A DNA stretch of 64,000 nucleotides, taken from contig CAYPEN010000001.1 of the NCBI GenBank assembly GCA_964409875.1, forward strand, positions 292,275-356,274. The letters are read 5' to 3'. The DNA comes from an uncultured Gammaproteobacteria bacterium. GTDB taxonomy: Bacteria; Patescibacteriota; Microgenomatia; Levybacterales; GWA1-39-11. The notes beneath the pieces were generated by a model. The model was given only the letters and a program-made list of their open reading frames with translations. It was not told where the DNA came from and ran no database searches. Below, one piece after another: positions 1 to 64,000 of the stretch. Numbering within the stretch: the first letter of the stretch is position 1; every line of letters starts with the position of its first letter. Both the position numbers and the translations under genes were made by a program.

Positions 1-1521
1 ACCCAAAAGCTTCAAAGGGTCAGCCAAAAGCCCTTCAAGGTAATCAATTAATGCTTTTACCTCTTTCCATTCGGCTTCAAGCTTTTCAACTTCAAGAGCC
101 GAAAGACGGCGAAGCTGCATATCAAGGATGGCGTTTGCCTGGATCTCGGAAAGTTTGAATCTGTCCATAAGTTTTGTGCGGGCTTCGTCCGTATTTTTTG
201 ACGAGCGGATGATTTGCACTACTTCGTCGATGTTGTTAACGGCGATGATAAGCCCGTCAAGGATATGAAGCCGTGCCTTTGCCTGTGCTAGTTCAAATTC
301 CGAACGGCGGGTTACGACCGAGAAGCGGTGCTTGATATATTCATCAAGCATTATTTTTAAATTGACTGTTTTTGGGATTCCGTCAACGAGGGCCACAAAA
401 TTGGCAGGGAAGGAAGTTTGCAAAGAAGTCAGTTTGAAAAGATTATTTAAAATCTTTTTCGGTGTAACGTCACGTTTTAACTCTACCACTACACGAATCC
501 CACGCCTGTCAGACTCATCCCGAAGGTCTGTAATACCGTCAAGTTTCTTAAGCTTTGCAAGTTCTGCTATTTTTGCAACGAGGGCTGCTTTATTAACTTG
601 ATATGGGAGCTCGGTTATGATTATTGCACTCTTCCCTTGCCCGATTTCTTCAATATTGGCAATACCCCGGATAAGTATTTTGCCCCGTCCCGTACGGTAA
701 ACATTCCGAATTTCATTGATGTCATAGATTGCTCCACCTGTCGGAAAATCAGGCCCTTTCACAAATTCCAAAAGCTCATCAACCTCAACTGTTGATGAAA
801 GGCGGGAAAGTTTTGATTCTAAAGTCTCGCCCGTAAGGGGGGTTGCTTTCTCTTTATGTTCCTCTTTCACTTGCTCGGTGAGTACTTCGGTTTCGAGCTT
901 TTTCAAATCCTCTTTGCGGTAGGTTGTTTTTGAAATAGTGTGAATGACCGCATCGATAACTTCGCCTAAATTATGCGGCGGGATTTTTGTTGCCATTCCG
1001 ACCGCAATTCCCTCGCTTCCCATAAGCAGAAGGTTTGGTACTTTTGAAGGAAGATAGACAGGTTCTTTCATCGTCCCGTCAAAGTTGTCGGTAAATTCTA
1101 CAGTATTTTTCTCGATGTCAAAAAGCATTTCCATGGCCAGTGGTGTCAGCTTTGCCTCGGTGTACCTCATCGCAGCAGCTGAGTCACCGTCCATTGAGCC
1201 AAAGTTACCCTGCCCGTCGACCAATGGGTATCGCATTGAAAAGTCTTGGGCAAGCCTAACGAGTGAGTCGTAGATTGCCATGTCTCCGTGGGGATGGTAT
1301 TTACCCATGGTCTCTCCAACAATTTTTGCCGACTTAGCGTACTTTGCATTCGGCGCAAGGTTCATCTCATTCATCGCATGAAGGATGCGGCGGTGAACAG
1401 GTTTGAGTCCGTCCCTGATGTCAGGAAGCGCACGGGCAACGATAACGCTCATGGCATAATCAAGGTAGGCCTTTTTAGCCTCCGAAGATATGTCTATGTG
1501 TTCAAGTTTTCCAATATCCAT
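1..1521 (-). CDS. gyrA: DNA gyrase subunit A, partial. Only the N-terminal ~506 aa are in the window and the ORF runs off the left edge.
   Basis: Manual translation of the minus strand from the ATG at 1521 gives [47 protein letters not shown]...[11 protein letters not shown] (the GyrA active-site Tyr region)...QLRRLSALE, uninterrupted to position 1. The ORF track omits it because it never reaches a stop inside the window. Confidence 0.9.
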
Positions 1522-1583
1522 ACTTAACAGTTAATAACTAATAGTTAATAGCTAAAAACTAGCTATCAACTATTGACTATCAG

Positions 1584-2096
1584 CTATTTTCCAACGTTAG
1601 CAATACCGGTCTCTATTTCCTTAATTGCTGCGTCACGTCCTAACCAATCTTTTAGTTTTACCCATTTCCCTTTATCTAAGTCTTTGTAATGTTCGAAGAA
1701 ATGTTTGATTTGATTCTTCAAGTCATCAGATACCTCATTAATATCATTAAGACTTGAGTACATATCACCGGTAACCGCGGGTACACCCAGAACTTTTGCG
1801 TCAACCCCACTCTCATCAGTCATCTCAAGCATTCCAATCGGTTTTACTGCGATTATCATACCTGGCAAAATTGGAAGTTCCGAGAGCACCAAAACATCAA
1901 CCGGATCCCCATCTCCTGAAAGTGTCGCTGGAACAAAGCCGTAATTAAGTGGGTAGTTCATGGTTGTCTTTGAAAATCTGTCAACAACCATAGCCTCCAT
2001 TTCCTTGTCAAACTCGTACTTAACATTTGTTCCCTTTGGAATTTCAATGAGAACATTTACCTCTTGTGGTGCGTTTTTTCCGTAATGCAATTTCAT
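1584..2096 (-). CDS. ppa: Inorganic pyrophosphatase
   Basis: A 170-aa ORF whose length and motifs (EIPKGTNVKYEFDKE, GDGDPVDVLVL, family I PPase Asp cluster) fit family I PPase. Confidence 0.88.
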   Translation of the reverse strand: MKLHYGKNAPQEVNVLIEIPKGTNVKYEFDKEMEAMVVDRFSKTTMNYPLNYGFVPATLSGDGDPVDVLVLSELPILPGMIIAVKPIGMLEMTDESGVDAKVLGVPAVTGDMYSSLNDINEVSDDLKNQIKHFFEHYKDLDKGKWVKLKDWLGRDAAIKEIETGIANVGK

Positions 2097-2111
2097 CTAT
2101 AGTTCACCTCC

Positions 2112-4070
<1,959 letters not shown>

Positions 4071-4195
4071 TTAACAAAAAACTATTGTATAGAAACGGGC
4101 TGGATGTTGCAAGTTGGAAGTTTTAATAATTTCAAATGAATGTAAAAAGTATATCCTAATTTTAAAATTATAGCAAAAATGAGGCAAAAAAGCCA

Positions 4196-5398
4196 TCACT
4201 GAATCTGGGATACGAGGGAGTAAATAGGGGTAATAACAGAGATGATAAGAAACGCAACAGTTACACCAAGAATAATGATGAGGATGGGTTCTATTGCTGT
4301 TGTGAGTGTCTTTACTCGAATATCCAAATCCCTTTCAAAATACTCGGAAACCTTGAGTAAGCTCTCATCAATTTTTCCGGTACTCTCCCCCACTTTTACC
4401 ATTTGTATCATAAGAGGTGGGAAAATATCCTGGTTTTGCAGCGCTATAGACAGTCCAGCCCCTTTTTCAACAAGAGAACTGGTGCCTTTCAGCGCGGATT
4501 CATAATAGACATTGCCTGATACATCCCCCGCAATATTCAGAGCGCCTATTAGCGAGCTTCCCGAATTGACAAGAAGTGATATTGTTCTTGAGACTTCACT
4601 TAATATCGAGAGACGGGTGATGTCTCCAAAAACCGGGGCTTTCAACCTGGCTTTATCCATGAGCCGTATACCCAATGGTGTTTTTGAAAACCTCTGATAT
4701 CCAAAAAAACCAGCGATAATAAATATAATACTGAACGGAAGGAGTGTTGTAGTAAGTTTTGAGCCTGCAAGGACTATCTGTGTCATGATAGGTAGCTTTA
4801 AATCCAAATTTTCGTAAAGCGCTCCCATTTGGGGGATTACAAAGATATTCATAAGAACAATAACGATTACTACACCTGAGATAATAATCGAGGGGTAGAA
4901 AAGTGCTGACTTGACTCTTTTGTGAACTTCTTCTGACTTCTCTAGATTGTCGGCAAGGCGCTCAAGGACTTTGTCAAGAATACCACCCTCTTCTGCGGAT
5001 TTAATGAGGGCTATATAGGTGGTTGAGAAAATGAGGGGGAAGTTGGACATTGCTTGGGAAAGAGAATTTCCTTCAGAAAGGCTTGCAATAAGACTGTCCA
5101 CCATTTTTTGCATTTGTGGCTTGTTGTTTTGATTTTTGAGGATATTAAGACTTTCGATGACAGTAAGTCCTGTTAATATCATTGAGGCAAGCTGGCGGGT
5201 GAAAAGAACAATGTCTCCACTTTTGACACGTGAGAAGTAACCAAGAATGCTTGATTGTTTTTTCTCAAGATCTTTTACCGAAAGAGGCGTCAAACCTTTT
5301 GAGCGGAGATAATCAATGACTTCTTTTTGGTCGTTTGCTTCGAGCTTCCCCTTCTCTTTTGTTCCCTCTTTTGTTGCGGCAAGATACGCGTATTCCAT
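4196..5398 (-). CDS. pilC: Type IV pilus assembly platform protein PilC (GspF family)
   Basis: A 400-aa polytopic membrane protein with duplicated GspF-type domains, located immediately downstream of pilT and pilB. Confidence 0.85.
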   Translation of the reverse strand: MEYAYLAATKEGTKEKGKLEANDQKEVIDYLRSKGLTPLSVKDLEKKQSSILGYFSRVKSGDIVLFTRQLASMILTGLTVIESLNILKNQNNKPQMQKMVDSLIASLSEGNSLSQAMSNFPLIFSTTYIALIKSAEEGGILDKVLERLADNLEKSEEVHKRVKSALFYPSIIISGVVIVIVLMNIFVIPQMGALYENLDLKLPIMTQIVLAGSKLTTTLLPFSIIFIIAGFFGYQRFSKTPLGIRLMDKARLKAPVFGDITRLSILSEVSRTISLLVNSGSSLIGALNIAGDVSGNVYYESALKGTSSLVEKGAGLSIALQNQDIFPPLMIQMVKVGESTGKIDESLLKVSEYFERDLDIRVKTLTTAIEPILIIILGVTVAFLIISVITPIYSLVSQIQ

Positions 5399-5399
5399 A

Positions 5400-6467
5400 T
5401 TATCCCAAAAGTCGCGTCAGTGTATCAGGTCTTAGTGCGTAGGCATGTGCAGTGTCAAGCGTAATAAGACCTTCCTGTACCAATTTCGCTAGTGACGTTT
5501 CGATAGAATTCATTCCCTCTTCAGACGAAGTTTCTATAGTAGAATCTATAAGATGTGTTTTTCCCTCGCGGATGTTGGAGCGCACCGCGGTAGTTGCAAC
5601 GAGCACTTCGGTTGCGACCACCCTACCCGCTTCAATAGTTGGAATAAGGCGCTGGGACACGACTGCCTCAAGGGTAGCTGCAAGTTGAATTCTTACTTGG
5701 TTTTGCTGGGCTTCAGGGAAAGAGTCTATAATGCGGTCTATTGTTTGGGCTGCAGAGTTGGTGTGAAGTGTTGAGAAAACCAAATGGCCGGTTTCTGCAA
5801 TGGTTATTGCGCTTGCAATGCTTTCCGGGTCACGCATCTCGCCCACTATTACAACATCAGGGTCCTCACGCAACGCACTCTTAAGACCTTCATTCCAGGT
5901 GAGTGTATCGTGACCCAATTCCCTCTGGGATATCACACTTTTCCCTTTCGGATATACATATTCGATAGGATCTTCAATGGTAAGAATGTTAGCCGCCCGC
6001 GTCATATTTATCTCATTCACAATAGAGGCAATTGTAGTTGTTTTTCCATGCCCGGTAGGTCCGGTGATAAGGACAAATCCTTGTTTGAGAGTTGCAAGCC
6101 TATGGCAGATACTCGGAAGACGTAACTCTTCTATGGTTTTTACTTTTGGCGGAAGCAGTCTGAAAGCTGCTGCAATAGTGTTTCTTTGAAAATAAATATT
6201 GACACGGAACCTTCCCTTGTCACCGTACGTTCCGCCGCCGTACCCATAGGAAAAATCAAGCGCTCTATTGGTTACAAACATTTCTTTTTGTGCTGGAGAC
6301 AGCAGAGACATTACCATTTGCTCGATGACCTGTTCCGTTAGTGGTGCAACCGAGGATAATTGTTGTAGCGCCCCATTAATACGGTACACAGGCGGAATGC
6401 CCACGAGAAGGTGTAGGTCTGACGCATTTGTCTGTACTGCCTTTTCAAGTAACTGATTTAAGTCCAT
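5400..6467 (-). CDS. pilT: Twitching-motility retraction ATPase PilT
   Basis: A 355-aa ORF with Walker A GPTGHGKTTT, IEDPIEY and a His box, at a length typical for PilT. Confidence 0.85.
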   Translation of the reverse strand: MDLNQLLEKAVQTNASDLHLLVGIPPVYRINGALQQLSSVAPLTEQVIEQMVMSLLSPAQKEMFVTNRALDFSYGYGGGTYGDKGRFRVNIYFQRNTIAAAFRLLPPKVKTIEELRLPSICHRLATLKQGFVLITGPTGHGKTTTIASIVNEINMTRAANILTIEDPIEYVYPKGKSVISQRELGHDTLTWNEGLKSALREDPDVVIVGEMRDPESIASAITIAETGHLVFSTLHTNSAAQTIDRIIDSFPEAQQNQVRIQLAATLEAVVSQRLIPTIEAGRVVATEVLVATTAVRSNIREGKTHLIDSTIETSSEEGMNSIETSLAKLVQEGLITLDTAHAYALRPDTLTRLLG

Positions 6468-6556
6468 AAAGGTTGGTTTTTAGTATTTTGTATGTTGTAT
6501 ATAGTATCGATATCTAAAATTTTTTATTCATACTAAATACAAAGTACTGATTACTT

Positions 6557-8305
6557 TTATTCTTGCGCTACCCTCAAAATCTCATCAATTGTTGTCACGC
6601 CTGCAAGAACTTTCAGATACCCATCCTGTTTCATTGTTATCATCCCATCCTCTCTCGCCTTTTTTTCAATTGTGCTGCTATCGCTTCTGGTAAGAATAAG
6701 TTTTGCTACATTTTCGGTTATTGCCATAACTTCAAAAATACCAATCCTACCGACGAATCCGGAGTGCCCACACACCTCACACCCCGCACCTTTAAAAAGT
6801 TTCAATTGCCCATTAGTCTTTGGCATGAGAGGGCCCAATACTTTCTGCATTTCCAGGACAATTTCAGTAGGTGGAACGTAATCTACCTTGCAATGGGTAC
6901 AAATCTTTCGTGCGATCCTCTGTCCCATTGCAGCATTGATAGTTGAGGCAAGTAAAAATGTCTCCGCGCCCATATCCAGAAGCCTTGGAAGTGCACCCGC
7001 CGCGCTATCCGTGTGAAGTGTCGAGAATACTAAATGGCCGGTAAGTGATGCTTGAATCGCAAGTTCAGTCGTTTCTTTATCACGGATTTCTCCTACTAGG
7101 ATGATGTTGGGGTCTTGCCGCAAAAAAGCCCTAAGGCCAGAGGCGAAGGTAAGCCCTACATCATCATTTATCTGTACCTGGTTTGCTCCCGGAATTTGAT
7201 ACTCGACAGGGTCTTCAAGTGTCAGGATGTTGACTCTTGTTGTATTGAGTTTTGAAAGTACCGCATAAAGAGTGGTCGTTTTTCCAGAACCCGTTGGACC
7301 GCAGACAAGTATAATTCCGTGCGGTCGAAGCATCGCTGCTTCAAGGGTCCGAAGAGATGGACCTGTGAGTCCTAAATCTGAAAGCGTTGGAACACCTCCC
7401 GATTTACGAAGTAACCTCATAACGATTTTTTCTCCGAATACAGTAGGTAATGAGCTTACGCGAAGGTCGACCTCCTCGTCTCCTACTTTGAAATTAAAAC
7501 GGCCGTCCTGAGGCGCTCTATGCTCATCAATTTTCATACCGGATAGGATTTTTACGCGGGAGATTACCGCTTCGCTTACTCCCAATGGCAAGGAAAGCCT
7601 TTCATATAAAATGCCGTCAATTCTGTAGCGGACTCTGACCCTATCCTCCTGCGGTTCGAGGTGGATGTCCGACGCTCTACTTTTAACCGCATATTCAAGA
7701 ATTGTTGATACTATTTTTGCAATCGGTGCTTCTTTTATGACTTCTGAAATGCTTTGCAAATCGAATGTCTTTACTTTTTGTATCTGTTCACTTTCTTTAA
7801 GAGCCTCCTTCACCTCACCTACGAGCCCAAAACTATATTGGGTCTGGATGGCTTGCGTTATCTCACTTGGGATACCCTGGAAAACCTTTATGGTGGCGCC
7901 TGTTTTTTGCTTCACGAATTCTATTGCCTCAACATCATTTGTGTTGCTCATGACAACAGATAGCACCTTTGCCTCTTTGTCGAAGGCAAAAGGAATAAGA
8001 TTGAACCGTTCTGCAACGGATTTAGGAATAAATCCCAGCGCTTCCGGAGAGAATGGAAGTGTTGCAACGCTTGTGAATGGCACGTTCAAAAGCTTTGCCT
8101 GTGCTTCATAATATTTTTCTTCAGGAATTATATTTAAATCATGGATAAGCTTATCTAATTCGGTGTTTTGCTTGGCTGCCTCAATTTTGAGCCGTTGGTA
8201 CTGTTCGGTGGTAATAAGTTTTTCCTGCAGAAGGATATTTCCTATGCTGGGACGTTCAAACGAATCGTCAGATGAACCGAATTGACTTTGGACAGGTAGT
8301 GCCAT
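6557..8305 (-). CDS. pilB: Type IV pilus assembly (extension) ATPase PilB/GspE
   Basis: A 582-aa ORF with an N-terminal GSPII_E_N-like domain, Walker A GPTGSGKTTT, LEDPVEY and a tetra-Cys zinc motif (CTHC...CEVC). Confidence 0.85.
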   Translation of the reverse strand: MALPVQSQFGSSDDSFERPSIGNILLQEKLITTEQYQRLKIEAAKQNTELDKLIHDLNIIPEEKYYEAQAKLLNVPFTSVATLPFSPEALGFIPKSVAERFNLIPFAFDKEAKVLSVVMSNTNDVEAIEFVKQKTGATIKVFQGIPSEITQAIQTQYSFGLVGEVKEALKESEQIQKVKTFDLQSISEVIKEAPIAKIVSTILEYAVKSRASDIHLEPQEDRVRVRYRIDGILYERLSLPLGVSEAVISRVKILSGMKIDEHRAPQDGRFNFKVGDEEVDLRVSSLPTVFGEKIVMRLLRKSGGVPTLSDLGLTGPSLRTLEAAMLRPHGIILVCGPTGSGKTTTLYAVLSKLNTTRVNILTLEDPVEYQIPGANQVQINDDVGLTFASGLRAFLRQDPNIILVGEIRDKETTELAIQASLTGHLVFSTLHTDSAAGALPRLLDMGAETFLLASTINAAMGQRIARKICTHCKVDYVPPTEIVLEMQKVLGPLMPKTNGQLKLFKGAGCEVCGHSGFVGRIGIFEVMAITENVAKLILTRSDSSTIEKKAREDGMITMKQDGYLKVLAGVTTIDEILRVAQE

Positions 8306-8406
8306 ACTATTTTTTCCTCACTAAAAACAACGCTTTTACACAAGCGGTACATCCATCGTACTCAAAATGTGCTTTTGCTGTCAACAGATGATATAAATAA
8401 GAAAAC

Positions 8407-9042
8407 ATGGCAAGTATTATTTTAATAGGCTCGAAAGAAAATGCAGAGGCATTCATTGCAAGTTATATTGTGAAGGAAAACATTCCGGAGTTCGGAATTG
8501 AGCGGTTTTCCGGGACTAAAATAGAACACGCAAGAGAAATAAAGAAAAAACTTGCTTTCAAAGCCACAAACGCACGACTCTTCCTCTTTACGGGAGAGAT
8601 AACAACCGAAGCTCAGAACGCACTTCTTAAATGCATCGAGGAACATGCTTCTATGGTTCACTTCCTATTTTCAGTTGAAAGTGAGGATGCACTCCTTCCT
8701 ACCGTGCTTTCCCGCTGCCGCATGGTACGCCTGGGAGGGCAACAAAAAAAAGATGGAATAACCATTCCTATTGATGGCCTCTTTTCCAACGGAGTTGTTA
8801 TGTGGTCGGTGCTGGATGAAGTTACTATGCGGATAAATGAGATAGGCGTTGATGCGTTGGAATATGCAATGAGAGCTTATATGCTCAGAAACATTAATGA
8901 CAAAAGAACTCTTGAGTCACTGTACCCCTCGTGTAAAAGAATGTTTGGGTTGTTGCATTTGGTTAAAAATAACAATGTAAGTGTCAGAGCTCTTGTTGAA
9001 AAAACTTTCATTCCACAACAAACAATAGCCAAAAATAAGTGA
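8407..9042 (+). CDS. holB: DNA polymerase III delta-prime-like clamp-loader subunit
   Basis: A 211-aa ORF with no intact P-loop, carrying AQNALLKCIEE and the delta-prime sensor motif LPTVLSRC. Transcribed divergently from pilB. Confidence 0.5.
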   Translation: MASIILIGSKENAEAFIASYIVKENIPEFGIERFSGTKIEHAREIKKKLAFKATNARLFLFTGEITTEAQNALLKCIEEHASMVHFLFSVESEDALLPTVLSRCRMVRLGGQQKKDGITIPIDGLFSNGVVMWSVLDEVTMRINEIGVDALEYAMRAYMLRNINDKRTLESLYPSCKRMFGLLHLVKNNNVSVRALVEKTFIPQQTIAKNK

Positions 9043-9109
9043 TTGGTTCAAAATGCTCCTAAAGTGGGGCTTGACAAAGAAATTTGGTTATGATTATGAT
9101 GGATTTAAT

Positions 9110-9670
9110 ATGAAATTATTCCCTGCCCGGAAATTGCAAAAAGGCTTCACCCTTATCGAGCTTCTCGTCGTCATCGGTATCCTTGGAATTCTTGCTGCTG
9201 CCCTTGTCGCCACCATCGACCCTTTTGAACAATTGAAGAAAGCCGATGATGCAAAAATCAAGAACATTGCTGTTGAGTTCCAAACAGCAAATGTCCGCTA
9301 CTACACTACTCATGGCGCTTTTCCCTGGAATGATGCGAATAATACGGATGCTAATTGCACGGGTATTGGGAGTGCCGTTATCGGTGCCAATTTGTCTTCT
9401 GCAGGACTTGCTTCATGTATCTCAAATGGATTGATTGCTGAGGGTGAACTGAAGCAGTCGTTTAATATTAATACGAACGATATGGGCAGAGTGTATGTGA
9501 ACTGGGACCCCGCAAATGCGACCAATATGGTAGTTTGTTTCAGCCCACGCTCTAAATCACAGAAAGCTGCGCCTGATACAAAATACACGCAAGCTGGAGC
9601 TGCCGCGAATGGTGCTACATGTCCGAATGCTAACGCTGCCGATGACACTTGCTACTGGTGCACACAATAA
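9110..9670 (+). CDS. Type IV pilin (class III signal peptide)
   Basis: MKLFPARKLQKG|FTLIELLVVIGILGILAAAL carries the prepilin cleavage/methylation motif with Glu+5. Cys pairs near the C-terminus are present. The ORF-track start at 9053 is probably too far upstream. Confidence 0.8.
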   Translation: MKLFPARKLQKGFTLIELLVVIGILGILAAALVATIDPFEQLKKADDAKIKNIAVEFQTANVRYYTTHGAFPWNDANNTDANCTGIGSAVIGANLSSAGLASCISNGLIAEGELKQSFNINTNDMGRVYVNWDPANATNMVVCFSPRSKSQKAAPDTKYTQAGAAANGATCPNANAADDTCYWCTQ

Positions 9671-9700
9671 GCTGTATCCTTCTAGAATTCCAATTTTCGT

Positions 9701-10483
9701 ATGCCAGATAATTTCTTAGTTATTTATATTGTGCCTTTTTTAGCGCTGGGTGCAGTGTTGGGAAGCTTTTTAAATGTGCTTATTGATAGACTTTCAACAG
9801 GAAGAAGCTTTGTAAGAGGCCGTTCATATTGTGAGCATTGTAAGAAAACTCTTCATGCCCCCGAGCTTATTCCTATACTCTCTTATTTGTTTTTGAGAGG
9901 AAGATGTAGGCATTGTAAGACAAAAATCCCAGCCAGACTTTTTTTTGTTGAAATGTTCTCTGCTTTTTTGCTTCCCAGCGTCTATTTATATAGTGCGGGA
10001 TATCCACAGAACCTGTGGGTTGTGCCTTTCCTTTTTCTTGTACTCTGGGCTTACATGGGGATATTTTTTGCAGATTTTGAATATGGCATAATTCCCGACC
10101 TTCTTATTGGAATAGCAATTCTTGTTACTATCCCTTATCTCATAATCGCCGGGCAGCCATTTTTGAATCACTTGCTTGCAGGACTCGGAGCCTTTACATT
10201 TTTTCTTCTTCTAAACCTTTTTACGAAAGGAAAAGGAATGGGTTTGGGTGACGTAAAGCTTGCCTTTTCTATGGGTTTTTTCTTAGGATTTCCACTCATT
10301 GTCGTAAGCCTTTACACCGCTTTCTTGACAGGTGCAGCCCTTGCTATCATACTGGTTATATGGAGAAAATTGCGTTTTTTCGGCGGTACAATTCCTTTTG
10401 GACCGTTTCTCATTTTTTCCCTCTTTTTCGCATTTTTTCTAGGAAATCAAATAGCAGCAACGGTACTCAAAAATTTTTTCTAA
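9701..10483 (+). CDS. pilD: Prepilin peptidase / N-methyltransferase (A24 family)
   Basis: A 260-aa polytopic protein with an N-terminal CxxC...CxxC (CEHCKK...CRHCK) and the catalytic GMGLGDVKL motif. Confidence 0.85.
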   Translation: MPDNFLVIYIVPFLALGAVLGSFLNVLIDRLSTGRSFVRGRSYCEHCKKTLHAPELIPILSYLFLRGRCRHCKTKIPARLFFVEMFSAFLLPSVYLYSAGYPQNLWVVPFLFLVLWAYMGIFFADFEYGIIPDLLIGIAILVTIPYLIIAGQPFLNHLLAGLGAFTFFLLLNLFTKGKGMGLGDVKLAFSMGFFLGFPLIVVSLYTAFLTGAALAIILVIWRKLRFFGGTIPFGPFLIFSLFFAFFLGNQIAATVLKNFF

Positions 10484-10986
10484 AAAACTCTAAAGCTGGG
10501 TTTACATTGGTTGAATTAATAACAGCAATTGGTGTTTTAGCGATACTCTCATCAATGATAATCGCTGTAATAAATCCCCTCGAACAATTTCATAAAGCAC
10601 AGGATTCAAAAAGAAAATCCGATTTAGCACAAATCCAGCGGGCACTCGAGGTATATTATCAGGATTATCACAGATATCCATATTCGGTGCAAAGCAAAAT
10701 ATCAACAGATAACACACCCAATGGTGTTGTGCAGTGGGGAACTACATGGAGTCCATATATGGATGTTTTACCAATTGACCCTTCAAGTGATAAGCGGTAT
10801 GTGTATTGGTCGGACACCACAGGGCAGTCATATGCGCTCTACGCTTCATTAGATAGGGGCGGAAAAGACACACAAGCTTGCAATGGAGGAAATGCCTGCG
10901 ATAATGCTACGGCTAACGGTTTGTTGTGTGGTGGTACGAGTGTTCTCTGTACATATGGGGTATCGAGCCCGAACATTTCACCATAA
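10360..10986 (+). CDS. Pilin-like protein (pseudopilin). The start is uncertain and the ORF overlaps the 3' end of pilD.
   Basis: KAG|FTLVELITAIGVLAILSSMIIAV prepilin motif. The only in-frame start upstream is at 10360, which gives a 47-aa leader and a 124-nt overlap with pilD. Confidence 0.6.
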   Translation: MEKIAFFRRYNSFWTVSHFFPLFRIFSRKSNSSNGTQKFFLKNSKAGFTLVELITAIGVLAILSSMIIAVINPLEQFHKAQDSKRKSDLAQIQRALEVYYQDYHRYPYSVQSKISTDNTPNGVVQWGTTWSPYMDVLPIDPSSDKRYVYWSDTTGQSYALYASLDRGGKDTQACNGGNACDNATANGLLCGGTSVLCTYGVSSPNISP

Positions 10987-11041
10987 ATTAATAGTCAATG
11001 GATAATATCTAATAGTTAATAGAAAGTTGTATGATAAATAT

Positions 11042-11476
11042 ATGAGAAAACAAAAAGGCTTCACCTTAATTGAGTTACTCGTTTCAATCTCAATAATTGC
11101 AATACTGACTGCGCTTTTAACTGCTAACTTCATCGGTGCAAGACAGCGCGGCCGTGATGGCCAAAGAAAGGCAAATCTTTATCAAATTCAGTCCGCTCTC
11201 GAGCTTTACCGTTCTGACAATGGTAGTTATCCCCTTACTGCTTCAATGGCCTCTTGCGGCAACGGAATATCCGTCAATGGAACAGTATATATGACGAAGG
11301 TCCCCTGCGATCCATTGTCTGGGTCGGCTTATCAGTACACTGCCGCAGCTGACGGAAGCACCTATACGCTATTTGCTTGCCTTGAAAATCAAGAAGATGC
11401 GGATAAGGATACTGATGCTGCGGATGCCAGTGTGTGCACTTCACCTTATGTTCCTTTTAAGCTGACTAACCCTTAG
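11042..11476 (+). CDS. Type IV pilin
   Basis: MRKQKG|FTLIELLVSISIIAILTALL. The ORF-track start at 11027 is a TTG; the ATG at 11042 gives a canonical short leader. Confidence 0.75.
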   Translation: MRKQKGFTLIELLVSISIIAILTALLTANFIGARQRGRDGQRKANLYQIQSALELYRSDNGSYPLTASMASCGNGISVNGTVYMTKVPCDPLSGSAYQYTAAADGSTYTLFACLENQEDADKDTDAADASVCTSPYVPFKLTNP

Positions 11477-11529
11477 TTTGTACACCGCAATATATGCATG
11501 TTTCAACGTTTTTCCGTTTCCCTAAAAAA

Positions 11530-12096
11530 ATGAGTATTGAGCCTCAAAAATTCTCCAACGGATTTAGATATTCGCAGAAAAGCCAAAGAGGCTTGGTTTT
11601 TCCGAAGGAACGAAACGGCTTTACGCTTATTGAAATCCTTGTTGTTTTTAGTGTTATTGCCATCCTTTCGGGAATAGGCGTTGCCTCTTTTGCCTCATAT
11701 AGCAGATCACAACAACTTGCTCAGAGCGGGAATAATATTAAGTTACTCGTAAGTCAGGCCCGTTTCAGTGCGTTGTCAGGAGTAAAGACCAACCAGGATC
11801 AGAGCGGAAATACGATAACCTGCGGTAACGAAAGCTTGGTGGGGTATGCGGTAACCGTTATTGGCAACAACCAGCTGGAGCTAAGTATGGAATGTGCGAA
11901 TACAAGCTCCCAAACTTTCAAGACTCTAACTATTCCGACAGGATATACCTTTGATAACTCAACAACTTGTACGCAAATTAAGTTTGATTCGTTGTCGGCA
12001 ACGGCAGGAGGTGTTCCTTGTACTATTGTTTTAGGCGGATACGGGAGGTCAAAGACAATCACGATAGATATTGCCGGTAATGCAGTAGTTCAATAG
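11530..12096 (+). CDS. Minor pilin / pseudopilin (GspH/FimT-like)
   Basis: ...RNG|FTLIEILVVFSVIAILSGIGVASF. The start was chosen at the second Met of the ORF. Confidence 0.6.
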   Translation: MSIEPQKFSNGFRYSQKSQRGLVFPKERNGFTLIEILVVFSVIAILSGIGVASFASYSRSQQLAQSGNNIKLLVSQARFSALSGVKTNQDQSGNTITCGNESLVGYAVTVIGNNQLELSMECANTSSQTFKTLTIPTGYTFDNSTTCTQIKFDSLSATAGGVPCTIVLGGYGRSKTITIDIAGNAVVQ

Positions 12097-12097
12097 T

Positions 12098-12583
12098 ATG
12101 CAAAAGACACAAAGAGGACAAACATTGATAGAGGCAATGGTTGCTCTCGTCGTAATTCTTATGATATTGACAGCTATATCAATTGTGATTGTAAACGGAT
12201 TATATAATTCCAGGTTTATCAAAAACCAAAATGAAGCAAATAAATATGCACAGCAAGGGATTGAACTTGTGAGAAATATACAGAAAAATGACTTGAATAC
12301 TTTTAAAACTTTCGAATCATCTATCGCGCCATATCTGTGTATAGATGAAGCTAATTCGACCCTCACTTCGACTAACTGTAGTGATACTGGTGTTAATACG
12401 GGCACTTCTTATAATAGAACAATTGAATTTTCTCCGCCGGGAGGTGAGTGCGATTCGACTGATTTAAAAGTTACGGTAACGGTGAGGTGGTCATCGACGA
12501 AATGTCCGGCGAGTACCACTTTTTGTCATAAGTCAGTCCTTGTCAGTTGTATGCAAAAAAGTACGACGCAAAGCGATCCATGA
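12098..12583 (+). CDS. Minor pilin (PilV/PilW-like)
   Basis: MQKTQRG|QTLIEAMVALVVILMIL with Glu+5. Confidence 0.55.
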   Translation: MQKTQRGQTLIEAMVALVVILMILTAISIVIVNGLYNSRFIKNQNEANKYAQQGIELVRNIQKNDLNTFKTFESSIAPYLCIDEANSTLTSTNCSDTGVNTGTSYNRTIEFSPPGGECDSTDLKVTVTVRWSSTKCPASTTFCHKSVLVSCMQKSTTQSDP

Positions 12584-13146
12584 AAAAATTTAATTTTCAA
12601 AAGGGGTATACTCTCGTTGAATTACTAGCAGTAACAGCCATCATAGTTATAATATCAGGCCTTATTATTGGGGTTCTGTACTCTACCCTACGGGGAGGGA
12701 GTAAAACAAAAGTGACGAATGACGTTGCTCAAAACGGGAATTACGCATTATCAGTGATATCAAATACTGCCCTACTTGCGGATGACGTAATTGCGCTTGA
12801 TGGGAGCCCAGTCTCTAATTGTACCGCACCAACTACTACCCCGGCAAAATCAATTGAGTTCCGGCAGGCAGACGGTTCGACCGTTGAATTTTCTTGTGAT
12901 TTGGCAACATCGAGCATTGCTTCAACAAGTGCAAATGTTAAAACATATCTTATGGATAATAATTCAGTGAAAGTGGACCCTTCAACATGCAGCTTTACGT
13001 GTTCTCAAAGCAATAATAATCCATATTCAAGTCCGATAATTGGTGTTTCATTTACCGTGTCACAGAGAAATACGTCGGCAGCATTTGAGAATATTGCATC
13101 CAGTACTTTTAATACGTCAGTCACTATGCGCAACTACAATCCGTAG
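12580..13146 (+). CDS. Pilin-like protein
   Basis: MKKFNFQKG|YTLVELLAVTAIIVIISGLIIG. Its start overlaps the previous gene with an ATGA overlap. Confidence 0.6.
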   Translation: MKKFNFQKGYTLVELLAVTAIIVIISGLIIGVLYSTLRGGSKTKVTNDVAQNGNYALSVISNTALLADDVIALDGSPVSNCTAPTTTPAKSIEFRQADGSTVEFSCDLATSSIASTSANVKTYLMDNNSVKVDPSTCSFTCSQSNNNPYSSPIIGVSFTVSQRNTSAAFENIASSTFNTSVTMRNYNP

Positions 13147-13170
13147 GATTGAGCTTTAATCCGTAGGATT
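13137..13170 (+). terminator. Two short hairpins (caatcc-gta-ggattg) 21 nt apart at the end of the pilin-6 gene. Possibly a weak terminator or attenuator.
   Basis: Perfect 6-bp and 5-bp inverted repeats seen directly in the sequence. The stop codon TAG sits in the first loop. There is no strong U-tract. Confidence 0.2.
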
Positions 13171-13224
13171 GCGTGGCGCAGCTGATAGTTACGTTTTCTC
13201 AATGAAAAAATAAAACCTCTGAGC

Positions 13225-13254
13225 TTGACAGGTGGTCATAATTGACCGTATTAT
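13225..13254 (+). promoter_or_regulatory. Sigma70-like promoter candidate (TTGACA-18 nt-TATTAT) upstream of the pilX-like/pilMNO genes
   Basis: Consensus hexamers seen directly. An ATG lies at 13265, about 10 nt after the -10 box, so the transcript would be nearly leaderless. Confidence 0.3.
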
Positions 13255-13264
13255 GTATAAGTAT

Positions 13265-14158
13265 ATGGCTTTACAAAGAAGTAAGTTTGTCCGTGGCCAA
13301 GAAGGACAAATCCTGCTTATTGTGGTTCTTACTATGATTGTTGCATTGACGGTGGGTCTCTCCATTGCTGCAAGAATTGTGACAGAATTGAAGCTGTCAA
13401 AACAAAACGAAGAGTCGCAGCGTGCCTTTCAAGCTGCTGAGGCTGGGATACAACAAACCCTCAAGGGCCAAAGTTCTATAAATGTTCCGATTTCTCTTGG
13501 AAATAATGCATCTTTTTCAACCACTTATTTGGCTGAAAATGGTACTGAAATCATTATGAATAACGGTCAAGCGGTTGATCAAGCTATAGGGGGAGACGTT
13601 TGGCTTTCTGACTATTCTTCCGACCCGGCACTTATTTTCAAAAACCCAATGGGGAATGGTAAAGCAGTATCCATTAATATATATTGGGGTGCCCAAAATC
13701 AAAACTCATGCGCTTCAAGTGGTGGTGATTCTGTTGCTCCTGCTATAGAAGTAGTGCTTCTCTCCGGAACTGCTGCTAATCCGATCATACAAAAAAGTGT
13801 ATATGAATCAAATGGATGCACAAGAATAGCAAACGCTACTGCCGGAATAACGGCAGGAGCGCCTTATACACTTAAAGGGGGAGTGAAATTTTACAACTAT
13901 GCACCCCTTACTTTTAATGGGAGCGCCTTGTCTAACGGACTTGTAATGAAAGTGATTCCTATTTTTAATTCGAGCATTGTGGGCTTTCAGGCGCAAGATA
14001 CAGCCCCCGATCCTGCTGACCCATACCCTTTTCCGGCTCAAGGGTCAGTTGTGAGCTCTACGGGCACATCGGGTGATACGGTTAGAAAAGTAGTCTACTA
14101 TCAATCATTCCCCCAACTGCCATTAGAAATCTTTCCGTATTCCCTGTTATCACAATGA
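13265..14158 (+). CDS. PilX-like pilus assembly/minor pilin protein
   Basis: The N-terminal hydrophobic helix followed by QRAFQAAEAG resembles the PilX N-terminal domain. The ORF-track start at 13232 is a GTG further upstream. Confidence 0.5.
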   Translation: MALQRSKFVRGQEGQILLIVVLTMIVALTVGLSIAARIVTELKLSKQNEESQRAFQAAEAGIQQTLKGQSSINVPISLGNNASFSTTYLAENGTEIIMNNGQAVDQAIGGDVWLSDYSSDPALIFKNPMGNGKAVSINIYWGAQNQNSCASSGGDSVAPAIEVVLLSGTAANPIIQKSVYESNGCTRIANATAGITAGAPYTLKGGVKFYNYAPLTFNGSALSNGLVMKVIPIFNSSIVGFQAQDTAPDPADPYPFPAQGSVVSSTGTSGDTVRKVVYYQSFPQLPLEIFPYSLLSQ

Positions 14159-15177
14159 GTGCAACGTTTGGTCTTGATATCGGTACAACATCCATTAAGG
14201 CGCTTTCCATAAAGAAAAGTGGAAATGTTATGTCTGTGGAATCATTAGGCTTGGGGCCGACGCCAACCAAGGGCATAATGTCCGAGTCAGGTGAGGACAT
14301 GGCAAGGTTCACAGACTCAGTTAAGCAGGTTATCGCAAGCGCAGGTATCAAACAAAGAGAAGTAAATATTGCGCTGCCCGAGAGTCAAGTCTATACAAAA
14401 ATAATTGAGATGCCTTCTCTTTCCGAAAAGGAACTAGCCGCAGCTCTAAAATATGAGATGGAACAATATATTCCACTTCCACTGGACCAGGTAAAAACCG
14501 ACTGGCAAATACTCGGCGCATCCACTCAAACTAAAGCGACAAGAGTTCTGCTTGTTGCCGCATCCCTTTCACTTATTAAAAAATATGAACAGGTTATGGA
14601 TACGTTAGGGATGGTGCCTGCTACTATCGAGACAGAAATGATATCAGTGCATAGAGCGATATTTCCGCTTGTAAATACACAATCCTCCAACATTATTGTG
14701 CATATGGGAGCAGCAACAACAAATATTGCCGTTGTTGAAAATGGTGAAGTTGTTATGGTCTTTACCGTTGATAAAGGAGGAATAGCTATAACCCGGGCAA
14801 TCTCACTTGATTTGGGAATTGATTTATCACAAGCAGACTCTTATAAAAAGGCGTATGGATTGAGTAAAGAGGCGTTTGAAGGGAAAATTGGTAAATCCCT
14901 ATTCCCTATTCTTGAGTCAATACTGGGAGATATTCGAAAAACAATTCTCCTATATAAAGAAAAAAACCCCAACCAGCAGATTACGCAACTCATACTCTCG
15001 GGTGGATCTGCACAACTTCCGGGTGTTGATATATATTTTACCAATCAACTTAATTTGCAGGTGGTTTTGGGAAATGCATTTCAAATTTATGACATAAAAA
15101 ATGTTCCGCAAGAACTATCCTCTGACGCTTTAAGTTTTAATGTCGTTGTGGGGCTCGCCCTCAAAGACATTATCTAG
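14155..15177 (+). CDS. pilM: Type IV pilus assembly protein PilM (actin-like ATPase fold)
   Basis: A 340-aa ORF beginning FGLDIGTTSIKAL, with length and position matching PilM. Confidence 0.8.
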   Translation: MSATFGLDIGTTSIKALSIKKSGNVMSVESLGLGPTPTKGIMSESGEDMARFTDSVKQVIASAGIKQREVNIALPESQVYTKIIEMPSLSEKELAAALKYEMEQYIPLPLDQVKTDWQILGASTQTKATRVLLVAASLSLIKKYEQVMDTLGMVPATIETEMISVHRAIFPLVNTQSSNIIVHMGAATTNIAVVENGEVVMVFTVDKGGIAITRAISLDLGIDLSQADSYKKAYGLSKEAFEGKIGKSLFPILESILGDIRKTILLYKEKNPNQQITQLILSGGSAQLPGVDIYFTNQLNLQVVLGNAFQIYDIKNVPQELSSDALSFNVVVGLALKDII

Positions 15178-15209
15178 CAAGTCCATATACACATCTTTGA
15201 ACTGCCCAT

Positions 15210-15746
15210 ATGAAACAAACCATAAACCTTGCGTCAGGCAAAAAGAGTGTTGATAGTGCGCTTCGCAAAGTATTTATCGCCTCTGTTGCCTTATTCTGCC
15301 TGGTGGTACTTCTTTCGTTCACACTTATTGTTTACCGTCTTTTCTTAAAAAACTCCTTTGAGGAGTTGGATAACAAAGAAAAAAAACTGAATGAACAAAT
15401 ATTAGCAAATGTTGACAAAAGGGATAAGCTTGTAGAAATTAAGGGAAGACTTGATGATATCCGCAAGATCCTCTCTAGAAGACTTCCAATGAATGCAAGA
15501 GTCGCTTCATTAACGGAAATTATACCCGATGATGTTACCGTTGAGACGATAAACGGAACAGATGTAGATATTCAAATTTCTCTAGAATCGGAGAATTTAT
15601 CAACGCTTAACGATTTGGTTGAACAAAAGATAGCAAATCTTGCACAGGATAAAAAAAGAAAAATAAAAAAAATTCAAATGCAATCCTTTGGCTTGAATCC
15701 CAAAACACTAAAGTATTCCGTGACATTTACGATAACGTTTAGTTGA
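15210..15746 (+). CDS. pilN: PilN-like bitopic protein
   Basis: A single N-terminal TM helix plus a coiled-coil, located after pilM. Confidence 0.5.
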   Translation: MKQTINLASGKKSVDSALRKVFIASVALFCLVVLLSFTLIVYRLFLKNSFEELDNKEKKLNEQILANVDKRDKLVEIKGRLDDIRKILSRRLPMNARVASLTEIIPDDVTVETINGTDVDIQISLESENLSTLNDLVEQKIANLAQDKKRKIKKIQMQSFGLNPKTLKYSVTFTITFS

Positions 15747-15747
15747 C

Positions 15748-16407
15748 ATGAAAGAACTTGAATTAATCTACAGAAAAAGAAAAAAACAACTTCTTCCTAT
15801 AATCTTTGGTTTTGCGTCCGTTTTTGTTTTTTTTAGAATTATTATCCCGCAATGGTCGGATATACAGGATGCACAGCAACTTATTACAACCAAAGACAGT
15901 GTCGTGAAAGCGAAAGAGACAACAGTAGCGCTGTTGGAGTCTCTCTCACAAGAAAATGTAGATAATGATTATATGCTTGCAACAACTGCTTTGCCGGCTC
16001 AAAAGGATGTCGTCCTTATTTTTTCGGAACTTTCCGATGCTTCTTCTAAGGCAGGAGTAAAGCTTGGAGGTTTTACTATAAAAGTTGGTGGCGTATATTC
16101 AACTTCCAAAACGCAACAAGTATCAGGTGAAAAGTCAATTAACGGAATTCCTTTTATAAACATTCTTGTCACTGTAAGCGGCAAAAACGACGGCCTTCGT
16201 AAATTTGCAGAAATCATGTATAAAAGTATGCCGGTTGTGGAGATAAAGAGCGTTGATATCTCTAAAAGTGATGCAAGGTATAATGTAAATTTTTTCTATA
16301 AGCCAGTTGCGTTGAAAGCACCGAATGCAGACTCAACTGCCCTGACAAATCTTACCCCTCTTCAATCGTCCCAATTGAAGGAATTAAAGGGATGGAAAGG
16401 GGAATAG
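15748..16407 (+). CDS. pilO: PilO-like protein
   Basis: An N-terminal TM helix and matching position; no strong motif. Confidence 0.45.
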   Translation: MKELELIYRKRKKQLLPIIFGFASVFVFFRIIIPQWSDIQDAQQLITTKDSVVKAKETTVALLESLSQENVDNDYMLATTALPAQKDVVLIFSELSDASSKAGVKLGGFTIKVGGVYSTSKTQQVSGEKSINGIPFINILVTVSGKNDGLRKFAEIMYKSMPVVEIKSVDISKSDARYNVNFFYKPVALKAPNADSTALTNLTPLQSSQLKELKGWKGE

Positions 16408-16415
16408 GTAATCCG

Positions 16416-17111
16416 TTATTCTATTGCTTTTTTCACAAGGTCAGGTCTTCTTTCAAGGGTAATTTTTACTGCTTGCTCCTTTTTGAATTTGTTAATTATT
16501 TTTGGGTTCCCGGATAGTAAATCTTTAGGTACTGGCATATTCTCAAACATCTCTGGACGCGTATAGGTCGGTCCTTCCAGAATTCGCCCAACGGACGTTT
16601 CGGAGTGGGATTCTGTCTGTGTCGCATTTTCATCCTTCAAAACTCCCGGAATAAGTCTTGTGACACTATCAATTATTGCCATTGCCGGAATTTCACCACC
16701 TGTCAGAACATAATCACCGACCGAGACTTCCATATCAACAAGACTCCTTATCCGTTCATCAAATCCCTCGTAGTGTCCACAGACAAGGATAAGATGGGCA
16801 AGATGGGAAAAATCTTCGGCATTTGACTGCTTGTAAACTGTCCCCTGAGGGTCAAGAAGCACTACTTTTTCACCATCAACTCCTGTTTTTGTTGAACGAA
16901 TTGCGTTTGCCATGACATCGACTCTGAGTACCATACCCGCCCCGCCCCCATACGGCTTGTCATCAACAATTTTATGTCTTCCAATACCAAAATTCCGGTG
17001 ATTGACTATTTGGAATTCCACTCTGCCTTTTTGTTGTGCCCTTTTAAGTATAGAAGTGCTAAGTACCGCCTCAAACATTTCAGGAAATAGCGTGATAACA
17101 GAAATTTTCAT
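16416..17111 (-). CDS. trmD: tRNA (guanine37-N1)-methyltransferase
   Basis: MKISVITLFPEMFE...KPYGGGAGMVL SPOUT knot motifs. Confidence 0.9.
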   Translation of the reverse strand: MKISVITLFPEMFEAVLSTSILKRAQQKGRVEFQIVNHRNFGIGRHKIVDDKPYGGGAGMVLRVDVMANAIRSTKTGVDGEKVVLLDPQGTVYKQSNAEDFSHLAHLILVCGHYEGFDERIRSLVDMEVSVGDYVLTGGEIPAMAIIDSVTRLIPGVLKDENATQTESHSETSVGRILEGPTYTRPEMFENMPVPKDLLSGNPKIINKFKKEQAVKITLERRPDLVKKAIE

Positions 17112-17169
17112 ATTAATAGTTTAAAGCTTTTTGAAAAGATGTCGAGTGAGGTGTAAAAAAGAGGGAACC

Positions 17170-17403
17170 CTAATTTTCTTCGACGTTTACTTCTACGCGT
17201 TTGTTTTCTTTTATCGCTTGAATTTTAACAAGCTGTTTCATTGCATTGATGACCTTGCCACCTTTTCCAATGATTTTACCTATTTCCTCCTGAGGGGCAT
17301 GGATTGTGAGAATGATGTCCCCTGCTTCACCTTCGTCTTCACTGACGGTGATTTCTTTATTTGAAAACGTTTTTTCGAGAATATATTCCAGAAGTTCGCG
17401 CAT
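17170..17403 (-). CDS. KH-domain RNA-binding protein (YlqC-like)
   Basis: A 77-aa ORF with a GKIIGKGGKVINAMKQL KH GXXG loop, sitting between rpsP and trmD as in rpsP operons. Confidence 0.6.
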   Translation of the reverse strand: MRELLEYILEKTFSNKEITVSEDEGEAGDIILTIHAPQEEIGKIIGKGGKVINAMKQLVKIQAIKENKRVEVNVEEN

Positions 17404-17404
17404 A

Positions 17405-17671
17405 TTAGTCAGCTTTTGGTTGTTTTACTTTCTTAGGGCGTTTTACACCTTCGATAGCATCCTTAACGGAGGGGGTCATTTGTGCACCTTTTGAAACCCA
17501 ATATTTTATTTTGTCATTATCAAATTCCTTTGTAACCCCGGTTGTTGTTTTTTCATAAAAACCAAGAAGATCAACCGGTTTCCCATCACGTCTTGATCTT
17601 TTTTCTTTGACAACTAACCTGAACTTGCGCTCTCCGCGTTTTCCTGTTCGTGTAAATCGTATAACTAACAT
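17405..17671 (-). CDS. rpsP: 30S ribosomal protein S16
   Basis: MLVIRFTRTGKRGERKFRLVV... at 88 aa. The ORF-track start at 17740 is an upstream extension. Confidence 0.85.
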   Translation of the reverse strand: MLVIRFTRTGKRGERKFRLVVKEKRSRRDGKPVDLLGFYEKTTTGVTKEFDNDKIKYWVSKGAQMTPSVKDAIEGVKRPKKVKQPKAD

Positions 17672-17743
17672 ATTATTTAGCTGGTCATAAGACCATTCGT
17701 GATATTGTACTATTTTTGAGGCAAATTCGCAAGATTGCAATTA

Positions 17744-18412
17744 CTATTCATTATGAAGTGCTTCAAGTGCTTTTTGCGCGGCATCCTTTTCTGCCTCTTG
17801 TTTGGAACGGCCAGTACCATTTGCGACCAACTCCCCGTTCAAAAAGACACCGGCAGTATATTTTTTGTCATGGTCGGGCCCTTCCTCGTCAAGAATCCGG
17901 TAATCAGGAGAAACTTTATATTTTTCCTGCATGAATTCCTGTAGCATACTTTTTGGGTCTTTGAGGCCCTGGCTTCCGACAAACTCATTCTGGTTGGCAA
18001 GAATAGTTGTTGCAATAAAATCTCTTGCCTTTTCTATTCCCCCATCTAAAAAGAGTCCACCGACGACTGCCTCGTATGTGTTTGCAAGAATCGTTTTATT
18101 TGTTCTGCCTCCCCCTTCTTCTTCTCCTTTGCTCATTTTAAGAAGTGACCCCAGTCCCAGATTGTCAGCAACAATATACAGTGTTTGGGTGTTGGTGAGA
18201 ACAGAGCGAAGGCTGGTGAGCTCTCCTTCTTTCAGGTTAGGGTATTGTTCGTATATAGCAGAGGAAACCACAAATGAAAGGATGCTGTCCCCCAAAAACT
18301 CCAGTCTCTCGTTTGATTCTTTTGCCTCCTTATTTTCATTAAGATATGACCTGTGTGTAAACACTATAGAGCGCACTTCTTCATTTGAGAATACCGGTAA
18401 TTTTACGTTCAT
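17744..18412 (-). CDS. rnc: Ribonuclease III
   Basis: ERLEFLGDSILSFVV RNase III signature plus a C-terminal dsRBD. Confidence 0.9.
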   Translation of the reverse strand: MNVKLPVFSNEEVRSIVFTHRSYLNENKEAKESNERLEFLGDSILSFVVSSAIYEQYPNLKEGELTSLRSVLTNTQTLYIVADNLGLGSLLKMSKGEEEGGGRTNKTILANTYEAVVGGLFLDGGIEKARDFIATTILANQNEFVGSQGLKDPKSMLQEFMQEKYKVSPDYRILDEEGPDHDKKYTAGVFLNGELVANGTGRSKQEAEKDAAQKALEALHNE

Positions 18413-18413
18413 A

Positions 18414-18773
18414 TCAATCCTTTTTTTCCTTTATAAGCTTTCCTAATGCCCCATTTACAAAACCAGGCGACGCTTCCCCTCCAAATTCCTTTGCTAGCTC
18501 AATTGCTTCATCAATAATTACCTTTGGTGGCGCCTTCTTTTCAAATTGTAACTCATAAATGGCCAGCCGCAAAATAGCAAGATCTACTTTGTTAATTTTT
18601 TCTATAGGAAATTCCGGTGCAATTTTACGCACTGTCGTATCTATTTGACTAAAATTATCAATGATAAGTTTGGCTTTCTCGTTGGGAATATTCTGTTCGA
18701 CAAAACTGTAGGAAAAAAGTAATTGGACAATGTCTTGTCTTGTTTTGTGCCGTGGGTCTGAGGCCGTCTTCAT
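18414..18773 (-). CDS. nusB: Transcription antitermination factor NusB
   Basis: A 119-aa ORF with RHKTRQDIVQLLF and AILRLAIYEL, as in the NusB fold. Confidence 0.8.
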   Translation of the reverse strand: MKTASDPRHKTRQDIVQLLFSYSFVEQNIPNEKAKLIIDNFSQIDTTVRKIAPEFPIEKINKVDLAILRLAIYELQFEKKAPPKVIIDEAIELAKEFGGEASPGFVNGALGKLIKEKKD

Positions 18774-18777
18774 GAAG

Positions 18778-18954
18778 TTATTTTGAGAGAACTTGCCGCC
18801 CTTTATAGTAACCGCACGCAGAACACACCGTATGCGGAACTACAACTGAGCCGCAATTCTTACAAATTGTAGATGAAGTAACTGAAAGGGAAATTGAACT
18901 TCGCCTTTTTCCCTTACGTTGCCTTGAATGTCTTCTTTTTGGTTCTTGTGGCAT
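18778..18954 (-). CDS. rpmF: 50S ribosomal protein L32
   Basis: Manual translation gives MPQEPKRRHSRQRKGKRRSSISLSVTSSTICKNCGSVVVPHTVCSACGYYKGRQVLSK (58 aa), with the L32 basic N-terminus and a CxxC...CxxC zinc ribbon. It lies 4 nt upstream of nusB. The ORF track missed it because it is under 60 aa. Confidence 0.7.
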   Translation of the reverse strand: MPQEPKRRHSRQRKGKRRSSISLSVTSSTICKNCGSVVVPHTVCSACGYYKGRQVLSK

Positions 18955-19019
18955 AAATAAAAGCGTTTTTTAGGCGCCTTGTAGGTATTATAGTAAATTT
19001 TACGCTCATTCGCAACATA

Positions 19020-21047
19020 TTAGTCGGGATGAACAAGTTTTAGGGTTACCCCTTTAACTTTTTCTAGCAGTGCGCTTTCTTTAGTTAGTGTCGGAAATAG
19101 ATGTTCTGCTTCACTTTTTGCTCTCTCAACAAGTTCAAAATTTCTAAAATCAGCAATTTTAAAACCGCGATATCCATGCTGCCGTGTGCCGAACAGGTCA
19201 CCTCCACCGCGGAGTTTTAAGTCAAGTTCCGCAAGTTCAAAGCCGCTTTCAGCCTTCTCCATGTACCTGAGTCTATCTAAAACAGCTTGCGTGCTGCTTT
19301 CTGTGAATAACAAACAATACGATTGCTTGTCTCCCCTTCCCACCCTACCCCTTAATTGGTGAAGTTGAGCCAGCCCAAATCTATCTGATGCTTCGATAAC
19401 CATGATGGTTGCATCCGGTATATCAATTCCCACTTCAACGACGGGGGTTGATACGAGTACATTGTATTCCTTGTTTTTGAATTTATTCAGAACCTCATCT
19501 TTCTCTTTTGCTTCCAGCTTTCCGTGCAAAAGCCCTAATTTGAGCTCTTTTAAATCCTCTTTTTGTAACCGCTCAAATTCCGCCTTTGCAGCTTTCACCG
19601 TATCCATGTTTTCAGACTCTTCGATGAACGGGCAAACAATGAACGCCTGGTCCTGGTATTCACTTTCAACTATTTGTTTTTTTATCCATTCATATGCATT
19701 TGTACGCTTTACAGGTGGGACGAGCCATGTCTTTATGTGCTTTCTGCCTTTCGGCATTTCCTTAAGAAGTGATGTATCAAGGTCTTTGTATATTGCAAGA
19801 AGAATGGTTCTTGGGATAGGCGTTGCAGTCATCGTCAGAAAATGCGGGTTTGTTCCTTTCTGGCGGAGGATTGCGCGCTGCTCTACTCCAAAGCGCTGCT
19901 GTTCGTCGATTACGACCAGCCCCAACTTTTCAAAATCTACGCTTTTCTGAATGAGTGCATGGGTACCAATGGAAATTTTTAATTTTAAATCTTCAATTTT
20001 TAATTTTTTACTTCCGGTGATTAATTCGACAGCAATTCCATACGGTTCGAAGAGTTTTTTTATTGTTCCGTAGTGCTGATATGCCAAAATTTCAGTCGGG
20101 GCCATAAGAACTGATTGGTACCCGTTTAAGAAGGCAATATACATTGCAATTGCAGCAACTACCGTCTTCCCGCTTCCAACATCACCTTCCAAAAGCCGGT
20201 TCATGGGAATTTCTTTTTGAAGGTCATTTTCTATATCATTAAGGGCTTGTTTTTGGCCTTCAGTAAGTGTAAACGGCAACGCATCGATAAAATGTTTAAT
20301 TTTTAATTCTAAATTTTTAACTTCAAAAGGAAGTCCTTTATTTTTGTGGTTCCACTCGTCACGCCTTTTAAGAGCTGCCAAATGTGAGAGGAGCAGCTCG
20401 TCAAAAGCAAGTCTCTCGCGGGCAAGCTCTGCTTCCTGTATGCTTTTTGGGAAATGACAGGAATACAGCGACTCATAAAGAGGCTTATACTGTAACCTAT
20501 TCAACTCATTTACGTTCAGAAAGTCAGGTATGCTTTTATTGTGAGAGAGGATATCGTATATTCTGTTCCTGAGCCACTTTGAAGAAAGTCCCCGTGTTTC
20601 ATTATATATAGGAACAAGGCCGGTCGTATGGATACCATTTGATTGCCCCAGTACCTCGTATTCTTTAATTTGAAAAGACGGTTTTTTCCCAAAGAATTCA
20701 AGCTTGCCGACTAATCCCACTTCATCTCCCGGGTGGATGATGCGTGTGATATATGATTGATTGAACCACGTACACTGTAGTGTTCCTGTGCCGTCGGTAA
20801 CCGTTGCTTTCTGAAGCACAAATCCTTTGCGCGTATATTCGTTTTTTATGTCAACTACCGTCCCGCGGACAACCGATGTTTCCCCAAATTTTATTGAGCG
20901 GATAGTAACTGAATTTGTGAAATCTTCATATCGAAAAGGGAGATGGAATAAAAGGTCTTCAATGGTAAATATATTAAGTCGCGTAAGTGCGGCATTTTTC
21001 AGGCGATACACAAGACCTGCTTGAGCTATTGGAGTTGTAAGGTCCAT
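19020..21047 (-). CDS. recG: ATP-dependent DNA helicase RecG
   Basis: A 675-aa ORF with an N-terminal wedge domain, helicase motif I GSGKTVVA, VIDEQQRFGV and C-terminal helicase motifs. Confidence 0.9.
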   Translation of the reverse strand: MDLTTPIAQAGLVYRLKNAALTRLNIFTIEDLLFHLPFRYEDFTNSVTIRSIKFGETSVVRGTVVDIKNEYTRKGFVLQKATVTDGTGTLQCTWFNQSYITRIIHPGDEVGLVGKLEFFGKKPSFQIKEYEVLGQSNGIHTTGLVPIYNETRGLSSKWLRNRIYDILSHNKSIPDFLNVNELNRLQYKPLYESLYSCHFPKSIQEAELARERLAFDELLLSHLAALKRRDEWNHKNKGLPFEVKNLELKIKHFIDALPFTLTEGQKQALNDIENDLQKEIPMNRLLEGDVGSGKTVVAAIAMYIAFLNGYQSVLMAPTEILAYQHYGTIKKLFEPYGIAVELITGSKKLKIEDLKLKISIGTHALIQKSVDFEKLGLVVIDEQQRFGVEQRAILRQKGTNPHFLTMTATPIPRTILLAIYKDLDTSLLKEMPKGRKHIKTWLVPPVKRTNAYEWIKKQIVESEYQDQAFIVCPFIEESENMDTVKAAKAEFERLQKEDLKELKLGLLHGKLEAKEKDEVLNKFKNKEYNVLVSTPVVEVGIDIPDATIMVIEASDRFGLAQLHQLRGRVGRGDKQSYCLLFTESSTQAVLDRLRYMEKAESGFELAELDLKLRGGGDLFGTRQHGYRGFKIADFRNFELVERAKSEAEHLFPTLTKESALLEKVKGVTLKLVHPD

Positions 21048-21050
21048 TTA

Positions 21051-21152
21051 TCAACGAAGTACGTAAGGCAAGATAATTGTTGCAATCATAGCTAAAGTTG
21101 CTACTATGACAACCACTTTCATTATCCACTTTCTTTTGCGAATTTCTTCCAT
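21051..21152 (-). CDS. Candidate 33-aa membrane micro-protein, translationally coupled to tyrS
   Basis: MEEIRKRKWIMKVVVIVATLAMIATIILPYVLR. Its ATG overlaps the tyrS TAA (TAATG), it has a single hydrophobic helix, and it ends in TGA followed by TAA. Confidence 0.25.
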   Translation of the reverse strand: MEEIRKRKWIMKVVVIVATLAMIATIILPYVLR

Positions 21153-22336
21153 TATTTCTTTTTTATTCTAACATATTTTCTTTTACCCATTTTAAGAATT
21201 GATTCTTCGGGAAGGTCTTTTGTATTGAAAAAAGGACTATCAATTTTAGTGTCGTTAAACGAGGCTCCGTGTTGTTCAACGAGCCGTTTCCATTCAGACA
21301 TTGAATCAACAAGTCCCCTTTCTATGACAACTTTTGAAAGCGGTTGTCCATTCATAACGACTATCTCTTCGATATCTTTCGGTAGTTCTTTGTTTTGAAC
21401 TATGCTTTCAAAACTTTCTTCTGCTTCTTGTGCCTTCTCTTTACTGTGATACATTTCGACAACAGTTACTGCAAGTTTTTTCTTAAAACTCATAGGGTTT
21501 TCTCCATCTTTTATTTTTTGTTCAATCTCCCGTATTTCTGAAGTAAGCATGTCAGTTGCAAGTGTAAAATATTCAACTATCAATTCGTCTTTTAAAGACA
21601 TTATCTTGCCAAACATTTCATCAGGTCCGTCTGTCAGCCAAATTGCATTCCCCCAAGTCTTACTCATCTTCCGTCCGTCCGTCCCGGAAAGAAAACTATT
21701 CGTCATGACAAAACTTTCCTTGTCTCTCAAGTCCTTGTTGAGTGTTCGGCCAGCTTGCATGTTGAAGGTTTGGTCTGTGCCTCCAAGCTGCAGGTCCGTA
21801 TCTAAATGATAGCTGTCATACCCTTGCATTACGGGATATAGAACCTCATGTAATCCGATTTTTTTCCCTTCGTTAAGACGCTTTTTTATAAGTTCGCGGG
21901 AAATGAAATCACCCAATGTAAAATGCTGGGTAAGTTTTACAATTTCGTCAAACCTTAATTCCGAGAGCCATTGACTATTAAAAAGCAATTTTATTCTAGA
22001 AAAATCCAAGACTTTTTCCGCCTGGGACTTATAGGTTTCTAAATTTTTCTGAATTTCATCTTTTGTTAATTGGGGCCGTTCCGTTTCTTTGTCCGAAGTG
22101 TCGCCGACGAGCGCTGTAAAGTCGCCTACAAGAAATGTTACGTTATGTCCTAATTCGGCGAATTTCTGAAGTTTTCGGAGTGTAACCGCATGCCCTAAAT
22201 GTATGTTGACGGCAGTCGGGTCAATGCCAAGATACACATTAAGCTTTTTGCCCGTGACAAGAACCTTTTTGAGCATATCCGTTGAGGGAATTATATTGGC
22301 AATACCGCGGGTTAGTAATTCTTCAATTTCGTCCAT
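21152..22336 (-). CDS. tyrS: Tyrosyl-tRNA synthetase
   Basis: GIDPTAVNIHLGHAV (HIGH), KMSKT (KMSKS) and a C-terminal S4-like basic tail. Confidence 0.85.
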   Translation of the reverse strand: MDEIEELLTRGIANIIPSTDMLKKVLVTGKKLNVYLGIDPTAVNIHLGHAVTLRKLQKFAELGHNVTFLVGDFTALVGDTSDKETERPQLTKDEIQKNLETYKSQAEKVLDFSRIKLLFNSQWLSELRFDEIVKLTQHFTLGDFISRELIKKRLNEGKKIGLHEVLYPVMQGYDSYHLDTDLQLGGTDQTFNMQAGRTLNKDLRDKESFVMTNSFLSGTDGRKMSKTWGNAIWLTDGPDEMFGKIMSLKDELIVEYFTLATDMLTSEIREIEQKIKDGENPMSFKKKLAVTVVEMYHSKEKAQEAEESFESIVQNKELPKDIEEIVVMNGQPLSKVVIERGLVDSMSEWKRLVEQHGASFNDTKIDSPFFNTKDLPEESILKMGKRKYVRIKKK

Positions 22337-22401
22337 ACAACGATTATAACAGTGTCATTGTTTTTAGTTCAACTTCCGGTCTGTTATACTAGCAAAAAAC
22401 A

Positions 22402-22857
22402 ATGGCAAAACCGGGAATTGATTTTATTGGGATAACCACTCCTTTCTATTGCGTTGATGGATGTGGACATTTACTAATGCACAAGAGAAGTAAAAATTGC
22501 AGGGACGAAAAGGGTCGCTGGGATACAGGCGCCGGGCAACTTGATTTTGGGGAAGAGGTTGAAAAAGGAGTATTAAGGGAGGTAAAAGAAGAATATGGAT
22601 GTAGCGGCCGAATATTGGTACAAGTTCCACCCCACTCAGTTATCAGGGTTCAGAATGGGGTCAAAACACATTGGCTTGCCATTCCTCATATCGTGCTTGT
22701 TGACCCGAAAAAAGTAAAAAACAAAGAGCCCCATAAAATAGACGAGTTGGGATGGTTTTCTCTTGATGCTCTACCCTCCCCACTCCATTCTGCATTTAGA
22801 AGATATATTGTAAATACTGAACGGATTTTATTGCTCAAAAAGCACATAGGAGAGTGA
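22402..22857 (+). CDS. NUDIX hydrolase
   Basis: Nudix box GQLDFGEEVEKGVLREVKEEYG. Confidence 0.8.
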   Translation: MAKPGIDFIGITTPFYCVDGCGHLLMHKRSKNCRDEKGRWDTGAGQLDFGEEVEKGVLREVKEEYGCSGRILVQVPPHSVIRVQNGVKTHWLAIPHIVLVDPKKVKNKEPHKIDELGWFSLDALPSPLHSAFRRYIVNTERILLLKKHIGE

Positions 22858-22940
22858 AAAATGGTACAATAAATGCTATGCTGCATCATAGTTTTTATAT
22901 AAATCTGTGATGCAATTGTCACACAGGTATTACTGTTTTG

Positions 22941-22963
22941 TTAACTGCAAAACTGCAATACAC
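22941..22963 (+). promoter_or_regulatory. 22-nt motif taactgcaaa[a/t]actgcaataca. Copy 1 is 14 nt upstream of the PBP1A ATG; copy 2 is at 33717..33740.
   Basis: The two copies differ at one position. Each contains an internal direct repeat actgcaa(a/t)a x2. Confidence 0.3.
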
Positions 22964-22976
22964 TAACTCAATATAT

Positions 22977-25343
22977 ATGTATTACAGCAGACTGCGAAGG
23001 ACGTCGCAACGCCGTCGGTCTTCATTTTTTTCCGGTAAAGCAGCTTTTTTAGAGGCAAGACTTGCTAAATTTGCTTTCTTCGGACTTATAGGAATTATTA
23101 TCCTCGGCTTTTTGTATGTACTGTGGGTGAGCCGGGATTTACCTACTCCGGGGCGATTGGCAAACGGCAATATAAAAGATTCAACCCGGATTCTGGATAA
23201 GAATGGCAAGCTTCTCTACTCTTTTTATAAGGATTATAACCGTATCTATGTGCCGCTAGACCAGATACCACAAAACTTACGCAATGCGACAATTGCGACT
23301 GAAGACAAGAACTTTTACCGGAACAAAGGATTTTCGATAACCGGCATTTTAAGGGGTGTTGTTCTCGACCCTCTTCTGCGAAAAAGAGCGACAGGAGGTT
23401 CCACAATTACCCAGCAATTAGTAAAAATTGCATTGCTCTCTTCAGAAAGGAGCGTAACGCGTAAGTTAAAAGAGCTTATTCTTGCAGTCCAGGTTGACAA
23501 TAAATATTCAAAAGACCAAATTTTGGAAATGTATTTAAATAACATTCCCTATGGGGGAACGGCTGTTGGAATCGAGGCGGCAAGTAATTTATATTTCAAT
23601 AAGCACGCAAAAGACTTAACGCTTGCTGAGAGTGCTTTTTTGGCCGGACTCCCGCAGCTTCCCACGTATTATTCCCCCTATTCCAACCCTGACAAAACAT
23701 ATATCGGAAGGTCTGAGGATGTTTTAAATAGAATGAAAAGCGAGGGTTATATCTCGCAAAAGCAGGTGGATGAAAGCCTTAAGGCAATTAAAGGTTTTAC
23801 CTTCAAAGAACGTCGCACAGAGGCGATAAAGGCCCCTCATTTCGTCATGTATGTGAGGCAGCAGGTTGCCGAAATGTTCGGGGAAAATTACGTTAATAAC
23901 GGAAACCTCACGATAAAAACGACTCTTGATTCTGATATTCAGAGCGACAGTGAGGATATCGTCAGTAAGGAATTTGAGAACTTTAAAAATTATAAAGTCA
24001 AAAACGCCGCAGTTATGGTTTTGGACGTTAAGACCGGAGGAATACTGGCGATGATAGGAAGCCGTGATTATTTCAACGAGGATATAGACGGACAATTCAA
24101 CGCTGCAACTGCTCTTCGCCAGCCAGGTTCATCCCTCAAGCCTATTATGTATGCAACGGCATTTGAAAAGGGGTACACCCCGGCAACTCTTGTTATGGAT
24201 GTAAAGACCGACTTTCCAGTCAATGACGGCTCTGGAAACAACAATATGTATACGCCGGTGAATTACGATGGTAAATACAGAGGGCCTGTCCAGTTGCGCT
24301 TTGCATTAGGAAATTCTCTCAATGTGCCTGCTGTAAAGATGCTGGCCAGAGTCGGTGTCAAGCCTGTCATGCAAAAGGCATACGACATGGGAATCCTCAA
24401 CTGGGAGCCAACTTCCGATCACCTGCGCAATGTTGGTCTTTCTTTGGTTCTTGGAGGAAGGGAGGCCTCTCTAGTGCAGATAACATCTGCATACTCGGTA
24501 TTCGCCCGCGGTGGGGAAAGGAGAGAAACGTATGGCATTGAAGAGGTAGATGATACACATGGCAAAGTACTCTACAAGCATCAAGACAAAGGACAACAGC
24601 GGGTACTCACAAAGGAAGTAGCTTTTTTGATTTCCCATATTTTGCTTGACAATAATGCGCGAATGGATGCTTTCGGACCGAATTCATGGCTGGTTGTTGC
24701 GGGAAGAACTGTTGCGGTTAAAACAGGAACTACCGACCAAAAGCGCGATAACTGGACAATCGGATATACTCCCTCATATGCCGTCGGAGTATGGGTTGGT
24801 AACAATGACAATACTCCACTCGACCCCCGCATTGCATCCGGTATTACAGGCGCGTCTCCTATTTGGAATAAAGTAATGGCACGAGTTCTAAAAGGAACAC
24901 CGAGGGAAGAATTCCAAAAACCGGACAATGTCATAGACAAACAAATCGATGCATTTTCAGGAGGTCTTCCTATTGATGGCCAGAGCACGAGAGTAGAATA
25001 TTTTGTGAAAGGGACCGAACCTACGACCAAATCTCCTATATATAAGACGCTAAAGATGTCCCGGCACGATGGAGGCAAGCTCGCGTCCGATGAAGAAGTA
25101 TCTCGCAATGATTATGACACTATGGATGTAATCAATTTCACAGAGGACGACCCCGTTTCAACCGATGGGAAAAATAGATGGCAGGAGGCGATTGATGCGT
25201 GGGTTGGAGAACACTATAAAGACGATGGAAAATACAAGCGACCGACTGAGAAGTCGAATTACCATTACGATAATAATAACAATAATAACCCCACGCCTAC
25301 CCCTACTCCGACCTCGAGTCCCACTCCAAGCCCAACGCCTTGA
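22977..25343 (+). CDS. Class A penicillin-binding protein (transglycosylase + transpeptidase), PBP1A-like
   Basis: N-terminal TM anchor, GT51 motifs (EDKNFYRNKG, GGSTITQQLVK) and transpeptidase motifs. The C-terminus has an Asn6 and Pro/Thr/Ser-rich tail. The ORF-track start at 22938 is a TTG. Confidence 0.85.
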   Translation: MYYSRLRRTSQRRRSSFFSGKAAFLEARLAKFAFFGLIGIIILGFLYVLWVSRDLPTPGRLANGNIKDSTRILDKNGKLLYSFYKDYNRIYVPLDQIPQNLRNATIATEDKNFYRNKGFSITGILRGVVLDPLLRKRATGGSTITQQLVKIALLSSERSVTRKLKELILAVQVDNKYSKDQILEMYLNNIPYGGTAVGIEAASNLYFNKHAKDLTLAESAFLAGLPQLPTYYSPYSNPDKTYIGRSEDVLNRMKSEGYISQKQVDESLKAIKGFTFKERRTEAIKAPHFVMYVRQQVAEMFGENYVNNGNLTIKTTLDSDIQSDSEDIVSKEFENFKNYKVKNAAVMVLDVKTGGILAMIGSRDYFNEDIDGQFNAATALRQPGSSLKPIMYATAFEKGYTPATLVMDVKTDFPVNDGSGNNNMYTPVNYDGKYRGPVQLRFALGNSLNVPAVKMLARVGVKPVMQKAYDMGILNWEPTSDHLRNVGLSLVLGGREASLVQITSAYSVFARGGERRETYGIEEVDDTHGKVLYKHQDKGQQRVLTKEVAFLISHILLDNNARMDAFGPNSWLVVAGRTVAVKTGTTDQKRDNWTIGYTPSYAVGVWVGNNDNTPLDPRIASGITGASPIWNKVMARVLKGTPREEFQKPDNVIDKQIDAFSGGLPIDGQSTRVEYFVKGTEPTTKSPIYKTLKMSRHDGGKLASDEEVSRNDYDTMDVINFTEDDPVSTDGKNRWQEAIDAWVGEHYKDDGKYKRPTEKSNYHYDNNNNNNPTPTPTPTSSPTPSPTP

Positions 25344-25375
25344 CAGGCACCCTCTCTATGGAGTTCACTTAAAGT

Positions 25376-26413
25376 ATGGGAATGTTTGATTTCTTGGTTT
25401 TAAAACAGGAGAATTCTTTGCAGGAAAAAGACAGTGAAAATATGGGCGATGGAGGAATTGTAAAAAATGCAACATTTGTCCGTTACGAAAAGAACCCTAT
25501 TATTGCTCCCGACCCAAATGTTTCATGGAGGTCAGTTGCAACATACAACCCAGCTGTTATATATCTTGAAAGGAAAGTGCACCTTTTGTATAGGGCTCAA
25601 GGAAAAGATAAGGTTTCTACGCTCGGATATGCTTCAAGCACCGATGGGTTCACATTCACTGATTTTTCAGAAAAGCCGGTATATACTCCCCGGGAGCCTT
25701 ACGAGATGATGACAACACCCGGTTGGAATTCTGGATGCGAGGACCCGCGTATTACAAAGATAAATGGAAGACTTTATTTGACGTACACTGCATATGATGG
25801 AGCCAATCCTCCCCGTGTTGCTCTTTCTTCAATCTCCGTTTCAGATTTTTTGGAGAAAAAATGGAGCTGGTCAATGCCGAAGCTTATCTCTCCTCCCGGG
25901 GTAGATGACAAAGACTGTTGCATTATAGAAAAAGCAAAAGGTGCCGGGCTAGTGGCTTTTCACAGGCTCGGAAATGTTATTTGGCTTGATAGCCTGAGGG
26001 ATTTGAATTTTCCAAGAGAAAAATTCCTCACAGGCGGAATCATGGCACAAGCGAGAGCGGATTTTTGGGACAACGTAAAGATTGGTATTGCGGGCCCACC
26101 CATAGAAACATCCCGTGGATGGTTGCTTTTCTATCATGCGGTATCAAATCCGGGATTTTTCTATAAAATCGGGGCGATGCTTTTGGATTTTGATGATCCC
26201 AGGATTATTCTTATGAGAAGTACCCGTCCGCTTCTTGAACCGGAAATGCCGTATGAGAAAGAGGGTCAGGTTAAAAATATCGTTTTTTCATGTGGTGCTG
26301 CTGTTCTTGGTGGGACGGTATTTTTGTACTACGGCGGGGGCGACACAGTGGTGTGTCTTGCAACAATGAAACTGACTGACGTTTTGGATTCTTTGGAGAG
26401 ATACCACGATTAG
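25376..26413 (+). CDS. GH130-family (DUF377) glycosidase / glycoside phosphorylase-like beta-propeller
   Basis: The pattern NPII.PDP...YNPAV...LLYRAQG...GCEDPRI...YLTYTAYDG...GWLLFYHAV...YYGGGD matches the GH130 architecture as I recall it. Confidence 0.55.
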   Translation: MGMFDFLVLKQENSLQEKDSENMGDGGIVKNATFVRYEKNPIIAPDPNVSWRSVATYNPAVIYLERKVHLLYRAQGKDKVSTLGYASSTDGFTFTDFSEKPVYTPREPYEMMTTPGWNSGCEDPRITKINGRLYLTYTAYDGANPPRVALSSISVSDFLEKKWSWSMPKLISPPGVDDKDCCIIEKAKGAGLVAFHRLGNVIWLDSLRDLNFPREKFLTGGIMAQARADFWDNVKIGIAGPPIETSRGWLLFYHAVSNPGFFYKIGAMLLDFDDPRIILMRSTRPLLEPEMPYEKEGQVKNIVFSCGAAVLGGTVFLYYGGGDTVVCLATMKLTDVLDSLERYHD

Positions 26414-26457
26414 AATTTTTGCTCGCTTCAAAATGCGTAATTTGCTATAGTAATAAT

Positions 26458-27255
26458 ATGTTTCGAAAGCTTTTTGTTGTTTTCTTTTTCCTACTTTTTT
26501 TTCTTCAAGCGCCGTTCCTTTATGCCCAATCGCCTACTCCGCGCCAGGAAGTAAATGGTGCGGCGACTCTTGGGGTCGCCCACATGGTTGAAGTTGCAAA
26601 AAAAGATGTGCCAGATGGAAGCATTCTTTCATCAGGAACAAAAGGAGCAATTCAGACCGTTGTTCCTTACGACTCGCAAGTTTTGGGCGTTGTGTCTCGT
26701 GATGCTGCTATTATTTTCAATACGGCAACAGCAACAAATATTGTTCCTGTCATTTCTACCGGCACGGTATATGTATTGGTCAATTCCAGTGAAGGAACCA
26801 TCAAAAAGGGAGACCTTCTGACTTCATCGACTACCCCTGGTGTTGCTGTAAAGGCGACAAAAGAAGGTTTTGTTTTGGGGAGTGCGATGGAGGATTATGC
26901 CAACTCCGACAAAAAAAAGGTGGATAAAATTGCCGCAAACCTTGACCTTCATTACTTCAATTCAAAGCCCACTTTCCCCGGAACGCTCTCAGATGTATTT
27001 AAGTTGGTTCTGCTGCCCACCAAAGAAGGACCAAATCCAGTTTTTAAGTACATCATGGCAGGTTTAGTTGTATTGGGTTCTATGATTCTTGCTTTCTTAA
27101 GTTTTGGAAGAGCTGCAGCCAAAGGTGTTGAGGCACTAGGTCGTAATCCAGCTGCATCCCGCATCATACATCTTGGAATTATTTTTAATGTCACAATAGT
27201 TGTTGCTATTGCCGCTGCCGGACTTGTCGTGGCATTTTTAATCCTCCGTTTGTAA
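26458..27255 (+). CDS. Hypothetical exported protein with an N-terminal signal peptide and a C-terminal two-helix hydrophobic hairpin
   Basis: MFRKLFVVFFFLLFFLQAPFLYAQ signal peptide. The C-terminal ~70 aa form two hydrophobic helices separated by GRNPAASR. Confidence 0.4.
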   Translation: MFRKLFVVFFFLLFFLQAPFLYAQSPTPRQEVNGAATLGVAHMVEVAKKDVPDGSILSSGTKGAIQTVVPYDSQVLGVVSRDAAIIFNTATATNIVPVISTGTVYVLVNSSEGTIKKGDLLTSSTTPGVAVKATKEGFVLGSAMEDYANSDKKKVDKIAANLDLHYFNSKPTFPGTLSDVFKLVLLPTKEGPNPVFKYIMAGLVVLGSMILAFLSFGRAAAKGVEALGRNPAASRIIHLGIIFNVTIVVAIAAAGLVVAFLILRL

Positions 27256-27343
27256 TAGTTAAGAAAGAAGTTGACTCATTTTCGTTCTCGCTGGATTGGT
27301 GTGGTTTTTGCACCTCGGGGTGTACATGTAGTAATAAGGATAT

Positions 27344-27871
27344 TTATAGCAGTTTTCTTATTTTCGAGGTCAGTTGGTCTATCGGTCCGTTGTTGTCGAT
27401 GACGATTACTCCCTCTACATCACAACTTGTGAATGTATACTCTTCATCTTTTTTAAGCAATTTCTCAAGGTCTCCTTTGTCTATGTCTTTCCGTCTTTCA
27501 ATAATTCTTCCCACACGGATGTCTTTCTCAGCGTCAATGTAAAGGGATAAAATGTCAGGGTATCTTTTTCTCAAATATTCTGCCTCAGTCCTATCTCTCG
27601 ACCCATCAAACACTACTCTATCACTTTCATTTGCCAACTCAACTATTCTTCGGGCGACGATATCATTTCCTTGGTATCTCTTGAGGTTGTCATAGACGGC
27701 GTTCATGTTTTACCGATTTAACTCCAGTCCTTGAGCTACTGTTTCCTCTCTTACGATCTGTGAAAGATTGAGGACAGTAAACTTATAATTGTTCTGTAAA
27801 TAATTGGCAACTGTACTTTTTCCTCCACCCATCGGTCCAAGCAAGTGAATTTTGGTAATTTTTGATTCCAT
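27344..27871 (-). pseudogene. P-loop nucleotide kinase-like gene interrupted by an in-frame TAA after codon 53
   Basis: The N-terminal part MESKITKIHLLGPMGGGKSTVANYL... (Walker A) stops at the TAA at 27710..27712 in the same frame as the 120-aa ORF 27344..27706 (NMNAVYDNLKRY...VVFDGSRDRTEAEYL...). I verified the frame codon by codon. Confidence 0.5.
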
Positions 27872-28022
27872 CCCGCAATTATATCATTTGCAAATTATAG
27901 GATGAAGTGGTTTGCAGAAAATAAAAAGTTATAGGCCTAATAGCTTCAAATCTAATTTCTTTCTTCCGCTATATATACTGACATCTTCACAAAAGCTTCA
28001 ATTTACCTTACTATGTATCTAT

Positions 28023-28757
28023 ATGCCTGCCCTGTTGTTTCAGGTTATTACTGTTGTGTTTGACCTGTCGGTAATAGTCTTTGTTGCCGTCTATGTAATG
28101 GGCGTCAGAAAGAAGGAAAAGGACGTTGACAAGAAGGAAGGAAAAATCGAGCACGATTACCAGGCAATAGTCGAGCAAAGCAGGACACAGGAGCGGCAAA
28201 TAATTGAAAATGCGATGTCCCAATCAAATCAAATGATGCAGATAGCAACGCACCAGGCCAACCAAATTCTTGCTGGTACACAGTTCATGACCCAGTCCAC
28301 AAGGACAACGCTTGAAGCGGCGCTTCAAAAGATGGTTGTAGAGGTGCAAAATACGGGTTCCAACTCAAAGATAGCACTTGAGCAATCCTTGCAAAAAATA
28401 ATTAATGATGTACATAAAGAAGCGTTTAATTCGGGAAATGAAGCGGCATCGCACTATCAGGCGTCATTAAAACAAATAACTTCCGTGTCTCTTACAGGTT
28501 TTCAAAATGTTACCAATCAACTCGAGCTTTCACTTCAACAGCAGATTAAAGAATTCAGGACTACTTTACTTGCCAACCTTGAGAAAGAGGTTGAAAGTTA
28601 TAAACAGTCAAAAATTCACCGGATTGACCAGGCATCGAGCATCATTGTCCAAAGGGTTGCGCAAGAAGTGTTAAATAAATCACTTACACTTGATGACCAT
28701 GAGAATCTTGTCATCCAATCGCTTGAGAAGGCAAAGAAGGAAGGAGTATTCGACTAA
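28023..28757 (+). CDS. atpF: F-type ATP synthase subunit b-like (single TM helix plus a long coiled-coil)
   Basis: MPALLFQVITVVFDLSVIVFVAVYVMG TM helix, then an extended charged and Gln-rich helix. It lies immediately upstream of delta with a TAATG overlap. At 244 aa it is long for a b subunit. Confidence 0.45.
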   Translation: MPALLFQVITVVFDLSVIVFVAVYVMGVRKKEKDVDKKEGKIEHDYQAIVEQSRTQERQIIENAMSQSNQMMQIATHQANQILAGTQFMTQSTRTTLEAALQKMVVEVQNTGSNSKIALEQSLQKIINDVHKEAFNSGNEAASHYQASLKQITSVSLTGFQNVTNQLELSLQQQIKEFRTTLLANLEKEVESYKQSKIHRIDQASSIIVQRVAQEVLNKSLTLDDHENLVIQSLEKAKKEGVFD

Positions 28758-29284
28758 TGGAAACAATTGACCTTTCGGACCTGTTCCACACAAAAGCTCA
28801 AGCTGGCGATTTTTCTGCTCGGCTTGCAGTTATCACAAAAAAAATATTTGAGACAAGCTTTAATCCGGAAGCAGCGCTTCTTGAAAGCTTTGGAATAAAG
28901 AAGAAAGACACCCTTATGACGCTTCTTCGCAACAACAATATCAACCCCGAGTCCCGTCTTGCGATAAAAGAATTTTTTGAGAAAATCCAACAAAAAATTA
29001 CTTCCCTTCCCGTTCTCTCCATTATTCTTGCCTTTGAACCGAAGGAAGCGACTTTAAGAACGCTCTCAAGTTGGTTTGTGCTTAATACCAACAAGCAAGT
29101 CCTTTTTGATATTTCGGTTGATACGGCTCTTATCGGTGGTGCTGCAATATATTCCAACGGGAAATATCTTGATTTTTCAATACGCTCTGTATTTCATAAA
29201 GCCGCAAATGACATAGCAGTTATGAATGGACTTGTCCCCCAACAAGCAAATCAGGTAGCTTCCAGAAAGGACACAAACGCATGA
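28757..29284 (+). CDS. atpH: F-type ATP synthase subunit delta (OSCP)
   Basis: Its C-terminal LIGGAAIYSNGKYLDFSIRS resembles the OSCP tail. It shows ATGA coupling to atpA. Confidence 0.6.
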   Translation: METIDLSDLFHTKAQAGDFSARLAVITKKIFETSFNPEAALLESFGIKKKDTLMTLLRNNNINPESRLAIKEFFEKIQQKITSLPVLSIILAFEPKEATLRTLSSWFVLNTNKQVLFDISVDTALIGGAAIYSNGKYLDFSIRSVFHKAANDIAVMNGLVPQQANQVASRKDTNA

Positions 29285-30756
29285 ATAACGAATTTCAGAC
29301 ACTTTTACAGAAAGCAGGAGAATACGGCATCGTCTATCAGGTGAGCCATCCTATTGTTTTTATTGAAGGACTGCCGAAAGTAAGAACGCATGAGGTAATT
29401 ATTTTTGAAACAGGACAAAAGGCTGAAGTATTTACTATCAATAGAGGTAAAATTGAGGCCCGTGTATTTTCCCATGAGCCTGTTAAGGTTGGAACGATGG
29501 CGACTCGTACCGGGGCTATTCTTGCTGTTCCGGTCGGACCAGAGCTTTTGGGACATACAATTGACCCTTTGGGCGATCTACTTGACCCATCAATAAAGTA
29601 TACAAAACCAGCCACAAGCCGTGACATGGATGCAAAGCCTATTGGTATTTCGGGAAGGCAAAAAATAACAAAGCATCTGGTAACCGGCATTTCACTTATC
29701 GATTTGCTGGTGCCATTAGGGCGCGGGCAGCGGGAACTTATTATTGGAGACAGGAAAACAGGTAAAACTTCAGTTTTGATGACAACTATCAAAAGCCAAA
29801 TCTTTGAAGGAAATATTGTTATTTATGCAGCAATAGCAAAGAAAAAAAGCGATATAAAAAGGCTTCAGGAATTTTTCGAGGCAGAAAAAATAATGGACAA
29901 AATAATAATTGTCGCAACCAGTTCTTATGACTCCCCAACTCTTATCTACCAAACACCATATGCGGCAATGACTATTGCTGAATATTTCCGCGACCAGGGA
30001 GTCAACACGATAGTTGTTCTTGACGATCTTTCAAATCACGCAAAGTTTTACCGTGAGCTGTCTCTTCTTGCCCGCCGCTTCCCGGGCCGCGATTCGTATC
30101 CGGGAGACATTTTTTATGCCCATTCAAAACTCCTGGAGCGGGCTGGAAATTTCAAACACCCAAAAACCGGCGAGGTAGCAATTACGTGCCTTCCTGTTAT
30201 TGAGATTATTGAAGGAGACTTTACTGGCTATATTTCTACAAATGTCATGGGAATAACCGACGGCCACATTTATCTAGATGCAAATATTTATTATCAAGGG
30301 ATGCGGCCTGCAGTCAATATTCCGCTTTCAGTGACGAGGGTCGGAAGACAAACACTAGATAAATTGTCCCGGGATATTAATAAGGACTTGACTGCATTTC
30401 TGACTGAATTTAATAGGTTGCAGAATATTTCCCATTTCGGGCAGGAATTAACTGATGACGTAAAGAAGAACCTGCGTCTTGGCGAGCTTGTCAATAAATT
30501 TTTCAGTCAACCGTACGAGGAAATTGTTCCCCAGAAAGTGCAGGTTGTTATTATCTCTCTTATCCTTCAGAATGTAATCCAGACGAAAGAAGAGCTCGAA
30601 GAAACGAAGAAATTTCTTATTGCCGTTTACTACGACCGTGCAAGGCAGAAAATACTGTATGATATTACTAACACAAATGACATTAAAGTTTTTCATGAGA
30701 ACGTAATGAAGAACAAAGAACACCTTATGCCGCAAAAATCAGCGGTGAAAAATTAA
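29281..30756 (+). CDS. atpA: F-type ATP synthase subunit alpha
   Basis: GDRKTGKTSV P-loop at 491 aa. Confidence 0.95.
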   Translation: MNNEFQTLLQKAGEYGIVYQVSHPIVFIEGLPKVRTHEVIIFETGQKAEVFTINRGKIEARVFSHEPVKVGTMATRTGAILAVPVGPELLGHTIDPLGDLLDPSIKYTKPATSRDMDAKPIGISGRQKITKHLVTGISLIDLLVPLGRGQRELIIGDRKTGKTSVLMTTIKSQIFEGNIVIYAAIAKKKSDIKRLQEFFEAEKIMDKIIIVATSSYDSPTLIYQTPYAAMTIAEYFRDQGVNTIVVLDDLSNHAKFYRELSLLARRFPGRDSYPGDIFYAHSKLLERAGNFKHPKTGEVAITCLPVIEIIEGDFTGYISTNVMGITDGHIYLDANIYYQGMRPAVNIPLSVTRVGRQTLDKLSRDINKDLTAFLTEFNRLQNISHFGQELTDDVKKNLRLGELVNKFFSQPYEEIVPQKVQVVIISLILQNVIQTKEELEETKKFLIAVYYDRARQKILYDITNTNDIKVFHENVMKNKEHLMPQKSAVKN

Positions 30757-30953
30757 CTATGCCACAAAGAAAAATAAGCAAAGCTTGTTTCTCTTTGTTT
30801 GAGATAAAGACGTAATATATTGTAAAGAAAAATAAGCAAAGCTTGTTTCTCTTTGTTTGAGATAAGGACGTAATATGTTGTAAAGAAAAATAAGCAAAGC
30901 TTGTTTCTCTTTGTTTGAGATTATAAAAAATTAACTATGCCACAAAGAAAAAT
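30748..30953 (+). repeat. 58-bp tandem repeat (2.5 copies: 30775..30832, 30833..30890, 30891..~30921) bracketed by a 28-bp direct duplication (30748..30775 and 30926..30953) of the atpA stop / atpG start region
   Basis: The unit is taagcaaagcttgtttctctttgtttgagataaagacgtaatatattgtaaagaaaaa; copy 2 has two substitutions. The duplicated 28-mer aaaaattaactatgccacaaagaaaaat includes the atpG ATG, so a decoy MPQRKISKACFSLFEIKT mini-ORF begins at 30759. Confidence 0.85.
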
Positions 30954-31824
30954 CATTGCTGAAAACCTCGAGGCGCTAAACAGCTTAAAAGATTTAGCAG
31001 AAAGCTATGAAGAAATTGCCGTTATTCGTATGCAAAAAATTAAGGACTCAGTTCTTAAGACTCGTGATTTTTTGCAGGATTTATCTGATGTTTTTGTCGA
31101 CTTAAAGTCTTCCTATGATCGGGAAGTGAAGGAACTTATTGCAAGGAGAAAAACAGGGGACAAGACAATCCTGCCTCTTCTTCAGAAAAATGGCAAAACG
31201 CTTCTCGTGTACCTCTCTTCCAACGGTAGGTTGTATGGTTCTGTCACACAAAAAACCTACAAACTATTCATTCAAGATCTTAAGAAACCAGACAACCAGA
31301 ATAGCGACCTGCTTATTATAGGAAGTGCAGGCAAAGAAATGTATGAAGCATCGGGCGCTGCACGGCCTTTCACATACTTTGAGATACCGGACGTTGGAGT
31401 TGATTTGGCTCACATCAAGCAACTCATGCAGAAATTTTTGCAGTATGAAAAAGTGCATGTGTATTACGGAAAATTTGATAACGTGGTAAACCAAACTCCT
31501 ATCGGAACCAGCATCACAGGAGAAAATATCTTTGAGTCCGAGGTTGTTGAAACCATAAGCCGCGATGACAGGTTCATTTTTGAGCCAATTTTGGAGAAAA
31601 TATTTTACTTTTTCGAAACGCAAATTATAGCCAACCTTTTCTCACAAACGCTTCTTGAAAATCAACTTGCCCGCCACGCCTCACGGGTCAACGCTATGGA
31701 GGAAGCACTCATCCACATTGAGGAGGAATCAAAAAAACTGGTAAAAGCGAAGAACACTATCAAACACCAGTTGCAAAACAGAAAGCAACTCGAGACCATT
31801 GCCGGTCTTACACTTTGGAGTTAG
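30937..31824 (+). CDS. atpG: F-type ATP synthase subunit gamma
   Basis: A 295-aa ORF with N- and C-terminal coiled-coil helices of the gamma subunit (MPQRKIIAENLEALNSL...). Confidence 0.85.
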   Translation: MPQRKIIAENLEALNSLKDLAESYEEIAVIRMQKIKDSVLKTRDFLQDLSDVFVDLKSSYDREVKELIARRKTGDKTILPLLQKNGKTLLVYLSSNGRLYGSVTQKTYKLFIQDLKKPDNQNSDLLIIGSAGKEMYEASGAARPFTYFEIPDVGVDLAHIKQLMQKFLQYEKVHVYYGKFDNVVNQTPIGTSITGENIFESEVVETISRDDRFIFEPILEKIFYFFETQIIANLFSQTLLENQLARHASRVNAMEEALIHIEEESKKLVKAKNTIKHQLQNRKQLETIAGLTLWS

Positions 31825-33333
<1,509 letters not shown>

Positions 33334-33341
33334 GAAAAGAT

Positions 33342-33644
33342 ATGGCGGATAAGTTATTCCATGTAAAAGTTAGGGATACCGAGAATCTTATTTTCGAGGG
33401 AGAAGTCGAAAGGATAAGTTCTTTTAATGAAGTAGGCCCGTTCGATATATTTCCCATGCATGCAAATTTTATTTCAATACTGCATCAAGAAGTGTCTCTT
33501 TACAAGGATAATCAAAAGGTAAAAGAATTAAAGTTTGAGCAAGCAGTACTGAAAGTAAAGCAGGATGTTGCTCATATCTTTTTAGGCATAGAGGTGCTTT
33601 TTGTTGAAAGTACTACCCCTCTCAATGCGCAAAGTTCCTCCTAA
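33342..33644 (+). CDS. atpC: F-type ATP synthase subunit epsilon
   Basis: A 100-aa ORF at the last position of the operon, beginning MADKLFHVKV... like an epsilon beta-sandwich. Confidence 0.75.
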   Translation: MADKLFHVKVRDTENLIFEGEVERISSFNEVGPFDIFPMHANFISILHQEVSLYKDNQKVKELKFEQAVLKVKQDVAHIFLGIEVLFVESTTPLNAQSSS

Positions 33645-33716
33645 TAAATCATCATAATAACAGGTTATTTAAGCTTACCGAACCATATATATACTCAGAA
33701 TTGAGTTTTTTATTGA

Positions 33717-33740
33717 TATAACTGCAAATACTGCAATACA
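33717..33740 (+). promoter_or_regulatory. Second copy of the taactgcaaa[a/t]actgcaataca motif. It lies 73 nt after atpC and about 390 nt upstream of the giant gene.
   Basis: See 22941..22963. Confidence 0.3.
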
Positions 33741-34132
33741 AGTTGCAATTTAGCCTGAAATTAAGGCATTTCACAAGACTTTTCATAGTTTGAAAAATAA
33801 ATTGAATTATTTTGTAAACAATTTTTTTTCTTTTCATGATGAGAAAATTAAATAACGTGAAAAGTCTTATGACTATAAGATAATTTCACAGATAGATTAT
33901 TTCCTAAAAAAATAAGAATTTTTTTTATAACCATAACTACATCAATCTATATCATACTGAGCAACCATTTTTTCATAATTTTTCTCCCCCTGATGCAGGT
34001 TTAATTTTTTTTATAAAAATCAGTATAGTTTGTTACACTTCTTTCCATTTCGTTGCGTTGACTAAATTTGTAAAAAAAAGTTACAGTAGATGTACACCCG
34101 TTTTAGCAATTGGTGATGACCCAAACTCATCA

Positions 34133-34297
34133 ATGAAATTATTAACTTTAAAGCAGGCGGCCCGTATGCTGGGCGTCTCTCTTGAGACTCTACAGTATTT
34201 GGCCAACAGATATGGTCTAAGCCCCGTAGTCAATGACAGGGGTGAATTTTACTACGAAGAAGACAAACTTCGAGCACTTCTTGAGACAGCAGAATCT
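34133..34297 (+). other. N-terminal helix-turn-helix-like segment (MerR/excisionase-type pattern) of the giant protein
   Basis: MKLLTLKQAARMLGVSLETLQYLANRYGLSPVVNDRGEFYYEEDKLRALLE has the LxxxEaAxxLGVSxxTlxxwxxxG pattern of HTH_17/MerR-family N-termini. Confidence 0.4.
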
Positions 34298-37200
34298 ACA
34301 TACCGCAAGTTCACACAAAACAAGGCAACTATAGGTCAAAAAAAGAGCTTTTTTCAAAATCATGAAAACTCAGAAGCCTCAACTGGTTCTCCTGCAGCTC
34401 CATTAAAGGGCGAAACCAAATGGGAACTCTTTGTTAAATTTACCTACCTCCGGCCTGGAAAAAGAGCTATTGTTTTAGGGGTCATCACCTTAGCTCTTAT
34501 ATTCTCTTTGGGATACGCTCAAGTATCTCTTCTCAAGCTAAAAGCTCAAAAAGCCAATAATGCTTTCAATGCACTTGAGGATACGAGCTCAAAAGTTCTC
34601 GGTGCAGCGACGAGTAAGCTGAAATTAACCGGTAACATTCTCTTTAGCCTGCCTTTAGTTTCGAAGGAGAATGTAGCTATCGGAAAAGAACTTCAGGTAA
34701 CGGGGAAGAGTTTTTTCAAGGATGACATTACTGCACCTAATGTCGTGTATGGAATAACAGCAGGAGGAGGAATTACAATTTCCGGTGATGCGCAAAATCC
34801 GGTCATTTCTGCCGTTCAAGGTGGAGTTACATCACTACAGGGTACCACAGGTGACGTAACCCTTAAGGCTGGAACAGATATTTCGATTTCCGGACTTACA
34901 ATAAGCGATGCTTCTACCCTTTCCACGGTCGTTTCACGGGGAGATTGCACGGGATGTATTACCGATGCGGCGGTAGTAAATACTCTTACCATCGACTCGG
35001 GAGGCCAAGTAGCCGCAGGTGCCATTAAGGGAACTCTTACGACGTCGGTTGGAGGAACCGGACTCAGCACGTATGCAACGGGTGATTTGATATACGCTTC
35101 TTCAACAGACACTCTTGATTCACTTCCAATCGGAGCCGCCGGTCAATTTTTGACGGTTTCAAACGGGCTTCCCGCTTGGGCTTTTGTGAGTTCTTTTGCA
35201 GTTGCCAACGTTAAAGAAAACAACGTAATCATCTCTTCTCAGACGAACACTCTTAACTTCGCAAATAGTGATTTCGATCTTACCGAAAGTCCCGCAGGTC
35301 AAGTCAATATTCAACTTGCCCCTACACCGCCTTCGATAACAGGGGTAGTGAGCAATTTCTCCGTTGGTGGAACCGCAATCACATTTTCTACTAGCGGTTC
35401 GATAACTTCTGCCGGTGCAAATGCATTGACGCTCGATACGGGAACTACTGGAACCCTCAATCTTGGAACCAGTAATAATGCTAAGACTGTTAATATAGCA
35501 ACCGGTAATGCGGGCAACACCGTAAATATTGCAACTGACAACACTGTAGCAGACACCATCAATATCGGCTCGGCGCTTGATACCAACAATCTAAATTCCG
35601 GCTTGGTATATGTCCCGAATGGACGTGTAGGAATAAAAGCGTTGCCTAACGATGTTGATGCAGACACCAATCCTTTTGCCCTTGAGGTAGCAGGGAGTAT
35701 CGGTCCGAATGCGGACGGTGTTTATGATTTGGGTTCTCCGTCATTGAGGTACCGCAACTTGTATATTACGGGGGCGACAACCTCAAATGGAGACATTACG
35801 ATAGCCAATAATTCACCGAAAATTTATTTCATTGATACCGACGTGGGCCAAAACCAGTACCTGGTAAACGTGGACACCTCACAGTTCACGCTTAAAAACA
35901 ACACCACGGGGGCTACGGCCCTCTTTGTCGATTCTAATGGGGATGTGTCTTTGGCCGGAGGATCTGCCTCAACGGGGTGTACAATAGCCGATGCAACCGG
36001 AAATCTGGTGTGTGCCGGAAGCATAACGACCTCCAATACTTCGGGTACGGTTGGGTTCTTCTCACGCAATAACGGTACATCCACCATTTCTCCTGCAACT
36101 TCAGGTGATAATATTTCAACTTCGGGTAATATCCTGACGACGGGAACAGGAACAATTACCTCCGCAGGACTCTTGACTGCTTCAAACGGTTTGACTGTTA
36201 CAGCAGGCGGAATTAACGTAAATAGCACCGGCATTACAAATGCAGGGGATATCCTCGGAGCGGGGGCTATTTCTGCAAGCGCCGCGTTGACATTTACGGG
36301 AACAGGTACAAACATTACAACGGTTTCAAATGCTGATTTGACTATTGGTGCCAATGGAAGCGGACAGCTTGTCATTTCGAGCAATGTTCTTCTTGGGACT
36401 CTTCCGGGAGCAGGAGTGTCGGCAACTACTTTGTGCCGAGATAACACAACTCACCAAATTACCCAGTGTCCAGCGAATGCGTCAAATGTTTCGTTGCAGG
36501 ACGCATATAATGCAGGCAATACAATCAATACCTCTGACAACCGCGACATTGCTTTTACCCTGACCGATACCGCAACCGACTCAAAGTTCATGCTTACCAA
36601 CCAGGGCACCGCAACAGCTTTCACCATAAATGACACAAATGCTGCGGTTAACACGCTTCTTTCGATTCAGTCAAATGGTACTCCTACTCTAACAATTGAT
36701 GAAAATGGCGTAGTTTCAACTTCCGGCAATATTGCAACAACTGGAACTGGAACAATTACCTCTGCCGGACTTCTTACAGCCTCAAACGGGTTAACAGTTT
36801 CAGCTGGTGGAATATCGGCAAACGGTGGCATTAACAACAACAATGGGGGAATTACCAATGCCGGTGACCTTTTAGGAGCTGGGGCAATTTCTGCGAGCGC
36901 CGCATTAACTTTTACAGGAACAGGTCCCAACATTACAACCGTTTCTGATGCGGACTTAACAATTGCGCCAAACGGCTCAGGGCAAATCATCCTCTCCAAC
37001 AATGTACTTCTCGGAACGCTTCCCGGAGCTGGTGTTTCTGCTACCACTCTTTGCCGAGACAATACCTCCCATCTTCTGACACAGTGCCCAGCAAATGCGG
37101 CAAATGTTTCACTGCAAGATGCATATAACGCAGGGAACACTATAAATACATCAGACAACCGCGATATCGCTTTTACCTTGACCGATACCGCAACCGACTC

Positions 37201-40200
37201 AAAGTTCACGCTTACCAACCAGGGCACCGCTACCGCTTTCACAATCAATGACACGAATGGTGCGGTTAACACCCTTTTGTCCGTACAATCCGGCGGCACG
37301 CCAACATTAACTATTAATGAGAACGGAGTCCTTTCAACCAGCGGCAGCATCTCAACTACCGGTACGGGAAGCATTACAAGTGCGACTACTTTGACCGCAC
37401 AAGGTACCACCAACCAACTCGTTCTCGGAAATGGGAACACTACAACCATCAATTCCCTTGCACCTGCAAGCGCAAGGATTGCAACAATCCCGGGTTTGAC
37501 CATTAATGACACTTTCCTCTTTGCAACCGAGTCAGCGCTTGTTTCCAACAAGACTTTCAGGGACAACTCGACCAATTTCCAGGACGAGCTTGATAACACG
37601 AAGCAATTCTCATTTGATGCAAGTCTTATCTCAACGGGCGTTACAAGAAAGATACAAATTCCTGATTACGACGGGACTGTTTGTTTGACGACCGGTAACT
37701 GTGCAGGGTCAGGCGGAGTTGTCGGAGGAAACGGTACCCTTAATCACTTAGTGAAATTCACTATTACCGGTTCGACAATCGGAGACGCGAATCTCACAGA
37801 CAATGGAACAGTTGTGAATGTTCTTTCGGGACTGAATGTCGGTGACCAGACAGGTTCTGATACGTTGTCGGTTCTAAGACTTTTGGACGCAACCGGCGGA
37901 AGCCAAATCCAGAACTCAAATCTTCTCACGCTTCAAGGTGCATATTGGACGGGGGCGGTTTCGCAAAGTGTCGGGTTCTCGTTGCAAAATGTGGTAACCG
38001 CTACTACACCAACTTACAAATTGTCATTCCAAAATGATGGTGGCTCGGAAGTCGCAAGTATTGCCAACAACGGAAATGTCGCGTTAACAGGAACCGTAAC
38101 CGGCGCAACCGGCCTTACTTCCTCAGGAACAATCACATTCTCCGGACTTACCAATAACGGTCCGGTGTATACAACGGCAGGAGGAGTGTTGAACTCCGAG
38201 ACTCTTCTCTCTCCTGTAAGAGGCGGAACGGGCGTTGACTCCTCTTCTGCAGCAAACGGGGCAATTCTTATCGGAAATGGAACAGGGTTTACTCTCGCAA
38301 CTATCACCGGTACTGCAAATCAAGTAAATGTTGCAAATGCGGCAGGAAGCATTACTCTTTCGACTCCACAGGATATTGCAACCTCCTCCACTCCGACGTT
38401 TGTCTCACTTACGTTGTCAAATGCGACTAACCAGTTGGTATTGGGCACTGGCAACACTACAACCATTACCTCTCCGGCTCCCGGTGCTTCAAGAGTTGCT
38501 ACCATTCCAACGCTTGCCGGCAATGACACATTCGTATTTGAGAGCCAGACTCAAACACTTACAAATAAAACCATCGGCTCAACAGGGCTTGTCTTCTCAG
38601 GGGCTGCAACGGACATCACTACCGTTTCAAACGAAGACCTGACATTATCAGCCGACGGGCTTGGTGAGATAGTTCTTTCAAATGTGACCAAAATTCCAAA
38701 CCTTTCAGGAACGGTTGGTGCTACTGTTGTCTGCCGGAATGCATCAAATGAGTTCTCTATTTGTTCATCAAATGCTCTCAACGTTACGCTACAGCAAGCA
38801 TATAATGCGGGCAACACGATCTTGGCATCCGACTCGGAGGGCAACATCGACTTTACATTAGCCGACCTTTCCTCCAGGGCACTGACAGTTACCAATGCAG
38901 GAAGTGCATCATCGGCTCTTGTTATAAACGACACGAATGCATCGGTTCAGAATGCTCTCGAAGTACAGTCTAGCGGCTCAGCAACTCTTACTATAAATGA
39001 GAATGGAAATATCTCAACTGTTGGAAATATTTCAACAACCGGTACGGGAACGATTACGAGCGCCGGTCTTCTTACTGCGTCAAACGGTTTGACAGTGACC
39101 GCAGGAGCAGTCAATATTGCGGGTTCGTCAGGTGTAATCAATCTAACCGGTTTGACAGCCCTGACAATAGATGCAGGAGTCAACAACCTCCTCTTTACCG
39201 GTGGCAATTTCAGTACCACAGCAACAGGCATCAACGGAACGGCAATTGGCGCAACTACCCCGTCAACCGGTAACTTTACCAACTTAACAACGACTTCCAA
39301 TGCTTCGTTCTCGGGCAATCTAACTCTTGCAGGGGCTCCAAGAAGCATCCAGACGACCGAAAACAACACGTTGACCATTGGTGGTGATACGACGGGAAAT
39401 ATTGTTCTTGCACCTCTCAATGGAACAGGAATCCTTACCGTTAATGGAAATACTGTTAATGTCGGAAGCTTTGATGTTAATGGTGTATCAACTTTCAATA
39501 ATAATATTACCCAGTCAGGAGCTTTCACATTCTCAACCGGAACAGGTGCAGTTTCACTGAATGGTAATACATCCGTTACGGGCACTAACACATTCACTGT
39601 TGCGGGTGGTGCTACATCTTTGGGGTCGACACTGGACGTGACCGGGATAACAACTTTGAAGAATGATGTATTTGTAACATCCGACCGGTTCTTCAATGCA
39701 TCAGGGTCGGCTATATTTACTCCGTCGGGTACGAATTCTGTCGTATTCAATACAAATTCAAATGCTAAAGTTCAATTCAACGGCCTTCAGACCGTTAACG
39801 GTAATTCCCTTTGTGTGGACGGCTCAAATTACCTGGTAGTCTGTAACGGAGCGCCATTCGGTCTTCAGGCGGCATATAATACCGGAAACACCATTAACAC
39901 GTCTGATGCCCGAGACATCGCATTCACTCTTTCAGACACCGCTACCGACTCAAAGTTCATTTTGACCAACGAAGGGACAGCAACAGCTTTCACTATCAAT
40001 GACACCAATGCTGCAACCAACACCCTTTTAGACATCCAATCGGGAGGTGTTTCGAAGTTAACTATCAATGAGAATGGAGTCCTTACAACTTCTGGCAACA
40101 TCTCAACGACCGGAACCGGAACTATAGCTTCGGCAGGACTTTTGACCGCTTCCAACGGATTAACATTAACAACCGGTGCATTAAATCTGACCGCTACATC

Positions 40201-43200
40201 CGGGTCATTGAGTCTTTCCGGCCTCTCCGCCTCATCCCTCAATTTCGGAGCAAATGACTTAACGATTACTGCCAATAATTTCAATACGACCGCAACAGGC
40301 ATCAATGGAACTGCAATTGGAGCAACAACTCCCTCAACCGGTAACTTTACGACGCTTACAACAACCGGCAATGCATCATTCTCAGGGAATCTGACCCTTG
40401 CCGGTGCACCCCGTTCTATCCAAACAACCGAATTTAACACGCTGACAATTGGAGGAAATACAACGGGCAATATCACACTCTCTCCTCAAAACGGCCTTGG
40501 TGTATTTACTATAAATGGAAGCACCGTAATTTCAGGAGCAAATACTTTGACTGTTGGGACCGGTGCAACGACTCTAGGAGGAACACTTGATGTTGCCGGT
40601 ATTGCAACATTCACCAACAACATCTCACAAACAGGTGCGACGACCTTCTCTACAGGTACTGGAAATGTGTCACTTAACGGCAATACCTCCGTTACAGGAA
40701 CCAACACATTTACTGTAGGAACCGGTCTTACAACGCTTGGAGGCAACTTTTTGGCACAAGGCACTGCATCAATTTCTGGGGGGCTTACTTTGTTTGGGAC
40801 GCCAAGCATTCAGTCAACCGCTGACCAGACTTTGACCATTGGAGGAGACACAACAGGCAATATTATCCTTACTCCTCTTAATGGAATTGGTATTGTGACA
40901 GTTAATGGCAATGTTGTTGATACCGGGACATTTACCGTCAATGGGGTTTCAACATTCAACAATAATATATCGCAAACAGGGGCTTCCACCTTCTCAACCG
41001 GAACAGGTAACGTCTCACTCAATGGGGCAACATCCGTAACCGGCACTAATACTTTCACTGTCGGAACCGGGGCTACAACACTTGGCGGGACACTTGATGT
41101 TACAGGGGTTGCTACATTTAATAATGATGTTTCCCAAACAGGAGCGCATACCTTCTCAACCGGAACGGGAGCCATTTCTTTGAATGGTGCTACTACAGTT
41201 GCTGCTAATACTGCATTTCTTGTAAGTGCAGGCTCAGGAAGCGTTGATTTCAAAAACACATCGGGAATTACAATCGGCGAGGATATCGCAGGCGGCACCA
41301 ATAATACTCCAGGAACAATTAAGCTTTGGTCTCAAGGGGACAATGCATATTCAACAACCATTACAACAGCCACCCAAACGCAAAACATTACATTTACCTT
41401 GCCGCCAGATGATGGTATAGCAAATTACGTTCTTGTAACGGATGGAAACGGAGTTCTTTCATGGCAGTCAACATCAGGTATTGGGGCTGGGACGATTACG
41501 GCTGTTGGAAATGTAACTTCCGGTACCGCGTTTACCGGCAGTGACTCGTCCTCCAATAAAGGAAATATTCTCATCTTTGAAGGCTCCACAACCGTGGATG
41601 ATGCAAATGATATAACGGTAACTGCAGTTAATCCTGTTTCATCAATTACCTACACGCTTCCCGATATTGGCACCAACGGAACGTTCGCTTTCCTTGAGGG
41701 GACCCAAACGTTCACGGGGGCAAAGACATTTTCTGACTTGACGATTAGTGACACCAACATTCCATTTACCGGAGGGGATACAACTTTTGATATAACAGGA
41801 GCTGCAACACGGACACTTTCACTTGTTAATTCAACGGTAGGACAGGTTGCAAACCTCGAACTTACTGATGGTGACCTTTTGACTGCCGGCACCTCCAGGC
41901 TTACCAATGCAGGAGCATTGCAAAACATCACCGGGTATACGCAGACTTCAGGCAACTTCTCTATAGCAGGAGCAGGAACATTCTCAACCGGAACCGGCAG
42001 TATTTCGTTGAATGGTAACACTTCTGTTACCGGCACTAACGCCTTTACGGTCGGAACCGGTCTAACGACTTTGGGCGGAGACCTTCTAACAAATGGAACA
42101 GCTTCTGTTTCAGGTGCGTTAACGCTCTTCACAACACCAACCATTCAAGCAACCGACCTCCAAGCATTAACTCTGGGAAGCGCTACAACCGGCCAACTTA
42201 ATCTTTTCAATAATACGTATGTTTTAGGAACCAGTAACTTCACAGTCGGAACCGGAGCGACTACACTTGGCGGAACACTTGATGTTGCCGGTGTTGCAAC
42301 ATTTACTAACAATATCTCCCAAACAGGAGTAACCACCTTCTCAACAGGCACCGGTAATGTTTCACTTAATGGGAATACATCCGTTACGGGTACTAACACA
42401 TTCACTGTTGCAGGTGGTGCTACATCTTTGGGGTCGACACTGGACGTGACAGGAATTACCACTTTGAAAAATGATGTGTTCATAACATCCGACCGGTTCT
42501 TTAATGCTTCAGGCTCTGCTGTCTTTACTCCATCATCTGACAATGATGTTGTCTTTAACACCGATAACAACTCAACCGTTATCTTTAATGGGCTTCAGAC
42601 GGCAGCAGGTTCAAAAATTTGTATCGACGGGTCCAATAACCTGGTTCTTTGTGCATCTCAGGGTGGAACATTGCAGCAGGCTTACAATGAGGGGAACACC
42701 ATCAACACATCTGACGCCCGGGACATCGCATTTACGCTTTCTGACACCGCTACCGACTCAAAGTTCATTTTGACGAACGAAGGAACAGCAACGGCTTTTA
42801 CTATCAATGACACGAATGCGGCAACCAACACATTGCTTGATATCCAGTCGGGAGGTGTTTCGAAGTTAACCATAAACGAGAACGGTGTTCTTACAACTTC
42901 TGGCAACATCTCAACAACCGGAACCGGAACCATAACTAGCGCAGGACTTCTCACTGCATCAAATGGTTTTACGGTCACAACCGGAGCAGTCAATATTACC
43001 GGCACATCAGGGGCCCTTAATCTCACCGGTCTTACCGCTGCAACAATTGATGCGGGAGTCAACAATATTCTTATAACTTCGGCCAACTTCAATACCACAG
43101 CAACAGGTATCAACGGAACTGCAATTGGGGCCACTACACCTTCAACGGGTAATTTCACGACTTTGACTACAACCGGAAATGCTTCAGTCTCGGGAAACCT

Positions 43201-46200
43201 TACCCTTGCAGGAGCACCCCGTTCCATCCAAACGACTGAATTTAACACCCTGACAATTGGAGGAAATACGACTGGAAATATTGTTCTTTCTCCTCAAAAC
43301 GGTCTTGGTCTATTTACTATAAATGGAAATACGGTAGTGTCTGGCACTAACACCCTAACTGTCGGAACAGGAGCCACCACACTGGGCGGGACATTGGACG
43401 TAGCCGGTGTTTCAACATTTACCAACAACATCACCCAGACAGGAGCATCAACTTTCTCAACAGGAACAGGTGCAGTTTCACTGAATGGTAACACCAGCGT
43501 AACCGGCACTAACACATTCACTGTCGGAACAGGCGCAACAACACTTGGAGGAACCTTGGATGTTGCCGGAGTTGCAACATTTACCAATAACATTTCCCAA
43601 ACAGGAGCAACCACCTTCTCAACCGGAACGGGTGTTGTTTCTCTAAATGGCAACACATCGGTTACCGGCGCCAACACCTTCACCGTCGGAACCGGTCTTA
43701 CAACTCTTGGAGGAAATCTTATCGCAAATGGCAGCGCTTCTATCTCAGGAGCTCTAACTCTTTTCGGAATTCCGACAATCCAAACTACCGATTTCCAAAA
43801 CTTGACTCTCGGAGGGGGCCAGACCGGGGGCATCGTTCTTAACAGCGGAACGGTTGTCAATGGAGGAAACACTTTCACTGTTGGAACCGGTGCCACTACT
43901 CTTGGAGGGACTTTGAATGTTGCGGGTGTTGCAACATTTACCAATAATATTTCTCAAACAGGAGCAACCACCTTCTCAACCGGAACGGGTGTTGTTTCTC
44001 TAAATGGCAACACATCGGTTACCGGTACTAACACATTTATGGTTGCAGGCGGAGCGACGTCCTTGGGTTCCACACTTGATGTAACGGGAATAACAACTTT
44101 GAAGAATGATGTATTTGTAACATCCGACCGGTTCTTCAATGCATCAGGGTCGGCTATATTTACTCCGTCGGGTACGAATTCTGTCGTATTCAATACAAAT
44201 TCAAATGCTAAAGTTCAATTCAACGGCCTTCAGACCGTTAACGGTAATTCCCTTTGTGTGGACGGCTCAAATTACCTGGTAGTCTGTAACGGAGCGCCAT
44301 TCGGTCTTCAGGCGGCATATAATACCGGAAACACCATTAACACGTCTGATGCCCGAGACATCGCATTCACTCTTTCAGACACCGCTACCGACTCAAAGTT
44401 CATTTTGACCAACGAAGGGACAGCAACAGCTTTCACTATCAATGACACCAATGCTGCGGTTAACACCCTACTCTCCATCCAATCTAACGGAACACCGACA
44501 TTAACAATTGATGAGTCAGGAGCTTTAAGTACAAGCGGTAGCATCACAACAACAGGAACAGGAACCATAACCAGCGCAGGACTTCTCACCGCTTCAAATG
44601 GCCTGACTCTCACAACAGGGGCATTAAGCCTAACTGCCACTTCCGGTAGTTTGAATTTGACCGGCCTCTCTTCATCTACCCTTGATTTTGGAGCTAATGA
44701 CCTCACAATTACTGCAAACAACTTTAATACAACAGCAACGGGAATTAACGGAACGGCAATTGGTGCAACCACCCCATCGACGGGTAACTTTACCTCTCTT
44801 ACGACAACGGGTAACGCATCATTCTCAGGAAATCTAACCTTGGCAGGAGCACCCCGCTCTATTCAGACGACGGAGTTTAATACGTTGACGCTTGGAGGAG
44901 ATACGACAGGCAATATTACGCTCTCTCCTCAGAATGGTCTTGGAGTATTTACCATAAATGGAAGCACCGTCATATCGGGAACCAATACGTTTACCTCTGG
45001 CACTGGGGCAGTAACATTAAATGGTGCGACATCAATAACTGGAACAAACACTTTAACTGTCGGAACGGGTGCAACCACTCTTGGAGGAACCTTGGATGTT
45101 GCAGGCGTTGCAACGTTTACCAATAACATTTCCCAAACAGGAGCAACCACTTTCTCAACCGGAACCGGAAATGTTTCTTTGAACGGCAACACTTCTGTAA
45201 CCGGAACCAATACCTTTACGGTCGGAACCGGTCTTACGACACTTGGAGGAGACTTAATTGCCAATGGAACGGCCTCTATTTCAGGCGGACTAACGTTGTT
45301 TAGTATCCCTATCATTGGTACTACCGACCTACAGGCATTGACACTTGGAACTGGAACTACGGGTCAAATTAATCTTGCAACCAACACGTATGTTCTTGGC
45401 ACAAGCACATTCTCTGTCGGGACTGGTGCAACAACGCTTGGCGGAACACTGGATGTTGCAGGCGTTGCAACGTTTACCAATAACATTTCCCAAACAGGAG
45501 CAACCACCTTCTCGACCGGAACCGGAAATGTTTCACTGAATGGTGCAACAACCGTTACGGGGACAAATGCATTCTCGGTTAACGGTGGCCCAACAACACT
45601 GGGTTCCACATTGGATGTTACGGGAATTACAACACTTAAAAATGATGTATTTGTAACATCCGACCGGTTCTTCAATGCATCAGGTTCTGCTATCTTTACT
45701 CCTTCGACTAACAATAATGTAGTGTTTAATACATCTGCAACCGAAAGGGTTCAATTCAATGGTCTTCAAACGGTTAACGGAAATTCACTCTGCGTAGACG
45801 GTTCTAATTACCTTGTTGTATGTAACGGAGCGCCATTCGGACTGCAGGCAGCCTACAACACCGGCAACACCATCAATACGTCAGACGCACGGGATATTGC
45901 ATTCACATTGTCAGATACCGTAACGGACAGTAAATTCATTTTAACTAACGAGGGAACGGCAACGGCATTCACCATCAACGACACCAATGCTGCAACAAAC
46001 ACACTTTTTGATATCCAATCCGGAGGTGTTTCAAAGTTAACCATAAACGAAAATGGAGCTCTTTCAACTTCGGGGAATATTTTAACAACCGGAACCGGAA
46101 CGATTACCTCTGCAGGTCTTCTCACCGCTTCCAATGGTCTGACTGTTACGACGGGTGCTGTTAACATCACCGGTACATCAGGTGCGTTAAATTTATCCGG

Positions 46201-49200
46201 CCTTGGAGCATCACTCATTGATGCTGGAACCAACAATTTGCTTGTTACTTCTGGAGCATTTACGGTTGATGCAACAGGCATTAATACTACGGCAATTGGT
46301 GTTACAACCCCAAAGCAAGCAACATTTACAACCCTTTCCTCGCTTAGCGACACAAGTATTGCAACGGGAGCAGGCGCAATACTTAATGCCGGAAACACAA
46401 CGGGTGCCGTCACAATCAATGGCTCAAATGTAACAATTAATGCTAACGGAACCGGTAATGGGATTGCGTTTGGTTTGCCTGTAGACTCGCCAAATGCATT
46501 TAGTGTTTCAGAATCGACCAACGGATACATCAACGTTGACACATCAACGGGGGCAGAAAACGTTTCATTTGGAAACACCAACACAAATCCAACATTTCAA
46601 TTCCAGGGGACTGGAGCAACAACGTTTGGCGGGGACGTTGCGGTGAACGGCGGGGTTCTTTCAACAACTGCAGTATCCGCCTCACTCTTCAATACCAATG
46701 CAACTACCCTTAATATAGGAGGTGCTGCAACAACGGTAACGCTTGGAGCCAACACCGGAACAACAACCGTCAACAACGCGCTTGCCGTTACGGATTCTGT
46801 AACCGTTACGCCGAACAATGCTACAGGAATTGCGCTTAATCCTTTCGGGGTTGCTGCCGGAAATACTGCTGAAGCGCAATTTTATGAGCTTGCAGCCAAT
46901 GGGAGCGAATACACAGGATTTAAGGCTCCTGATTCCTTAGCGGCAACGGTTGTTTATACCCTCCCTTCTGCCGCTGCAGGAGCCGCCGATTATGTTTTGA
47001 CATATCAAAATGGTGGGTTGCTTGAATGGAAGAGCGCAAATCTTCTCGCGGGCGACATCACAGCTGTTGGTGATGTTTTGACAGGTGACGCATTTACAGG
47101 AACAGATGCAGGAAACAATTTATATTTCCAAGGTGCAACTGTTGACTCGTTCTCAATTGATCTTCAAGGAGCTGATGCAACGCAAAATGAAACAATAGTT
47201 TTACCTGCGAATTCCGGTACGGTAACTCTCTTACAGCCCCGCTTTGCACAGACTGCTACCGGAACTCAGCCACTGTTGTTCTTGAACGAAGCGGGGGCTT
47301 CAACGCCAAACCTCATCCAGTTGCAGGTTGCTTCAAATGATGTGTTTACTGTTGATAACAGCGGGAATGTTGCAATAGCCGGTGCAACAGTTTCATCAAC
47401 AGGTAGTACCGTTAACCTGTTTAATACTGTCACTTCAACGCTTAATATTGGTGGCGCTGCGACAACAGTTTCCTTGGGAGCAGGAACTGGCACGACAACC
47501 GTTAATAACGCGCTGACATCTACTGGACTTATTACCGCTAATGGAGGACTGACAGTTGCAAACGGACAAACCCTTACTGTTGATGGAATTGCAAATATCG
47601 GGGACGGTGGAGATGCAGTTGCCCTCAACGGGACAACCATTACGCTCACTGCAAATGGTGCAGGTAACGATATAACTGCAAACCTGGTAGATAACAATAC
47701 CGATGCTTTAGACATCCAACAGGGTACGAACAATTATCTAAATATTGATACTACAGACGGGTCTGAAAACATAACATTTGGAAATGCTACGACCAATCCG
47801 ACATTTACTTTCTTGGGAACGGGGCTTACTACTCATGGTGGGAGTATCGCGGTCAATGGAGGTGATATCACAACAACAGCCGGAACAGCCAATATCTTCA
47901 ATGCGAATGCAACAACTGTCAATATCGCAGGAGCCGCTACAGCGCTCTCATTAGGTGCTTCAACTGGGACAACCAGCATCAATAATAACGCAGTTGTTAC
48001 CGGCGACCTTGCTGTAAATGGGGCGTCCAGTGCAGATATCACTTCAACCACCGCAACAGCGACAGTGTTCAATTCAGGAGTTACGAATTTATCTATCGGG
48101 AATGCAGCTACTACCCTCTCTATAGGAGCCTCGTCAGGAACAACAACCGTTAATAACGCGCTGACTATAACCGGTGCAACAACGGCTAATGGGACATTTA
48201 CGGCAAACAACCAGGTGACGCTTCAACCATCGGGAACGAATGGAGTTACCATTGTTACTGATGGTAATTCATTCCTCACCATTCCGGGTCTTACCACTCC
48301 TGTTGCTTCAAATTCTACCCTTTGTATTGACGCATCAGACAATGTTGTTAAATGTCCTCCGTCTGCTTCAACGTTGCAGTCAGCATATAACGGAGGCAAT
48401 ACTATCTTTACCAGTGATGGACGTGATGTTGCCTTTACTCTTACAGACACGACCACCGACAGCAAATTCACTATTCACACCGCAACCGGTTCTACAGCGG
48501 GGACAGAGTTTGTACGTGAAGATGGTGCTGGTACAGCAGATCCAACACAGCTTGTCTTAATTGATAACGCAGATATCGATAGAATTCTGCCTATTGGTAT
48601 TAAAATAACCTCTTCCGGAACGAGCGGGGTCACTACAGCGCTTGATGTTTCCGACCCGACAATAGTAACGGCAATTGCGCTCGGTGCAAATGATGTAACC
48701 GGAACCAATTTCTCAGTAACTGGCTCGAACGGGAATATAACGTCCGCTGGAGACATTGCTGTTAATGGTGGAGATGTGACAACTACCAATGCGACTGCTA
48801 CCCTCTTCAACTCAAATGCAACCAGCCTCTCAATAGGCGGCGCCGCAACGACATTAACCTTAGGAGCGAATAATGCAGGAACCGCAACAATAGCAAACGC
48901 TACCGTTACGCTGTCAAATGCTACAGCATTCAACGCTCTTGCGGCTCTTGCAAAAGTAGATAGTCTTGAAGTAGGCGGAGCATACGGCTCAACCGGGGTG
49001 ACGATTTCAAATGCAGGAGATGTCCAGGCAAATGGAGCACTTACTATTGATGGAACATCGACTCTAACGGGGGACATTACCTCATCAGGGGATCTTGCCT
49101 TGAACGGTTCAGACATCACTACAACATCGAATGGTACTGCAACACTATTCAACACCAATGCAACGACTTTGAATATCGGCGGTGCTGCAACTACCATCTC

Positions 49201-52200
49201 TCTTGGGGCAGGGAGCGGCACAACAACGGTGAATAATTCCTTGTCGGTAGTAAATGACCTTACGACAACCGGAAATGTCACATTTACTCCTACTGCGGCA
49301 AGTAATGAATCAATAACCTTTAACACCTCATCAACCGAGAAACTTTTTGTCACGGGTCTTCCGACAGCAACAGGAACTTTGGTTTGTATTGATGGCGTTA
49401 CCTCTCAAATTACAAAGTGTGCGGCCGATGCTATCTCACTTCAGAGTGCCTACAATGGAGGAAATACTATTGCAACATCTAACGCAAGGGATATTGCCTT
49501 CACCCTCTCGGATACGGCTACTGACAGCAATTTCACGGTTACAACTGCGGATGGTTCGACTAGCTACTCTGCCTTTACACGCGCAAACGGAACAGGCACC
49601 TCAGACCCAACGCAGCTTATATTAGTTAATAACTTAGATACGAATCGTCCTGTTCCGACCGGCATTAAGATCTCTTCAACCGGAGGAGGAGGAATAACAA
49701 CAGGTCTTGACGTTTCAGATGCAACCATTACTACAGGGATTGCTCTAGGGGCCTCAAGTATTTCAGGAACTAATTTCTCAGTTGCAGGAGGTACGGGAAA
49801 TATAACCTCCGCAGGAGATATTGCGGTAAATGGCGCCGACATTACCACCACTTCAACAGGAACCGCAACAGTGTTCAACACCAACGCTACGACTCTTAAC
49901 ATTGGCGGTGCTGCAACTGCTTATACCCTAGGTGCAACGACTGCTACCGGCAACATTAGAGGCACAACCATTAACTTCCCTAACGCTACAGCTTTTGACG
50001 CGTTGTCAGCATTGGCTCGCTTTGATTCTATTCAGGCAGGTGGCGGATATGGTTCAACAGGGGTAACAATTTCCAACACTGGCAACATTCAGGCAAACGG
50101 GACATTGACAGTTGATAGCACGTCTACGCTTACAGGCGCAGTTACCGCTTCAAACGGAATAACAGTTTCAGGTGTTGCATCAGCAGACCTTATCTCATCA
50201 AAGACAACTGCCAATCTATTTAACACAACCGCAACGACGCTTAACATCGGCGGCGCAGCCACAACTATCTCATTGGGAGCAGCTTTGGGTACAACAACCG
50301 CTAATGGCAGCTTAAGTGTTGTTGATGACTTAACGACTACCGGAAATGTAACATTCACACCAACTGCGTCAAGCAACGAGTCAATAACGTTTAACACCTC
50401 ATCAACGGAAAAGTTTTTCGTCACAGGACTCCCAACTGCTACAGGTACGCTTGTTTGCGTAAATGATTCCGATGGTCAAATCACCAAATGTGCCTCCGAT
50501 GCTATCTCTCTTCAATCAGCTTATGTAGGAGGAAATACCATAACAACGTCCAATGCAAGGGATATCGCCTTCACCCTCTCAGATACAGCAACCGACAGCA
50601 ATTTCACCGTAACAACCGCAGATGGTTCAACAAGCTACAGTGCATTTACAAGAGCCAACGGAACCGGTACGGCGGACCCAGCACAGCTTGTCCTTATAGA
50701 CAACGCAGACACTGATAGAATTTTGCCGATTGGACTTAAGATTTCATCATCAGGCGGTGGAGGAATCACAACCGCTCTCGACCTATCAGACGCCTCAATT
50801 GTGACGGCAATTGCGCTTGGTGCAAATGATATAACCGGCACTAACTTCTCGGTAAACGGTACAAATGGAAATATAACCTCCGCAGGAGACATTGCGGTAA
50901 ATGGTTCGGACATTACAACAACTTCCAATGCAGCCGCATCAGTATTTAATACCAATGCATTAACCCTTAACATCGGTGGTGCGGCAACAACCTATACCCT
51001 GGGTGCAACTACTGCTACCGGTAACATTCGGGGTACAACCATAAACTTCCCTAACGCGACAACCATCAACGCCGGTAGCGCAGCGTTAACCATCGATAAC
51101 GCTATAATCGGTGGTGGCTATGGCTCAACGGGCGTGACCATCTCCAATGCGGGAGATATTCAGGGGAATGGCAATCTTACCATTGATGGTACCTCTACCC
51201 TAACAGGCAACATCACCTCATCAGGTGATCTTGCGCTCAACGGTGGAGACCTAACGACAACCGCTGCAACTGCTACGCTTTTTAACACTAATGCAACAAA
51301 CCTTTCTATTGGAGGTGCGGCAACAACCGTTTCATTGGGAGCATCAGGCGGAACCACAACGATTAATGGGTCGTTAACGGTTAACGAGAACCTTACGTCA
51401 ACAGGAAACGTTACATTTACACCGCCTGCTTCAAGTGGCAACTCAATTACCCTCAATACCTCATCTACCGAAAACCTCTTCATTACCGGCCTTCCGACGG
51501 CTACCGGTACGCTTGTCTGCGTTGATAATTCAACTGGCCAAATTACCAAATGCGCACCGGATGCAATTTCGTTGCAAAGTGCGTACAACGGAGGAAATAC
51601 GATTCAGACCTCAGATAACAGAAACATCGCATTTACCCTCACGGATACGGCGACCGATAGCAAGTTCACAGTTGGTGTTGCTGCCGGCTCAACTGGAGAC
51701 ATCGAATTTACAAGAAACGCAGGTTCAGGCACTGCAGACCCAACGCAATTGGTTCTTATCAAAAACAACCAAACCCGCGCGCTTCCGATAGGACTTAAGA
51801 TTGCAGGAGTAGCAAGTGGGGCAATAACTACTGCCCTTGATTTGTCTGATAGCAACATTACGACTGCAATAGCCCTTGGTGCAAACAGCATCTCAGGCAC
51901 ACACTTTACCCTAACGGGGTCAAACGGCAATATTGCAACTGACGGGAATATTGCTGTAAATGGAGGAAACATAACAACTACCACGTCAAGCGTTTCGATT
52001 TTTGATACGAATGCAACGACTCTTACTTTGGGTAATGCTGCAACCTCTCTTACCATAGGCGCTACAACAGGTACGGCAACTATTCGAAATCAAACCATCT
52101 CATTCCCCAACGCTACAGCACTTGATGCTTTATCTGCCCTAACCCGTGTTGATAGTCTTCAGGTTGGAGGCGCGTATGGTTCAACGGGAGTGACCATCTC

Positions 52201-55200
52201 AAATATAGGGGATATCCAGGCAAATGGTGCCCTCACCATTGATGGAACCTCGACTCTTACAGGGAATGTCACAGTGGGAGGAGACGTTGCAGTTAACGGC
52301 GGCGACCTTACCACAACGCAACTTTCAGCTACTTTATTTAATACCAACGCTACAACTCTTAATATAGGGGGTGCCGCAACTACAGTTTCCTTAGGGGCCG
52401 GAACCGGAACGACAACCGTTAACAACGCACTTACGGTAAGCGGTGCAACAACCGCCAACGCAGGATTTACTGCAAACGGCGCTTCAACATTCACCCCGGG
52501 CGTCGGCAACAGCGTAACTATCAACACTGATTCTACAAACACGTCGTACCTCACCGTTACGGGTCTTGGTACGGCAGCGGGAACGGTTGTTTGTATCGAC
52601 GGAAGCAACAATATCGTCAAATGTAATGCGGCAACAACATCCCTTCAGGCGGCATACAACAGCGGGAATACTATTCTGACTTCAAATGCCCGGGATATCG
52701 CGTTCACTCTAACTAACACTGCATCCGATTCAAATTTTGTCGTAACAACTGCTACTGACTCTACCGGTGGGACTCAATTCATAAGAGCTGATGGTGCGGG
52801 GACTAATGATCCAAACCAATTGGTGCTTATTGATAACGCAGATGCTGACAGGATTCTCCCAACTGCTCTTAAGATTACCTCATCCGGTGGAAGCGGAGTC
52901 ACAACCGCACTTGACGTATCAGACGCCTCAATTGTGACGGCAATTGCGCTTGGTGCAAATGATATAACCGGCACTAACTTCTCGGTAAACGGTACAAATG
53001 GAAATATAACCTCCGCAGGAGACATTGCGGTAAATGGTTCGGACATTACCACCACCTCAACCGGAACTGCAACGGTCTTCAACTCAAATGCGCTTACGCT
53101 TAACATTGGTGGAGCTGCTACTTCATATACAATTGGCGCAACGACTGCTACCGGTAACATAAGAGGTACAACCATTAACTTGCCTAATGCAACAACGTTT
53201 GCAGCAAGCTTAGCCGCAGCATCGTTTGATAGTCTCACAATTGGCGGTGGGTATGGTTCAACGGGCGTAACCGTTTCAAATGCAGGTGACATCCAGGCCA
53301 ATGGTAACCTCACCATTGACGGAACCTCTACCCTAACAGGTAATATCACCTCCTCAGGCGACCTTGCACTTAACGGAGGAGACCTAACAACGACCGCATC
53401 AACTGCTACTCTCTTCAACGCAAACGCGACAACGATACGACTTGGAGAGGGGGCCACAGCGATTTCCGTTGGCGGCCCTAATAGTACGGTAAGTCTTCAC
53501 AATGACCTCCGAGTAAATGGTGTTGCTACGTTTGACGGTGGTGCAACTGTCTCAGCTAACCGAAGTTTCACTGCGAACGGCCCTGTTACCGTTAACCAAA
53601 ACAACGGCAGTGATATCGTCTTTAATCTCGATTACACTGCCGGTTCTTACCTTACCCTTGCCGGGCTTGAGACTCCAGGGGTTGCGGGAGCGGCACTCTG
53701 TCTTGACGGCTCAAATCAAGTTACCAAATGCGGTGGCGCGACATTTTCTTTACAGTCTGCTTATAACGGTGGTAATACCATTAATACATCAGACAACAGA
53801 GACATTGCCTTTACGCTCTCTGACACCTCAACAGACAGTAATTTTACCGTCACAACGGCTGCTGATTCTACCGGCTACTCTGCATTCACAAGAGCAAACG
53901 GCGGAAGTGGAACGAACCCTTCGCAGTTGGTTCTCATTCAAAACCTTGATACATCAAATGCCCTTCCAATTGGCCTTAAAATTGCAGGAGTATCGGGGGG
54001 AAATGTTACAACCGCCCTTGATTTGTCCGACGCTAACATTACGACTGCAATTGCCCTTGGTGTTAACAACGTTTCCGGGACACACCTTACAATTACAGGT
54101 AGCACTGGAGACATAACAACCGACGGAGACATTGCTGTTAATGGTGGGGACATAACAACAACTTCAGGTACCGCAACATTGTTTAACACTGGTGCTACCA
54201 ACCTTTCAGTTGGTGGTGCGGCAACAACATTGACACTCGGTGCCACCACTGGGACAGCTTCTATTAGGAATACAACAGTTTCGCTTCCCAACGCAACTGC
54301 CTTTGATGCATTGTCTGCCTTGGCTCGAGTTGACTCTTTGCAGGTGGGAGGCGGATATGGTTCAACCGGAGTTACAATCTCCAACACCGGCAACATCCAG
54401 GCAAATGGCACTTTGACCATTGATGGAACATCAACGCTTACAGGTAATGTAACAGCAGCCGCAAATGTTGCGGTAAATGGAGGAAGCCTTACAACAACCG
54501 CGGCAACAGGAAATCTTTTCAATGCAAATGCTACTACGGTCAATATCGCAGGTGGCGCTTCTGCTGTTAATATCGGGGGCACTGGTACCACTACTATCAA
54601 TAACAATCTGGCCGTTACAGGAACATCAACTTTCACAGGCACTGCTACTGCAAATGGTGATTTTGTAGCAAACGCCAACTCAACATTTTCACCGACAGGC
54701 ACCGATACCGTTACCATCAACACAACGGGAACGGCACTTCTCAAAATTACCGGACTTCAGACTGCTGCAGGCGACCTTTTGTGTATCGACAGCGGAACAA
54801 ATCAAGTAGAAAAATGTGCCGCTACCTCTATCTCACTGCAGGGAGCATATAACGGAGGCAACACAATAAACACTTCAAATAATAGAGATATTGCATTCAC
54901 ATTGTCAGATACTGCAACTGACAGTAACTTCACTGTCACTACCGCAACAGGCTCAACAGGTTACAGCGCATTTACCAGGCAAGATGGCGTTGGTGCTGCA
55001 GATCCAACACAACTTGTCCTTATCCAAAACCTTGATACTAATAGGGCACTTCCAATTGGTCTTAAAATTGCAGGAGTATCAGGAGGCAATGTTACAACCG
55101 CTCTTGACCTTTCAGACACATTTATAACAACAGCAATTGCTCTTGGGACAAACAATGTATCGGGGACAAACTTTTCAATAAACGGTTCATCAGGGAACAT

Positions 55201-58200
55201 TACGACTTCAGGAGATGTAGCGGTTAACGGTGGTAACCTTACGACAACCCAAGCAACCGCCAACCTATTCAATGCAAATGCGACTACTCTTAACATCGGT
55301 GGGGATGGTACAAATATCACTATTGGGGCTGCTATCGGTACGACTACTATTAATAACGCAACCGTTTCATTTGCAAACGCAACCGCATTCAATGCGCTTT
55401 CTGCTTTAGCAAAAGTTGACTCACTGCAAGTCGGCGGAGGATATGGTTCAACAGGGGTAACTATTTCAAACACTGGAAACATACAAGCAAATGGAACGTT
55501 AACTGTTGACGACACCTCAACGCTAACAGGTGACACAACAGTTGGAGGAACACTTGGCGTAACCGGTGCGACAACATTAAGTTCAACACTTGCAGTAACG
55601 GGAGACACCACTTTGACCGGAGACCTGGCAGTAAACGGAGGAGATCTTACAACCACAGCTGCAACATTTAATCTCCTCAATGCAAATGCCACCACGGTTA
55701 ATTTTGCTGGTGCAGCAACCTCCCTGACCTTAGGTGCCACAACGGGAACAGCATCCATTAGGAATTTGACTGTGTCTCTTCCAAATGCTACTGCATTTGA
55801 CGCATTGTCAGCTCTAGCCAGGGTTGATTCCTTGCAGGTGGGCGGCGGATACGGTTCAACAGGGGTAACTATTTCAAACACCGGCAACATCCAGGCAAAC
55901 GGCACATTAACAGTAGATGGAATTTCGACATTGACGGGAAATGTTACCGCAGCATCAGACGTTGCCGTAAACGGTGGAGACCTTACAACCACAAATGCTT
56001 CAGCTACGTTGTTTAATACTAATGCAACTACCCTTAATATCGGTGGGGCTGCGACAACAGTAACCCTTGGTGCCGGAGGAGGGTTGACTACGCTTAACAA
56101 CAATTTGACCGTGAATCTAACCGATAACAACGCGGATGCATTAGACATTCAAGAAGGGTCAAATAATTACATCAATATTAATACAACGGATAGCTCTGAG
56201 AACATTTCATTCGGGAATGTGACTACCAATCCAACATATTCCTTCCTTGGAAATGGCGCGGCCACCTTTGACGGAAATATCAACGCCAATAGTGGGACAA
56301 TTGCGACCAGTCAGACAACCGGTAACTTATTTAATACCACGGCTACTACCCTTAACATTGGCGGCGCGGCGACTGCTTTGACGCTCGGCGCGTCAACCGG
56401 AACCGCAACCATTAATAACGCTACAGTTGTTGCTCCTAATTCAAAGTTTGGTATCGGTACAGCAACACCTATTTCAGCGCTCTTTGTAACCCGTCCATTG
56501 ACACTTGGCGCGACAGGTAAGGCGCTTACAATCCTAAATCAAATCGAAAATCAGGATATCTTCACCGCATCGTCTTCAGGCACAACACGATTCACTATTG
56601 CAAACAACGGAGATGTGACCGCAAACGGAAATATTACTACGACAGGAAACGTAGCTGTCAATGGAGGAAGTCTCACAACCTCACAGGCGACAGCAAATCT
56701 CTTCAATACGAATGCAACAACCCTTAACATTGGCGGCGCTGCAACAACAGTTTCTCTTGGAGCAGGCACAGGAACTACTACTGTTAACAACAATCTTGCA
56801 ATAACAGGTACAACAACAGCAACCGGCCTTGCAACATTTAACGGTGGAGCAACTATTGCAACCGGCCAGACATTAACTGCAAATGGCGCGTCAACATTTT
56901 CGCCTGATTCTACAAATGACGTGACGTTTAACACCGATGCCGATTCGACAGTGAAATTTAACGGTCTTCAGACGGTTAACGGTAACTCGCTGTGTCTTGA
57001 CGGTTCCAACAATTTGGTCATCTGTAACGGCGCTCCCTTTGGTTTGCAGGCTGCATATAACACCGGTAACACAATCAACACGTCAGACAATAGGGATATT
57101 TCATTCACTTTGTCAGATACTGCAACTGACAGTAACTTCACTGTCACTACCGCAACAGGCTCAACAGGTTACAGCGCATTTACCAGGCAAGATGGCGTTG
57201 GTGCTGCAGACCCAACACAATTGGTTTTGATACAAAACAACGATACCGACCGTGCCCTTCCGATAGGTCTTAAGATCGCCGGGGTAAGTGGAGGCAATGT
57301 CACGACTGCTCTTGATTTGTCTGACACAAATATAACAACCGCAATTGCACTTGGGACAAATAATGTGTCAGGCACCAATTTCTCAATCACTGGATCAACA
57401 GGCGCTATTACAACGTCCGGAAATGTTGCTGTTAACGGCGGAACACTTTCAACAACCAATGCTACCGGCAACTTATTTAATACGGGGGCTACCACCCTCA
57501 ATATCGGCGGCGCTGCTACAACTTACACCTTGGGTGCAACAACAGCTACAGGAAACATAAGAGGCACAACCATCAACTTCCCGAATGCTACAAGTATCTC
57601 CGCAGGAAGTGCCGCTTTGACCATAGATTCATTGTCTGTTGGTGGAGGTTACGGTTCAACAGGCGTTTCAATATCAAATACGGGAGATATTCAGGCCAAC
57701 GGTAACTTGACAGTCGACGGCACTTCAACTTTGACAGGAGACGTTACCGCAGGAGGAGACTTGGCCGTCAATGGCGCAACGAGTGCTGACATTACAACTA
57801 CGACAACAACAGCTACCTTATTTAATACAAACGCAACAACCCTTAATATCGGCGGTGCTGCAACTACAGTTTCACTGGGAGCTGGAAGCGGTACGACAAC
57901 TGTTAATAATGCGTTAACCGCAACCGGATTAATTACCGCAAACGGAGGGGCGACAATTGCCACCGGGCAAACGTTAACAGCGCAAGGTCAGTCAACGTTC
58001 TCTCCGAATTCAACAAACGGAGTCACCATAAATACCGATGCCGATTCATTCCTGACAATTACCGGGCTTAGTACGGCAACAGCCAACACGCTTTGTATCG
58101 ACGGGTCGAATCATGTTGTAAAATGCTCAGCTTCATCAATCACGTTGCAGTCAGCGTATAACGGCGGTAACACTATTGATACTTCTGATGCAAGGGATAT

Positions 58201-61200
58201 TGCATTCAACCTGTCTGATACGGCAACTGACAGCAATTTCACGGTTACAACTGCTAACGGCTCAACGGGCACGTCCATATTTGCGCTGCAAGATGGGGTT
58301 TCAGCAACTGCTCCAGACCAGTTGGTGCTTATCGACAACCAGGACACCGACCTTACGCTTCCAGCGGGTATTAAAGTCACCTCCTCAGGGGGGGGAGCTA
58401 TAACAACAGCGCTTGACCTTTCTGCAAGTGCCATTGTGAATGCGTTATCCCTGGGGGCAAATGACGTTACGGCTACCAATTTCTCATTCACTGGATCAAA
58501 TGGTAACTTCTCAACAAATGGCACTATAACGGCAACCGGGAATGTCAATGCTAATTCGGGAACACTTGCTACAACCAACGCCACTGGAAACCTCTTCAAC
58601 ACCAATGCAACAACCCTTAATATTGGTGGCGCCGCAACAACCTACACATTGGGTGCAACAACGGCAACAGGCAACATAAGGGGTACGAGCATAAACTTCC
58701 CTAATGCGACTGCTCTTGATGCGCTTTCAGCATTGGCAAGAGTTGACTCACTGCAAGTCGGCGGAGGCTATGGTTCGACTGGACTCACCATTTCAAATAC
58801 CGGCAACATTTCTGCCAATGGAACGTTGACCATTGACAGCACATCAACCCTAACAGGGGATGTTACAGCTGCTGCAAATGTTGCTGTCAATGGAGGAACC
58901 CTATCAACCACCAACGCAACTGGAAACCTCTTCAACACCAATGCAACAACTCTTAATATCGGTGGTGCTGCGACAACAGTTTCATTAGGAGCCGGAACCG
59001 GAACAACTACTGTTAACAATGACCTTGCAATAACCGGAACGACGACTTCAACCGGACTTGTTACTGCAAATGGAGGGCTTACCGTTGCAACGGGCCAAAC
59101 CTTGACGGCAAACGGCGCGTCAACCTTCTCTCCTGATTCAACCAATGATGTAACATTTAATACTGACGCAGACTCAACGGTTAAATTCGTTGGCCTTCAA
59201 ACTACCTCCGGCACAGCTCTTTGTCTTGACGGCTCAAGCAATCTTGTTTACTGCACTGGTGCTCCATTTGGTTTGCAGGCGGCATACAACACCGGAAACA
59301 CGATTAACACATCAGACGCCCGTGATATTGCGTTCACTCTTTCAAATACGACAACCGACAGCAACTTCACGGTTACCACCGCTACAGGCTCAACCGGATA
59401 CTCAGCATTTACCCGGGCAAATGGTGCCGGGACAGCTGACCCAACGCAGTTGGTACTCATCCAGAACAACGACACCGACCGCGCTCTTCCGATTGGTCTT
59501 AAAATTGCAGGAGTATCAGGAGGGGTTGTTGCCACCGCAATTGATTTGTCAGATAGCAACATTACGACTGCCCTTTCTCTTGGAGCAGCCGATGTCACCG
59601 CTACAAATTACTCGATAACAGGCGCAACGGGTAACATTACGACAACTGGTGACATTGCAGTAAACGGCGGCGACCTTACGACTACAAATGCTTCTGCTAC
59701 ATTATTTAATACAAATGCCACAACCTTGAATATCGGAGGTGCGGCAACGACTTTGACCCTTGGAGCATCAACAGGAACCGCAACCATTGCAAACGGCACC
59801 GTTACGCTTTCTAATGCCACCGCTTTTGACGCGCTTACCGCACTTGCCAGGGTTGACTCACTTCAGGTTGGTGGCGGATATGGCTCAACGGGCGTGACCA
59901 TCTCAAATGCAGGAGCAATTCAGGCAAACGGAAATCTCACTATTGATGGTACATCACAATTAACCGGCAACGTTACAACCTCTGGAGACCTTGCAGTTAA
60001 CGGTGCCGGAAGTGCTGACATCACGACAACAACCACTACCGCTACTCTCTTCAATGCCAACGCAACAACTCTTAATATCGGCGGCGCTGCTACGAATGTT
60101 ACACTTGGTGCAGGTGGAGGTTTAACAACTCTTAACAATAACCTAACTGTTAATTTAACCGACAACAATACAGATGCGCTGGATATTCAAGAAGGGTCAA
60201 ATAATTACATCAACATTAATACAACGGATAGCTCTGAGAACATTTCGTTCGGAAATGTGACGACCAACCCTACCTACAATTTCCTCGGAACAGGTCTTAC
60301 AACATTAGGTGGTAATTTGGCTGTTAATGGAGGTTCTGTCACAACGACACAAGCAACGGCAAATCTCTTTAACACCAACGCCACGACTTTGAATGTCGGC
60401 GGCGCTGCAACTGTTTTAACTCTAGGTGCTTCGACCGGTACTGCGACAATAAACAATGCAAATGTTTCACTACCCAATGCAAAGCTTGGTGTCGGAACCG
60501 CTGCTCCAATTTCTGCATTATATGTTACCCGCCCACTTTCACTTGCCGTAACAGGAAAGTCTTTGGCTATTTTAGATCAACTTGAAAATCAGGATATATT
60601 CACTGCCTCTGCATCAGGTGTAACCCGCTTTACGATTGCCAATAATGGAGACGTTACGGCAAATGGGAACATAACCGCTTCAGGAAATGTTGCGGTTAAT
60701 GGAGGCACCCTCTCAACAACCCAGACAACGGCAAATCTCTTTAACACCAACGCCACGACTTTGAATATAGGCGGCGCTGCAACAGCACTCAATTTGGGCG
60801 CATCAACAGGAACCGCAACCGTAAATAATCTCACCGTTAACTTTGCAAATGCAACAGCATTCGACGCGTTGTCTGCCTTGGCACGTGTCTCTTCACTTCA
60901 GGTGGGCGGAGGATACGGCTCCACGGGTGTAACAGTATCCTCCGCCGGGGACATTCAAGCAAACGGTGCATTAACAGTTGATGGAGTCTCTACTTTGACG
61001 GGGGATGTAACCGCAGGCGGAGATTTGGCTGTCAATGGTGCAACATCTGCCGACATTACGACAACGACAACTACAGCTACATTATTTAATACCAATGCAA
61101 CGACTCTTAATATCGGTGGTGCTGCAACAACCCTTTCTCTCGGAGCAGGTTCTGGCACAACAACAGTTAACAACAATGTATCGGTTTCAGGAACCACAAC

Positions 61201-64000
61201 CTCAACGGGTCTTATCACTGCAAACGGTGGGTTGACCGTTGCCTCAGGCCAGACTTTGACCGCAAATGGCTCTGTTGCACTAGACCCCAACGGCGCAAAT
61301 GACATTGCTATCACAACTGATTTTTCTGCAGGTTCTTACCTTAATATCACCGGCCTTGACACCCAAACCGGTAACACACTTTGTATTGATGGGTCAAATA
61401 ATGTCGTGAAATGTTCTGCCGCCTCAATCACCTTACAAACTGCATACAACGGTGGCAACACAATCAATACTTCGGATAATAGAGATATATCATTCAACCT
61501 AACCGACACTACAACCGATAGTAACTTTAACGTTACAACAGCAACCAATTCAACAGGTTACAGCGCGTTCACCAGGGCTGACGGCGCGGGAACTGCGGAC
61601 CCAACACAGTTAGTTCTTATCAAGAATCTTGACACCAACCGTGCACTCCCAATTGGCCTTAAGATTGCTGGGGTCAGCGGAGGAAATGTCACAACTGCAT
61701 TGGATTTGTCGGATAGCAATATCACAACAGCAATTTCACTGGGAGCCAACAATGTGTCGGGTACCAATTTCTCAATAACGGGTAGCACAGGCAACATTAC
61801 AACTTCAGGAGATATTGCAGTTAATGGTGGGGACATAACTACAACAAACGCGACAGCTACCCTATTCAACACGAATGCTACCGACCTTTCTATTGGTGGC
61901 GCAGCAACAACTCTTACCCTTGGCGCATCAACAGGAACCGCAACGGTAAATAATCTCACCGTTAACTTTGCAAATGCAACAGCATTCGACGCGTTGTCTG
62001 CCTTGGCACGTGTCTCTTCACTTCAGGTGGGCGGAGGATACAGCTCCACGGGTGTAACCGTATCCTCCGCCGGGGACATTCAAGCCAACGGCAACCTCAC
62101 CATTGATGGCACGTCGCAATTAACCGGCAACGTAACAACATCGGGCACTATCAATGCCAATGGAGGAACCATCGCAACAACCCAAACAACAGGTAACCTT
62201 TTCAACACGAACGCTACCACGCTTAATATCGGTGGCGCAGCAACCACGGTAAGTCTTGGCGCCTCAACCGGGACGAGTACTATCAATAACAATTTGTTGG
62301 TTTCGGGAACTTCAACGTTCAATGGTGATGTGCTCATTTCAAATGACCGTTTCTTCAACGCATCAGGAAGCGCGATATTTACACCTGAAGGCACCAATGG
62401 CGTAACAGTCAACACAGACTCCGATTCGTTCTTAACCCTTACTGGTCTTACAACTCCCGGTGTTGCCGGAACAGCTCTCTGTATTGATGCTTCAAACAAT
62501 GTCACCAAGTGTTCTGCCAACACCATAACTCTTCAGTCCGCATACAATGGCGGCAATACAATTACCACTTCAAACGGACGTGATATAGCACTCACCTTAA
62601 CAAATGCCAATCTTTCAGCGACCACTTCTGCTGGCTCTAACGGATTTACTCAGTTTGCCCTTGCCAATGGTACTAACACCAATCCTGCAAACCAGCTCGT
62701 TTTAGTTGAGAACTTAGACACAAACGAAGCGCTTACAACAGGTATTAAGGTGCAATCCGCAGCAGGTGGCATCACAAATGGCATCGACCTCTCTGATCCG
62801 GAGATTGTAAACGCTCTTGCGTTAGGTGCGAATGACGTTGTTGCAACAAACTTCTCTATTGCAGGTGCAACAGGCAACATTACGACGGCAGGCGACATAG
62901 CGCTTAATGGTGGAGATCTTACGACAACATCAACTACTGCTACACTTTTCAACACAAATGTAACGGACCTTTCCATTGGGAGCGCAGCCACAACACTAAC
63001 GCTTGGCGCATCAACAGGTACAGCGACAATAGCAAATGCTACTGTTGATTTCTCAAATGCAACGGCATTTAACGCGCTTTCTGCTTTGGCAAAAGTTGAC
63101 TCACTTCAGGTTGGTGGCGGATATGGCTCAACGGGGGCAACCATTTCAAACACCGGCAATATTCAGGCAAATGGAACACTTACCGTTGATGGAACCTCTA
63201 CCCTTACGGGAGATGTGACCACCAGTGGAGATCTAGCAGTAAATGGTGCATCATCGGCTGACATTACAACGACAACCGCAACTGCTACTCTCTTTAACAC
63301 AAACGCTACAACCCTTAACATAGGCGGTGCTGCCACTACTGTTTCGCTTGGCGCTGGAACTGGAACAACTACGGTAAATAACAACCTATCAATTACAGGG
63401 ACGGAAACGAGTACCGGTCTTGCGACATTCAATGGGGGTGCAACGGTTGCAACCGCTCAGACGTTTACGGCAGGTGGTCAGTCGACATTCTCGCCTGACA
63501 ATACGAATGGTGTTACTATCAACACTGACGCTGATTCTTTCCTGACTATTGCTGGGCTTCAAACCGCCACCGCAAGCACGCTTTGTATTGACGGTTCAAA
63601 CCATGTAGTTAAATGTTCAGCCGCATCAACGACCTTGCAGTCTGCTTATAACGGGGGCAATACAATTTTGACGTCAGATGCGAGGGATATTGCCTTTACA
63701 CTTTCCGATACCACAACAGACAGTAACTTTGCTGTAACAACTGCAACAGGCTCGACCGGATACTCGGCATTTACTCGAGCAGATGGGGGTGGCGCTGCCG
63801 ACCCAACCCAACTTGTTCTCATTCAAAACCTTGATACCAATAGAGCTCTTCCAATAGGTCTTAAGATTGCTGGCGTTTCAGGTGGAAATGTAACCACAGC
63901 ATTGGATTTGTCAGACAGCAATATTACAACTGCAATTGCACTAGGCGCAAACAACATATCAGCAACTCATTTCACACTTACCGGCAGCAACGGCAATATT
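34133..64000 (+). CDS. Giant repetitive membrane-anchored surface protein, 3'-partial. At least 9,956 codons lie in the window and the ORF continues past the right edge.
   Basis: Translating from the ATG at 34133 (frame 2) gives no stop through 64000. No plus-strand ORF in this frame appears in the track, consistent with an ORF that never terminates inside the window. Coding periodicity and the repeat structure fit this frame only. The ectodomain composition is dominated by T, G, N, A, S and L. Confidence 0.85.
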   Translation, partial: MKLLTLKQAARMLGVSLETLQYLANRYGLSPVVNDRGEFYYEEDKLRALLETAESTYRKFTQNKATIGQKKSFFQNHENSEASTGSPAAPLKGETKWELFVKFTYLRPGKRAIVLGVITLALIFSLGYAQVSLLKLKAQKANNAFNALEDTSSKVLGAATSKLKLTGNILFSLPLVSKENVAIGKELQVTGKSFFKDDITAPNVVYGITAGGGITISGDAQNPVISAVQGGVTSLQGTTGDVTLKAGTDISISGLTISDASTLSTVVSRGDCTGCITDAAVVNTLTIDSGGQVAAGAIKGTLTTSVGGTGLSTYATGDLIYASSTDTLDSLPIGAAGQFLTVSNGLPAWAFVSSFAVANVKENNVIISSQTNTLNFANSDFDLTESPAGQVNIQLAPTPPSITGVVSNFSVGGTAITFSTSGSITSAGANALTLDTGTTGTLNLGTSNNAKTVNIATGNAGNTVNIATDNTVADTINIGSALDTNNLNSGLVYVPNGRVGIKALPNDVDADTNPFALEVAGSIGPNADGVYDLGSPSLRYRNLYITGATTSNGDITIANNSPKIYFIDTDVGQNQYLVNVDTSQFTLKNNTTGATALFVDSNGDVSLAGGSASTGCTIADATGNLVCAGSITTSNTSGTVGFFSRNNGTSTISPATSGDNISTSGNILTTGTGTITSAGLLTASNGLTVTAGGINVNSTGITNAGDILGAGAISASAALTFTGTGTNITTVSNADLTIGANGSGQLVISSNVLLGTLPGAGVSATTLCRDNTTHQITQCPANASNVSLQDAYNAGNTINTSDNRDIAFTLTDTATDSKFMLTNQGTATAFTINDTNAAVNTLLSIQSNGTPTLTIDENGVVSTSGNIATTGTGTITSAGLLTASNGLTVSAGGISANGGINNNNGGITNAGDLLGAGAISASAALTFTGTGPNITTVSDADLTIAPNGSGQIILSNNVLLGTLPGAGVSATTLCRDNTSHLLTQCPANAANVSLQDAYNAGNTINTSDNRDIAFTLTDTATDSKFTLTNQGTATAFTINDTNGAVNTLLSVQSGGTPTLTINENGVLSTSGSISTTGTGSITSATTLTAQGTTNQLVLGNGNTTTINSLAPASARIATIPGLTINDTFLFATESALVSNKTFRDNSTNFQDELDNTKQFSFDASLISTGVTRKIQIPDYDGTVCLTTGNCAGSGGVVGGNGTLNHLVKFTITGSTIGDANLTDNGTVVNVLSGLNVGDQTGSDTLSVLRLLDATGGSQIQNSNLLTLQGAYWTGAVSQSVGFSLQNVVTATTPTYKLSFQNDGGSEVASIANNGNVALTGTVTGATGLTSSGTITFSGLTNNGPVYTTAGGVLNSETLLSPVRGGTGVDSSSAANGAILIGNGTGFTLATITGTANQVNVANAAGSITLSTPQDIATSSTPTFVSLTLSNATNQLVLGTGNTTTITSPAPGASRVATIPTLAGNDTFVFESQTQTLTNKTIGSTGLVFSGAATDITTVSNEDLTLSADGLGEIVLSNVTKIPNLSGTVGATVVCRNASNEFSICSSNALNVTLQQAYNAGNTILASDSEGNIDFTLADLSSRALTVTNAGSASSALVINDTNASVQNALEVQSSGSATLTINENGNISTVGNISTTGTGTITSAGLLTASNGLTVTAGAVNIAGSSGVINLTGLTALTIDAGVNNLLFTGGNFSTTATGINGTAIGATTPSTGNFTNLTTTSNASFSGNLTLAGAPRSIQTTENNTLTIGGDTTGNIVLAPLNGTGILTVNGNTVNVGSFDVNGVSTFNNNITQSGAFTFSTGTGAVSLNGNTSVTGTNTFTVAGGATSLGSTLDVTGITTLKNDVFVTSDRFFNASGSAIFTPSGTNSVVFNTNSNAKVQFNGLQTVNGNSLCVDGSNYLVVCNGAPFGLQAAYNTGNTINTSDARDIAFTLSDTATDSKFILTNEGTATAFTINDTNAATNTLLDIQSGGVSKLTINENGVLTTSGNISTTGTGTIASAGLLTASNGLTLTTGALNLTATSGSLSLSGLSASSLNFGANDLTITANNFNTTATGINGTAIGATTPSTGNFTTLTTTGNASFSGNLTLAGAPRSIQTTEFNTLTIGGNTTGNITLSPQNGLGVFTINGSTVISGANTLTVGTGATTLGGTLDVAGIATFTNNISQTGATTFSTGTGNVSLNGNTSVTGTNTFTVGTGLTTLGGNFLAQGTASISGGLTLFGTPSIQSTADQTLTIGGDTTGNIILTPLNGIGIVTVNGNVVDTGTFTVNGVSTFNNNISQTGASTFSTGTGNVSLNGATSVTGTNTFTVGTGATTLGGTLDVTGVATFNNDVSQTGAHTFSTGTGAISLNGATTVAANTAFLVSAGSGSVDFKNTSGITIGEDIAGGTNNTPGTIKLWSQGDNAYSTTITTATQTQNITFTLPPDDGIANYVLVTDGNGVLSWQSTSGIGAGTITAVGNVTSGTAFTGSDSSSNKGNILIFEGSTTVDDANDITVTAVNPVSSITYTLPDIGTNGTFAFLEGTQTFTGAKTFSDLTISDTNIPFTGGDTTFDITGAATRTLSLVNSTVGQVANLELTDGDLLTAGTSRLTNAGALQNITGYTQTSGNFSIAGAGTFSTGTGSISLNGNTSVTGTNAFTVGTGLTTLGGDLLTNGTASVSGALTLFTTPTIQATDLQALTLGSATTGQLNLFNNTYVLGTSNFTVGTGATTLGGTLDVAGVATFTNNISQTGVTTFSTGTGNVSLNGNTSVTGTNTFTVAGGATSLGSTLDVTGITTLKNDVFITSDRFFNASGSAVFTPSSDNDVVFNTDNNSTVIFNGLQTAAGSKICIDGSNNLVLCASQGGTLQQAYNEGNTINTSDARDIAFTLSDTATDSKFILTNEGTATAFTINDTNAATNTLLDIQSGGVSKLTINENGVLTTSGNISTTGTGTITSAGLLTASNGFTVTTGAVNITGTSGALNLTGLTAATIDAGVNNILITSANFNTTATGINGTAIGATTPSTGNFTTLTTTGNASVSGNLTLAGAPRSIQTTEFNTLTIGGNTTGNIVLSPQNGLGLFTINGNTVVSGTNTLTVGTGATTLGGTLDVAGVSTFTNNITQTGASTFSTGTGAVSLNGNTSVTGTNTFTVGTGATTLGGTLDVAGVATFTNNISQTGATTFSTGTGVVSLNGNTSVTGANTFTVGTGLTTLGGNLIANGSASISGALTLFGIPTIQTTDFQNLTLGGGQTGGIVLNSGTVVNGGNTFTVGTGATTLGGTLNVAGVATFTNNISQTGATTFSTGTGVVSLNGNTSVTGTNTFMVAGGATSLGSTLDVTGITTLKNDVFVTSDRFFNASGSAIFTPSGTNSVVFNTNSNAKVQFNGLQTVNGNSLCVDGSNYLVVCNGAPFGLQAAYNTGNTINTSDARDIAFTLSDTATDSKFILTNEGTATAFTINDTNAAVNTLLSIQSNGTPTLTIDESGALSTSGSITTTGTGTITSAGLLTASNGLTLTTGALSLTATSGSLNLTGLSSSTLDFGANDLTITANNFNTTATGINGTAIGATTPSTGNFTSLTTTGNASFSGNLTLAGAPRSIQTTEFNTLTLGGDTTGNITLSPQNGLGVFTINGSTVISGTNTFTSGTGAVTLNGATSITGTNTLTVGTGATTLGGTLDVAGVATFTNNISQTGATTFSTGTGNVSLNGNTSVTGTNTFTVGTGLTTLGGDLIANGTASISGGLTLFSIPIIGTTDLQALTLGTGTTGQINLATNTYVLGTSTFSVGTGATTLGGTLDVAGVATFTNNISQTGATTFSTGTGNVSLNGATTVTGTNAFSVNGGPTTLGSTLDVTGITTLKNDVFVTSDRFFNASGSAIFTPSTNNNVVFNTSATERVQFNGLQTVNGNSLCVDGSNYLVVCNGAPFGLQAAYNTGNTINTSDARDIAFTLSDTVTDSKFILTNEGTATAFTINDTNAATNTLFDIQSGGVSKLTINENGALSTSGNILTTGTGTITSAGLLTASNGLTVTTGAVNITGTSGALNLSGLGASLIDAGTNNLLVTSGAFTVDATGINTTAIGVTTPKQATFTTLSSLSDTSIATGAGAILNAGNTTGAVTINGSNVTINANGTGNGIAFGLPVDSPNAFSVSESTNGYINVDTSTGAENVSFGNTNTNPTFQFQGTGATTFGGDVAVNGGVLSTTAVSASLFNTNATTLNIGGAATTVTLGANTGTTTVNNALAVTDSVTVTPNNATGIALNPFGVAAGNTAEAQFYELAANGSEYTGFKAPDSLAATVVYTLPSAAAGAADYVLTYQNGGLLEWKSANLLAGDITAVGDVLTGDAFTGTDAGNNLYFQGATVDSFSIDLQGADATQNETIVLPANSGTVTLLQPRFAQTATGTQPLLFLNEAGASTPNLIQLQVASNDVFTVDNSGNVAIAGATVSSTGSTVNLFNTVTSTLNIGGAATTVSLGAGTGTTTVNNALTSTGLITANGGLTVANGQTLTVDGIANIGDGGDAVALNGTTITLTANGAGNDITANLVDNNTDALDIQQGTNNYLNIDTTDGSENITFGNATTNPTFTFLGTGLTTHGGSIAVNGGDITTTAGTANIFNANATTVNIAGAATALSLGASTGTTSINNNAVVTGDLAVNGASSADITSTTATATVFNSGVTNLSIGNAATTLSIGASSGTTTVNNALTITGATTANGTFTANNQVTLQPSGTNGVTIVTDGNSFLTIPGLTTPVASNSTLCIDASDNVVKCPPSASTLQSAYNGGNTIFTSDGRDVAFTLTDTTTDSKFTIHTATGSTAGTEFVREDGAGTADPTQLVLIDNADIDRILPIGIKITSSGTSGVTTALDVSDPTIVTAIALGANDVTGTNFSVTGSNGNITSAGDIAVNGGDVTTTNATATLFNSNATSLSIGGAATTLTLGANNAGTATIANATVTLSNATAFNALAALAKVDSLEVGGAYGSTGVTISNAGDVQANGALTIDGTSTLTGDITSSGDLALNGSDITTTSNGTATLFNTNATTLNIGGAATTISLGAGSGTTTVNNSLSVVNDLTTTGNVTFTPTAASNESITFNTSSTEKLFVTGLPTATGTLVCIDGVTSQITKCAADAISLQSAYNGGNTIATSNARDIAFTLSDTATDSNFTVTTADGSTSYSAFTRANGTGTSDPTQLILVNNLDTNRPVPTGIKISSTGGGGITTGLDVSDATITTGIALGASSISGTNFSVAGGTGNITSAGDIAVNGADITTTSTGTATVFNTNATTLNIGGAATAYTLGATTATGNIRGTTINFPNATAFDALSALARFDSIQAGGGYGSTGVTISNTGNIQANGTLTVDSTSTLTGAVTASNGITVSGVASADLISSKTTANLFNTTATTLNIGGAATTISLGAALGTTTANGSLSVVDDLTTTGNVTFTPTASSNESITFNTSSTEKFFVTGLPTATGTLVCVNDSDGQITKCASDAISLQSAYVGGNTITTSNARDIAFTLSDTATDSNFTVTTADGSTSYSAFTRANGTGTADPAQLVLIDNADTDRILPIGLKISSSGGGGITTALDLSDASIVTAIALGANDITGTNFSVNGTNGNITSAGDIAVNGSDITTTSNAAASVFNTNALTLNIGGAATTYTLGATTATGNIRGTTINFPNATTINAGSAALTIDNAIIGGGYGSTGVTISNAGDIQGNGNLTIDGTSTLTGNITSSGDLALNGGDLTTTAATATLFNTNATNLSIGGAATTVSLGASGGTTTINGSLTVNENLTSTGNVTFTPPASSGNSITLNTSSTENLFITGLPTATGTLVCVDNSTGQITKCAPDAISLQSAYNGGNTIQTSDNRNIAFTLTDTATDSKFTVGVAAGSTGDIEFTRNAGSGTADPTQLVLIKNNQTRALPIGLKIAGVASGAITTALDLSDSNITTAIALGANSISGTHFTLTGSNGNIATDGNIAVNGGNITTTTSSVSIFDTNATTLTLGNAATSLTIGATTGTATIRNQTISFPNATALDALSALTRVDSLQVGGAYGSTGVTISNIGDIQANGALTIDGTSTLTGNVTVGGDVAVNGGDLTTTQLSATLFNTNATTLNIGGAATTVSLGAGTGTTTVNNALTVSGATTANAGFTANGASTFTPGVGNSVTINTDSTNTSYLTVTGLGTAAGTVVCIDGSNNIVKCNAATTSLQAAYNSGNTILTSNARDIAFTLTNTASDSNFVVTTATDSTGGTQFIRADGAGTNDPNQLVLIDNADADRILPTALKITSSGGSGVTTALDVSDASIVTAIALGANDITGTNFSVNGTNGNITSAGDIAVNGSDITTTSTGTATVFNSNALTLNIGGAATSYTIGATTATGNIRGTTINLPNATTFAASLAAASFDSLTIGGGYGSTGVTVSNAGDIQANGNLTIDGTSTLTGNITSSGDLALNGGDLTTTASTATLFNANATTIRLGEGATAISVGGPNSTVSLHNDLRVNGVATFDGGATVSANRSFTANGPVTVNQNNGSDIVFNLDYTAGSYLTLAGLETPGVAGAALCLDGSNQVTKCGGATFSLQSAYNGGNTINTSDNRDIAFTLSDTSTDSNFTVTTAADSTGYSAFTRANGGSGTNPSQLVLIQNLDTSNALPIGLKIAGVSGGNVTTALDLSDANITTAIALGVNNVSGTHLTITGSTGDITTDGDIAVNGGDITTTSGTATLFNTGATNLSVGGAATTLTLGATTGTASIRNTTVSLPNATAFDALSALARVDSLQVGGGYGSTGVTISNTGNIQANGTLTIDGTSTLTGNVTAAANVAVNGGSLTTTAATGNLFNANATTVNIAGGASAVNIGGTGTTTINNNLAVTGTSTFTGTATANGDFVANANSTFSPTGTDTVTINTTGTALLKITGLQTAAGDLLCIDSGTNQVEKCAATSISLQGAYNGGNTINTSNNRDIAFTLSDTATDSNFTVTTATGSTGYSAFTRQDGVGAADPTQLVLIQNLDTNRALPIGLKIAGVSGGNVTTALDLSDTFITTAIALGTNNVSGTNFSINGSSGNITTSGDVAVNGGNLTTTQATANLFNANATTLNIGGDGTNITIGAAIGTTTINNATVSFANATAFNALSALAKVDSLQVGGGYGSTGVTISNTGNIQANGTLTVDDTSTLTGDTTVGGTLGVTGATTLSSTLAVTGDTTLTGDLAVNGGDLTTTAATFNLLNANATTVNFAGAATSLTLGATTGTASIRNLTVSLPNATAFDALSALARVDSLQVGGGYGSTGVTISNTGNIQANGTLTVDGISTLTGNVTAASDVAVNGGDLTTTNASATLFNTNATTLNIGGAATTVTLGAGGGLTTLNNNLTVNLTDNNADALDIQEGSNNYININTTDSSENISFGNVTTNPTYSFLGNGAATFDGNINANSGTIATSQTTGNLFNTTATTLNIGGAATALTLGASTGTATINNATVVAPNSKFGIGTATPISALFVTRPLTLGATGKALTILNQIENQDIFTASSSGTTRFTIANNGDVTANGNITTTGNVAVNGGSLTTSQATANLFNTNATTLNIGGAATTVSLGAGTGTTTVNNNLAITGTTTATGLATFNGGATIATGQTLTANGASTFSPDSTNDVTFNTDADSTVKFNGLQTVNGNSLCLDGSNNLVICNGAPFGLQAAYNTGNTINTSDNRDISFTLSDTATDSNFTVTTATGSTGYSAFTRQDGVGAADPTQLVLIQNNDTDRALPIGLKIAGVSGGNVTTALDLSDTNITTAIALGTNNVSGTNFSITGSTGAITTSGNVAVNGGTLSTTNATGNLFNTGATTLNIGGAATTYTLGATTATGNIRGTTINFPNATSISAGSAALTIDSLSVGGGYGSTGVSISNTGDIQANGNLTVDGTSTLTGDVTAGGDLAVNGATSADITTTTTTATLFNTNATTLNIGGAATTVSLGAGSGTTTVNNALTATGLITANGGATIATGQTLTAQGQSTFSPNSTNGVTINTDADSFLTITGLSTATANTLCIDGSNHVVKCSASSITLQSAYNGGNTIDTSDARDIAFNLSDTATDSNFTVTTANGSTGTSIFALQDGVSATAPDQLVLIDNQDTDLTLPAGIKVTSSGGGAITTALDLSASAIVNALSLGANDVTATNFSFTGSNGNFSTNGTITATGNVNANSGTLATTNATGNLFNTNATTLNIGGAATTYTLGATTATGNIRGTSINFPNATALDALSALARVDSLQVGGGYGSTGLTISNTGNISANGTLTIDSTSTLTGDVTAAANVAVNGGTLSTTNATGNLFNTNATTLNIGGAATTVSLGAGTGTTTVNNDLAITGTTTSTGLVTANGGLTVATGQTLTANGASTFSPDSTNDVTFNTDADSTVKFVGLQTTSGTALCLDGSSNLVYCTGAPFGLQAAYNTGNTINTSDARDIAFTLSNTTTDSNFTVTTATGSTGYSAFTRANGAGTADPTQLVLIQNNDTDRALPIGLKIAGVSGGVVATAIDLSDSNITTALSLGAADVTATNYSITGATGNITTTGDIAVNGGDLTTTNASATLFNTNATTLNIGGAATTLTLGASTGTATIANGTVTLSNATAFDALTALARVDSLQVGGGYGSTGVTISNAGAIQANGNLTIDGTSQLTGNVTTSGDLAVNGAGSADITTTTTTATLFNANATTLNIGGAATNVTLGAGGGLTTLNNNLTVNLTDNNTDALDIQEGSNNYININTTDSSENISFGNVTTNPTYNFLGTGLTTLGGNLAVNGGSVTTTQATANLFNTNATTLNVGGAATVLTLGASTGTATINNANVSLPNAKLGVGTAAPISALYVTRPLSLAVTGKSLAILDQLENQDIFTASASGVTRFTIANNGDVTANGNITASGNVAVNGGTLSTTQTTANLFNTNATTLNIGGAATALNLGASTGTATVNNLTVNFANATAFDALSALARVSSLQVGGGYGSTGVTVSSAGDIQANGALTVDGVSTLTGDVTAGGDLAVNGATSADITTTTTTATLFNTNATTLNIGGAATTLSLGAGSGTTTVNNNVSVSGTTTSTGLITANGGLTVASGQTLTANGSVALDPNGANDIAITTDFSAGSYLNITGLDTQTGNTLCIDGSNNVVKCSAASITLQTAYNGGNTINTSDNRDISFNLTDTTTDSNFNVTTATNSTGYSAFTRADGAGTADPTQLVLIKNLDTNRALPIGLKIAGVSGGNVTTALDLSDSNITTAISLGANNVSGTNFSITGSTGNITTSGDIAVNGGDITTTNATATLFNTNATDLSIGGAATTLTLGASTGTATVNNLTVNFANATAFDALSALARVSSLQVGGGYSSTGVTVSSAGDIQANGNLTIDGTSQLTGNVTTSGTINANGGTIATTQTTGNLFNTNATTLNIGGAATTVSLGASTGTSTINNNLLVSGTSTFNGDVLISNDRFFNASGSAIFTPEGTNGVTVNTDSDSFLTLTGLTTPGVAGTALCIDASNNVTKCSANTITLQSAYNGGNTITTSNGRDIALTLTNANLSATTSAGSNGFTQFALANGTNTNPANQLVLVENLDTNEALTTGIKVQSAAGGITNGIDLSDPEIVNALALGANDVVATNFSIAGATGNITTAGDIALNGGDLTTTSTTATLFNTNVTDLSIGSAATTLTLGASTGTATIANATVDFSNATAFNALSALAKVDSLQVGGGYGSTGATISNTGNIQANGTLTVDGTSTLTGDVTTSGDLAVNGASSADITTTTATATLFNTNATTLNIGGAATTVSLGAGTGTTTVNNNLSITGTETSTGLATFNGGATVATAQTFTAGGQSTFSPDNTNGVTINTDADSFLTIAGLQTATASTLCIDGSNHVVKCSAASTTLQSAYNGGNTILTSDARDIAFTLSDTTTDSNFAVTTATGSTGYSAFTRADGGGAADPTQLVLIQNLDTNRALPIGLKIAGVSGGNVTTALDLSDSNITTAIALGANNISATHFTLTGSNGNI
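34466..34534 (+). other. Single predicted transmembrane anchor of the giant protein (aa ~112 to 134)
   Basis: AIVLGVITLALIFSLGYAQVSLL is preceded by RPGKR (positive-inside), so the large C-terminal part is predicted to be outside the cell. Confidence 0.6.
39648..40014 (+). repeat. 367-nt intragenic exact repeat, copy 1. Copy 2 is at 44091..44457, 4,443 nt downstream.
   Basis: Compared base by base across all six sequence lines; no mismatch seen. It covers the LCVDGSNYLVVC...TINTSDARDIAFTLSDTATDSKFILTNEGTATAFTINDTNA module. Confidence 0.85.
50784..50916 (+). repeat. 133-nt intragenic exact repeat. Copy 2 is at 52917..53049.
   Basis: Identical on inspection (SDASIVTAIALGANDITGTNFSVNGTNGNITSAGDIAVNGSDIT). 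Confidence 0.8.
54902..55002 (+). repeat. 101-nt intragenic exact repeat. Copy 2 is at 57110..57210, and the flanks are also highly similar.
   Basis: Identical on inspection. The same antisense pseudo-ORF peptide SLCQILQLTVTSLSLPQQAQQVTAHLPGKMALVLQ is reported twice in the ORF track (54891..55127 and 56997..57230). Confidence 0.8.
60801..60965 (+). repeat. About 165-nt near-identical intragenic repeat (about 4 mismatches). Copy 2 is at 61926..62090.
   Basis: By inspection: ...LTVNFANATAFDALSALARVSSLQVGGGY[GS]STGVTVSSAGDIQANG. Confidence 0.75.

Follow-up and report, generated by a model that had tools for sequence, protein, structure and literature searches.

West-Roberts et al. (2023, bioRxiv 10.1101/2023.11.21.568195) report proteins as long as 85,804 aa. 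The Omnitrophota-type giants are described there as having numerous transmembrane (TM) regions, SecA DEAD domains and a large number of enzymatic domains, and the phyla highlighted do not include Patescibacteria. Giant fibrillar adhesins, such as the RTX/T1SS proteins SiiE and LapA, Ebh/Embp, the 7,651-aa adhesin of Mobiluncus and Giant1-5 of Apilactobacillus, are single huge tandem-module polypeptides, described as projecting from the cell for attachment and as claiming a considerable fraction of a small genome (PMC12863079, PMC10619420).

The gene analysed here, located in a window of 64,000 nt (the whole stretch of DNA that was examined; Table 1), encodes one such tandem-module polypeptide and fits the 'large' class (>30 kb, >10,000 aa) of West-Roberts et al. 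(2023, bioRxiv 10.1101/2023.11.21.568195). An earlier note on this DNA had ranked the protein among the largest of bacteria, which holds for the 10,000-30,000 aa class only, given the 85,804 aa reported in that source. As far as the Omnitrophota-type giants are described there, the giant protein has in common with them an ultra-small, probably host-dependent bacterium, a predicted extracellular, adhesion-type role, and a gene hidden by assembly fragmentation. It differs from them in possessing one TM, no SecA or enzymatic domain, and one repeating module type. Compared to the giant fibrillar adhesins, it lacks Ig-like, cadherin, FIVAR and RTX repeats as well as an LPXTG motif and a T1SS signal in the visible part, and its predicted anchor is an N-terminal signal-anchor preceded by a helix-turn-helix (HTH).

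Table 1. Coordinates of the giant gene, its parts and its neighbours in the window.
Feature	Position	Strand	Basis or remark
F-type ATP synthase operon	27912-33644	+	Directly upstream of the giant gene; delta, alpha, gamma, beta, epsilon
281-aa ORF without Pfam match	27912-28757	+	First in the ATP synthase operon
AT-rich 488-nt intergenic region, atpC to giant gene	33645-34132	+	Promoter-like TTGACT-18-TACAGT at 34058-34087
Giant ORF	34133-64000	+	9,956 codons, stop-free to window edge; purifying selection against ortholog
MerR_1/HTH_17-type helix-turn-helix, predicted cytoplasmic (aa 1-52)	34133-34288	+	Pfam PF13411
Predicted cytoplasmic linker, variable, low-complexity (aa 53-112)	34289-34468	+	Length and sequence vary among orthologs; AF2 pLDDT ~27-55
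Single predicted TM helix IVLGVITLALIFSLGYAQV (aa 113-131)	34469-34525	+	Highest hydropathy of the protein; AF2 helix 110-162
Membrane-proximal ectodomain, conserved (aa 135-620)	34535-35992	+	15 invariant columns in an 11-sequence alignment
Zone A (aa 630-4100)	36020-46432	+	~8 G domains and 18 Z repeats; own HMM map, motif counts
368-nt exact repeat, copy 1	39647-40014	+	Copy 2 at 44090-44457
368-nt exact repeat, copy 2	44090-44457	+	Copies 4.4 kb apart
Transition region (aa 4101-4726)	46433-48310	+	D elements DALDIQ.G.NNY.NI.T and first R repeats (HMM map)
Zone B (aa 4727-9956)	48311-64000	+	15 G-R-Y-R modules, 355-370 aa each
Representative module (aa 9084-9449)	61382-62479	+	Homology-search query; 61250-62479 used for structure prediction

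Translation of the plus strand from the ATG at 34133 reproduced the frame of at least 9,956 codons described in the earlier note, with 0 stops up to position 64000, where it is still open; the nearest upstream in-frame stop is at 33905. The chance of such a stop-free run, computed from the base composition of the gene, is ~1e-222, and the other five frames contained between 131 and 936 stops over the same stretch. Long ORFs on the opposite strand (up to 395 aa) were rejected as codon-bias shadows, the frame there having just 131 stops. The visible portion of the protein amounts to 979 kDa and is as rich in T, G, N, A and S as the earlier note had it (T 19.8%, G 12.9%, A 11.3%, N 10.4%, S 8.9%). 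Likewise, the gene is GC-richer than its neighbours through its codon content: GC at codon position 2 is 0.56 compared to 0.33-0.39 in neighbouring genes, while GC3 (0.39) equals theirs, so that the excess, confined to position 2, is driven by amino-acid composition.

At the N-terminus, the earlier note had placed a cytoplasmic segment, one TM anchor and a huge repeat ectodomain. The segment is present, but its MerR/HTH_17-type HTH had been overlooked (PF13411, aa 5-52, E 3.5e-6, 27.5 bits against a cut-off of 21.6, over just profile positions 2-49 of 69). The HTH is kept in orthologs and was modelled by AlphaFold2 (AF2) at pLDDT ~70 with a strand-helix-helix-hairpin-helix pattern; it is followed by the variable linker and the TM helix, without the soluble layout of MerR regulators (dimerisation coiled coil, effector-binding domain). 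The single anchor stood up to closer inspection, as aa 113-131 form the sole strongly hydrophobic segment (KD19 2.14), with only one other hydropathy window above 1.6, located within a repeat domain. Orthologs possess a hydrophobic segment at the equivalent position. An AF2 model covering the first 600 aa had a mean pLDDT of 38, with values above 50 confined to the HTH and the TM helix. A signal-peptidase-like motif, G-Y-A followed by Q, is found at the end of the helix, which is predicted to act as a signal-anchor. Giant proteins with other ectodomains carry this HTH-TM anchor too, both in Woesebacteria (MAG, L034) and in Levybacteria (MAG, P0010), and Microgenomates may generally use it to mount giant proteins on the cell surface.

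The ectodomain begins with a conserved membrane-proximal region carrying the motifs SKLKLTG.I.F.LPL, ITAPNV.YG, a CxxC at 272/275 and VGGTGL.TY..GDLLYAS..L..LP.G..GQFL, with no PDB or Pfam match and low AF2 confidence. Zone A combines G domains of ~175 aa (C-x10-C loop, AYN.GNTI..SD.RDIAFTL) with interspersed Z repeats of 54 aa (FSTGTG...TVGTGATTLGG), in line with the direct-repeat families D4, D9, D10 and D12 found there. In Zone B, which aligns collinearly with the ortholog L006/L005 (77% nucleotide identity), the modular run is interrupted by three insertions with extra Y, R and D units. The R repeat, of phage-tail-fibre type, spans ~50 aa (AVNGGD.TTT..TA.LFNTNATTLNIGGAATT..LGA.TGT.T.NN), and the Y repeat reads ...GGGYGSTGVTISN.G.IQANG.LTIDGTSTLTG. 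The repeat motifs quoted in the earlier note were confirmed and recur along the protein: the LFNTNATT type 33 times, GYGSTG 12 times and TVGTG.TTLG 13 times. All 46 cysteines (46/46) fall into 23 short-range pairs with a spacing of 3, 6 or 10-11, and the pair of the G domain probably forms a disulphide loop. The ectodomain is acidic (pI 4.05) and contains 341 N-x-S/T sequons.

Pfam and NCBIfam scans of ten 1,000-aa slices, covering all 9,956 aa, returned only sub-threshold noise beyond the HTH, and no NCBIfam, Pfam or PDB sequence match was obtained for the ectodomain. Over the visible 9,956 aa, Hep_Hag, RTX, cadherin, collagen and LPXTG-type families had no Pfam match even at E<=1, and the features of LapA, SiiE and MpIBP (BIg/cadherin-like domains, RTX nonapeptides) had none in Pfam/NCBIfam at E<=1 or E<=0.1; no conventional adhesin family was thus matched, as the earlier note had read from the letters. 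Its statement that there is no enzymatic motif was borne out by the same scans, in which neither SecA nor another enzymatic domain was found in the visible protein. The Levybacteria relative P0010 is named by NCBI after serine-rich repeat/LPXTG adhesins, whereas in the giant protein Ser reaches 8.9% compared to 19.8% for Thr, the KxYKxGKxW signal peptide of serine-rich adhesins is absent (the HTH starts the protein), and no LPXTG match occurs in the visible part. Features of YadA/Hep_Hag trimeric autotransporters were not matched either, and we know of no outer membrane in Patescibacteria to hold a YadA-type anchor. PDB sequence searches with the module, a 26-sequence R profile, the membrane-proximal region and the C-terminus of a relative gave nothing significant. 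Literature searches on giant proteins in Patescibacteria, Levybacteria or Microgenomates yielded no description of the family.

The R and Y repeats, by contrast with this lack of family matches, are the same as those of phage tail fibres (phrog_4527, phrog_6002, fibres with Mtd_N or Peptidase_S74, S-CREM1), so that the repeat family is not wholly new: the suggestion in the earlier note that it may be undescribed stands for Pfam, NCBIfam and PDB and falls for these two repeats. The module matched phrog_4527 'short tail fiber' at an E-value of 1.9e-6, a modest value, and the kinship rests on short, compositionally biased repeats. The tail fiber of Synechococcus phage S-CREM1, the sole cultured phage matched, was 56% identical over 69 aa (tblastn), and the best tblastn segment between the repeats of the giant gene and phage-fibre relatives reached up to 82% identity. 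R-Y-R relatives were detected in 148 stretches of IMG/VR viral contigs; in the three stretches examined (L050, L061, L070), the repeats lie within ORFs of 1,415-1,845 aa matching tail or virion-structural PHROG families, and the L070 ORF adjoins terminase and head-tail adaptor genes. Small homologs with R/Y repeats carry Mtd_N or Peptidase_S74 ends, and in the relative P0066 the repeats are nearly identical in places, reading DLAVNGGDITTTSTGTATVFNTNATTLNVGGAATTVSLGA. Phage tail fibres are presumably rod-like with a distal C-terminus, as would be the giant protein. The latter is 6-12 times or more longer, is encoded by a chromosomal, compositionally native gene syntenic with atpC, starts with an HTH and a membrane anchor where phage fibres start with a virion-attachment domain (e.g. 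Mtd_N), and possesses Cys-loop G domains in a fixed G-R-Y-R order, unlike phage fibres.

A host-owned, N-anchored, tail-fibre-like and probably trimeric attachment fibre of about a micrometre is what we consider the probable nature of this protein, its function being read from sequence and architecture; attachment had already been put forward as a plausible role in the earlier note. The polypeptide would be a type II (N-in) membrane protein with a ~110-aa cytoplasmic HTH head and one TM signal-anchor, and the part after the TM helix would be exported, presumably via Sec, and stay tethered to the membrane. The ectodomain would form a modular fibre, running from the membrane-proximal region through G domains and 54-aa repeats to the long G-R-Y-R run. 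As R and Y are the repeats of phage tail fibres, the chain most likely folds as an intertwined homotrimeric rod and not as a monomeric beta-solenoid. Long tail fibres of phages (T4) measure ~0.6 Å per residue; by this figure the visible part would extend ~0.6 µm and a fibre of the inferred full length (see below) ~1 µm, longer than the cell. It would reach and hold a partner cell or surface, with the binding tip at the distal C-terminal end beyond the window.

The fold of the module bears on a different possibility, a conventional monomeric beta-solenoid or beta-helix adhesin (filamentous haemagglutinin- or bactofilin-like) resembling tail fibres by composition only, which we regard as unlikely while taking it seriously. 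T/G/N/A-rich repeats with alternating hydrophobic positions would fit its rungs, the relatives are named 'beta strand repeat-containing protein' by NCBI, and three segments gave weak, sub-threshold Pfam matches to Bactofilin over ~40-residue stretches (best 23.2 bits against 27.9). AF2 would be expected to yield beta-solenoids readily, yet with 22 aligned sequences it produced no beta-ladder for the 410-aa module, which came out as an extended chain (pLDDT 75, pTM 0.47) with two 4-residue strands in 410 residues according to DSSP; this near absence of intrachain secondary structure speaks against the beta-helical stalk considered in the earlier note. A single chain isolated from an intertwined fibre would be expected to give such an extended monomer model, which could equally be a poor one. 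Foldseek with this model returned 0 PDB matches and a best BFVD E-value of 0.49, a comparison that is meaningless for a model without secondary structure. Further points against the solenoid are the sequence-level match of R and Y to tail fibres, including those with Mtd_N or Peptidase_S74 ends, and the absence of Pfam/NCBIfam matches to FHA, TPS, pectate-lyase and autotransporter families.

The N-terminal HTH opens a more speculative reading, to which we attach a low probability, in which a trimeric, phage-fibre-derived micrometre fibre has its anchor coupled directly to DNA. The order of cytoplasmic HTH, TM helix and extracytoplasmic part is that of the one-component regulators ToxR and CadC and of RacA, a MerR-like chromosome anchor, although ToxR and CadC have OmpR-type winged helices and small sensor domains, unlike the giant protein, and the RacA match was weak (E 0.03, 14.4 bits, far below the 265-bit cut-off). 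With a functional HTH, the protein could sense contact or tension and control transcription on host engagement, in the manner of a giant ToxR-like one-component system, or could keep the chromosome tethered where the cell is attached.

An S-layer-like coat, sheath or matrix of the cell envelope, instead of a discrete fibre, would be consistent with a conserved, strongly constrained and housekeeping-linked gene, as expected for a structural envelope component, and with an acidic, Thr-rich ectodomain that is possibly glycosylated at its sequons. Such a layer is nevertheless improbable, as known S-layer proteins are mostly far smaller (~40-200 kDa), rod-like phage fibres have these same repeats, and no SLH or S-layer family was matched in Pfam/NCBIfam.

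As for the giant protein itself, its gene was compared to relatives in other assemblies. The independent MAG CAZMSF01 holds an ortholog collinear with window positions 48600-64000 (15.4 kb) at 77% nucleotide and 91.5% amino-acid identity, with 21 gap columns in 4,202 codons and no frame break. Over these codons, pS was 0.68, with synonymous sites near-saturated, pN 0.063 and dN/dS ~0.04, which indicates strong purifying selection. The ORF of the ortholog continues stop-free for at least 20.4 kb further, from which the full giant gene is probably at least 50 kb long (at least 16,700 aa). Orthologous giant ORFs were sought and found in MAGs and metagenome loci: several other assemblies contained stop-free ORFs of >29-34 kb with the same architecture, the G-R-Y-R order was kept, and relatives' ORFs of 9,853-10,845 aa were open at both readable ends, one of them on a 1.61-Mb chromosome record. 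Protein databases held only fragments in place of full-length relatives, most of them at contig ends, and none of the best 150 matches in an exhaustive search of 1.84 billion representative proteins exceeded 5,657 aa; the family is nearly invisible there most likely because assemblies break inside the gene. In long-read contigs the gene appears as numerous small calls, a fragmentation most likely due to indel errors. JGI metagenome contigs did not contain an exact 60-mer taken from the 3' end of the window, and with the neighbouring AtpC, AtpD and GyrB as queries only short Logan contigs were retrieved. Homologs with apparent fusions to pilins or enzymes (P0070, P0047, P0082) were rejected as chimeric short contigs. 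The last 600 aa of two relatives (L014 and L022) had no Pfam family above cut-off; these C-termini showed a coiled coil weakly similar to reovirus sigma-1 (E 0.01) and a match to phrog_4368, a family of unknown function, and were without recognisable receptor-binding or chaperone domain or Peptidase_S74.

That the long ORF is a collapse, expansion or chimera of a repeat array is very improbable, even though repetitive genes are prone to mis-assembly, most database relatives are contig-end fragments and the three fused homologs are obvious chimeras. Repeat copies in the giant gene share only 60-82% nucleotide identity, a divergence at which short reads can place them, and the only exact repeat >150 nt is the 368-nt one, which represents either recent gene conversion or the sole possible assembly ambiguity; there alone, between 39647 and 44457, could short-read collapse or expansion have changed how many times the 4.4-kb unit occurs. 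Because the copies are diverged and a collinear, constrained ortholog matches module by module in an independent MAG, alongside equally long frames in several assemblies, the giant ORF is confirmed as a real single gene, and the mis-assembly that the earlier note had named as the finding that would overturn its claim is largely excluded.

Concerning the host, the GyrB encoded in the window is 90% identical to that of Candidatus Levybacteria, and by this marker the host is a Candidatus Levybacteria bacterium (Microgenomates, Patescibacteria); together with the type IV pilus genes in the window, this agrees with the T4P apparatus and small-cell gene repertoire that the earlier note had described. 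An identical GyrB is encoded on an NCBI contig of 423,548 nt, presumably the one from which the window comes, and the same organism occurs in runs SRR11845619, SRR11845633 and SRR11845634. The flanks encode ATP synthase, PBP1, RecG, a class I (Trp/Tyr-type) tRNA synthetase, GyrB, GH130 and type IV pilus genes. In L032 and in each of the seven metagenome loci that extend upstream (7/7; L126-L132), atpC immediately precedes the giant gene. A Woesebacteria MAG (L001) has the giant gene one gene downstream of atpC, and a Levybacteria MAG (L002) has it next to the atp operon in divergent orientation. This synteny is kept although the ATP synthase beta subunits of the relatives are just 51-91% identical, which suggests that the gene is host-owned and old. 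In the intergenic region, 6 promoter-like consensus matches were found against 4.0 expected, which is not evidence of function. No match to the reverse transcriptase of a diversity-generating retroelement (the Mtd link) was found among the window ORFs scanned. A phage or prophage structural gene for an outsized tail fibre, or a mobile gene of recent acquisition, can hardly be the explanation: the repeats are common to tail fibres and a weak XM1 gp53 minor-capsid-like match, below cut-off, lies 7 kb upstream, but the flanks are housekeeping genes with atpC synteny across relatives, GC3 is that of host genes, the N-terminus is an HTH with a TM helix and not a virion attachment domain, and beta-lactamase-like genes, not phage genes, lie downstream of the relatives' stop codons.

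The tiny cells of Patescibacteria (CPR) are believed to live attached to other cells, and to our knowledge their contact molecules, type IV pili aside, are largely unknown. The giant gene is a testable candidate for a host-contact fibre. If at least 50 kb long, it would take an estimated several percent of a genome of ~1-1.6 Mb (Levybacteria records, 1.14-1.61 Mb). In the fibre reading, the cell would reuse phage tail-fibre building blocks at ~10 times the scale of any phage fibre met here, and, should the HTH prove functional, a CPR lineage would have domesticated a phage fibre as its host-capture organelle.

From the ATG at 34133, the plus-strand frame ran to base 64000 without a single stop codon, encoding 9,956 residues, with the closest in-frame stop upstream located at 33905. 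Based on the gene's own base composition, the chance of a stop-free run of this length is about 1e-222, in support of the giant ORF reported in the earlier note as open up to the window edge. The remaining five frames of the region contained 131-936 stops. The antisense frame with just 131 stops in 30 kb results from the ACN/GGN/GCN codon bias, and the antisense ORFs of 100-395 aa on the minus strand between 35311 and 62991 (e.g. 54961-56148, 395 aa) look like shadow ORFs rather than genes. The visible part of the protein (979 kDa, pI 4.05) had the T/G/N/A/S-rich composition (19.8% T, 12.9% G, 11.3% A, 10.4% N and 8.9% S, with K, R and E at ~1% each) and the repeat motifs already noted. GC at codon position 2 reached 0.56 vs 0.33-0.39 in neighbouring genes, while GC3 (0.39) was the same as in these neighbours; the higher GC, previously attributed to ACN, GGN and GCN codons, thus reflects amino-acid usage and not foreign origin.

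Features of the giant protein and of its genomic neighbourhood (aa, residues of the giant protein; nt, positions in the window)
Feature	Position	Description
MerR_1/HTH_17 helix-turn-helix	aa 1-52	Pfam 27.5 bits vs cut-off 21.6
Variable linker	aa 53-112	
Transmembrane helix	aa 113-131	the only one in the giant protein
Region conserved in all orthologs	aa 135-620	CxxC and motif VGGTGL.TY..GDLLYAS..L..LP.G..GQFL
Zone A	aa 630-4100	~8 G domains (~175 aa each) and 18 repeats of 54 aa
Transition region	aa 4101-4726	
Zone B	aa 4727-9956	15 G-R-Y-R modules of 355-370 aa each; three insertions of extra Y, R, D units
Type IV pilus set, complete	nt 4196-16407	PilC (T2SSF), PilT-like and PilB-like ATPases, prepilin peptidase, PilM
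F-type ATP synthase operon		ends 488 nt upstream of the giant gene

The single membrane anchor described earlier was recovered, but the cytoplasmic segment ahead of it, until now anonymous, carried a helix-turn-helix (HTH) domain, modelled by AlphaFold2 as strand-helix-helix-hairpin-helix (pLDDT ~70). As no signal peptide precedes this domain, the N-terminus should remain cytoplasmic and the remainder would be exported. In the G domains of zone A, a C-x10-C loop preceded the motif AYN.GNTI..SD.RDIAFTL. All 46 cysteines of the protein fell into 23 pairs spaced by 3, 6 or 10-11 residues, a pairing that would fit disulphide loops in an exported protein. The G-R-Y-R grammar was present in every long relative; unit numbers were highest in OZ246394.1, whose 10,845 aa read comprised 23 G, 58 R and 32 Y units. 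The ectodomain (34535-64000) also contained 341 N-x-S/T sequons which, together with 19.8% Thr, make heavy glycosylation conceivable; the Pfam scan of window ORFs revealed no glycosyltransferase.

The strongest argument against an assembly artefact is the comparison with the ortholog in the independent MAG CAZMSF01. This ortholog was collinear with the window over 15.4 kb, at 77% nucleotide identity, with contig L006 aligning to 48600-61214 as one HSP of 12,642 nt and contig L005 aligning to 61160-64000 through its first 2,841 nt. The two proteins shared 91.5% identity over 4,202 aligned codons, in an alignment containing 21 gap columns; synonymous sites were near saturation (pS 0.68) and pN was 0.063 (dN/dS ~0.04). 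On this comparison, the giant gene is protein-coding, under strong purifying selection and kept module by module. Repeat copies within the gene shared 60-82% nucleotide identity. The sole exact repeat longer than 150 nt (368 nt, 39647-40014 and 44090-44457) indicates either that two G domains recently underwent gene conversion or that this is the one place where a 4.4-kb unit may have been mis-counted in the assembly.

The ectodomain had no match among Pfam, NCBIfam and PDB sequence families, bactofilin being the sole weak score, below threshold. A database search with one module retrieved 474 proteins, including fragments of giant relatives and small complete proteins of 245-640 aa. The latter carried a nearly identical R repeat (e.g. 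DLAVNGGDITTTSTGTATVFNTNATTLNVGGAATTVSLGA), flanked by a Mtd_N, pectate-lyase-like or Peptidase_S74 intramolecular chaperone domain, all of them characteristic of phage fibres and spikes. The module also matched phrog_4527 ("short tail fiber", E 1.9e-6) in PHROG and, by tblastn, the tail fiber annotated in Synechococcus phage S-CREM1, and 148 stretches encoding R-Y-R relatives were detected in IMG/VR. In the three IMG/VR loci examined, these relatives lay within ORFs of 1,415-1,845 aa matching tail or virion-structural PHROG families, one of which (L070) adjoined terminase and head-tail adaptor genes. The small homologs and the viral matches together indicate that the building blocks of the giant protein are phage tail-fibre repeats. 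The repeat family had been proposed as possibly undescribed, which holds for its lack of match to domain databases but not for the R and Y repeats, common to phage tail fibres. Among the relatives examined, what the giant protein adds to these is the G domain and the fixed G-R-Y-R order, both found only in cellular giants, viral sequences having been covered by the module search.

Despite these building blocks, the giant gene itself is, on the evidence of its orthologs and neighbourhood, a host gene and not a phage gene. Orthologs of the HTH-TM-proximal region (34-89% identity over aligned positions of the N-terminal alignment) occurred in Woesebacteria- and Levybacteria-named MAGs and in other contigs; the two with DNA fetched (L001, L002) end at the contig end. 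The giant gene lay immediately after atpC in L032 and in all seven metagenome loci that included upstream DNA. None of these seven metagenome ORFs reached a stop within the sequence read, one of them extending over at least 3,935 aa. In L001 the giant gene was located one gene downstream of atpC, and in L002 it adjoined the atp operon in divergent orientation. In two further proteins (Woesebacteria L034 and Levybacteria P0010), the same HTH-TM head preceded ectodomains unmatched by the G, R, Y, Z and D profiles, so that the anchor looks like a reusable mounting device. Two relatives with a visible stop codon had convergent Beta-lactamase2-family genes right after it (L014, 16740-17759; L022, 15413-17037).

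The window also encoded inorganic pyrophosphatase, GyrB, TrmD, RNase III, NusB, RecG, a NUDIX hydrolase, PBP1, a GH130 enzyme and a class I (Trp/Tyr-type) tRNA synthetase. The type IV pilus set, interrupted by a DNA polymerase III delta-prime-like gene, included at least five N_methyl pilin-like ORFs and a weak PilX_N-like ORF, so that a pilus and the giant fibre are encoded in the same cell. Between the GH130 gene and the ATP synthase operon, a 278-aa ORF (26419-27255) weakly matched the XM1 gp53 minor capsid protein (25.1 bits, cut-off 27), with no other phage genes nearby. The window GyrB was 90% identical to a GyrB named Candidatus Levybacteria, and a GyrB without any difference was encoded on an NCBI contig of 423.5 kb. 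The ATP synthase genes of L032 were 79-82% identical to those of the window. The title "uncultured Gammaproteobacteria bacterium" is borne by TPA_asm and related MAG records (L005, L006, L009-L017, L019, L021-L024, L027-L029, L031, L032 and L036), all carrying the Levybacteria-type giant gene. This label looks wrong. Several of the closest MAGs bear it, at odds with the genes they contain and with the naming of the other relatives as Levybacteria.

Concerning gene length, ortholog contig 17 (L005 and L009; 23,254 nt read) had no stop and both ends open, and the ortholog ORF thus extends at least 20.4 kb beyond the point matching the window edge. Should the collinearity seen over 15.4 kb hold further, the giant gene would span 50 kb or more (at least 16,760 aa). 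Stop-free frames open at both ends of the DNA read were also present in OZ246394.1 (a 1.61-Mb chromosome record; 10,845 aa), CAZHDZ01 (10,708 aa), CAZDOJ01 (10,251 aa) and JBPOIT01 (9,853 aa). An exhaustive HMMER search matched 1,958 representative proteins, and as the longest among the best 150 had 5,657 aa, full-length members are effectively missing from protein databases. In two ENA contigs (L043 and L044; 49 and 145 kb), a homologous giant gene was split into many calls of 59-2,600 aa, likely through indel errors, should the two contigs come from long-read assemblies; such breakage would account for databases holding only fragments of the family. In Candidatus Levybacteria contig CAVRKE010000002.1 (L018, 11827-13061), one giant ORF terminates and, from ~1.2 kb further downstream, another of the same repeat family is open, representing either two tandem genes or one gene interrupted by error. 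Three proteins from contigs of 1-2 kb (P0047, P0070, P0082) fused G or R module pieces to unrelated sequences (prepilin plus DnaJ-like, aminotransferase-like, efflux adaptor-like). Such fusions most likely stem from chimeric short-read contigs and would mislead domain-architecture surveys.

Genes >30 kb have been described in Omnitrophota, other PVC phyla, Actinobacteriota, Myxococcota, Margulisbacteria and Clostridia, Patescibacteria not being among the phyla highlighted in that preprint (bioRxiv 10.1101/2023.11.21.568195). The giants described there have many TM regions and SecA-like and enzymatic domains, in contrast to the one TM of the window protein. No description of the giant-gene family was found in the literature searched. 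Classical giant adhesins are built of Ig-like, cadherin or RTX repeats, whereas the window protein had none of these, in line with the absence of conventional adhesin repeats claimed earlier. We group the giant protein with the giant repetitive surface fibres, a kind already known. Three of its traits are unusual: it is built of phage tail-fibre modules, it is anchored through an HTH-TM head at the N-terminus, and its gene keeps a fixed synteny with the ATP synthase operon.

A beta-helical stalk had also been envisaged. The AlphaFold2 monomer model of a 410-aa module (22 aligned sequences; pLDDT 75, pTM 0.47) showed almost no secondary structure by DSSP and gave no Foldseek match. A beta-solenoid normally appears as a ladder of strands. 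An extended chain predicted at fair confidence is what may be expected of a single strand taken from an intertwined trimer, which is suggestive only. We infer that the giant protein would be Sec-exported as an N-anchored, probably trimeric rod of tail-fibre modules. Based on the ~0.6 Å per residue of the T4 long tail fibre, the visible part would measure ~0.6 µm and the putative full-length fibre ~1 µm. The distal C-terminus would form the fibre tip; in the relatives, C-termini were conserved and included a coiled coil that weakly resembled reovirus sigma-1 (E 0.01), but no recognisable binding domain. Such a fibre would project from a cell that, like CPR cells in general, is just a few hundred nanometres across, and may reach and hold a partner cell or surface.

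Follow-up and report, generated by a model that had tools for sequence, protein, structure and literature searches.

The window, i.e. the whole 64-kb stretch of DNA that was analysed, originates from a probable member of the Patescibacteria (candidate phyla radiation). The locus described here lies on the forward strand and is composed of (i) the genes atpH, atpA, atpG, atpD and atpC of an F-type ATP synthase (28757..33644; Pfam families OSCP, ATP-synt_ab, ATP-synt and ATP-synt_DE_N), which served as a synteny anchor, (ii) a conserved non-coding promoter/leader block (34020..34132; nucleotide alignment and consensus scan), and (iii) a giant open reading frame (ORF), beginning with the ATG codon at 34133..34135. 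This ORF contains no stop codon up to base 64000 and occupies 9,956 codons of the window (at least 9,956 aa); an in-frame stop upstream of it ends at 33907. In its product, an N-terminal helix-turn-helix (HTH) head, a linker, a single transmembrane (TM) helix, a juxtamembrane motif and a repetitive fibre were distinguished.

Candidate in-frame start codons (ATG, GTG or TTG) of the giant ORF are TTG 34058, ATG 34133, ATG 34166 and TTG 34199. The scan was empty from 34200 through the TM segment, and the earlier note was correct in stating that the interval between the HTH and the TM segment contains no alternative start. The start at 34133 is supported by comparison with the relatives L005-L007, from which codons 1-10 of the window differ at synonymous third positions only. 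Position 12 of the protein is Met in the window and Gln or Lys in the orthologues, which rules out ATG 34166 as the start of the family. In relative L009 and in fragments P0003-5 the start (MD.D...) is located about 10 codons farther upstream than 34133; its counterpart is ATT (34109) in the window and CTT in L004, and the start has therefore shifted within the family, always remaining upstream of the HTH. The idea that the head is an annotation or assembly artefact, with the true start at 34166 or 34199 or with a sequencing error that merged a separate small HTH gene with the fibre gene, is effectively refuted: public gene calls on an identical Logan contig (L001) begin at 34166, the 87% relative P0002 is likewise called from Met12 and a Shine-Dalgarno motif is absent ahead of 34133, but such motifs are rare across the whole window, the codon comparisons given above all argue for the upstream start, the ORF is uninterrupted in at least seven independent assemblies, and the same HTH-TM fusion, already held in the note to be no start-codon artefact, recurs at seven independent genome loci and in several metagenome fragments.

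The presumably cytoplasmic head (34139..34342; core aa 3-55, helix 3 extending to aa 70) is a predicted winged HTH of the MerR/excisionase type, as had been suggested for the first ~50 aa from their resemblance to HTH_17/MerR/excisionase helices. In a Pfam search with the 134-aa N-terminal part as the query, MerR_1 matched aa 5-54 with 31.6 bits (cut-off 21.6) and HTH_17 matched aa 3-52 with 28.9 bits (cut-off 27); with a 1,000-aa query the score of the latter was 25.0 bits, under its cut-off of 27. The AlphaFold2 (AF2) model, built from a 34-sequence alignment, has a pLDDT of ~94 for aa 1-60 and displays the beta-alpha-alpha-beta-beta-alpha order of a winged helix (strand 3-5, helix 6-13, helix 17-27, strand 39-42, helix 43-70). 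When this model was compared with the PDB using Foldseek, the top matches were all MerR-type winged helices, i.e. those of BldC (6amk/6ama), RacA, pSK1 Par, CarH, SoxR and MtaN. The group of BldC, RacA and pSK1 Par gave TM-scores of 0.65-0.75 on the target (rmsd ~2 Å, 50-58 residues, 19-32% identity), with BldC at 0.73 (rmsd 2.1 Å over 51 residues); the E-values are only ~2e-3 because the domain is short. Structure prediction, which had been proposed as a check, thus gave a head superposable on solved MerR-type members, and the profile matches and the model together show the first ~55-70 residues of the giant protein as a genuine MerR/excisionase-fold winged helix. The features of a classical MerR regulator are not present, since helix 3 is followed by a disordered linker and the TM helix instead of a long coiled-coil dimerisation helix, and no Pfam match to an effector-binding domain was found in the head. 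Neither did it match Trans_reg_C (the OmpR/PhoB-type domain), even at E<=1, nor the RodZ-related or Xre-type HTH families of Pfam. The top matches of a PDB profile search (designed toroid repeat proteins and, weakly, the LubX U-box) were set aside as coincidences of short helical or wing motifs.

The linker (aa 71-111; 34343..34465; AF2 model and alignments) is a presumably cytoplasmic, low-complexity and poorly conserved segment with a basic C-terminal end (YLRPGKR). Its pLDDT is <50 over aa 75-106, its identity to the linker of L005 is 23%, and its length differs among the relatives; at ~40-55 aa it is shorter than the ~60 aa given previously. It is followed by a single TM helix, a putative signal anchor (aa 112-134, AIVLGVITLALIFSLGYAQVSLL; 34466..34534). 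The Kyte-Doolittle maximum (19-residue window, 2.14 at aa 113-131) is the sole clear hydrophobic peak, the runner-up in the 9,956 aa being marginal (1.61), the AF2 model contains a helix spanning aa 108-154, which covers the TM segment, and a TM helix is found at the equivalent place in all relatives. A conserved [FY][AT]Q boundary in the region of aa 131-160 could be a site of signal peptidase cleavage. The positive-inside bias claimed for this helix is present yet slight: in the window, K+R residues number four N-terminal and three C-terminal of the helix, and in ten relatives 3-5 and 2-4, respectively. An N-in/C-out topology is proposed less because of this charge bias than because close Cys pairs occur only after the TM helix and the composition of this part is fibre-like. 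The winged helix would then stay in the cytoplasm, and the TM helix of this presumably bitopic protein would both direct the export of a fibre that measures 9,800 residues or more and anchor it in the membrane.

Predicted to lie just outside the membrane is the juxtamembrane motif VLGAATSKLKLTGNILFSLP (aa 155-174; 34595..34654), whose residues V155-P174 are invariant in alignment A2; motifs of this QTSKLKLTG type were found in the giant orthologues and in the ~460-aa partner proteins described below. The remainder of the visible protein is a predicted extracytoplasmic fibre (34535..64000, the ORF being open at the window end), recognised by its composition and Cys pattern. It is repetitive and rich in Thr, Gly, Ala, Asn and Ser (T 19.8%, G 12.9%, N 10.4%), and it gave zero Pfam family matches. 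Its 46 Cys residues are arranged in 23 pairs with a spacing of 3-11 residues, all located after the TM helix, and many of them recur approximately every 350 aa.

In the window and in L004-L009 the giant gene immediately follows the atp genes, which in L010, L011 and the P0035 contig precede the partner and giant genes. All seven genomic relatives located immediately after the atp operon retain the HTH, the linker, the TM helix and the QTSKLKLTG motif, as do fragments P0001, P0010 and P0011, and conservation of the HTH+TM head in orthologues, another of the checks suggested at the outset, was therefore observed in 7/7 cases. A comparison of the window with L004, its 89% relative, gives 10 synonymous and no non-synonymous changes in codons 1-55, which encode the HTH, while dN/dS of the linker in the same pair is 0.27; at the sequence level the HTH head is thus conserved and under purifying selection. 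On these grounds we define an atp-linked giant fibre family of Patescibacteria, to which the window can be assigned by its sequence features: a head composed of HTH, TM helix and QTSKLKLTG motif, a fibre rich in Thr, Gly and Asn that bears CxDGSNxxVxC hairpins, and a gene position immediately after atpC, with the partner gene either present or absent.

The partner gene occurs in a sister clade (L008, L010, L011 and the P0035 contig), where it adjoins the giant gene, immediately upstream of it and behind a promoter homologous to that of the window. It encodes a protein of ~460 aa with the same HTH-TM-juxtamembrane head, an example being MBI5122405.1 (P0021), annotated as a Patescibacteria "MerR family transcriptional regulator". 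The HTH of the partner proteins is 36-44% identical to that of the window over the 50-aa core, and partner and giant proteins also have the TM helix and the QTSKLKL motif in common; unlike the giant protein, the partner continues into a variable loop, then a second TM helix and finally a cytoplasmic orphan C-domain of high conservation. This C-domain gave no Pfam match (E<=10) and no sequence relative in the PDB, its AF2 model is poor (pLDDT 40-67), and a homologue search returned same-family fragments only; a guess from sequence patterns that it is an OmpR/ToxR-type winged helix was dropped, as it had no Pfam or PDB match. In the window clade, the partner gene was not found within 34 kb upstream of the giant gene. 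The HTH of the window shares 36-44% identity with the partner heads and 34-40% with the giant heads of the sister clade, values that are indistinguishable and speak neither for nor against an origin of the window's head by recombination between a partner head and a giant head.

The promoter/leader block of the window contains the element TATAGTTTGTTACACT (34024-34039), promoter-like hexamers TTGACT-18-TACAGT (34058-34087; consensus scan), the element TACACCCGTTTTA (34093-34105) and, immediately ahead of the ATG, the element CCAAACTCATCA, all on the forward strand. It includes a TAyAGT-TTGT-TACAGT tandem, and a direct repeat with a spacing of 57 nt is present in the window, L005 and L009. In a nucleotide alignment with L004-L007 and L009 the block is conserved much better than the protein linker, and since its differences from L005 fall at all three codon positions, it is non-coding. 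The hairpin at 34160-34174, which resembles a terminator, is located inside the conserved coding HTH and was taken as a chance structure.

The positions through which MerR-type winged helices contact DNA were mapped by an ungapped alignment of the head to BldC (16/50 identical) and RacA, anchored on Thr19, Trp/Leu23, Gly37 and Tyr41; the sequences of BldC and RacA were verified beforehand, and their contacts were taken from PMC5859096 and PMC4914108, respectively. The mapping draws on this alignment and on a predicted (AF2) instead of a solved structure of the head. The base-contacting Lys (BldC K26, RacA K15) is replaced by Glu or Asp in 18/19 family sequences. The key base-contact Arg (BldC R30, RacA R19), whose Ala mutants lose DNA binding (PMC5859096, PMC4914108), is Tyr, Glu, Lys, Ser or another residue, and never Arg. 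The position of BldC K33 and RacA K22 is occupied by Glu, Asp or Asn in 16/19 sequences, that of the wing residue RacA R30 by Ile, Val or Thr, and those of BldC R47 and R48 by hydrophobic residues or Gly in most sequences. BldC H46 corresponds to Glu or Gln, and H46E is a substitution that abolishes DNA binding of BldC (PMC5859096). The net charge of the 50-aa core ranges from -4 to +2 in the family vs +6 in BldC; by itself it is an indecisive test of DNA binding, RacA having just +1, and the position-specific mapping was therefore used instead. The basic base- and phosphate-contact residues of BldC/RacA-type DNA binders are thus absent from the head, whose canonical DNA-contact positions are shown by the alignment to be non-basic. 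In the sister-clade heads the equivalent face is near-invariant but polar (WN..NILKPTIT..GEIGYTQ), which suggests a conserved specific ligand.

We infer from the acidic or polar recognition helix and wing, devoid of basic contacts, that the head no longer reads DNA. In the reading that we prefer, with a probability of roughly 50%, it is a repurposed docking or anchoring module, used in the manner of the RodZ HTH. The head would be a handle to which a specific protein docks from the cytoplasm and by which the fibre base may be held or positioned, and in the sister clade the handle would probably couple the fibre to the neighbouring ~460-aa membrane protein carrying the same head. RodZ, whose N-terminal HTH is required for MreB binding (PMC3599482), is a bitopic N-in/C-out protein in which a linker and one TM helix connect the cytoplasmic N-terminal HTH to the extracytoplasmic part, a layout that matches the one predicted for the giant protein. 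Its HTH binds a protein (MreB) instead of DNA, which makes it the best match for the probable working of the head. The RodZ HTH is, however, of the Xre type, whereas the head has a MerR/excisionase winged helix, and the outer part of RodZ is a small domain where the giant protein has 9,800 or more residues of fibre; the giant protein is not a member of the RodZ family, as it lacks Pfam matches to an Xre-type HTH and the RodZ C-terminal domain. A repurposed cytoplasmic anchoring domain, offered as the second option in the earlier note, fits the data better than its ToxR/CadC option, while still being a matter of interpretation. Against docking, all close structural neighbours of the head bind DNA (Foldseek), its scores exceed the Pfam cut-offs for DNA-binding families, and the window clade has no adjacent partner gene in the 34 kb upstream.

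The first alternative is a membrane-tethered transcription regulator (TTR) of the ToxR/CadC kind, with an HTH that binds DNA, most plausibly the repeats of its own promoter, so that the state or synthesis of the fibre feeds back on expression; we regard it as rather unlikely. A domain of a DNA-binding family combined with one TM helix, as found here, is the operational definition of a TTR, and such proteins are common (50,302 found, 56% of them single-pass; PMC10269533). The giant protein resembles ToxR, CadC, TcpP and TTRs in general in having a domain of this type, a single TM helix and the sensing part outside (PMC10269533), and the identity of the top structural neighbours points in the same direction. 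The strongly conserved promoter block with its direct repeats would suit an autoregulator: its unusual conservation extends over 110 nt, which include the tandem and the 57-nt-spaced repeat, and the block is shared with the promoter of the partner-plus-giant operon of L008. The NCBI label "MerR family transcriptional regulator", given to the giant fragment of L008 as well as to the partner, also agrees with a TTR, but is probably misleading for both proteins, the automatic annotation being explained by a MerR fold that is kept while the DNA-reading residues are replaced. Against a regulator stand the acidic or hydrophobic contact residues across the family, including the native equivalent of H46E, and the neutral to negative charge of the core. 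The DNA motif, moreover, is constant between clades though the recognition helices differ by ~60%, unlike in co-evolving operator-regulator pairs. The promoter motifs have no copies beyond chance in the 64-kb window, in which GTTTGTTACAST with <=2 mismatches gave 14 matches vs 14.35 expected, showing no sign of further targets, and TACACCCGTTTTA matched its own site alone. ToxR-like proteins also differ in having an OmpR/PhoB winged helix, not found here by Pfam, and a compact external sensor domain in place of a giant repetitive fibre. The proposal of a ToxR/CadC-type regulator coupling surface contact to transcription was accordingly disfavoured by both the residue pattern and the missing OmpR-type domain. 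From the sequence, non-canonical DNA or RNA binding by the head is possible. A specific and improbable version of it is a working DNA binder that uses a non-canonical surface as part of a one-molecule mechanosensor, in which fibre tension or host contact would lead to an oligomeric change or proteolytic release, and hence to action on the promoter's own repeats and on other promoters.

Also improbable is a passive topogenic element, in which any fast-folding hydrophilic N-terminal domain would suffice to fix the N-in orientation and to resist pull-out of the helix under the load of the fibre, without a ligand. Given the weak charge bias of the TM segment, a folded N-domain may be what sets the topology; the linker tolerates variation, and in the visible part a very long fibre is held by one helix only. 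Such an element would not need the absence of non-synonymous changes in 55 codons, the near-invariant polar face across the sister clade or the duplication of the head with its juxtamembrane motif onto a second protein.

Very doubtful is a DNA-to-membrane tether comparable to RacA or RocS, by which the winged helix would hold the nucleoid or its own locus at the membrane, an arrangement of possible importance given that translation and export of a 10,000-residue fibre take many minutes. RacA, pSK1 Par and BldC have the closest folds, and these proteins and RocS, like the head, have no MerR coiled-coil dimerisation helix or effector domain; in RacA and RocS a MerR-type winged helix is linked by a disordered or coiled-coil flexible spacer to a membrane-directed element (PMC4914108, PMC11500499), a layout equivalent to head, linker and TM helix. 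Residues K15 and R19 are, however, "completely conserved" in RacA homologues (PMC4914108) and are Glu/Asp and non-Arg here, the many phosphate contacts from basic residues that non-specific binding by RacA needs are absent, and the net charge of the head is not positive. More generally, the Lys/Arg contacts and basic wings of BldC, RacA, Par and RocS correspond to Glu/Asp, Tyr, hydrophobic residues or Gly, and these proteins are soluble or peripheral, whereas the head is the N-terminus of an integral giant protein.

Proteins combining an HTH with a TM helix are an already known kind, of which the head of the giant fibre is a variant. With the giant surface proteins of other bacteria, the product of this ORF shares a very long, repetitive and mostly unannotatable extracellular polypeptide, an ultra-small bacterium as its source and membrane association through a predicted TM helix. 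In giant-gene surveys, which covered Omnitrophota and other phyla, as opposed to the Patescibacteria family described here, the N-terminal regions are domain-free or contain C39/S8 peptidase or SecA-like domains (bioRxiv 10.1101/2023.11.21.568195; PMC11573180). These two surveys make no mention of an HTH head, and a further literature search yielded nothing relevant.

A life attached to host cells is assumed for Patescibacteria, in which the building and control of attachment structures are poorly understood. The family offers a defined, conserved and presumably cytoplasmic "handle" of ~55 residues, small enough to be expressed and tested for DNA or protein partners, on a surface fibre with a mass of 1 MDa or more. 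It also illustrates clearly how a domain can keep the MerR fold and a conserved surface although the residues that read DNA have been exchanged. Should the head bind DNA after all, the surface fibre would have an unusually direct link to transcription; and if the mechanosensor reading were true, this link would be ToxR/Notch-like and would connect host attachment with transcription in the regulator-poor Patescibacteria.

Downstream of the ATP synthase genes (atpH, atpA, atpG, atpD and atpC, the last ending at 33644), frame 2 has no stop between 33908 and the window's end, and from the ATG at 34133 the giant ORF runs for 9,956 stop-free codons within the window. Its product contains 19.8% Thr, 12.9% Gly, 11.3% Ala and 10.4% Asn, and has one clear hydrophobic peak (aa 113-131, Kyte-Doolittle 2.14); the single further segment above 1.6 is marginal. 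Elsewhere the window carries gyrB, type IV pilus genes, recG and genes for a class A PBP and a GH130 enzyme; no Rfam families were found in it. The pilus set (4196-8305 and 14155-15177), which adjoins gyrB, comprises T2SSF (PilC-like), two T2SSE ATPases (one PilT-like, one PilB-like with MshEN) and PilM, and is a second surface-appendage system, typical for Patescibacteria. A 278-aa ORF between the GH130 gene and the atp operon (26419-27255) scores 25.1 bits against the phage XM1 gp53 minor capsid family, below the cut-off of 27.

The N-terminal head of the giant protein (HTH, linker and TM helix) had been likened in the earlier note to HTH_17/MerR/excisionase domains, and rightly so: its first 134 residues match Pfam MerR_1 (31.6 bits, aa 5-54; curated cut-off 21.6) and HTH_17 (28.9 bits, aa 3-52; cut-off 27). 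An AlphaFold2 model built with a 34-sequence family alignment predicts a MerR-type winged helix with pLDDT ~94 for residues 1-60 (strand 3-5, helix 6-13, helix 17-27, hairpin 39-42, helix 43-70), followed by residues 75-106 at pLDDT <50 and a long helix over 108-154. When this model was compared with the PDB by Foldseek, MerR-type winged helices ranked first, in a uniform ranking with E-values of only ~2e-3 because the domain is short. BldC (TM-score 0.73 on target, rmsd 2.1 A over 51 residues, 29-32% identity) was followed by RacA, pSK1 Par, CarH, SoxR, MtaN, BmrR and CvkR. As modelled, the HTH part of the head genuinely has the winged-helix fold.

The residues that meet DNA in the minimal MerR-like binders BldC (PMC5859096) and RacA (PMC4914108) are systematically lost, which is a new feature. 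The PDB-verified BldC and RacA sequences were aligned without gaps to 19 family sequences, anchored at Thr19, Trp/Leu23, Gly37 and Tyr41; the head shares 16 of 50 residues with BldC. The base-contacting Lys (BldC K26, RacA K15) is Glu or Asp in 18/19, and the YpG-reading Arg (BldC R30, RacA R19), whose replacement by Ala abolishes binding (PMC5859096, PMC4914108), is Tyr, Glu, Lys, Ser or others, never Arg. The position of BldC K33 (a phosphate contact) and RacA K22 holds Glu, Asp or Asn in 16/19. In the wing, RacA R30 is replaced by Ile, Val or Thr, BldC H46 by Glu or Gln (H46E abolishes binding in BldC; PMC5859096), and BldC R47 and R48 mostly by hydrophobic residues or Gly. The net charge of the 50-residue core is -4 to +2 in the family, +6 in BldC and +1 in RacA. 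Since neither the contact positions nor the core charge are basic, the normally DNA-meeting face would be acidic or polar. That this face is still almost invariant (WN..NILKPTIT..GEIGYTQ) in a sister clade speaks for a specific ligand, probably other than DNA. The best-supported reading is that of a repurposed winged helix, a docking handle on the cytoplasmic side of the fibre base. RodZ, a bitopic membrane protein whose N-terminal HTH binds MreB (PMC3599482), resembles the head in this proposed mode of working; the head lies outside the RodZ family.

Scanning 185,579 species genomes yielded six loci. In all six the gene directly follows atpC (AtpA 75-98% identical), the ORF runs past the end of the fetched DNA, and the head is kept, with HTH, variable linker, TM helix and juxtamembrane motif VLG.QTSKLKLTG..F.LP. 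Between the window and its 89% relative L004, the 55 HTH codons show 10 synonymous and no non-synonymous differences; dN/dS is 0.27 in the linker and 0.05 across the ectodomain's first 156 codons. Family members are rare: among 1.84 billion representatives only 10 proteins match at E<=1e-3, and a word-indexed search with a profile gives 33. For one head relative the annotated source is Candidatus Roizmanbacteria. Of the locus titles, one reads 'Patescibacteria group bacterium' and five of six (L004-L007, L009) read 'uncultured Gammaproteobacteria bacterium'; the latter look like placeholders or mislabels, given that the closest relatives with a name belong to Patescibacteria and Roizmanbacteria.

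Most profile matches are proteins of ~420-500 aa (e.g., MBI5122405.1), here called partners. They share the HTH, TM helix and QTSKLKL motif with the giant protein and also have an outer loop that varies, a further TM helix and, at the C-terminus, a nearly invariant domain (…PLSRLVTRLGFVGIKRDLFFPRTSK…), for which no relatives were found in Pfam, PDB or annotated proteins. In the sister-clade loci L008, L010 and L011 and a 126-kb JGI contig (that of P0035) the order is atp operon, partner, giant gene; the partner gene separates atpC from the giant gene (L008 6378-7877; L010 10001-11416; L011 8719-10381). The sister-clade giant protein (4,040 or 4,454 aa in two complete calls) itself opens with HTH-TM-QTSKLKL. 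The common head suggests that partner and giant protein share a cytoplasmic ligand or contact one another. No partner gene was found in the available DNA of the window clade, and the HTH identities do not separate loss there from gain in the sister clade. The partner-giant spacers of two distant genomes (L008 7878-7970, L010 11417-11557) share a GC-rich element (AGGTCCACACAGGTCCAC and AGGACCACACAGGTCTAC, respectively), with a conceivable role in processing or attenuation.

A less favoured reading is a membrane-tethered regulator in the TTR (transmembrane transcription regulator) sense, perhaps autoregulating via conserved promoter repeats. Such proteins are common (PMC10269533), automated annotation labels the head-bearing proteins 'MerR family transcriptional regulator', and the giant gene's own promoter block (34020-34132; L005 7877-7948; L009 7876-7943) holds conserved repeats: CAGTAyAGTTTGTTACAsT ... 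GTTGACT-18-TACAGT. Its homologue in L008 (about 6300-6377) sits 5' of the partner gene. These ~110 nt, at the nucleotide level far more conserved than the protein linker, contain a tandem TAyAGT-TTGT-TACAsT spaced by one helical turn, TTGACT-18-TACAGT, and a direct repeat of 57-nt spacing present in the three window-clade loci tested; the block could be an operator, a UP-like element or tandem promoters. Two further rivals are a RacA/RocS-like DNA-membrane tether (PMC4914108, PMC11500499), against which the replaced RacA contact residues speak, and a passive topology or stopper element, which would not need the near-invariant face.

An annotation or assembly artefact is excluded. In-frame canonical starts lie at 34058 (TTG), 34133 (ATG), 34166 (ATG) and 34199 (TTG), and none follows through the hydrophobic segment, bearing out the earlier claim of no alternative start between HTH and TM helix. 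No Shine-Dalgarno motif precedes 34133, which is uninformative because such motifs are rare in the window. Public gene calls open at Met12 (34166) in the identical Logan contig L001 (3275) and in P0002, an 87% relative; this truncates the HTH by its first strand and helix, so that database copies under-report the domain. Orthologues at 46% identity begin MKLLTLKQAAR, with Gln or Lys at position 12. Codons 1-10 differ from theirs at four sites, all synonymous third positions, whereas the differences in the 75 nt 5' of the ATG fall on all three codon positions. On these comparative data the start at 34133 is settled. L009, P0003-5 and the sister clade open ~10 codons further upstream (MD.D..NSSKK), at a site that is ATT (34109) in the window, CTT in the 89% relative and ATA in L005-7; exactly these genomes have Met where others have Lys. 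The start codon has thus shifted (34109-34135), yet always lies 5' of the HTH. The former upstream codons are kept as a conserved leader, CCAAACTCATCA.

The positive-inside bias assigned to the TM helix is slight (in ten relatives, 3-5 Lys+Arg precede it and 2-4 follow). The 46 cysteines are all located past residue 271, as 23 pairs 3-11 residues apart (aa 272-9828, window 34946-63619). Their context is mostly (L/V/I)C(I/V/L)DGSNxxVxC, with many pairs repeating every ~350 residues, implying ~350-aa repeat modules with one probable disulfide hairpin each. This arrangement suggests an exported repeat whose hairpins are stapled by disulfides; no Pfam family matched anywhere in the fibre. With a folded N-domain, no earlier hydrophobic segment and these pairs, an N-in/C-out topology is reasonable. 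At the outer TM end (aa 126-131 and equivalents) a conserved [FYL][AT][QRT]Q boundary (YAQV, FARQ, YARH, LTTQQ, FTQE) could be a signal-peptidase-like cleavage site.

Proteins joining HTH and TM helix are a known kind; the joining to a fibre that is at least 9,956 residues long and the atp-linked two-gene module are new, and the giant-gene surveys consulted make no mention of an HTH head (bioRxiv 10.1101/2023.11.21.568195; PMC11573180). The giant fibre would be signal-anchored, with the winged helix at its base docking to a cytoplasmic ligand; if the boundary were cleaved, the fibre would come off its head.

Follow-up and report, generated by a model that had tools for sequence, protein, structure and literature searches.

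A total of 20 cysteine-pair modules were identified in one giant open reading frame of the window, the 64,000-nucleotide stretch of DNA that was analysed. The pair is a conserved and selected feature, present once per super-repeat of a fibre-like ectodomain, as had been proposed in the sequence-only reading. The preferred explanation, held at a probability of about 0.55, is that each super-module of ~360 aa in a membrane-anchored, adhesin-like fibre begins with a hairpin stapled by a presumed intrachain disulfide.

The giant protein and its cysteine pairs

The reading frame is in frame 2 of the + strand and is open from nt 33908 to the end of the window (10,031 codons). ATG 34133 is its likely start codon, giving 9,956 aa within the window (34133..64000, +) with the 3' end lying beyond it; the whole protein, longer than 9,956 aa, comes to about 20,500 aa when judged by orthology, with some 34 kb of the gene expected past the window end. 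The gene is chromosomal and adjoins the ATP synthase operon, with conserved synteny. The sole Pfam match in the protein is an N-terminal helix-turn-helix of the MerR_1/HTH_17 type (34133..34291, +; MerR_1 E=1.5e-5, above cutoff, and HTH_17), which is kept in loci L020, L022, L023, L024 and L027 and is probably cytoplasmic. Next comes a single hydrophobic transmembrane segment, AIVLGVITLALIFSLGYAQVSLL, with RPGKR just before it (34466..34534, +), which was read from the sequence and is found in homologs with the same layout. This segment would serve as a signal-anchor, and given the helix-turn-helix and the anchor at the N-terminus, all sequence after it would be extracytoplasmic. The protein as a whole can be regarded as a membrane-anchored, adhesin-like surface fibre with a presumed adhesin function. 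The distal end of the ortholog has a Laminin_G_3 lectin-type domain (contigs CAZMSF010000017 and CAZMSF010000031), which fits an adhesin, and there is a coiled coil near the ortholog C-terminus. The 10,031 aa of the open frame include 17 His and 81 Glu. Five neighbouring pilin-like ORFs in the window carry an N-terminal methylation motif and have even numbers of Cys; the giant protein has no N_methyl match in Pfam.

Cysteine makes up 0.46% of the giant protein (46 in 9,956 aa) and 0.64% of the other ORFs. None of the 46 lacks a partner within 12 residues, whereas 20,000 random placements gave a mean of 4.7 partnered Cys and a maximum of 19. Cys had been described as otherwise almost absent from the protein; three further pairs lie outside the 20 modules, all in the N-terminal part and all kept in ortholog L022. 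These are CTGC at the membrane-proximal base (34946..34957, +; CASC/CAAC in L020 and L024), a C-x10-C pair with no LQxAY after it (CTIADATGNLVC; 35978..36013, +), to which CTITNSTGALVC in L008 is similar, and a C-x5-C pair (CLTTGNC; 37682..37702, +) with a degenerate LQGAYW 77 aa downstream. Distant homologs commonly show a variant with C-x5-C immediately upstream of LQxAY.

In each module the Cys pair is followed, after 6-9 residues, by LQxAYNxGNTI..RDIAFTLSDTATDS[KN]F. The sequence LQxAY[NV]xGNTI occurs exactly 20 times in the giant protein, each time downstream of a Cys pair, so the estimate of about 20 recurring modules stands, with C1 codons no more than 16 nt from where they had been placed. 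The loop, which had been described as C-x9-11-C, is C-x9-C in 14 modules and C-x10-C in six; x11 was never seen. The modules align consistently, as expected. The MAFFT alignment of the 20 (alignment A1) has 13 invariant columns (L35, C46, C56, L63, Q64, A66, Y67, G70, N71, T72, I73, S76 and L85), in which both Cys are found in 20/20 copies, and no conserved His, Lys or Glu column. The lead-in VxFNTDxDSxxxFxGLQTxxG, thought to precede every pair, is present in 17 modules (VxFNTDxDS..GLQTxxG); the first three carry ..LLGTLPGAGVSATTLC / ..IPNLSGTVGATVVC instead.

The module coordinates given here each start at the C1 codon, and all are on the + strand. All 20 come from the Cys-pair scan and alignment, modules 9 to 17 being covered by the ortholog comparison as well; the Cys of module 8 are kept in ortholog L001. 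Module 1 (CRDNTTHQITQC, x10; 36434..36589) runs into the core LQDAYNAGNTINTSDNRDIAFTLTDTATDSKF, module 2 is CRDNTSHLLTQC (x10; 37052..37207) followed by the core, and module 3 (CRNASNEFSIC, x9; 38732..38884) has a divergent core, LQQAYNAGNTILASDSEGNIDFTLADLSSRAL. The loop CVDGSNYLVVC (x9) is shared by modules 4 (39812..39958), 6 (44255..44401) and 7 (45791..45937), which are near-identical over long stretches, indicating recent duplication within the gene. Module 5 is CIDGSNNLVLC (x9; 42620..42766). The regular super-modules of ~360 aa open with module 8 (CIDASDNVVKC, x9; 48323..48469), followed by modules 9 (CIDGVTSQITKC, x10; 49385..49534), 10 (CVNDSDGQITKC, x10; 50456..50605; core LQSAYVGGNTI), 11 (CVDNSTGQITKC, x10; 51518..51667), 12 (CIDGSNNIVKC, x9; 52592..52738) and 13 (CLDGSNQVTKC, x9; 53699..53845), the last being the copy modelled in both structure predictions. 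Then come modules 14 (CIDSGTNQVEKC, x10; 54782..54931), 15 (CLDGSNNLVIC, x9; 56993..57139), 17 (CLDGSSNLVYC, x9; 59222..59368) and 18 (CIDGSNNVVKC, x9; 61382..61528). CIDGSNHVVKC (x9) is the loop of both module 16 (58094..58240) and module 20 (63584..63730), where the super-module is cut at the window end. Modules 4 to 18 and 20 all continue into the core; in module 19 (CIDASNNVTKC, x9; 62480..62626) the core has a divergent tail (..RDIALTLTNANLSATT).

The super-module length of ~360 aa, first proposed in the sequence-only reading, is confirmed by an HMM built from its copies. Gaps of 720-737 aa are super-modules in which the second half (HMM 180-363) is duplicated. The spacing of the modules begins at 618 nt, close to the 600 nt proposed, and is then 1.06-2.81 kb, with a maximum of 2,808 nt and not 4.4 kb. 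The 54-aa tandem units that had been described appear at 43343-43715 as a tandem repeat of 162 nt, and from 39.5 to 45.5 kb as motifs spaced 21+33 aa apart. Within the super-module, the Cys pair has the variable lead-in on one side and the most conserved core on the other, a location that fits the suggested role as an inter-module joint.

Conservation among relatives

A collinear ortholog in the MAG CAZMSF01 has 91% amino acid and 77% nucleotide identity, and over 5,044 aa it retains 20/20 Cys. The 12 N-terminal Cys of the giant protein are also kept in ortholog L022. Over 5,044 codons dN/dS against the ortholog is 0.035, with synonymous sites saturated (dS about 1.9); the repeat unit is, by these sequence comparisons, under strong purifying selection. 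The identity of the loop between the orthologs is 90-93% per copy. Nine related loci contain exactly twice as many Cys as modules.

A search of 1.84 billion proteins gave 320 cluster representatives at E<1e-3. Cys were counted over a 40-residue stretch ahead of the core. Among 220 module starts in homologous proteins, 204 have two Cys, 12 have none, three have three and one, a fragment, has one. For the genome loci, 193 of 196 modules have two Cys, two have none and one, beside a broken ORF, has one. The Cys are thus conserved in orthologs and distant relatives alike, so that neither result which would have refuted the sequence-only reading, an inconsistent alignment or a lack of Cys conservation in orthologs, was obtained. 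Among 179 family instances, taken from representatives of clusters at 50% identity, Cys conservation is 86-93%, and that of L63, Q64, Y67 and G70 is 98-99% (Gln64 in 175/179). The spacing of the Cys is 2 to 20 residues across the family, with the location just upstream of LQxAY kept. The 12 modules without Cys have a Trp/aromatic hairpin instead, and the LQxAY core is fully conserved in them. The loop consensus has a conserved turn, C-[LR]-D-G-S-N-x-hydrophobic-x-x-C, and the core motif of the family, [ST]-L-Q-x-A-Y-x-x-G-N-[TS]-I .. R-[DN]-I-x-F-x-L, is found in 20/20 window modules.

The matches have up to 6 copies per protein, in proteins of up to 4,861 aa, and the loci are from Levybacteria, Veblen-, Uhr-, Kerfeld- and Saccharibacteria MAGs. 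As defined in this analysis from sequence profiles, the modules are an unnamed Cys-hairpin/LQxAY family of the Patescibacteria. Searches of 8,000 aa against Pfam, NCBIfam and PHROGs identified no module family, and no Pfam or NCBIfam family matched the ectodomain at E<=0.1; no Pfam family matched two long homologs. PDB sequence searches with the super-module profile, the C-terminal 962 aa of the ortholog and the first 1,000 aa of the window protein gave chance-level matches only. No description of the LQxAY motif or of giant Levybacteria proteins was found in the literature.

The predicted hairpin and the proposed role of the cysteine pair

Two AF2 models of the module 13 copy (pLDDT 80 and 84) each have a single hairpin with both Cys, followed by a helix over LQSAY. 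By DSSP, the strands are E46-48/E54-56 with the Cys at C47/C57 in model one, and E72-75/E81-84 with C74/C84 in model two, so that in both the two Cys are on opposite strands of one predicted beta-hairpin. This stretch is the least confident part of either model (pLDDT 59-79). A small separate disulfide domain, as had been suggested, is not what the models predict; the pair lies in one beta-hairpin that forms the N-terminal margin of a larger conserved segment. Apart from this hairpin and the helix, the models have no DSSP secondary structure despite pLDDT above 90. Fold searches with the models gave no significant match (all E above 0.4, TM-scores of 0.27 or less), the best of these non-significant matches being trimeric fibres: VgrG1, tail fibres and a YadA-like head.

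In the proposed mechanism, each module would mark where a ~360-aa repeating unit begins within a giant cell-surface fibre of a CPR/Patescibacteria (Levybacteria-like) bacterium, anchored by a single pass through the membrane. A short beta-hairpin, whose D-G-S-N-type turn is conserved, would carry one Cys on each strand, and the two would most likely form an intrachain disulfide after export, with oxidation by a presumed MdbA/VKOR-type pathway. The stapled hairpin, with the short helix (LQxAY) and the most conserved stretch directly after it, would act as a covalent clasp at the junction of fibre segments. It would probably hold a very long, highly repetitive chain in its local fold and register and shield the junction against unfolding or proteolysis.

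A disulfide is most likely because, in hundreds of relatives, the two Cys are either both present or both missing. Its formation is also argued for by the variable spacing and by the MdbA-like oxidoreductase and VKOR that are enriched in CPR (PMC6744442). Since the spacing varies while the location is kept, it would be loop closure that is conserved, not a particular loop. The conserved turn and the 90-93% identity between orthologs point to a structural role, which is favoured for the Cys hairpin over ligand binding. The analysis directly shows the modules and how well they are conserved, the presence or absence of the Cys as a pair, and a predicted hairpin; the S-S bond, its intrachain nature and its stabilising role are inferred from these. 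Modules without Cys (12/220 in the family) indicate that the staple is dispensable, and the habitat of many CPR bacteria, anoxic water, counts against a disulfide. No oxidoreductase gene was identified by Pfam among the 29 window ORFs of at least 150 aa, and nothing informative was found downstream of the stop codon of the ortholog.

The both-or-none pattern would fit equally well if the bonds were between chains. In this case the fibre would be a homo-oligomer, for example a trimer like a phage tail fibre, and Cys1 would bond with Cys2 of the neighbouring chain to make a cystine collar once per super-module. This is the strongest of the alternatives, yet an unlikely one. Because the models lack a known fold and, beyond the hairpin and helix, secondary structure, the chain may fold solely as an oligomer, so the Cys could pair between chains; such extended models, with scant intrachain secondary structure at high pLDDT, are as in monomer predictions of intertwined fibres. 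In the simplest register given by the DSSP strand limits, which is ambiguous, Cys1 would face residue +8 with Cys2 two residues further, and the modelled Cys may be diagonal rather than directly opposite. The coiled coil of the ortholog and the trimeric fibres among the fold matches point the same way, but those matches have the scores given above. Likewise, PHROG profiles of short tail fibres and virion proteins (PHROG 4527 'short tail fiber protein' and PHROG 6002) match the second half of the super-module, reaching E=1.7e-16 and 3.2e-13, but these matches are in low-complexity T/G/N-rich repeats outside the Cys module. A Cys spacing of 2 to 20 residues is easier to accommodate as loop closure in one chain, and one predicted hairpin holds both Cys.

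Ligand binding by the loop, also raised in the sequence-only reading, found no support, the loop having a conserved turn and high identity between orthologs. In its fullest form, each disulfide-bounded loop would be an exposed adhesive epitope comparable to the D-region of type IV pilins, with ~35 per fibre for multivalent binding to the host surface, which is improbable. Among the copies within one protein, variation in the super-module is greatest in the lead-in and loop (paralog conservation 0.52-0.66, core 0.82-0.87), yet each copy is 0.90-0.93 conserved between species, so individual specificities are possible. In addition, the hairpin is the only predicted excursion with its own secondary structure. 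Against this, the loop is short (9-10 aa) and not hypervariable, with a family-wide beta-turn consensus (D-G-S-N), and distant relatives substitute unrelated Cys or Trp hairpins of other lengths. The recognisable binding-type domain, Laminin_G_3, is at the distal end of the ortholog instead.

It is very doubtful that the Cys remain unoxidised as reactive thiols, bind metal, or provide one partner of a thioester with the invariant Gln of LQxAY. Gln64 is nearly invariant, as are both Cys, there is one CxxC pair near the membrane, and [ST]LQxAY has a superficial likeness to the Gln motif of the Cys-Gln thioester adhesin domains of Gram-positive bacteria, TQxA[IV]W. However, a thioester needs one Cys, and single-Cys modules (1/220 and 1/196) are both at damaged sequences. 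The fully kept core of the 12 Cys-less modules shows the Gln to be independent of a Cys partner, and no thioester or other Pfam domain matched. The thioester was rejected on these grounds: the Cys come in twos or are absent, and the core persists without them. A metal site is at odds with spacings of 2 to 20 residues, which are incompatible with one geometry, and with the near absence of His. Ester and isopeptide cross-links were rejected as well, there being no conserved His, Lys or Glu and no Ig-like fold in the models.

That the pair has no function of its own and was carried along by recent internal repeat duplication, as the near-identity of modules 4, 6 and 7 might suggest, is scarcely credible and was rejected given its conservation in an ortholog with saturated synonymous sites, in 86-93% of the family representatives, and as two Cys or none.

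With the intrachain staple as the preferred reading, a more far-reaching possibility can be put forward tentatively. The modules could be the periodic covalent locks of a new, ~20,000 aa, phage-tail-fibre-like oligomeric bacterial fibre, which would owe its register and mechanical strength to ~35 cystine clasps; these might be interchain collars or redox-sensitive clamps. If this were true, a genome of ~1.3-1.6 Mb would spend ~4% of its DNA on one host tether, and the Cys-hairpin/LQxAY unit would be a new structural family without a relative in Pfam or PDB. Much of bacterial diversity belongs to the CPR/Patescibacteria, which apparently live attached to other microbes, with the molecules that hold the host mostly unknown. 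The conserved repeat unit of one candidate tether, absent from the domain libraries searched, is now defined. It follows a simple structural rule, that immediately ahead of LQxAYxxGNTI the two Cys are either both retained or both lost, and this motif is a practical marker with which to find and join fragments of giant genes in metagenome assemblies. The predicted disulfide also provides a biochemical handle on the folding of a chain of ~20,000 aa outside a cell without an outer membrane.

Comparison with known systems

Phage tail fibres have similar T/G/N/S-rich repetitive sequence and an extended predicted chain, and the ortholog shares with them a distal coiled coil and lectin-type domain. 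They differ in that the present gene is chromosomal, has cellular neighbours and conserved synteny, and begins with a helix-turn-helix and membrane anchor; the PHROG matches leave the Cys module uncovered. Scans of 2.9 million viral contigs, seeded by alignment A1 and by the family consensus, found no relative of the module, the one match, in a single contig, being 28 residues with LQSAYDAGNTI and no Cys pair.

The giant genes of Omnitrophota are also tens of kilobases long, with few recognisable domains, and are found in nano-sized, probably host-dependent bacteria with repeat-fragmented assemblies. Their proteins, which reach 40,000-85,000 aa, have scattered enzymatic domains (bioRxiv 10.1101/2023.11.21.568195; 10.64898/2026.06.04.730025). 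They belong to another phylum and no Cys-hairpin/LQxAY module has been reported in them.

The D-region of type IV pilins, which are exported filament proteins, is likewise a short loop enclosed by a Cys pair. Even numbers of Cys are found in the pilin-like ORFs of the window, and the same oxidative folding route would serve both. Unlike the pilins, the giant protein lacks both an N-terminal methylation motif and a pilin fold, and its loop occurs at least 20 times in one chain, where it leads into a conserved module and does not close a globular domain.

The adhesins and pili of Gram-positive bacteria have repeat domains with intramolecular isopeptide, Thr-Gln ester or Cys-Gln thioester bonds. 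The logic is the same, with one covalent intramolecular cross-link per repeat of a long stalk on a monoderm envelope, and mechanical and proteolytic resistance is the shared presumed purpose. The chemistry differs, being a putative disulfide here, and there is no similarity in sequence or fold. The catalytic His/Glu environment for ester or isopeptide bonds is absent, and a hairpin of 9-10 residues would be closed, whereas in the Gram-positive proteins the first and last Ig-like strands are joined.

Giant membrane or surface proteins are known from other CPR/Patescibacteria. In Vampirococcus lugosii, fibrous-surface proteins reach 4,163 aa (PMC8080830), and Patescibacterium danicum has proteins with FhaB domains that reach 6,025 aa (PMC11809585). 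These are also very long, repetitive and membrane-associated, are encoded in the reduced genomes of ultra-small bacteria with type IV pilus genes adjacent, and are thought to mediate host attachment. They have known domains (PKD, FN3, integrin, DUF11, FhaB and DUF2341), whereas the present ectodomain has no Pfam domain. The present protein is far longer, and its repeat is a previously undescribed Cys-hairpin/LQxAY super-module.

Anchor and cysteine pairs of the giant protein

The forward strand of the window has a frame without a stop codon from nt 33908 to the window end (10,031 codons), with ATG 34133 as its earliest plausible start. A MerR_1/HTH_17-type helix-turn-helix (Pfam, E=1.5e-5) begins the protein and is followed by a linker, a basic patch and a single hydrophobic segment (34466-34534, forward strand). 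By the positive-inside rule, the approximately 9,800 residues C-terminal of this segment would be extracellular. Judged from this anchor, the ectodomain, which is rich in T/G/A/N/S and matched no family in Pfam and NCBIfam scans, would be extracytoplasmic. The helix-turn-helix (34133-34534 with the anchor) is placed on the inferred cytoplasmic side of a giant fibre protein, and the same layout is common to five of the loci with module relatives (L020, L022, L023, L024 and L027, the last with two copies of the helix-turn-helix). About 20 minus-strand ORFs of 150-395 aa between 35824 and 58605 are frame shadows of the long forward ORF and not genes.

The gene neighbours are ordinary cellular ones: gyrB, a type IV pilus cluster (4196-16407; PilC-like, two PilB/PilT-type ATPases, prepilin peptidase, PilM and five ORFs with an N-methylation motif), RecG, a TyrRS/TrpRS-type synthetase, PBP1a and GH130, with F1 ATP synthase subunit genes directly upstream of the giant gene. 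An ORF at 26419-27255, which separates GH130 from the ATP synthase genes, resembles the XM1 gp53 minor capsid protein in Pfam (E=1.8e-5), although its 25.1 bits fall short of the cutoff of 27.

There are 46 Cys in the 9,956 aa of the window protein, each of them no more than 12 residues from a partner; under random placement (20,000 trials) a mean of 4.7 Cys are paired, and never more than 19. Twenty of the pairs, 14 C-x9-C and 6 C-x10-C, are followed after 6-9 residues by LQxAY[NV]xGNTI, a motif occurring exactly 20 times and nowhere else in the protein. The recurrent Cys-pair modules described in the sequence-only reading are thereby confirmed, with the codon of the first Cys no more than 16 nt from every position listed for them. 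Some details need correction. The loop had been given as C-x9-11-C, of which x11 is never seen; the spacing reaches 2,808 nt at most rather than 4.4 kb; the common lead-in is replaced by another in the first three modules; and Cys, said to be almost absent elsewhere, forms three further pairs (CTGC, C-x10-C and C-x5-C) within the 1,300 aa nearest the membrane. The 54-aa tandem unit finds local support.

The 20 modules align consistently with MAFFT, and both Cys, L63, Q64, A66, Y67, G70, N71, T72, I73, S76 and L85 are invariant. An HMM built from the copies gives a super-module of approximately 364 aa, in agreement with the 360 aa first estimated, made up of a variable lead-in and hairpin (HMM positions 1-60), a conserved core (61-110) and G/T/N-rich repeats (110-364). 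The intervals of 720-737 aa are super-modules with the second half duplicated. Hairpin motifs of like kind without Cys, FTLPPDDGIANYVLVTDGNGVLSWQ and GDLIYASSTDTLDSLPIGAAGQFLTVSNGLPAW, are found in the window protein at 40.3-45.5 kb (residues ~2470-2560) and in the N-terminal region (~380-420), and are similar to the Trp hairpins that some distant homologs have in place of the Cys one.

The ortholog and the probable full-length gene

The ortholog comes from the MAG CAZMSF01, in which the region is collinear with the window. One locus of this MAG (L022) runs through the ATP synthase genes into the giant gene, of which it includes the first 5.5 kb, and another (L001, contig 27) aligns with window positions 46073-61214 over 15.2 kb, with 77% nucleotide and 91% amino-acid identity. 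All Cys are kept, 20/20 in the stretch shared with L001 and 12/12 in the N-terminal part. Neither of the outcomes that the sequence-only reading named as its refutation, inconsistent alignment of the modules or Cys not conserved in orthologs, is seen. Nei-Gojobori counts over 5,044 codons give pS 0.69, dS ~1.9 (saturated), dN 0.067 and dN/dS 0.035; the conservation of the Cys is therefore not a by-product of recent duplication. The sequence comparison shows that the giant ORF encodes a genuine protein, on which purifying selection is strong. Such constraint is unusually strong for a low-complexity repetitive sequence. The repeat copies each retain their own sequence between the window and L001, with no sign of concerted evolution.

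Contig 17 (CAZMSF010000017) adjoins contig 27 and carries one 24.3-kb open frame with 32 Cys and 15 further modules. The 55 nt at its end are repeated exactly at the beginning of contig 31 (CAZMSF010000031, locus L008), an overlap of the kind that assemblers leave where two contigs adjoin. L008 has three more modules and then a different region (3601-10086) with a Laminin_G_3 (ConA-like lectin) match (E=1.5e-20), two related DYAEYF/DLAEDYP segments, a coiled coil and the stop; this region has four more Cys pairs and no match in PHROG or the PDB. If the contigs are rightly joined, the whole gene is probably ~61.7 kb (~20,500 aa) with ~35 Cys modules, approximately 4% of a 1.3-1.6 Mb genome. From the collinear orthology and the 55-nt overlap, the window gene probably runs ~34 kb beyond the window end. 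With its base anchored in the membrane, a very long shaft and a distal part of lectin type, the protein would suit the role of an adhesin or tether.

The module family and its hairpin

With a word-indexed search, no more than 21 short fragments related to the module came up. The exhaustive profile search to which the sequence-only reading led, covering 1.84 billion proteins, recovered 320 cluster representatives at E<1e-3, many of them 2,000-4,900 aa with at most six module copies each. Of 179 family instances, 86% have C46, 93% have C56 and 98-99% have L63, Q64, Y67 and G70. When each species was scanned through a single genome, 34 loci were found, all from small MAGs, labelled Levybacteria/Levyibacteriota, Veblen-, Uhr-, Kerfeld- and Saccharibacteria. 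Many carrier MAGs of 1.3-1.6 Mb are labelled 'uncultured Gammaproteobacteria bacterium' (L001-L006, L008, L011-L017, L019, L022 and L023); these labels, including that of the closest relative of the window, look wrong. The module family is uncharacterised and restricted to Patescibacteria. Scans of the 2.9 million viral contigs of IMG/VR found no module homolog; their single match to the core motif is 28 residues long and has no Cys pair ahead of it. It lies in a 388-aa ORF (L035, UViG_3300012956_000026, 7569-8735) that carries TLQSAYDAGNTI at an apparent domain junction.

Cys were counted in the 40 residues upstream of each LQxxY-type core. Among 220 modules of homologous proteins, 204 have two, 12 none, three have three (at ragged fragment ends) and one has a single Cys, this last being a fragment with IFVPD where others have LCxD. 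At the genome loci two Cys are present in 193/196, none in 2/196 and one in 1/196, which adjoins a broken ORF; in the giant open frame of nine loci the number of Cys is exactly twice that of modules. The Cys are 2-20 residues apart (modes 9, 10, 5, 8 and 16), and markedly different hairpins occupy this position in distant lineages (CYENGAWSDC; C..GE.LKW.G.GW.C; GQCL.....W..C; TLPD.SGT.CL..GNC). Cys-free modules have a Trp/aromatic hairpin instead, such as YIWNGSSWI or LTNDGSGNLTW. The varied hairpins, spacing and Cys-free forms indicate that the conserved feature is a closed hairpin immediately before the core, mostly closed by two Cys. A disulfide predicts just such a pair, retained or lost jointly and variable in spacing, and the pattern speaks against a lone reactive thiol or a metal site of fixed geometry.

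Structure, explanations and known systems

AlphaFold2 models were made of the whole super-module of module 13 (34 aligned sequences; pLDDT 80.2, pTM 0.58) and of 208 residues around its loop (46 diverse sequences; pLDDT 84.4, pTM 0.60). In both, the sole beta-hairpin is formed by the Cys-bearing segments (E46-48/E54-56 and E72-75/E81-84), followed by one or two short helices over ..LQSAY. The hairpin calls for caution, since confidence is lowest there in both models (pLDDT 59-79) and the simplest register of the DSSP strand limits would set the Cys diagonally, not opposite. The remainder of the chain reaches pLDDT 96 with no DSSP secondary structure.

The reading preferred here, at a probability of roughly 0.55, is that the two Cys bond within one chain, stapling a beta-hairpin at the entry to each super-module of a giant CPR surface fibre, and that this staple would serve as a structural clasp. 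Its main rival, which we consider unlikely, is a collar of cystines that would link the chains of an oligomeric fibre to one another. A fold search of both models against the PDB and BFVD gave no match (best E 0.44, TM at most 0.27), and PDB sequence searches found nothing; trimeric fibres (VgrG, tail fibres, a YadA-like head) make up most of the weak fold hits, which does no more than hint at a chain that folds as an oligomer. Periodic binding loops are a still more doubtful proposal. In the paralogous units of the window protein, positions 1-60 are least conserved (0.52-0.66) and 61-110 most (0.82-0.87), and the unit-specific lead-ins may leave scope for position-specific roles. However, the hairpin region is 0.90-0.93 identical between orthologs and the loop consensus across the family is turn-like, C-[LR]-D-G-S-N-x-hydrophobic-x-x-C, a pattern that would fit a structural junction element better than a diversifying binding loop. 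A thioester fails on the two-or-none Cys counts.

As to whether disulfides could form, the five pilin-like ORFs of the window have even numbers of Cys (6, 4, 4, 6 and 4), and CPR pilins solved by cryo-EM also have paired Cys (bioRxiv 10.64898/2026.03.03.709456). A survey of CPR protein families found an MdbA-like thiol-disulfide oxidoreductase enriched, often beside VKOR (PMC6744442); no such oxidoreductase gene turned up among the window ORFs scanned with Pfam (29 of at least 150 aa).

The CPR giant surface proteins previously reported (PMC8080830; PMC11809585) are shorter and described via known domains, and far larger genes have been described from Omnitrophota (bioRxiv 10.1101/2023.11.21.568195; 10.64898/2026.06.04.730025). 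PHROG tail-fibre profiles match the second half of the super-module only. Gram-positive adhesins are a familiar case of repeats that each have one covalent cross-link, in the form of an isopeptide, ester or thioester bond; the residues that define these are absent here. By analogy, the module would belong with the cross-linked repeats of giant adhesins, as a previously uncharacterised variety.
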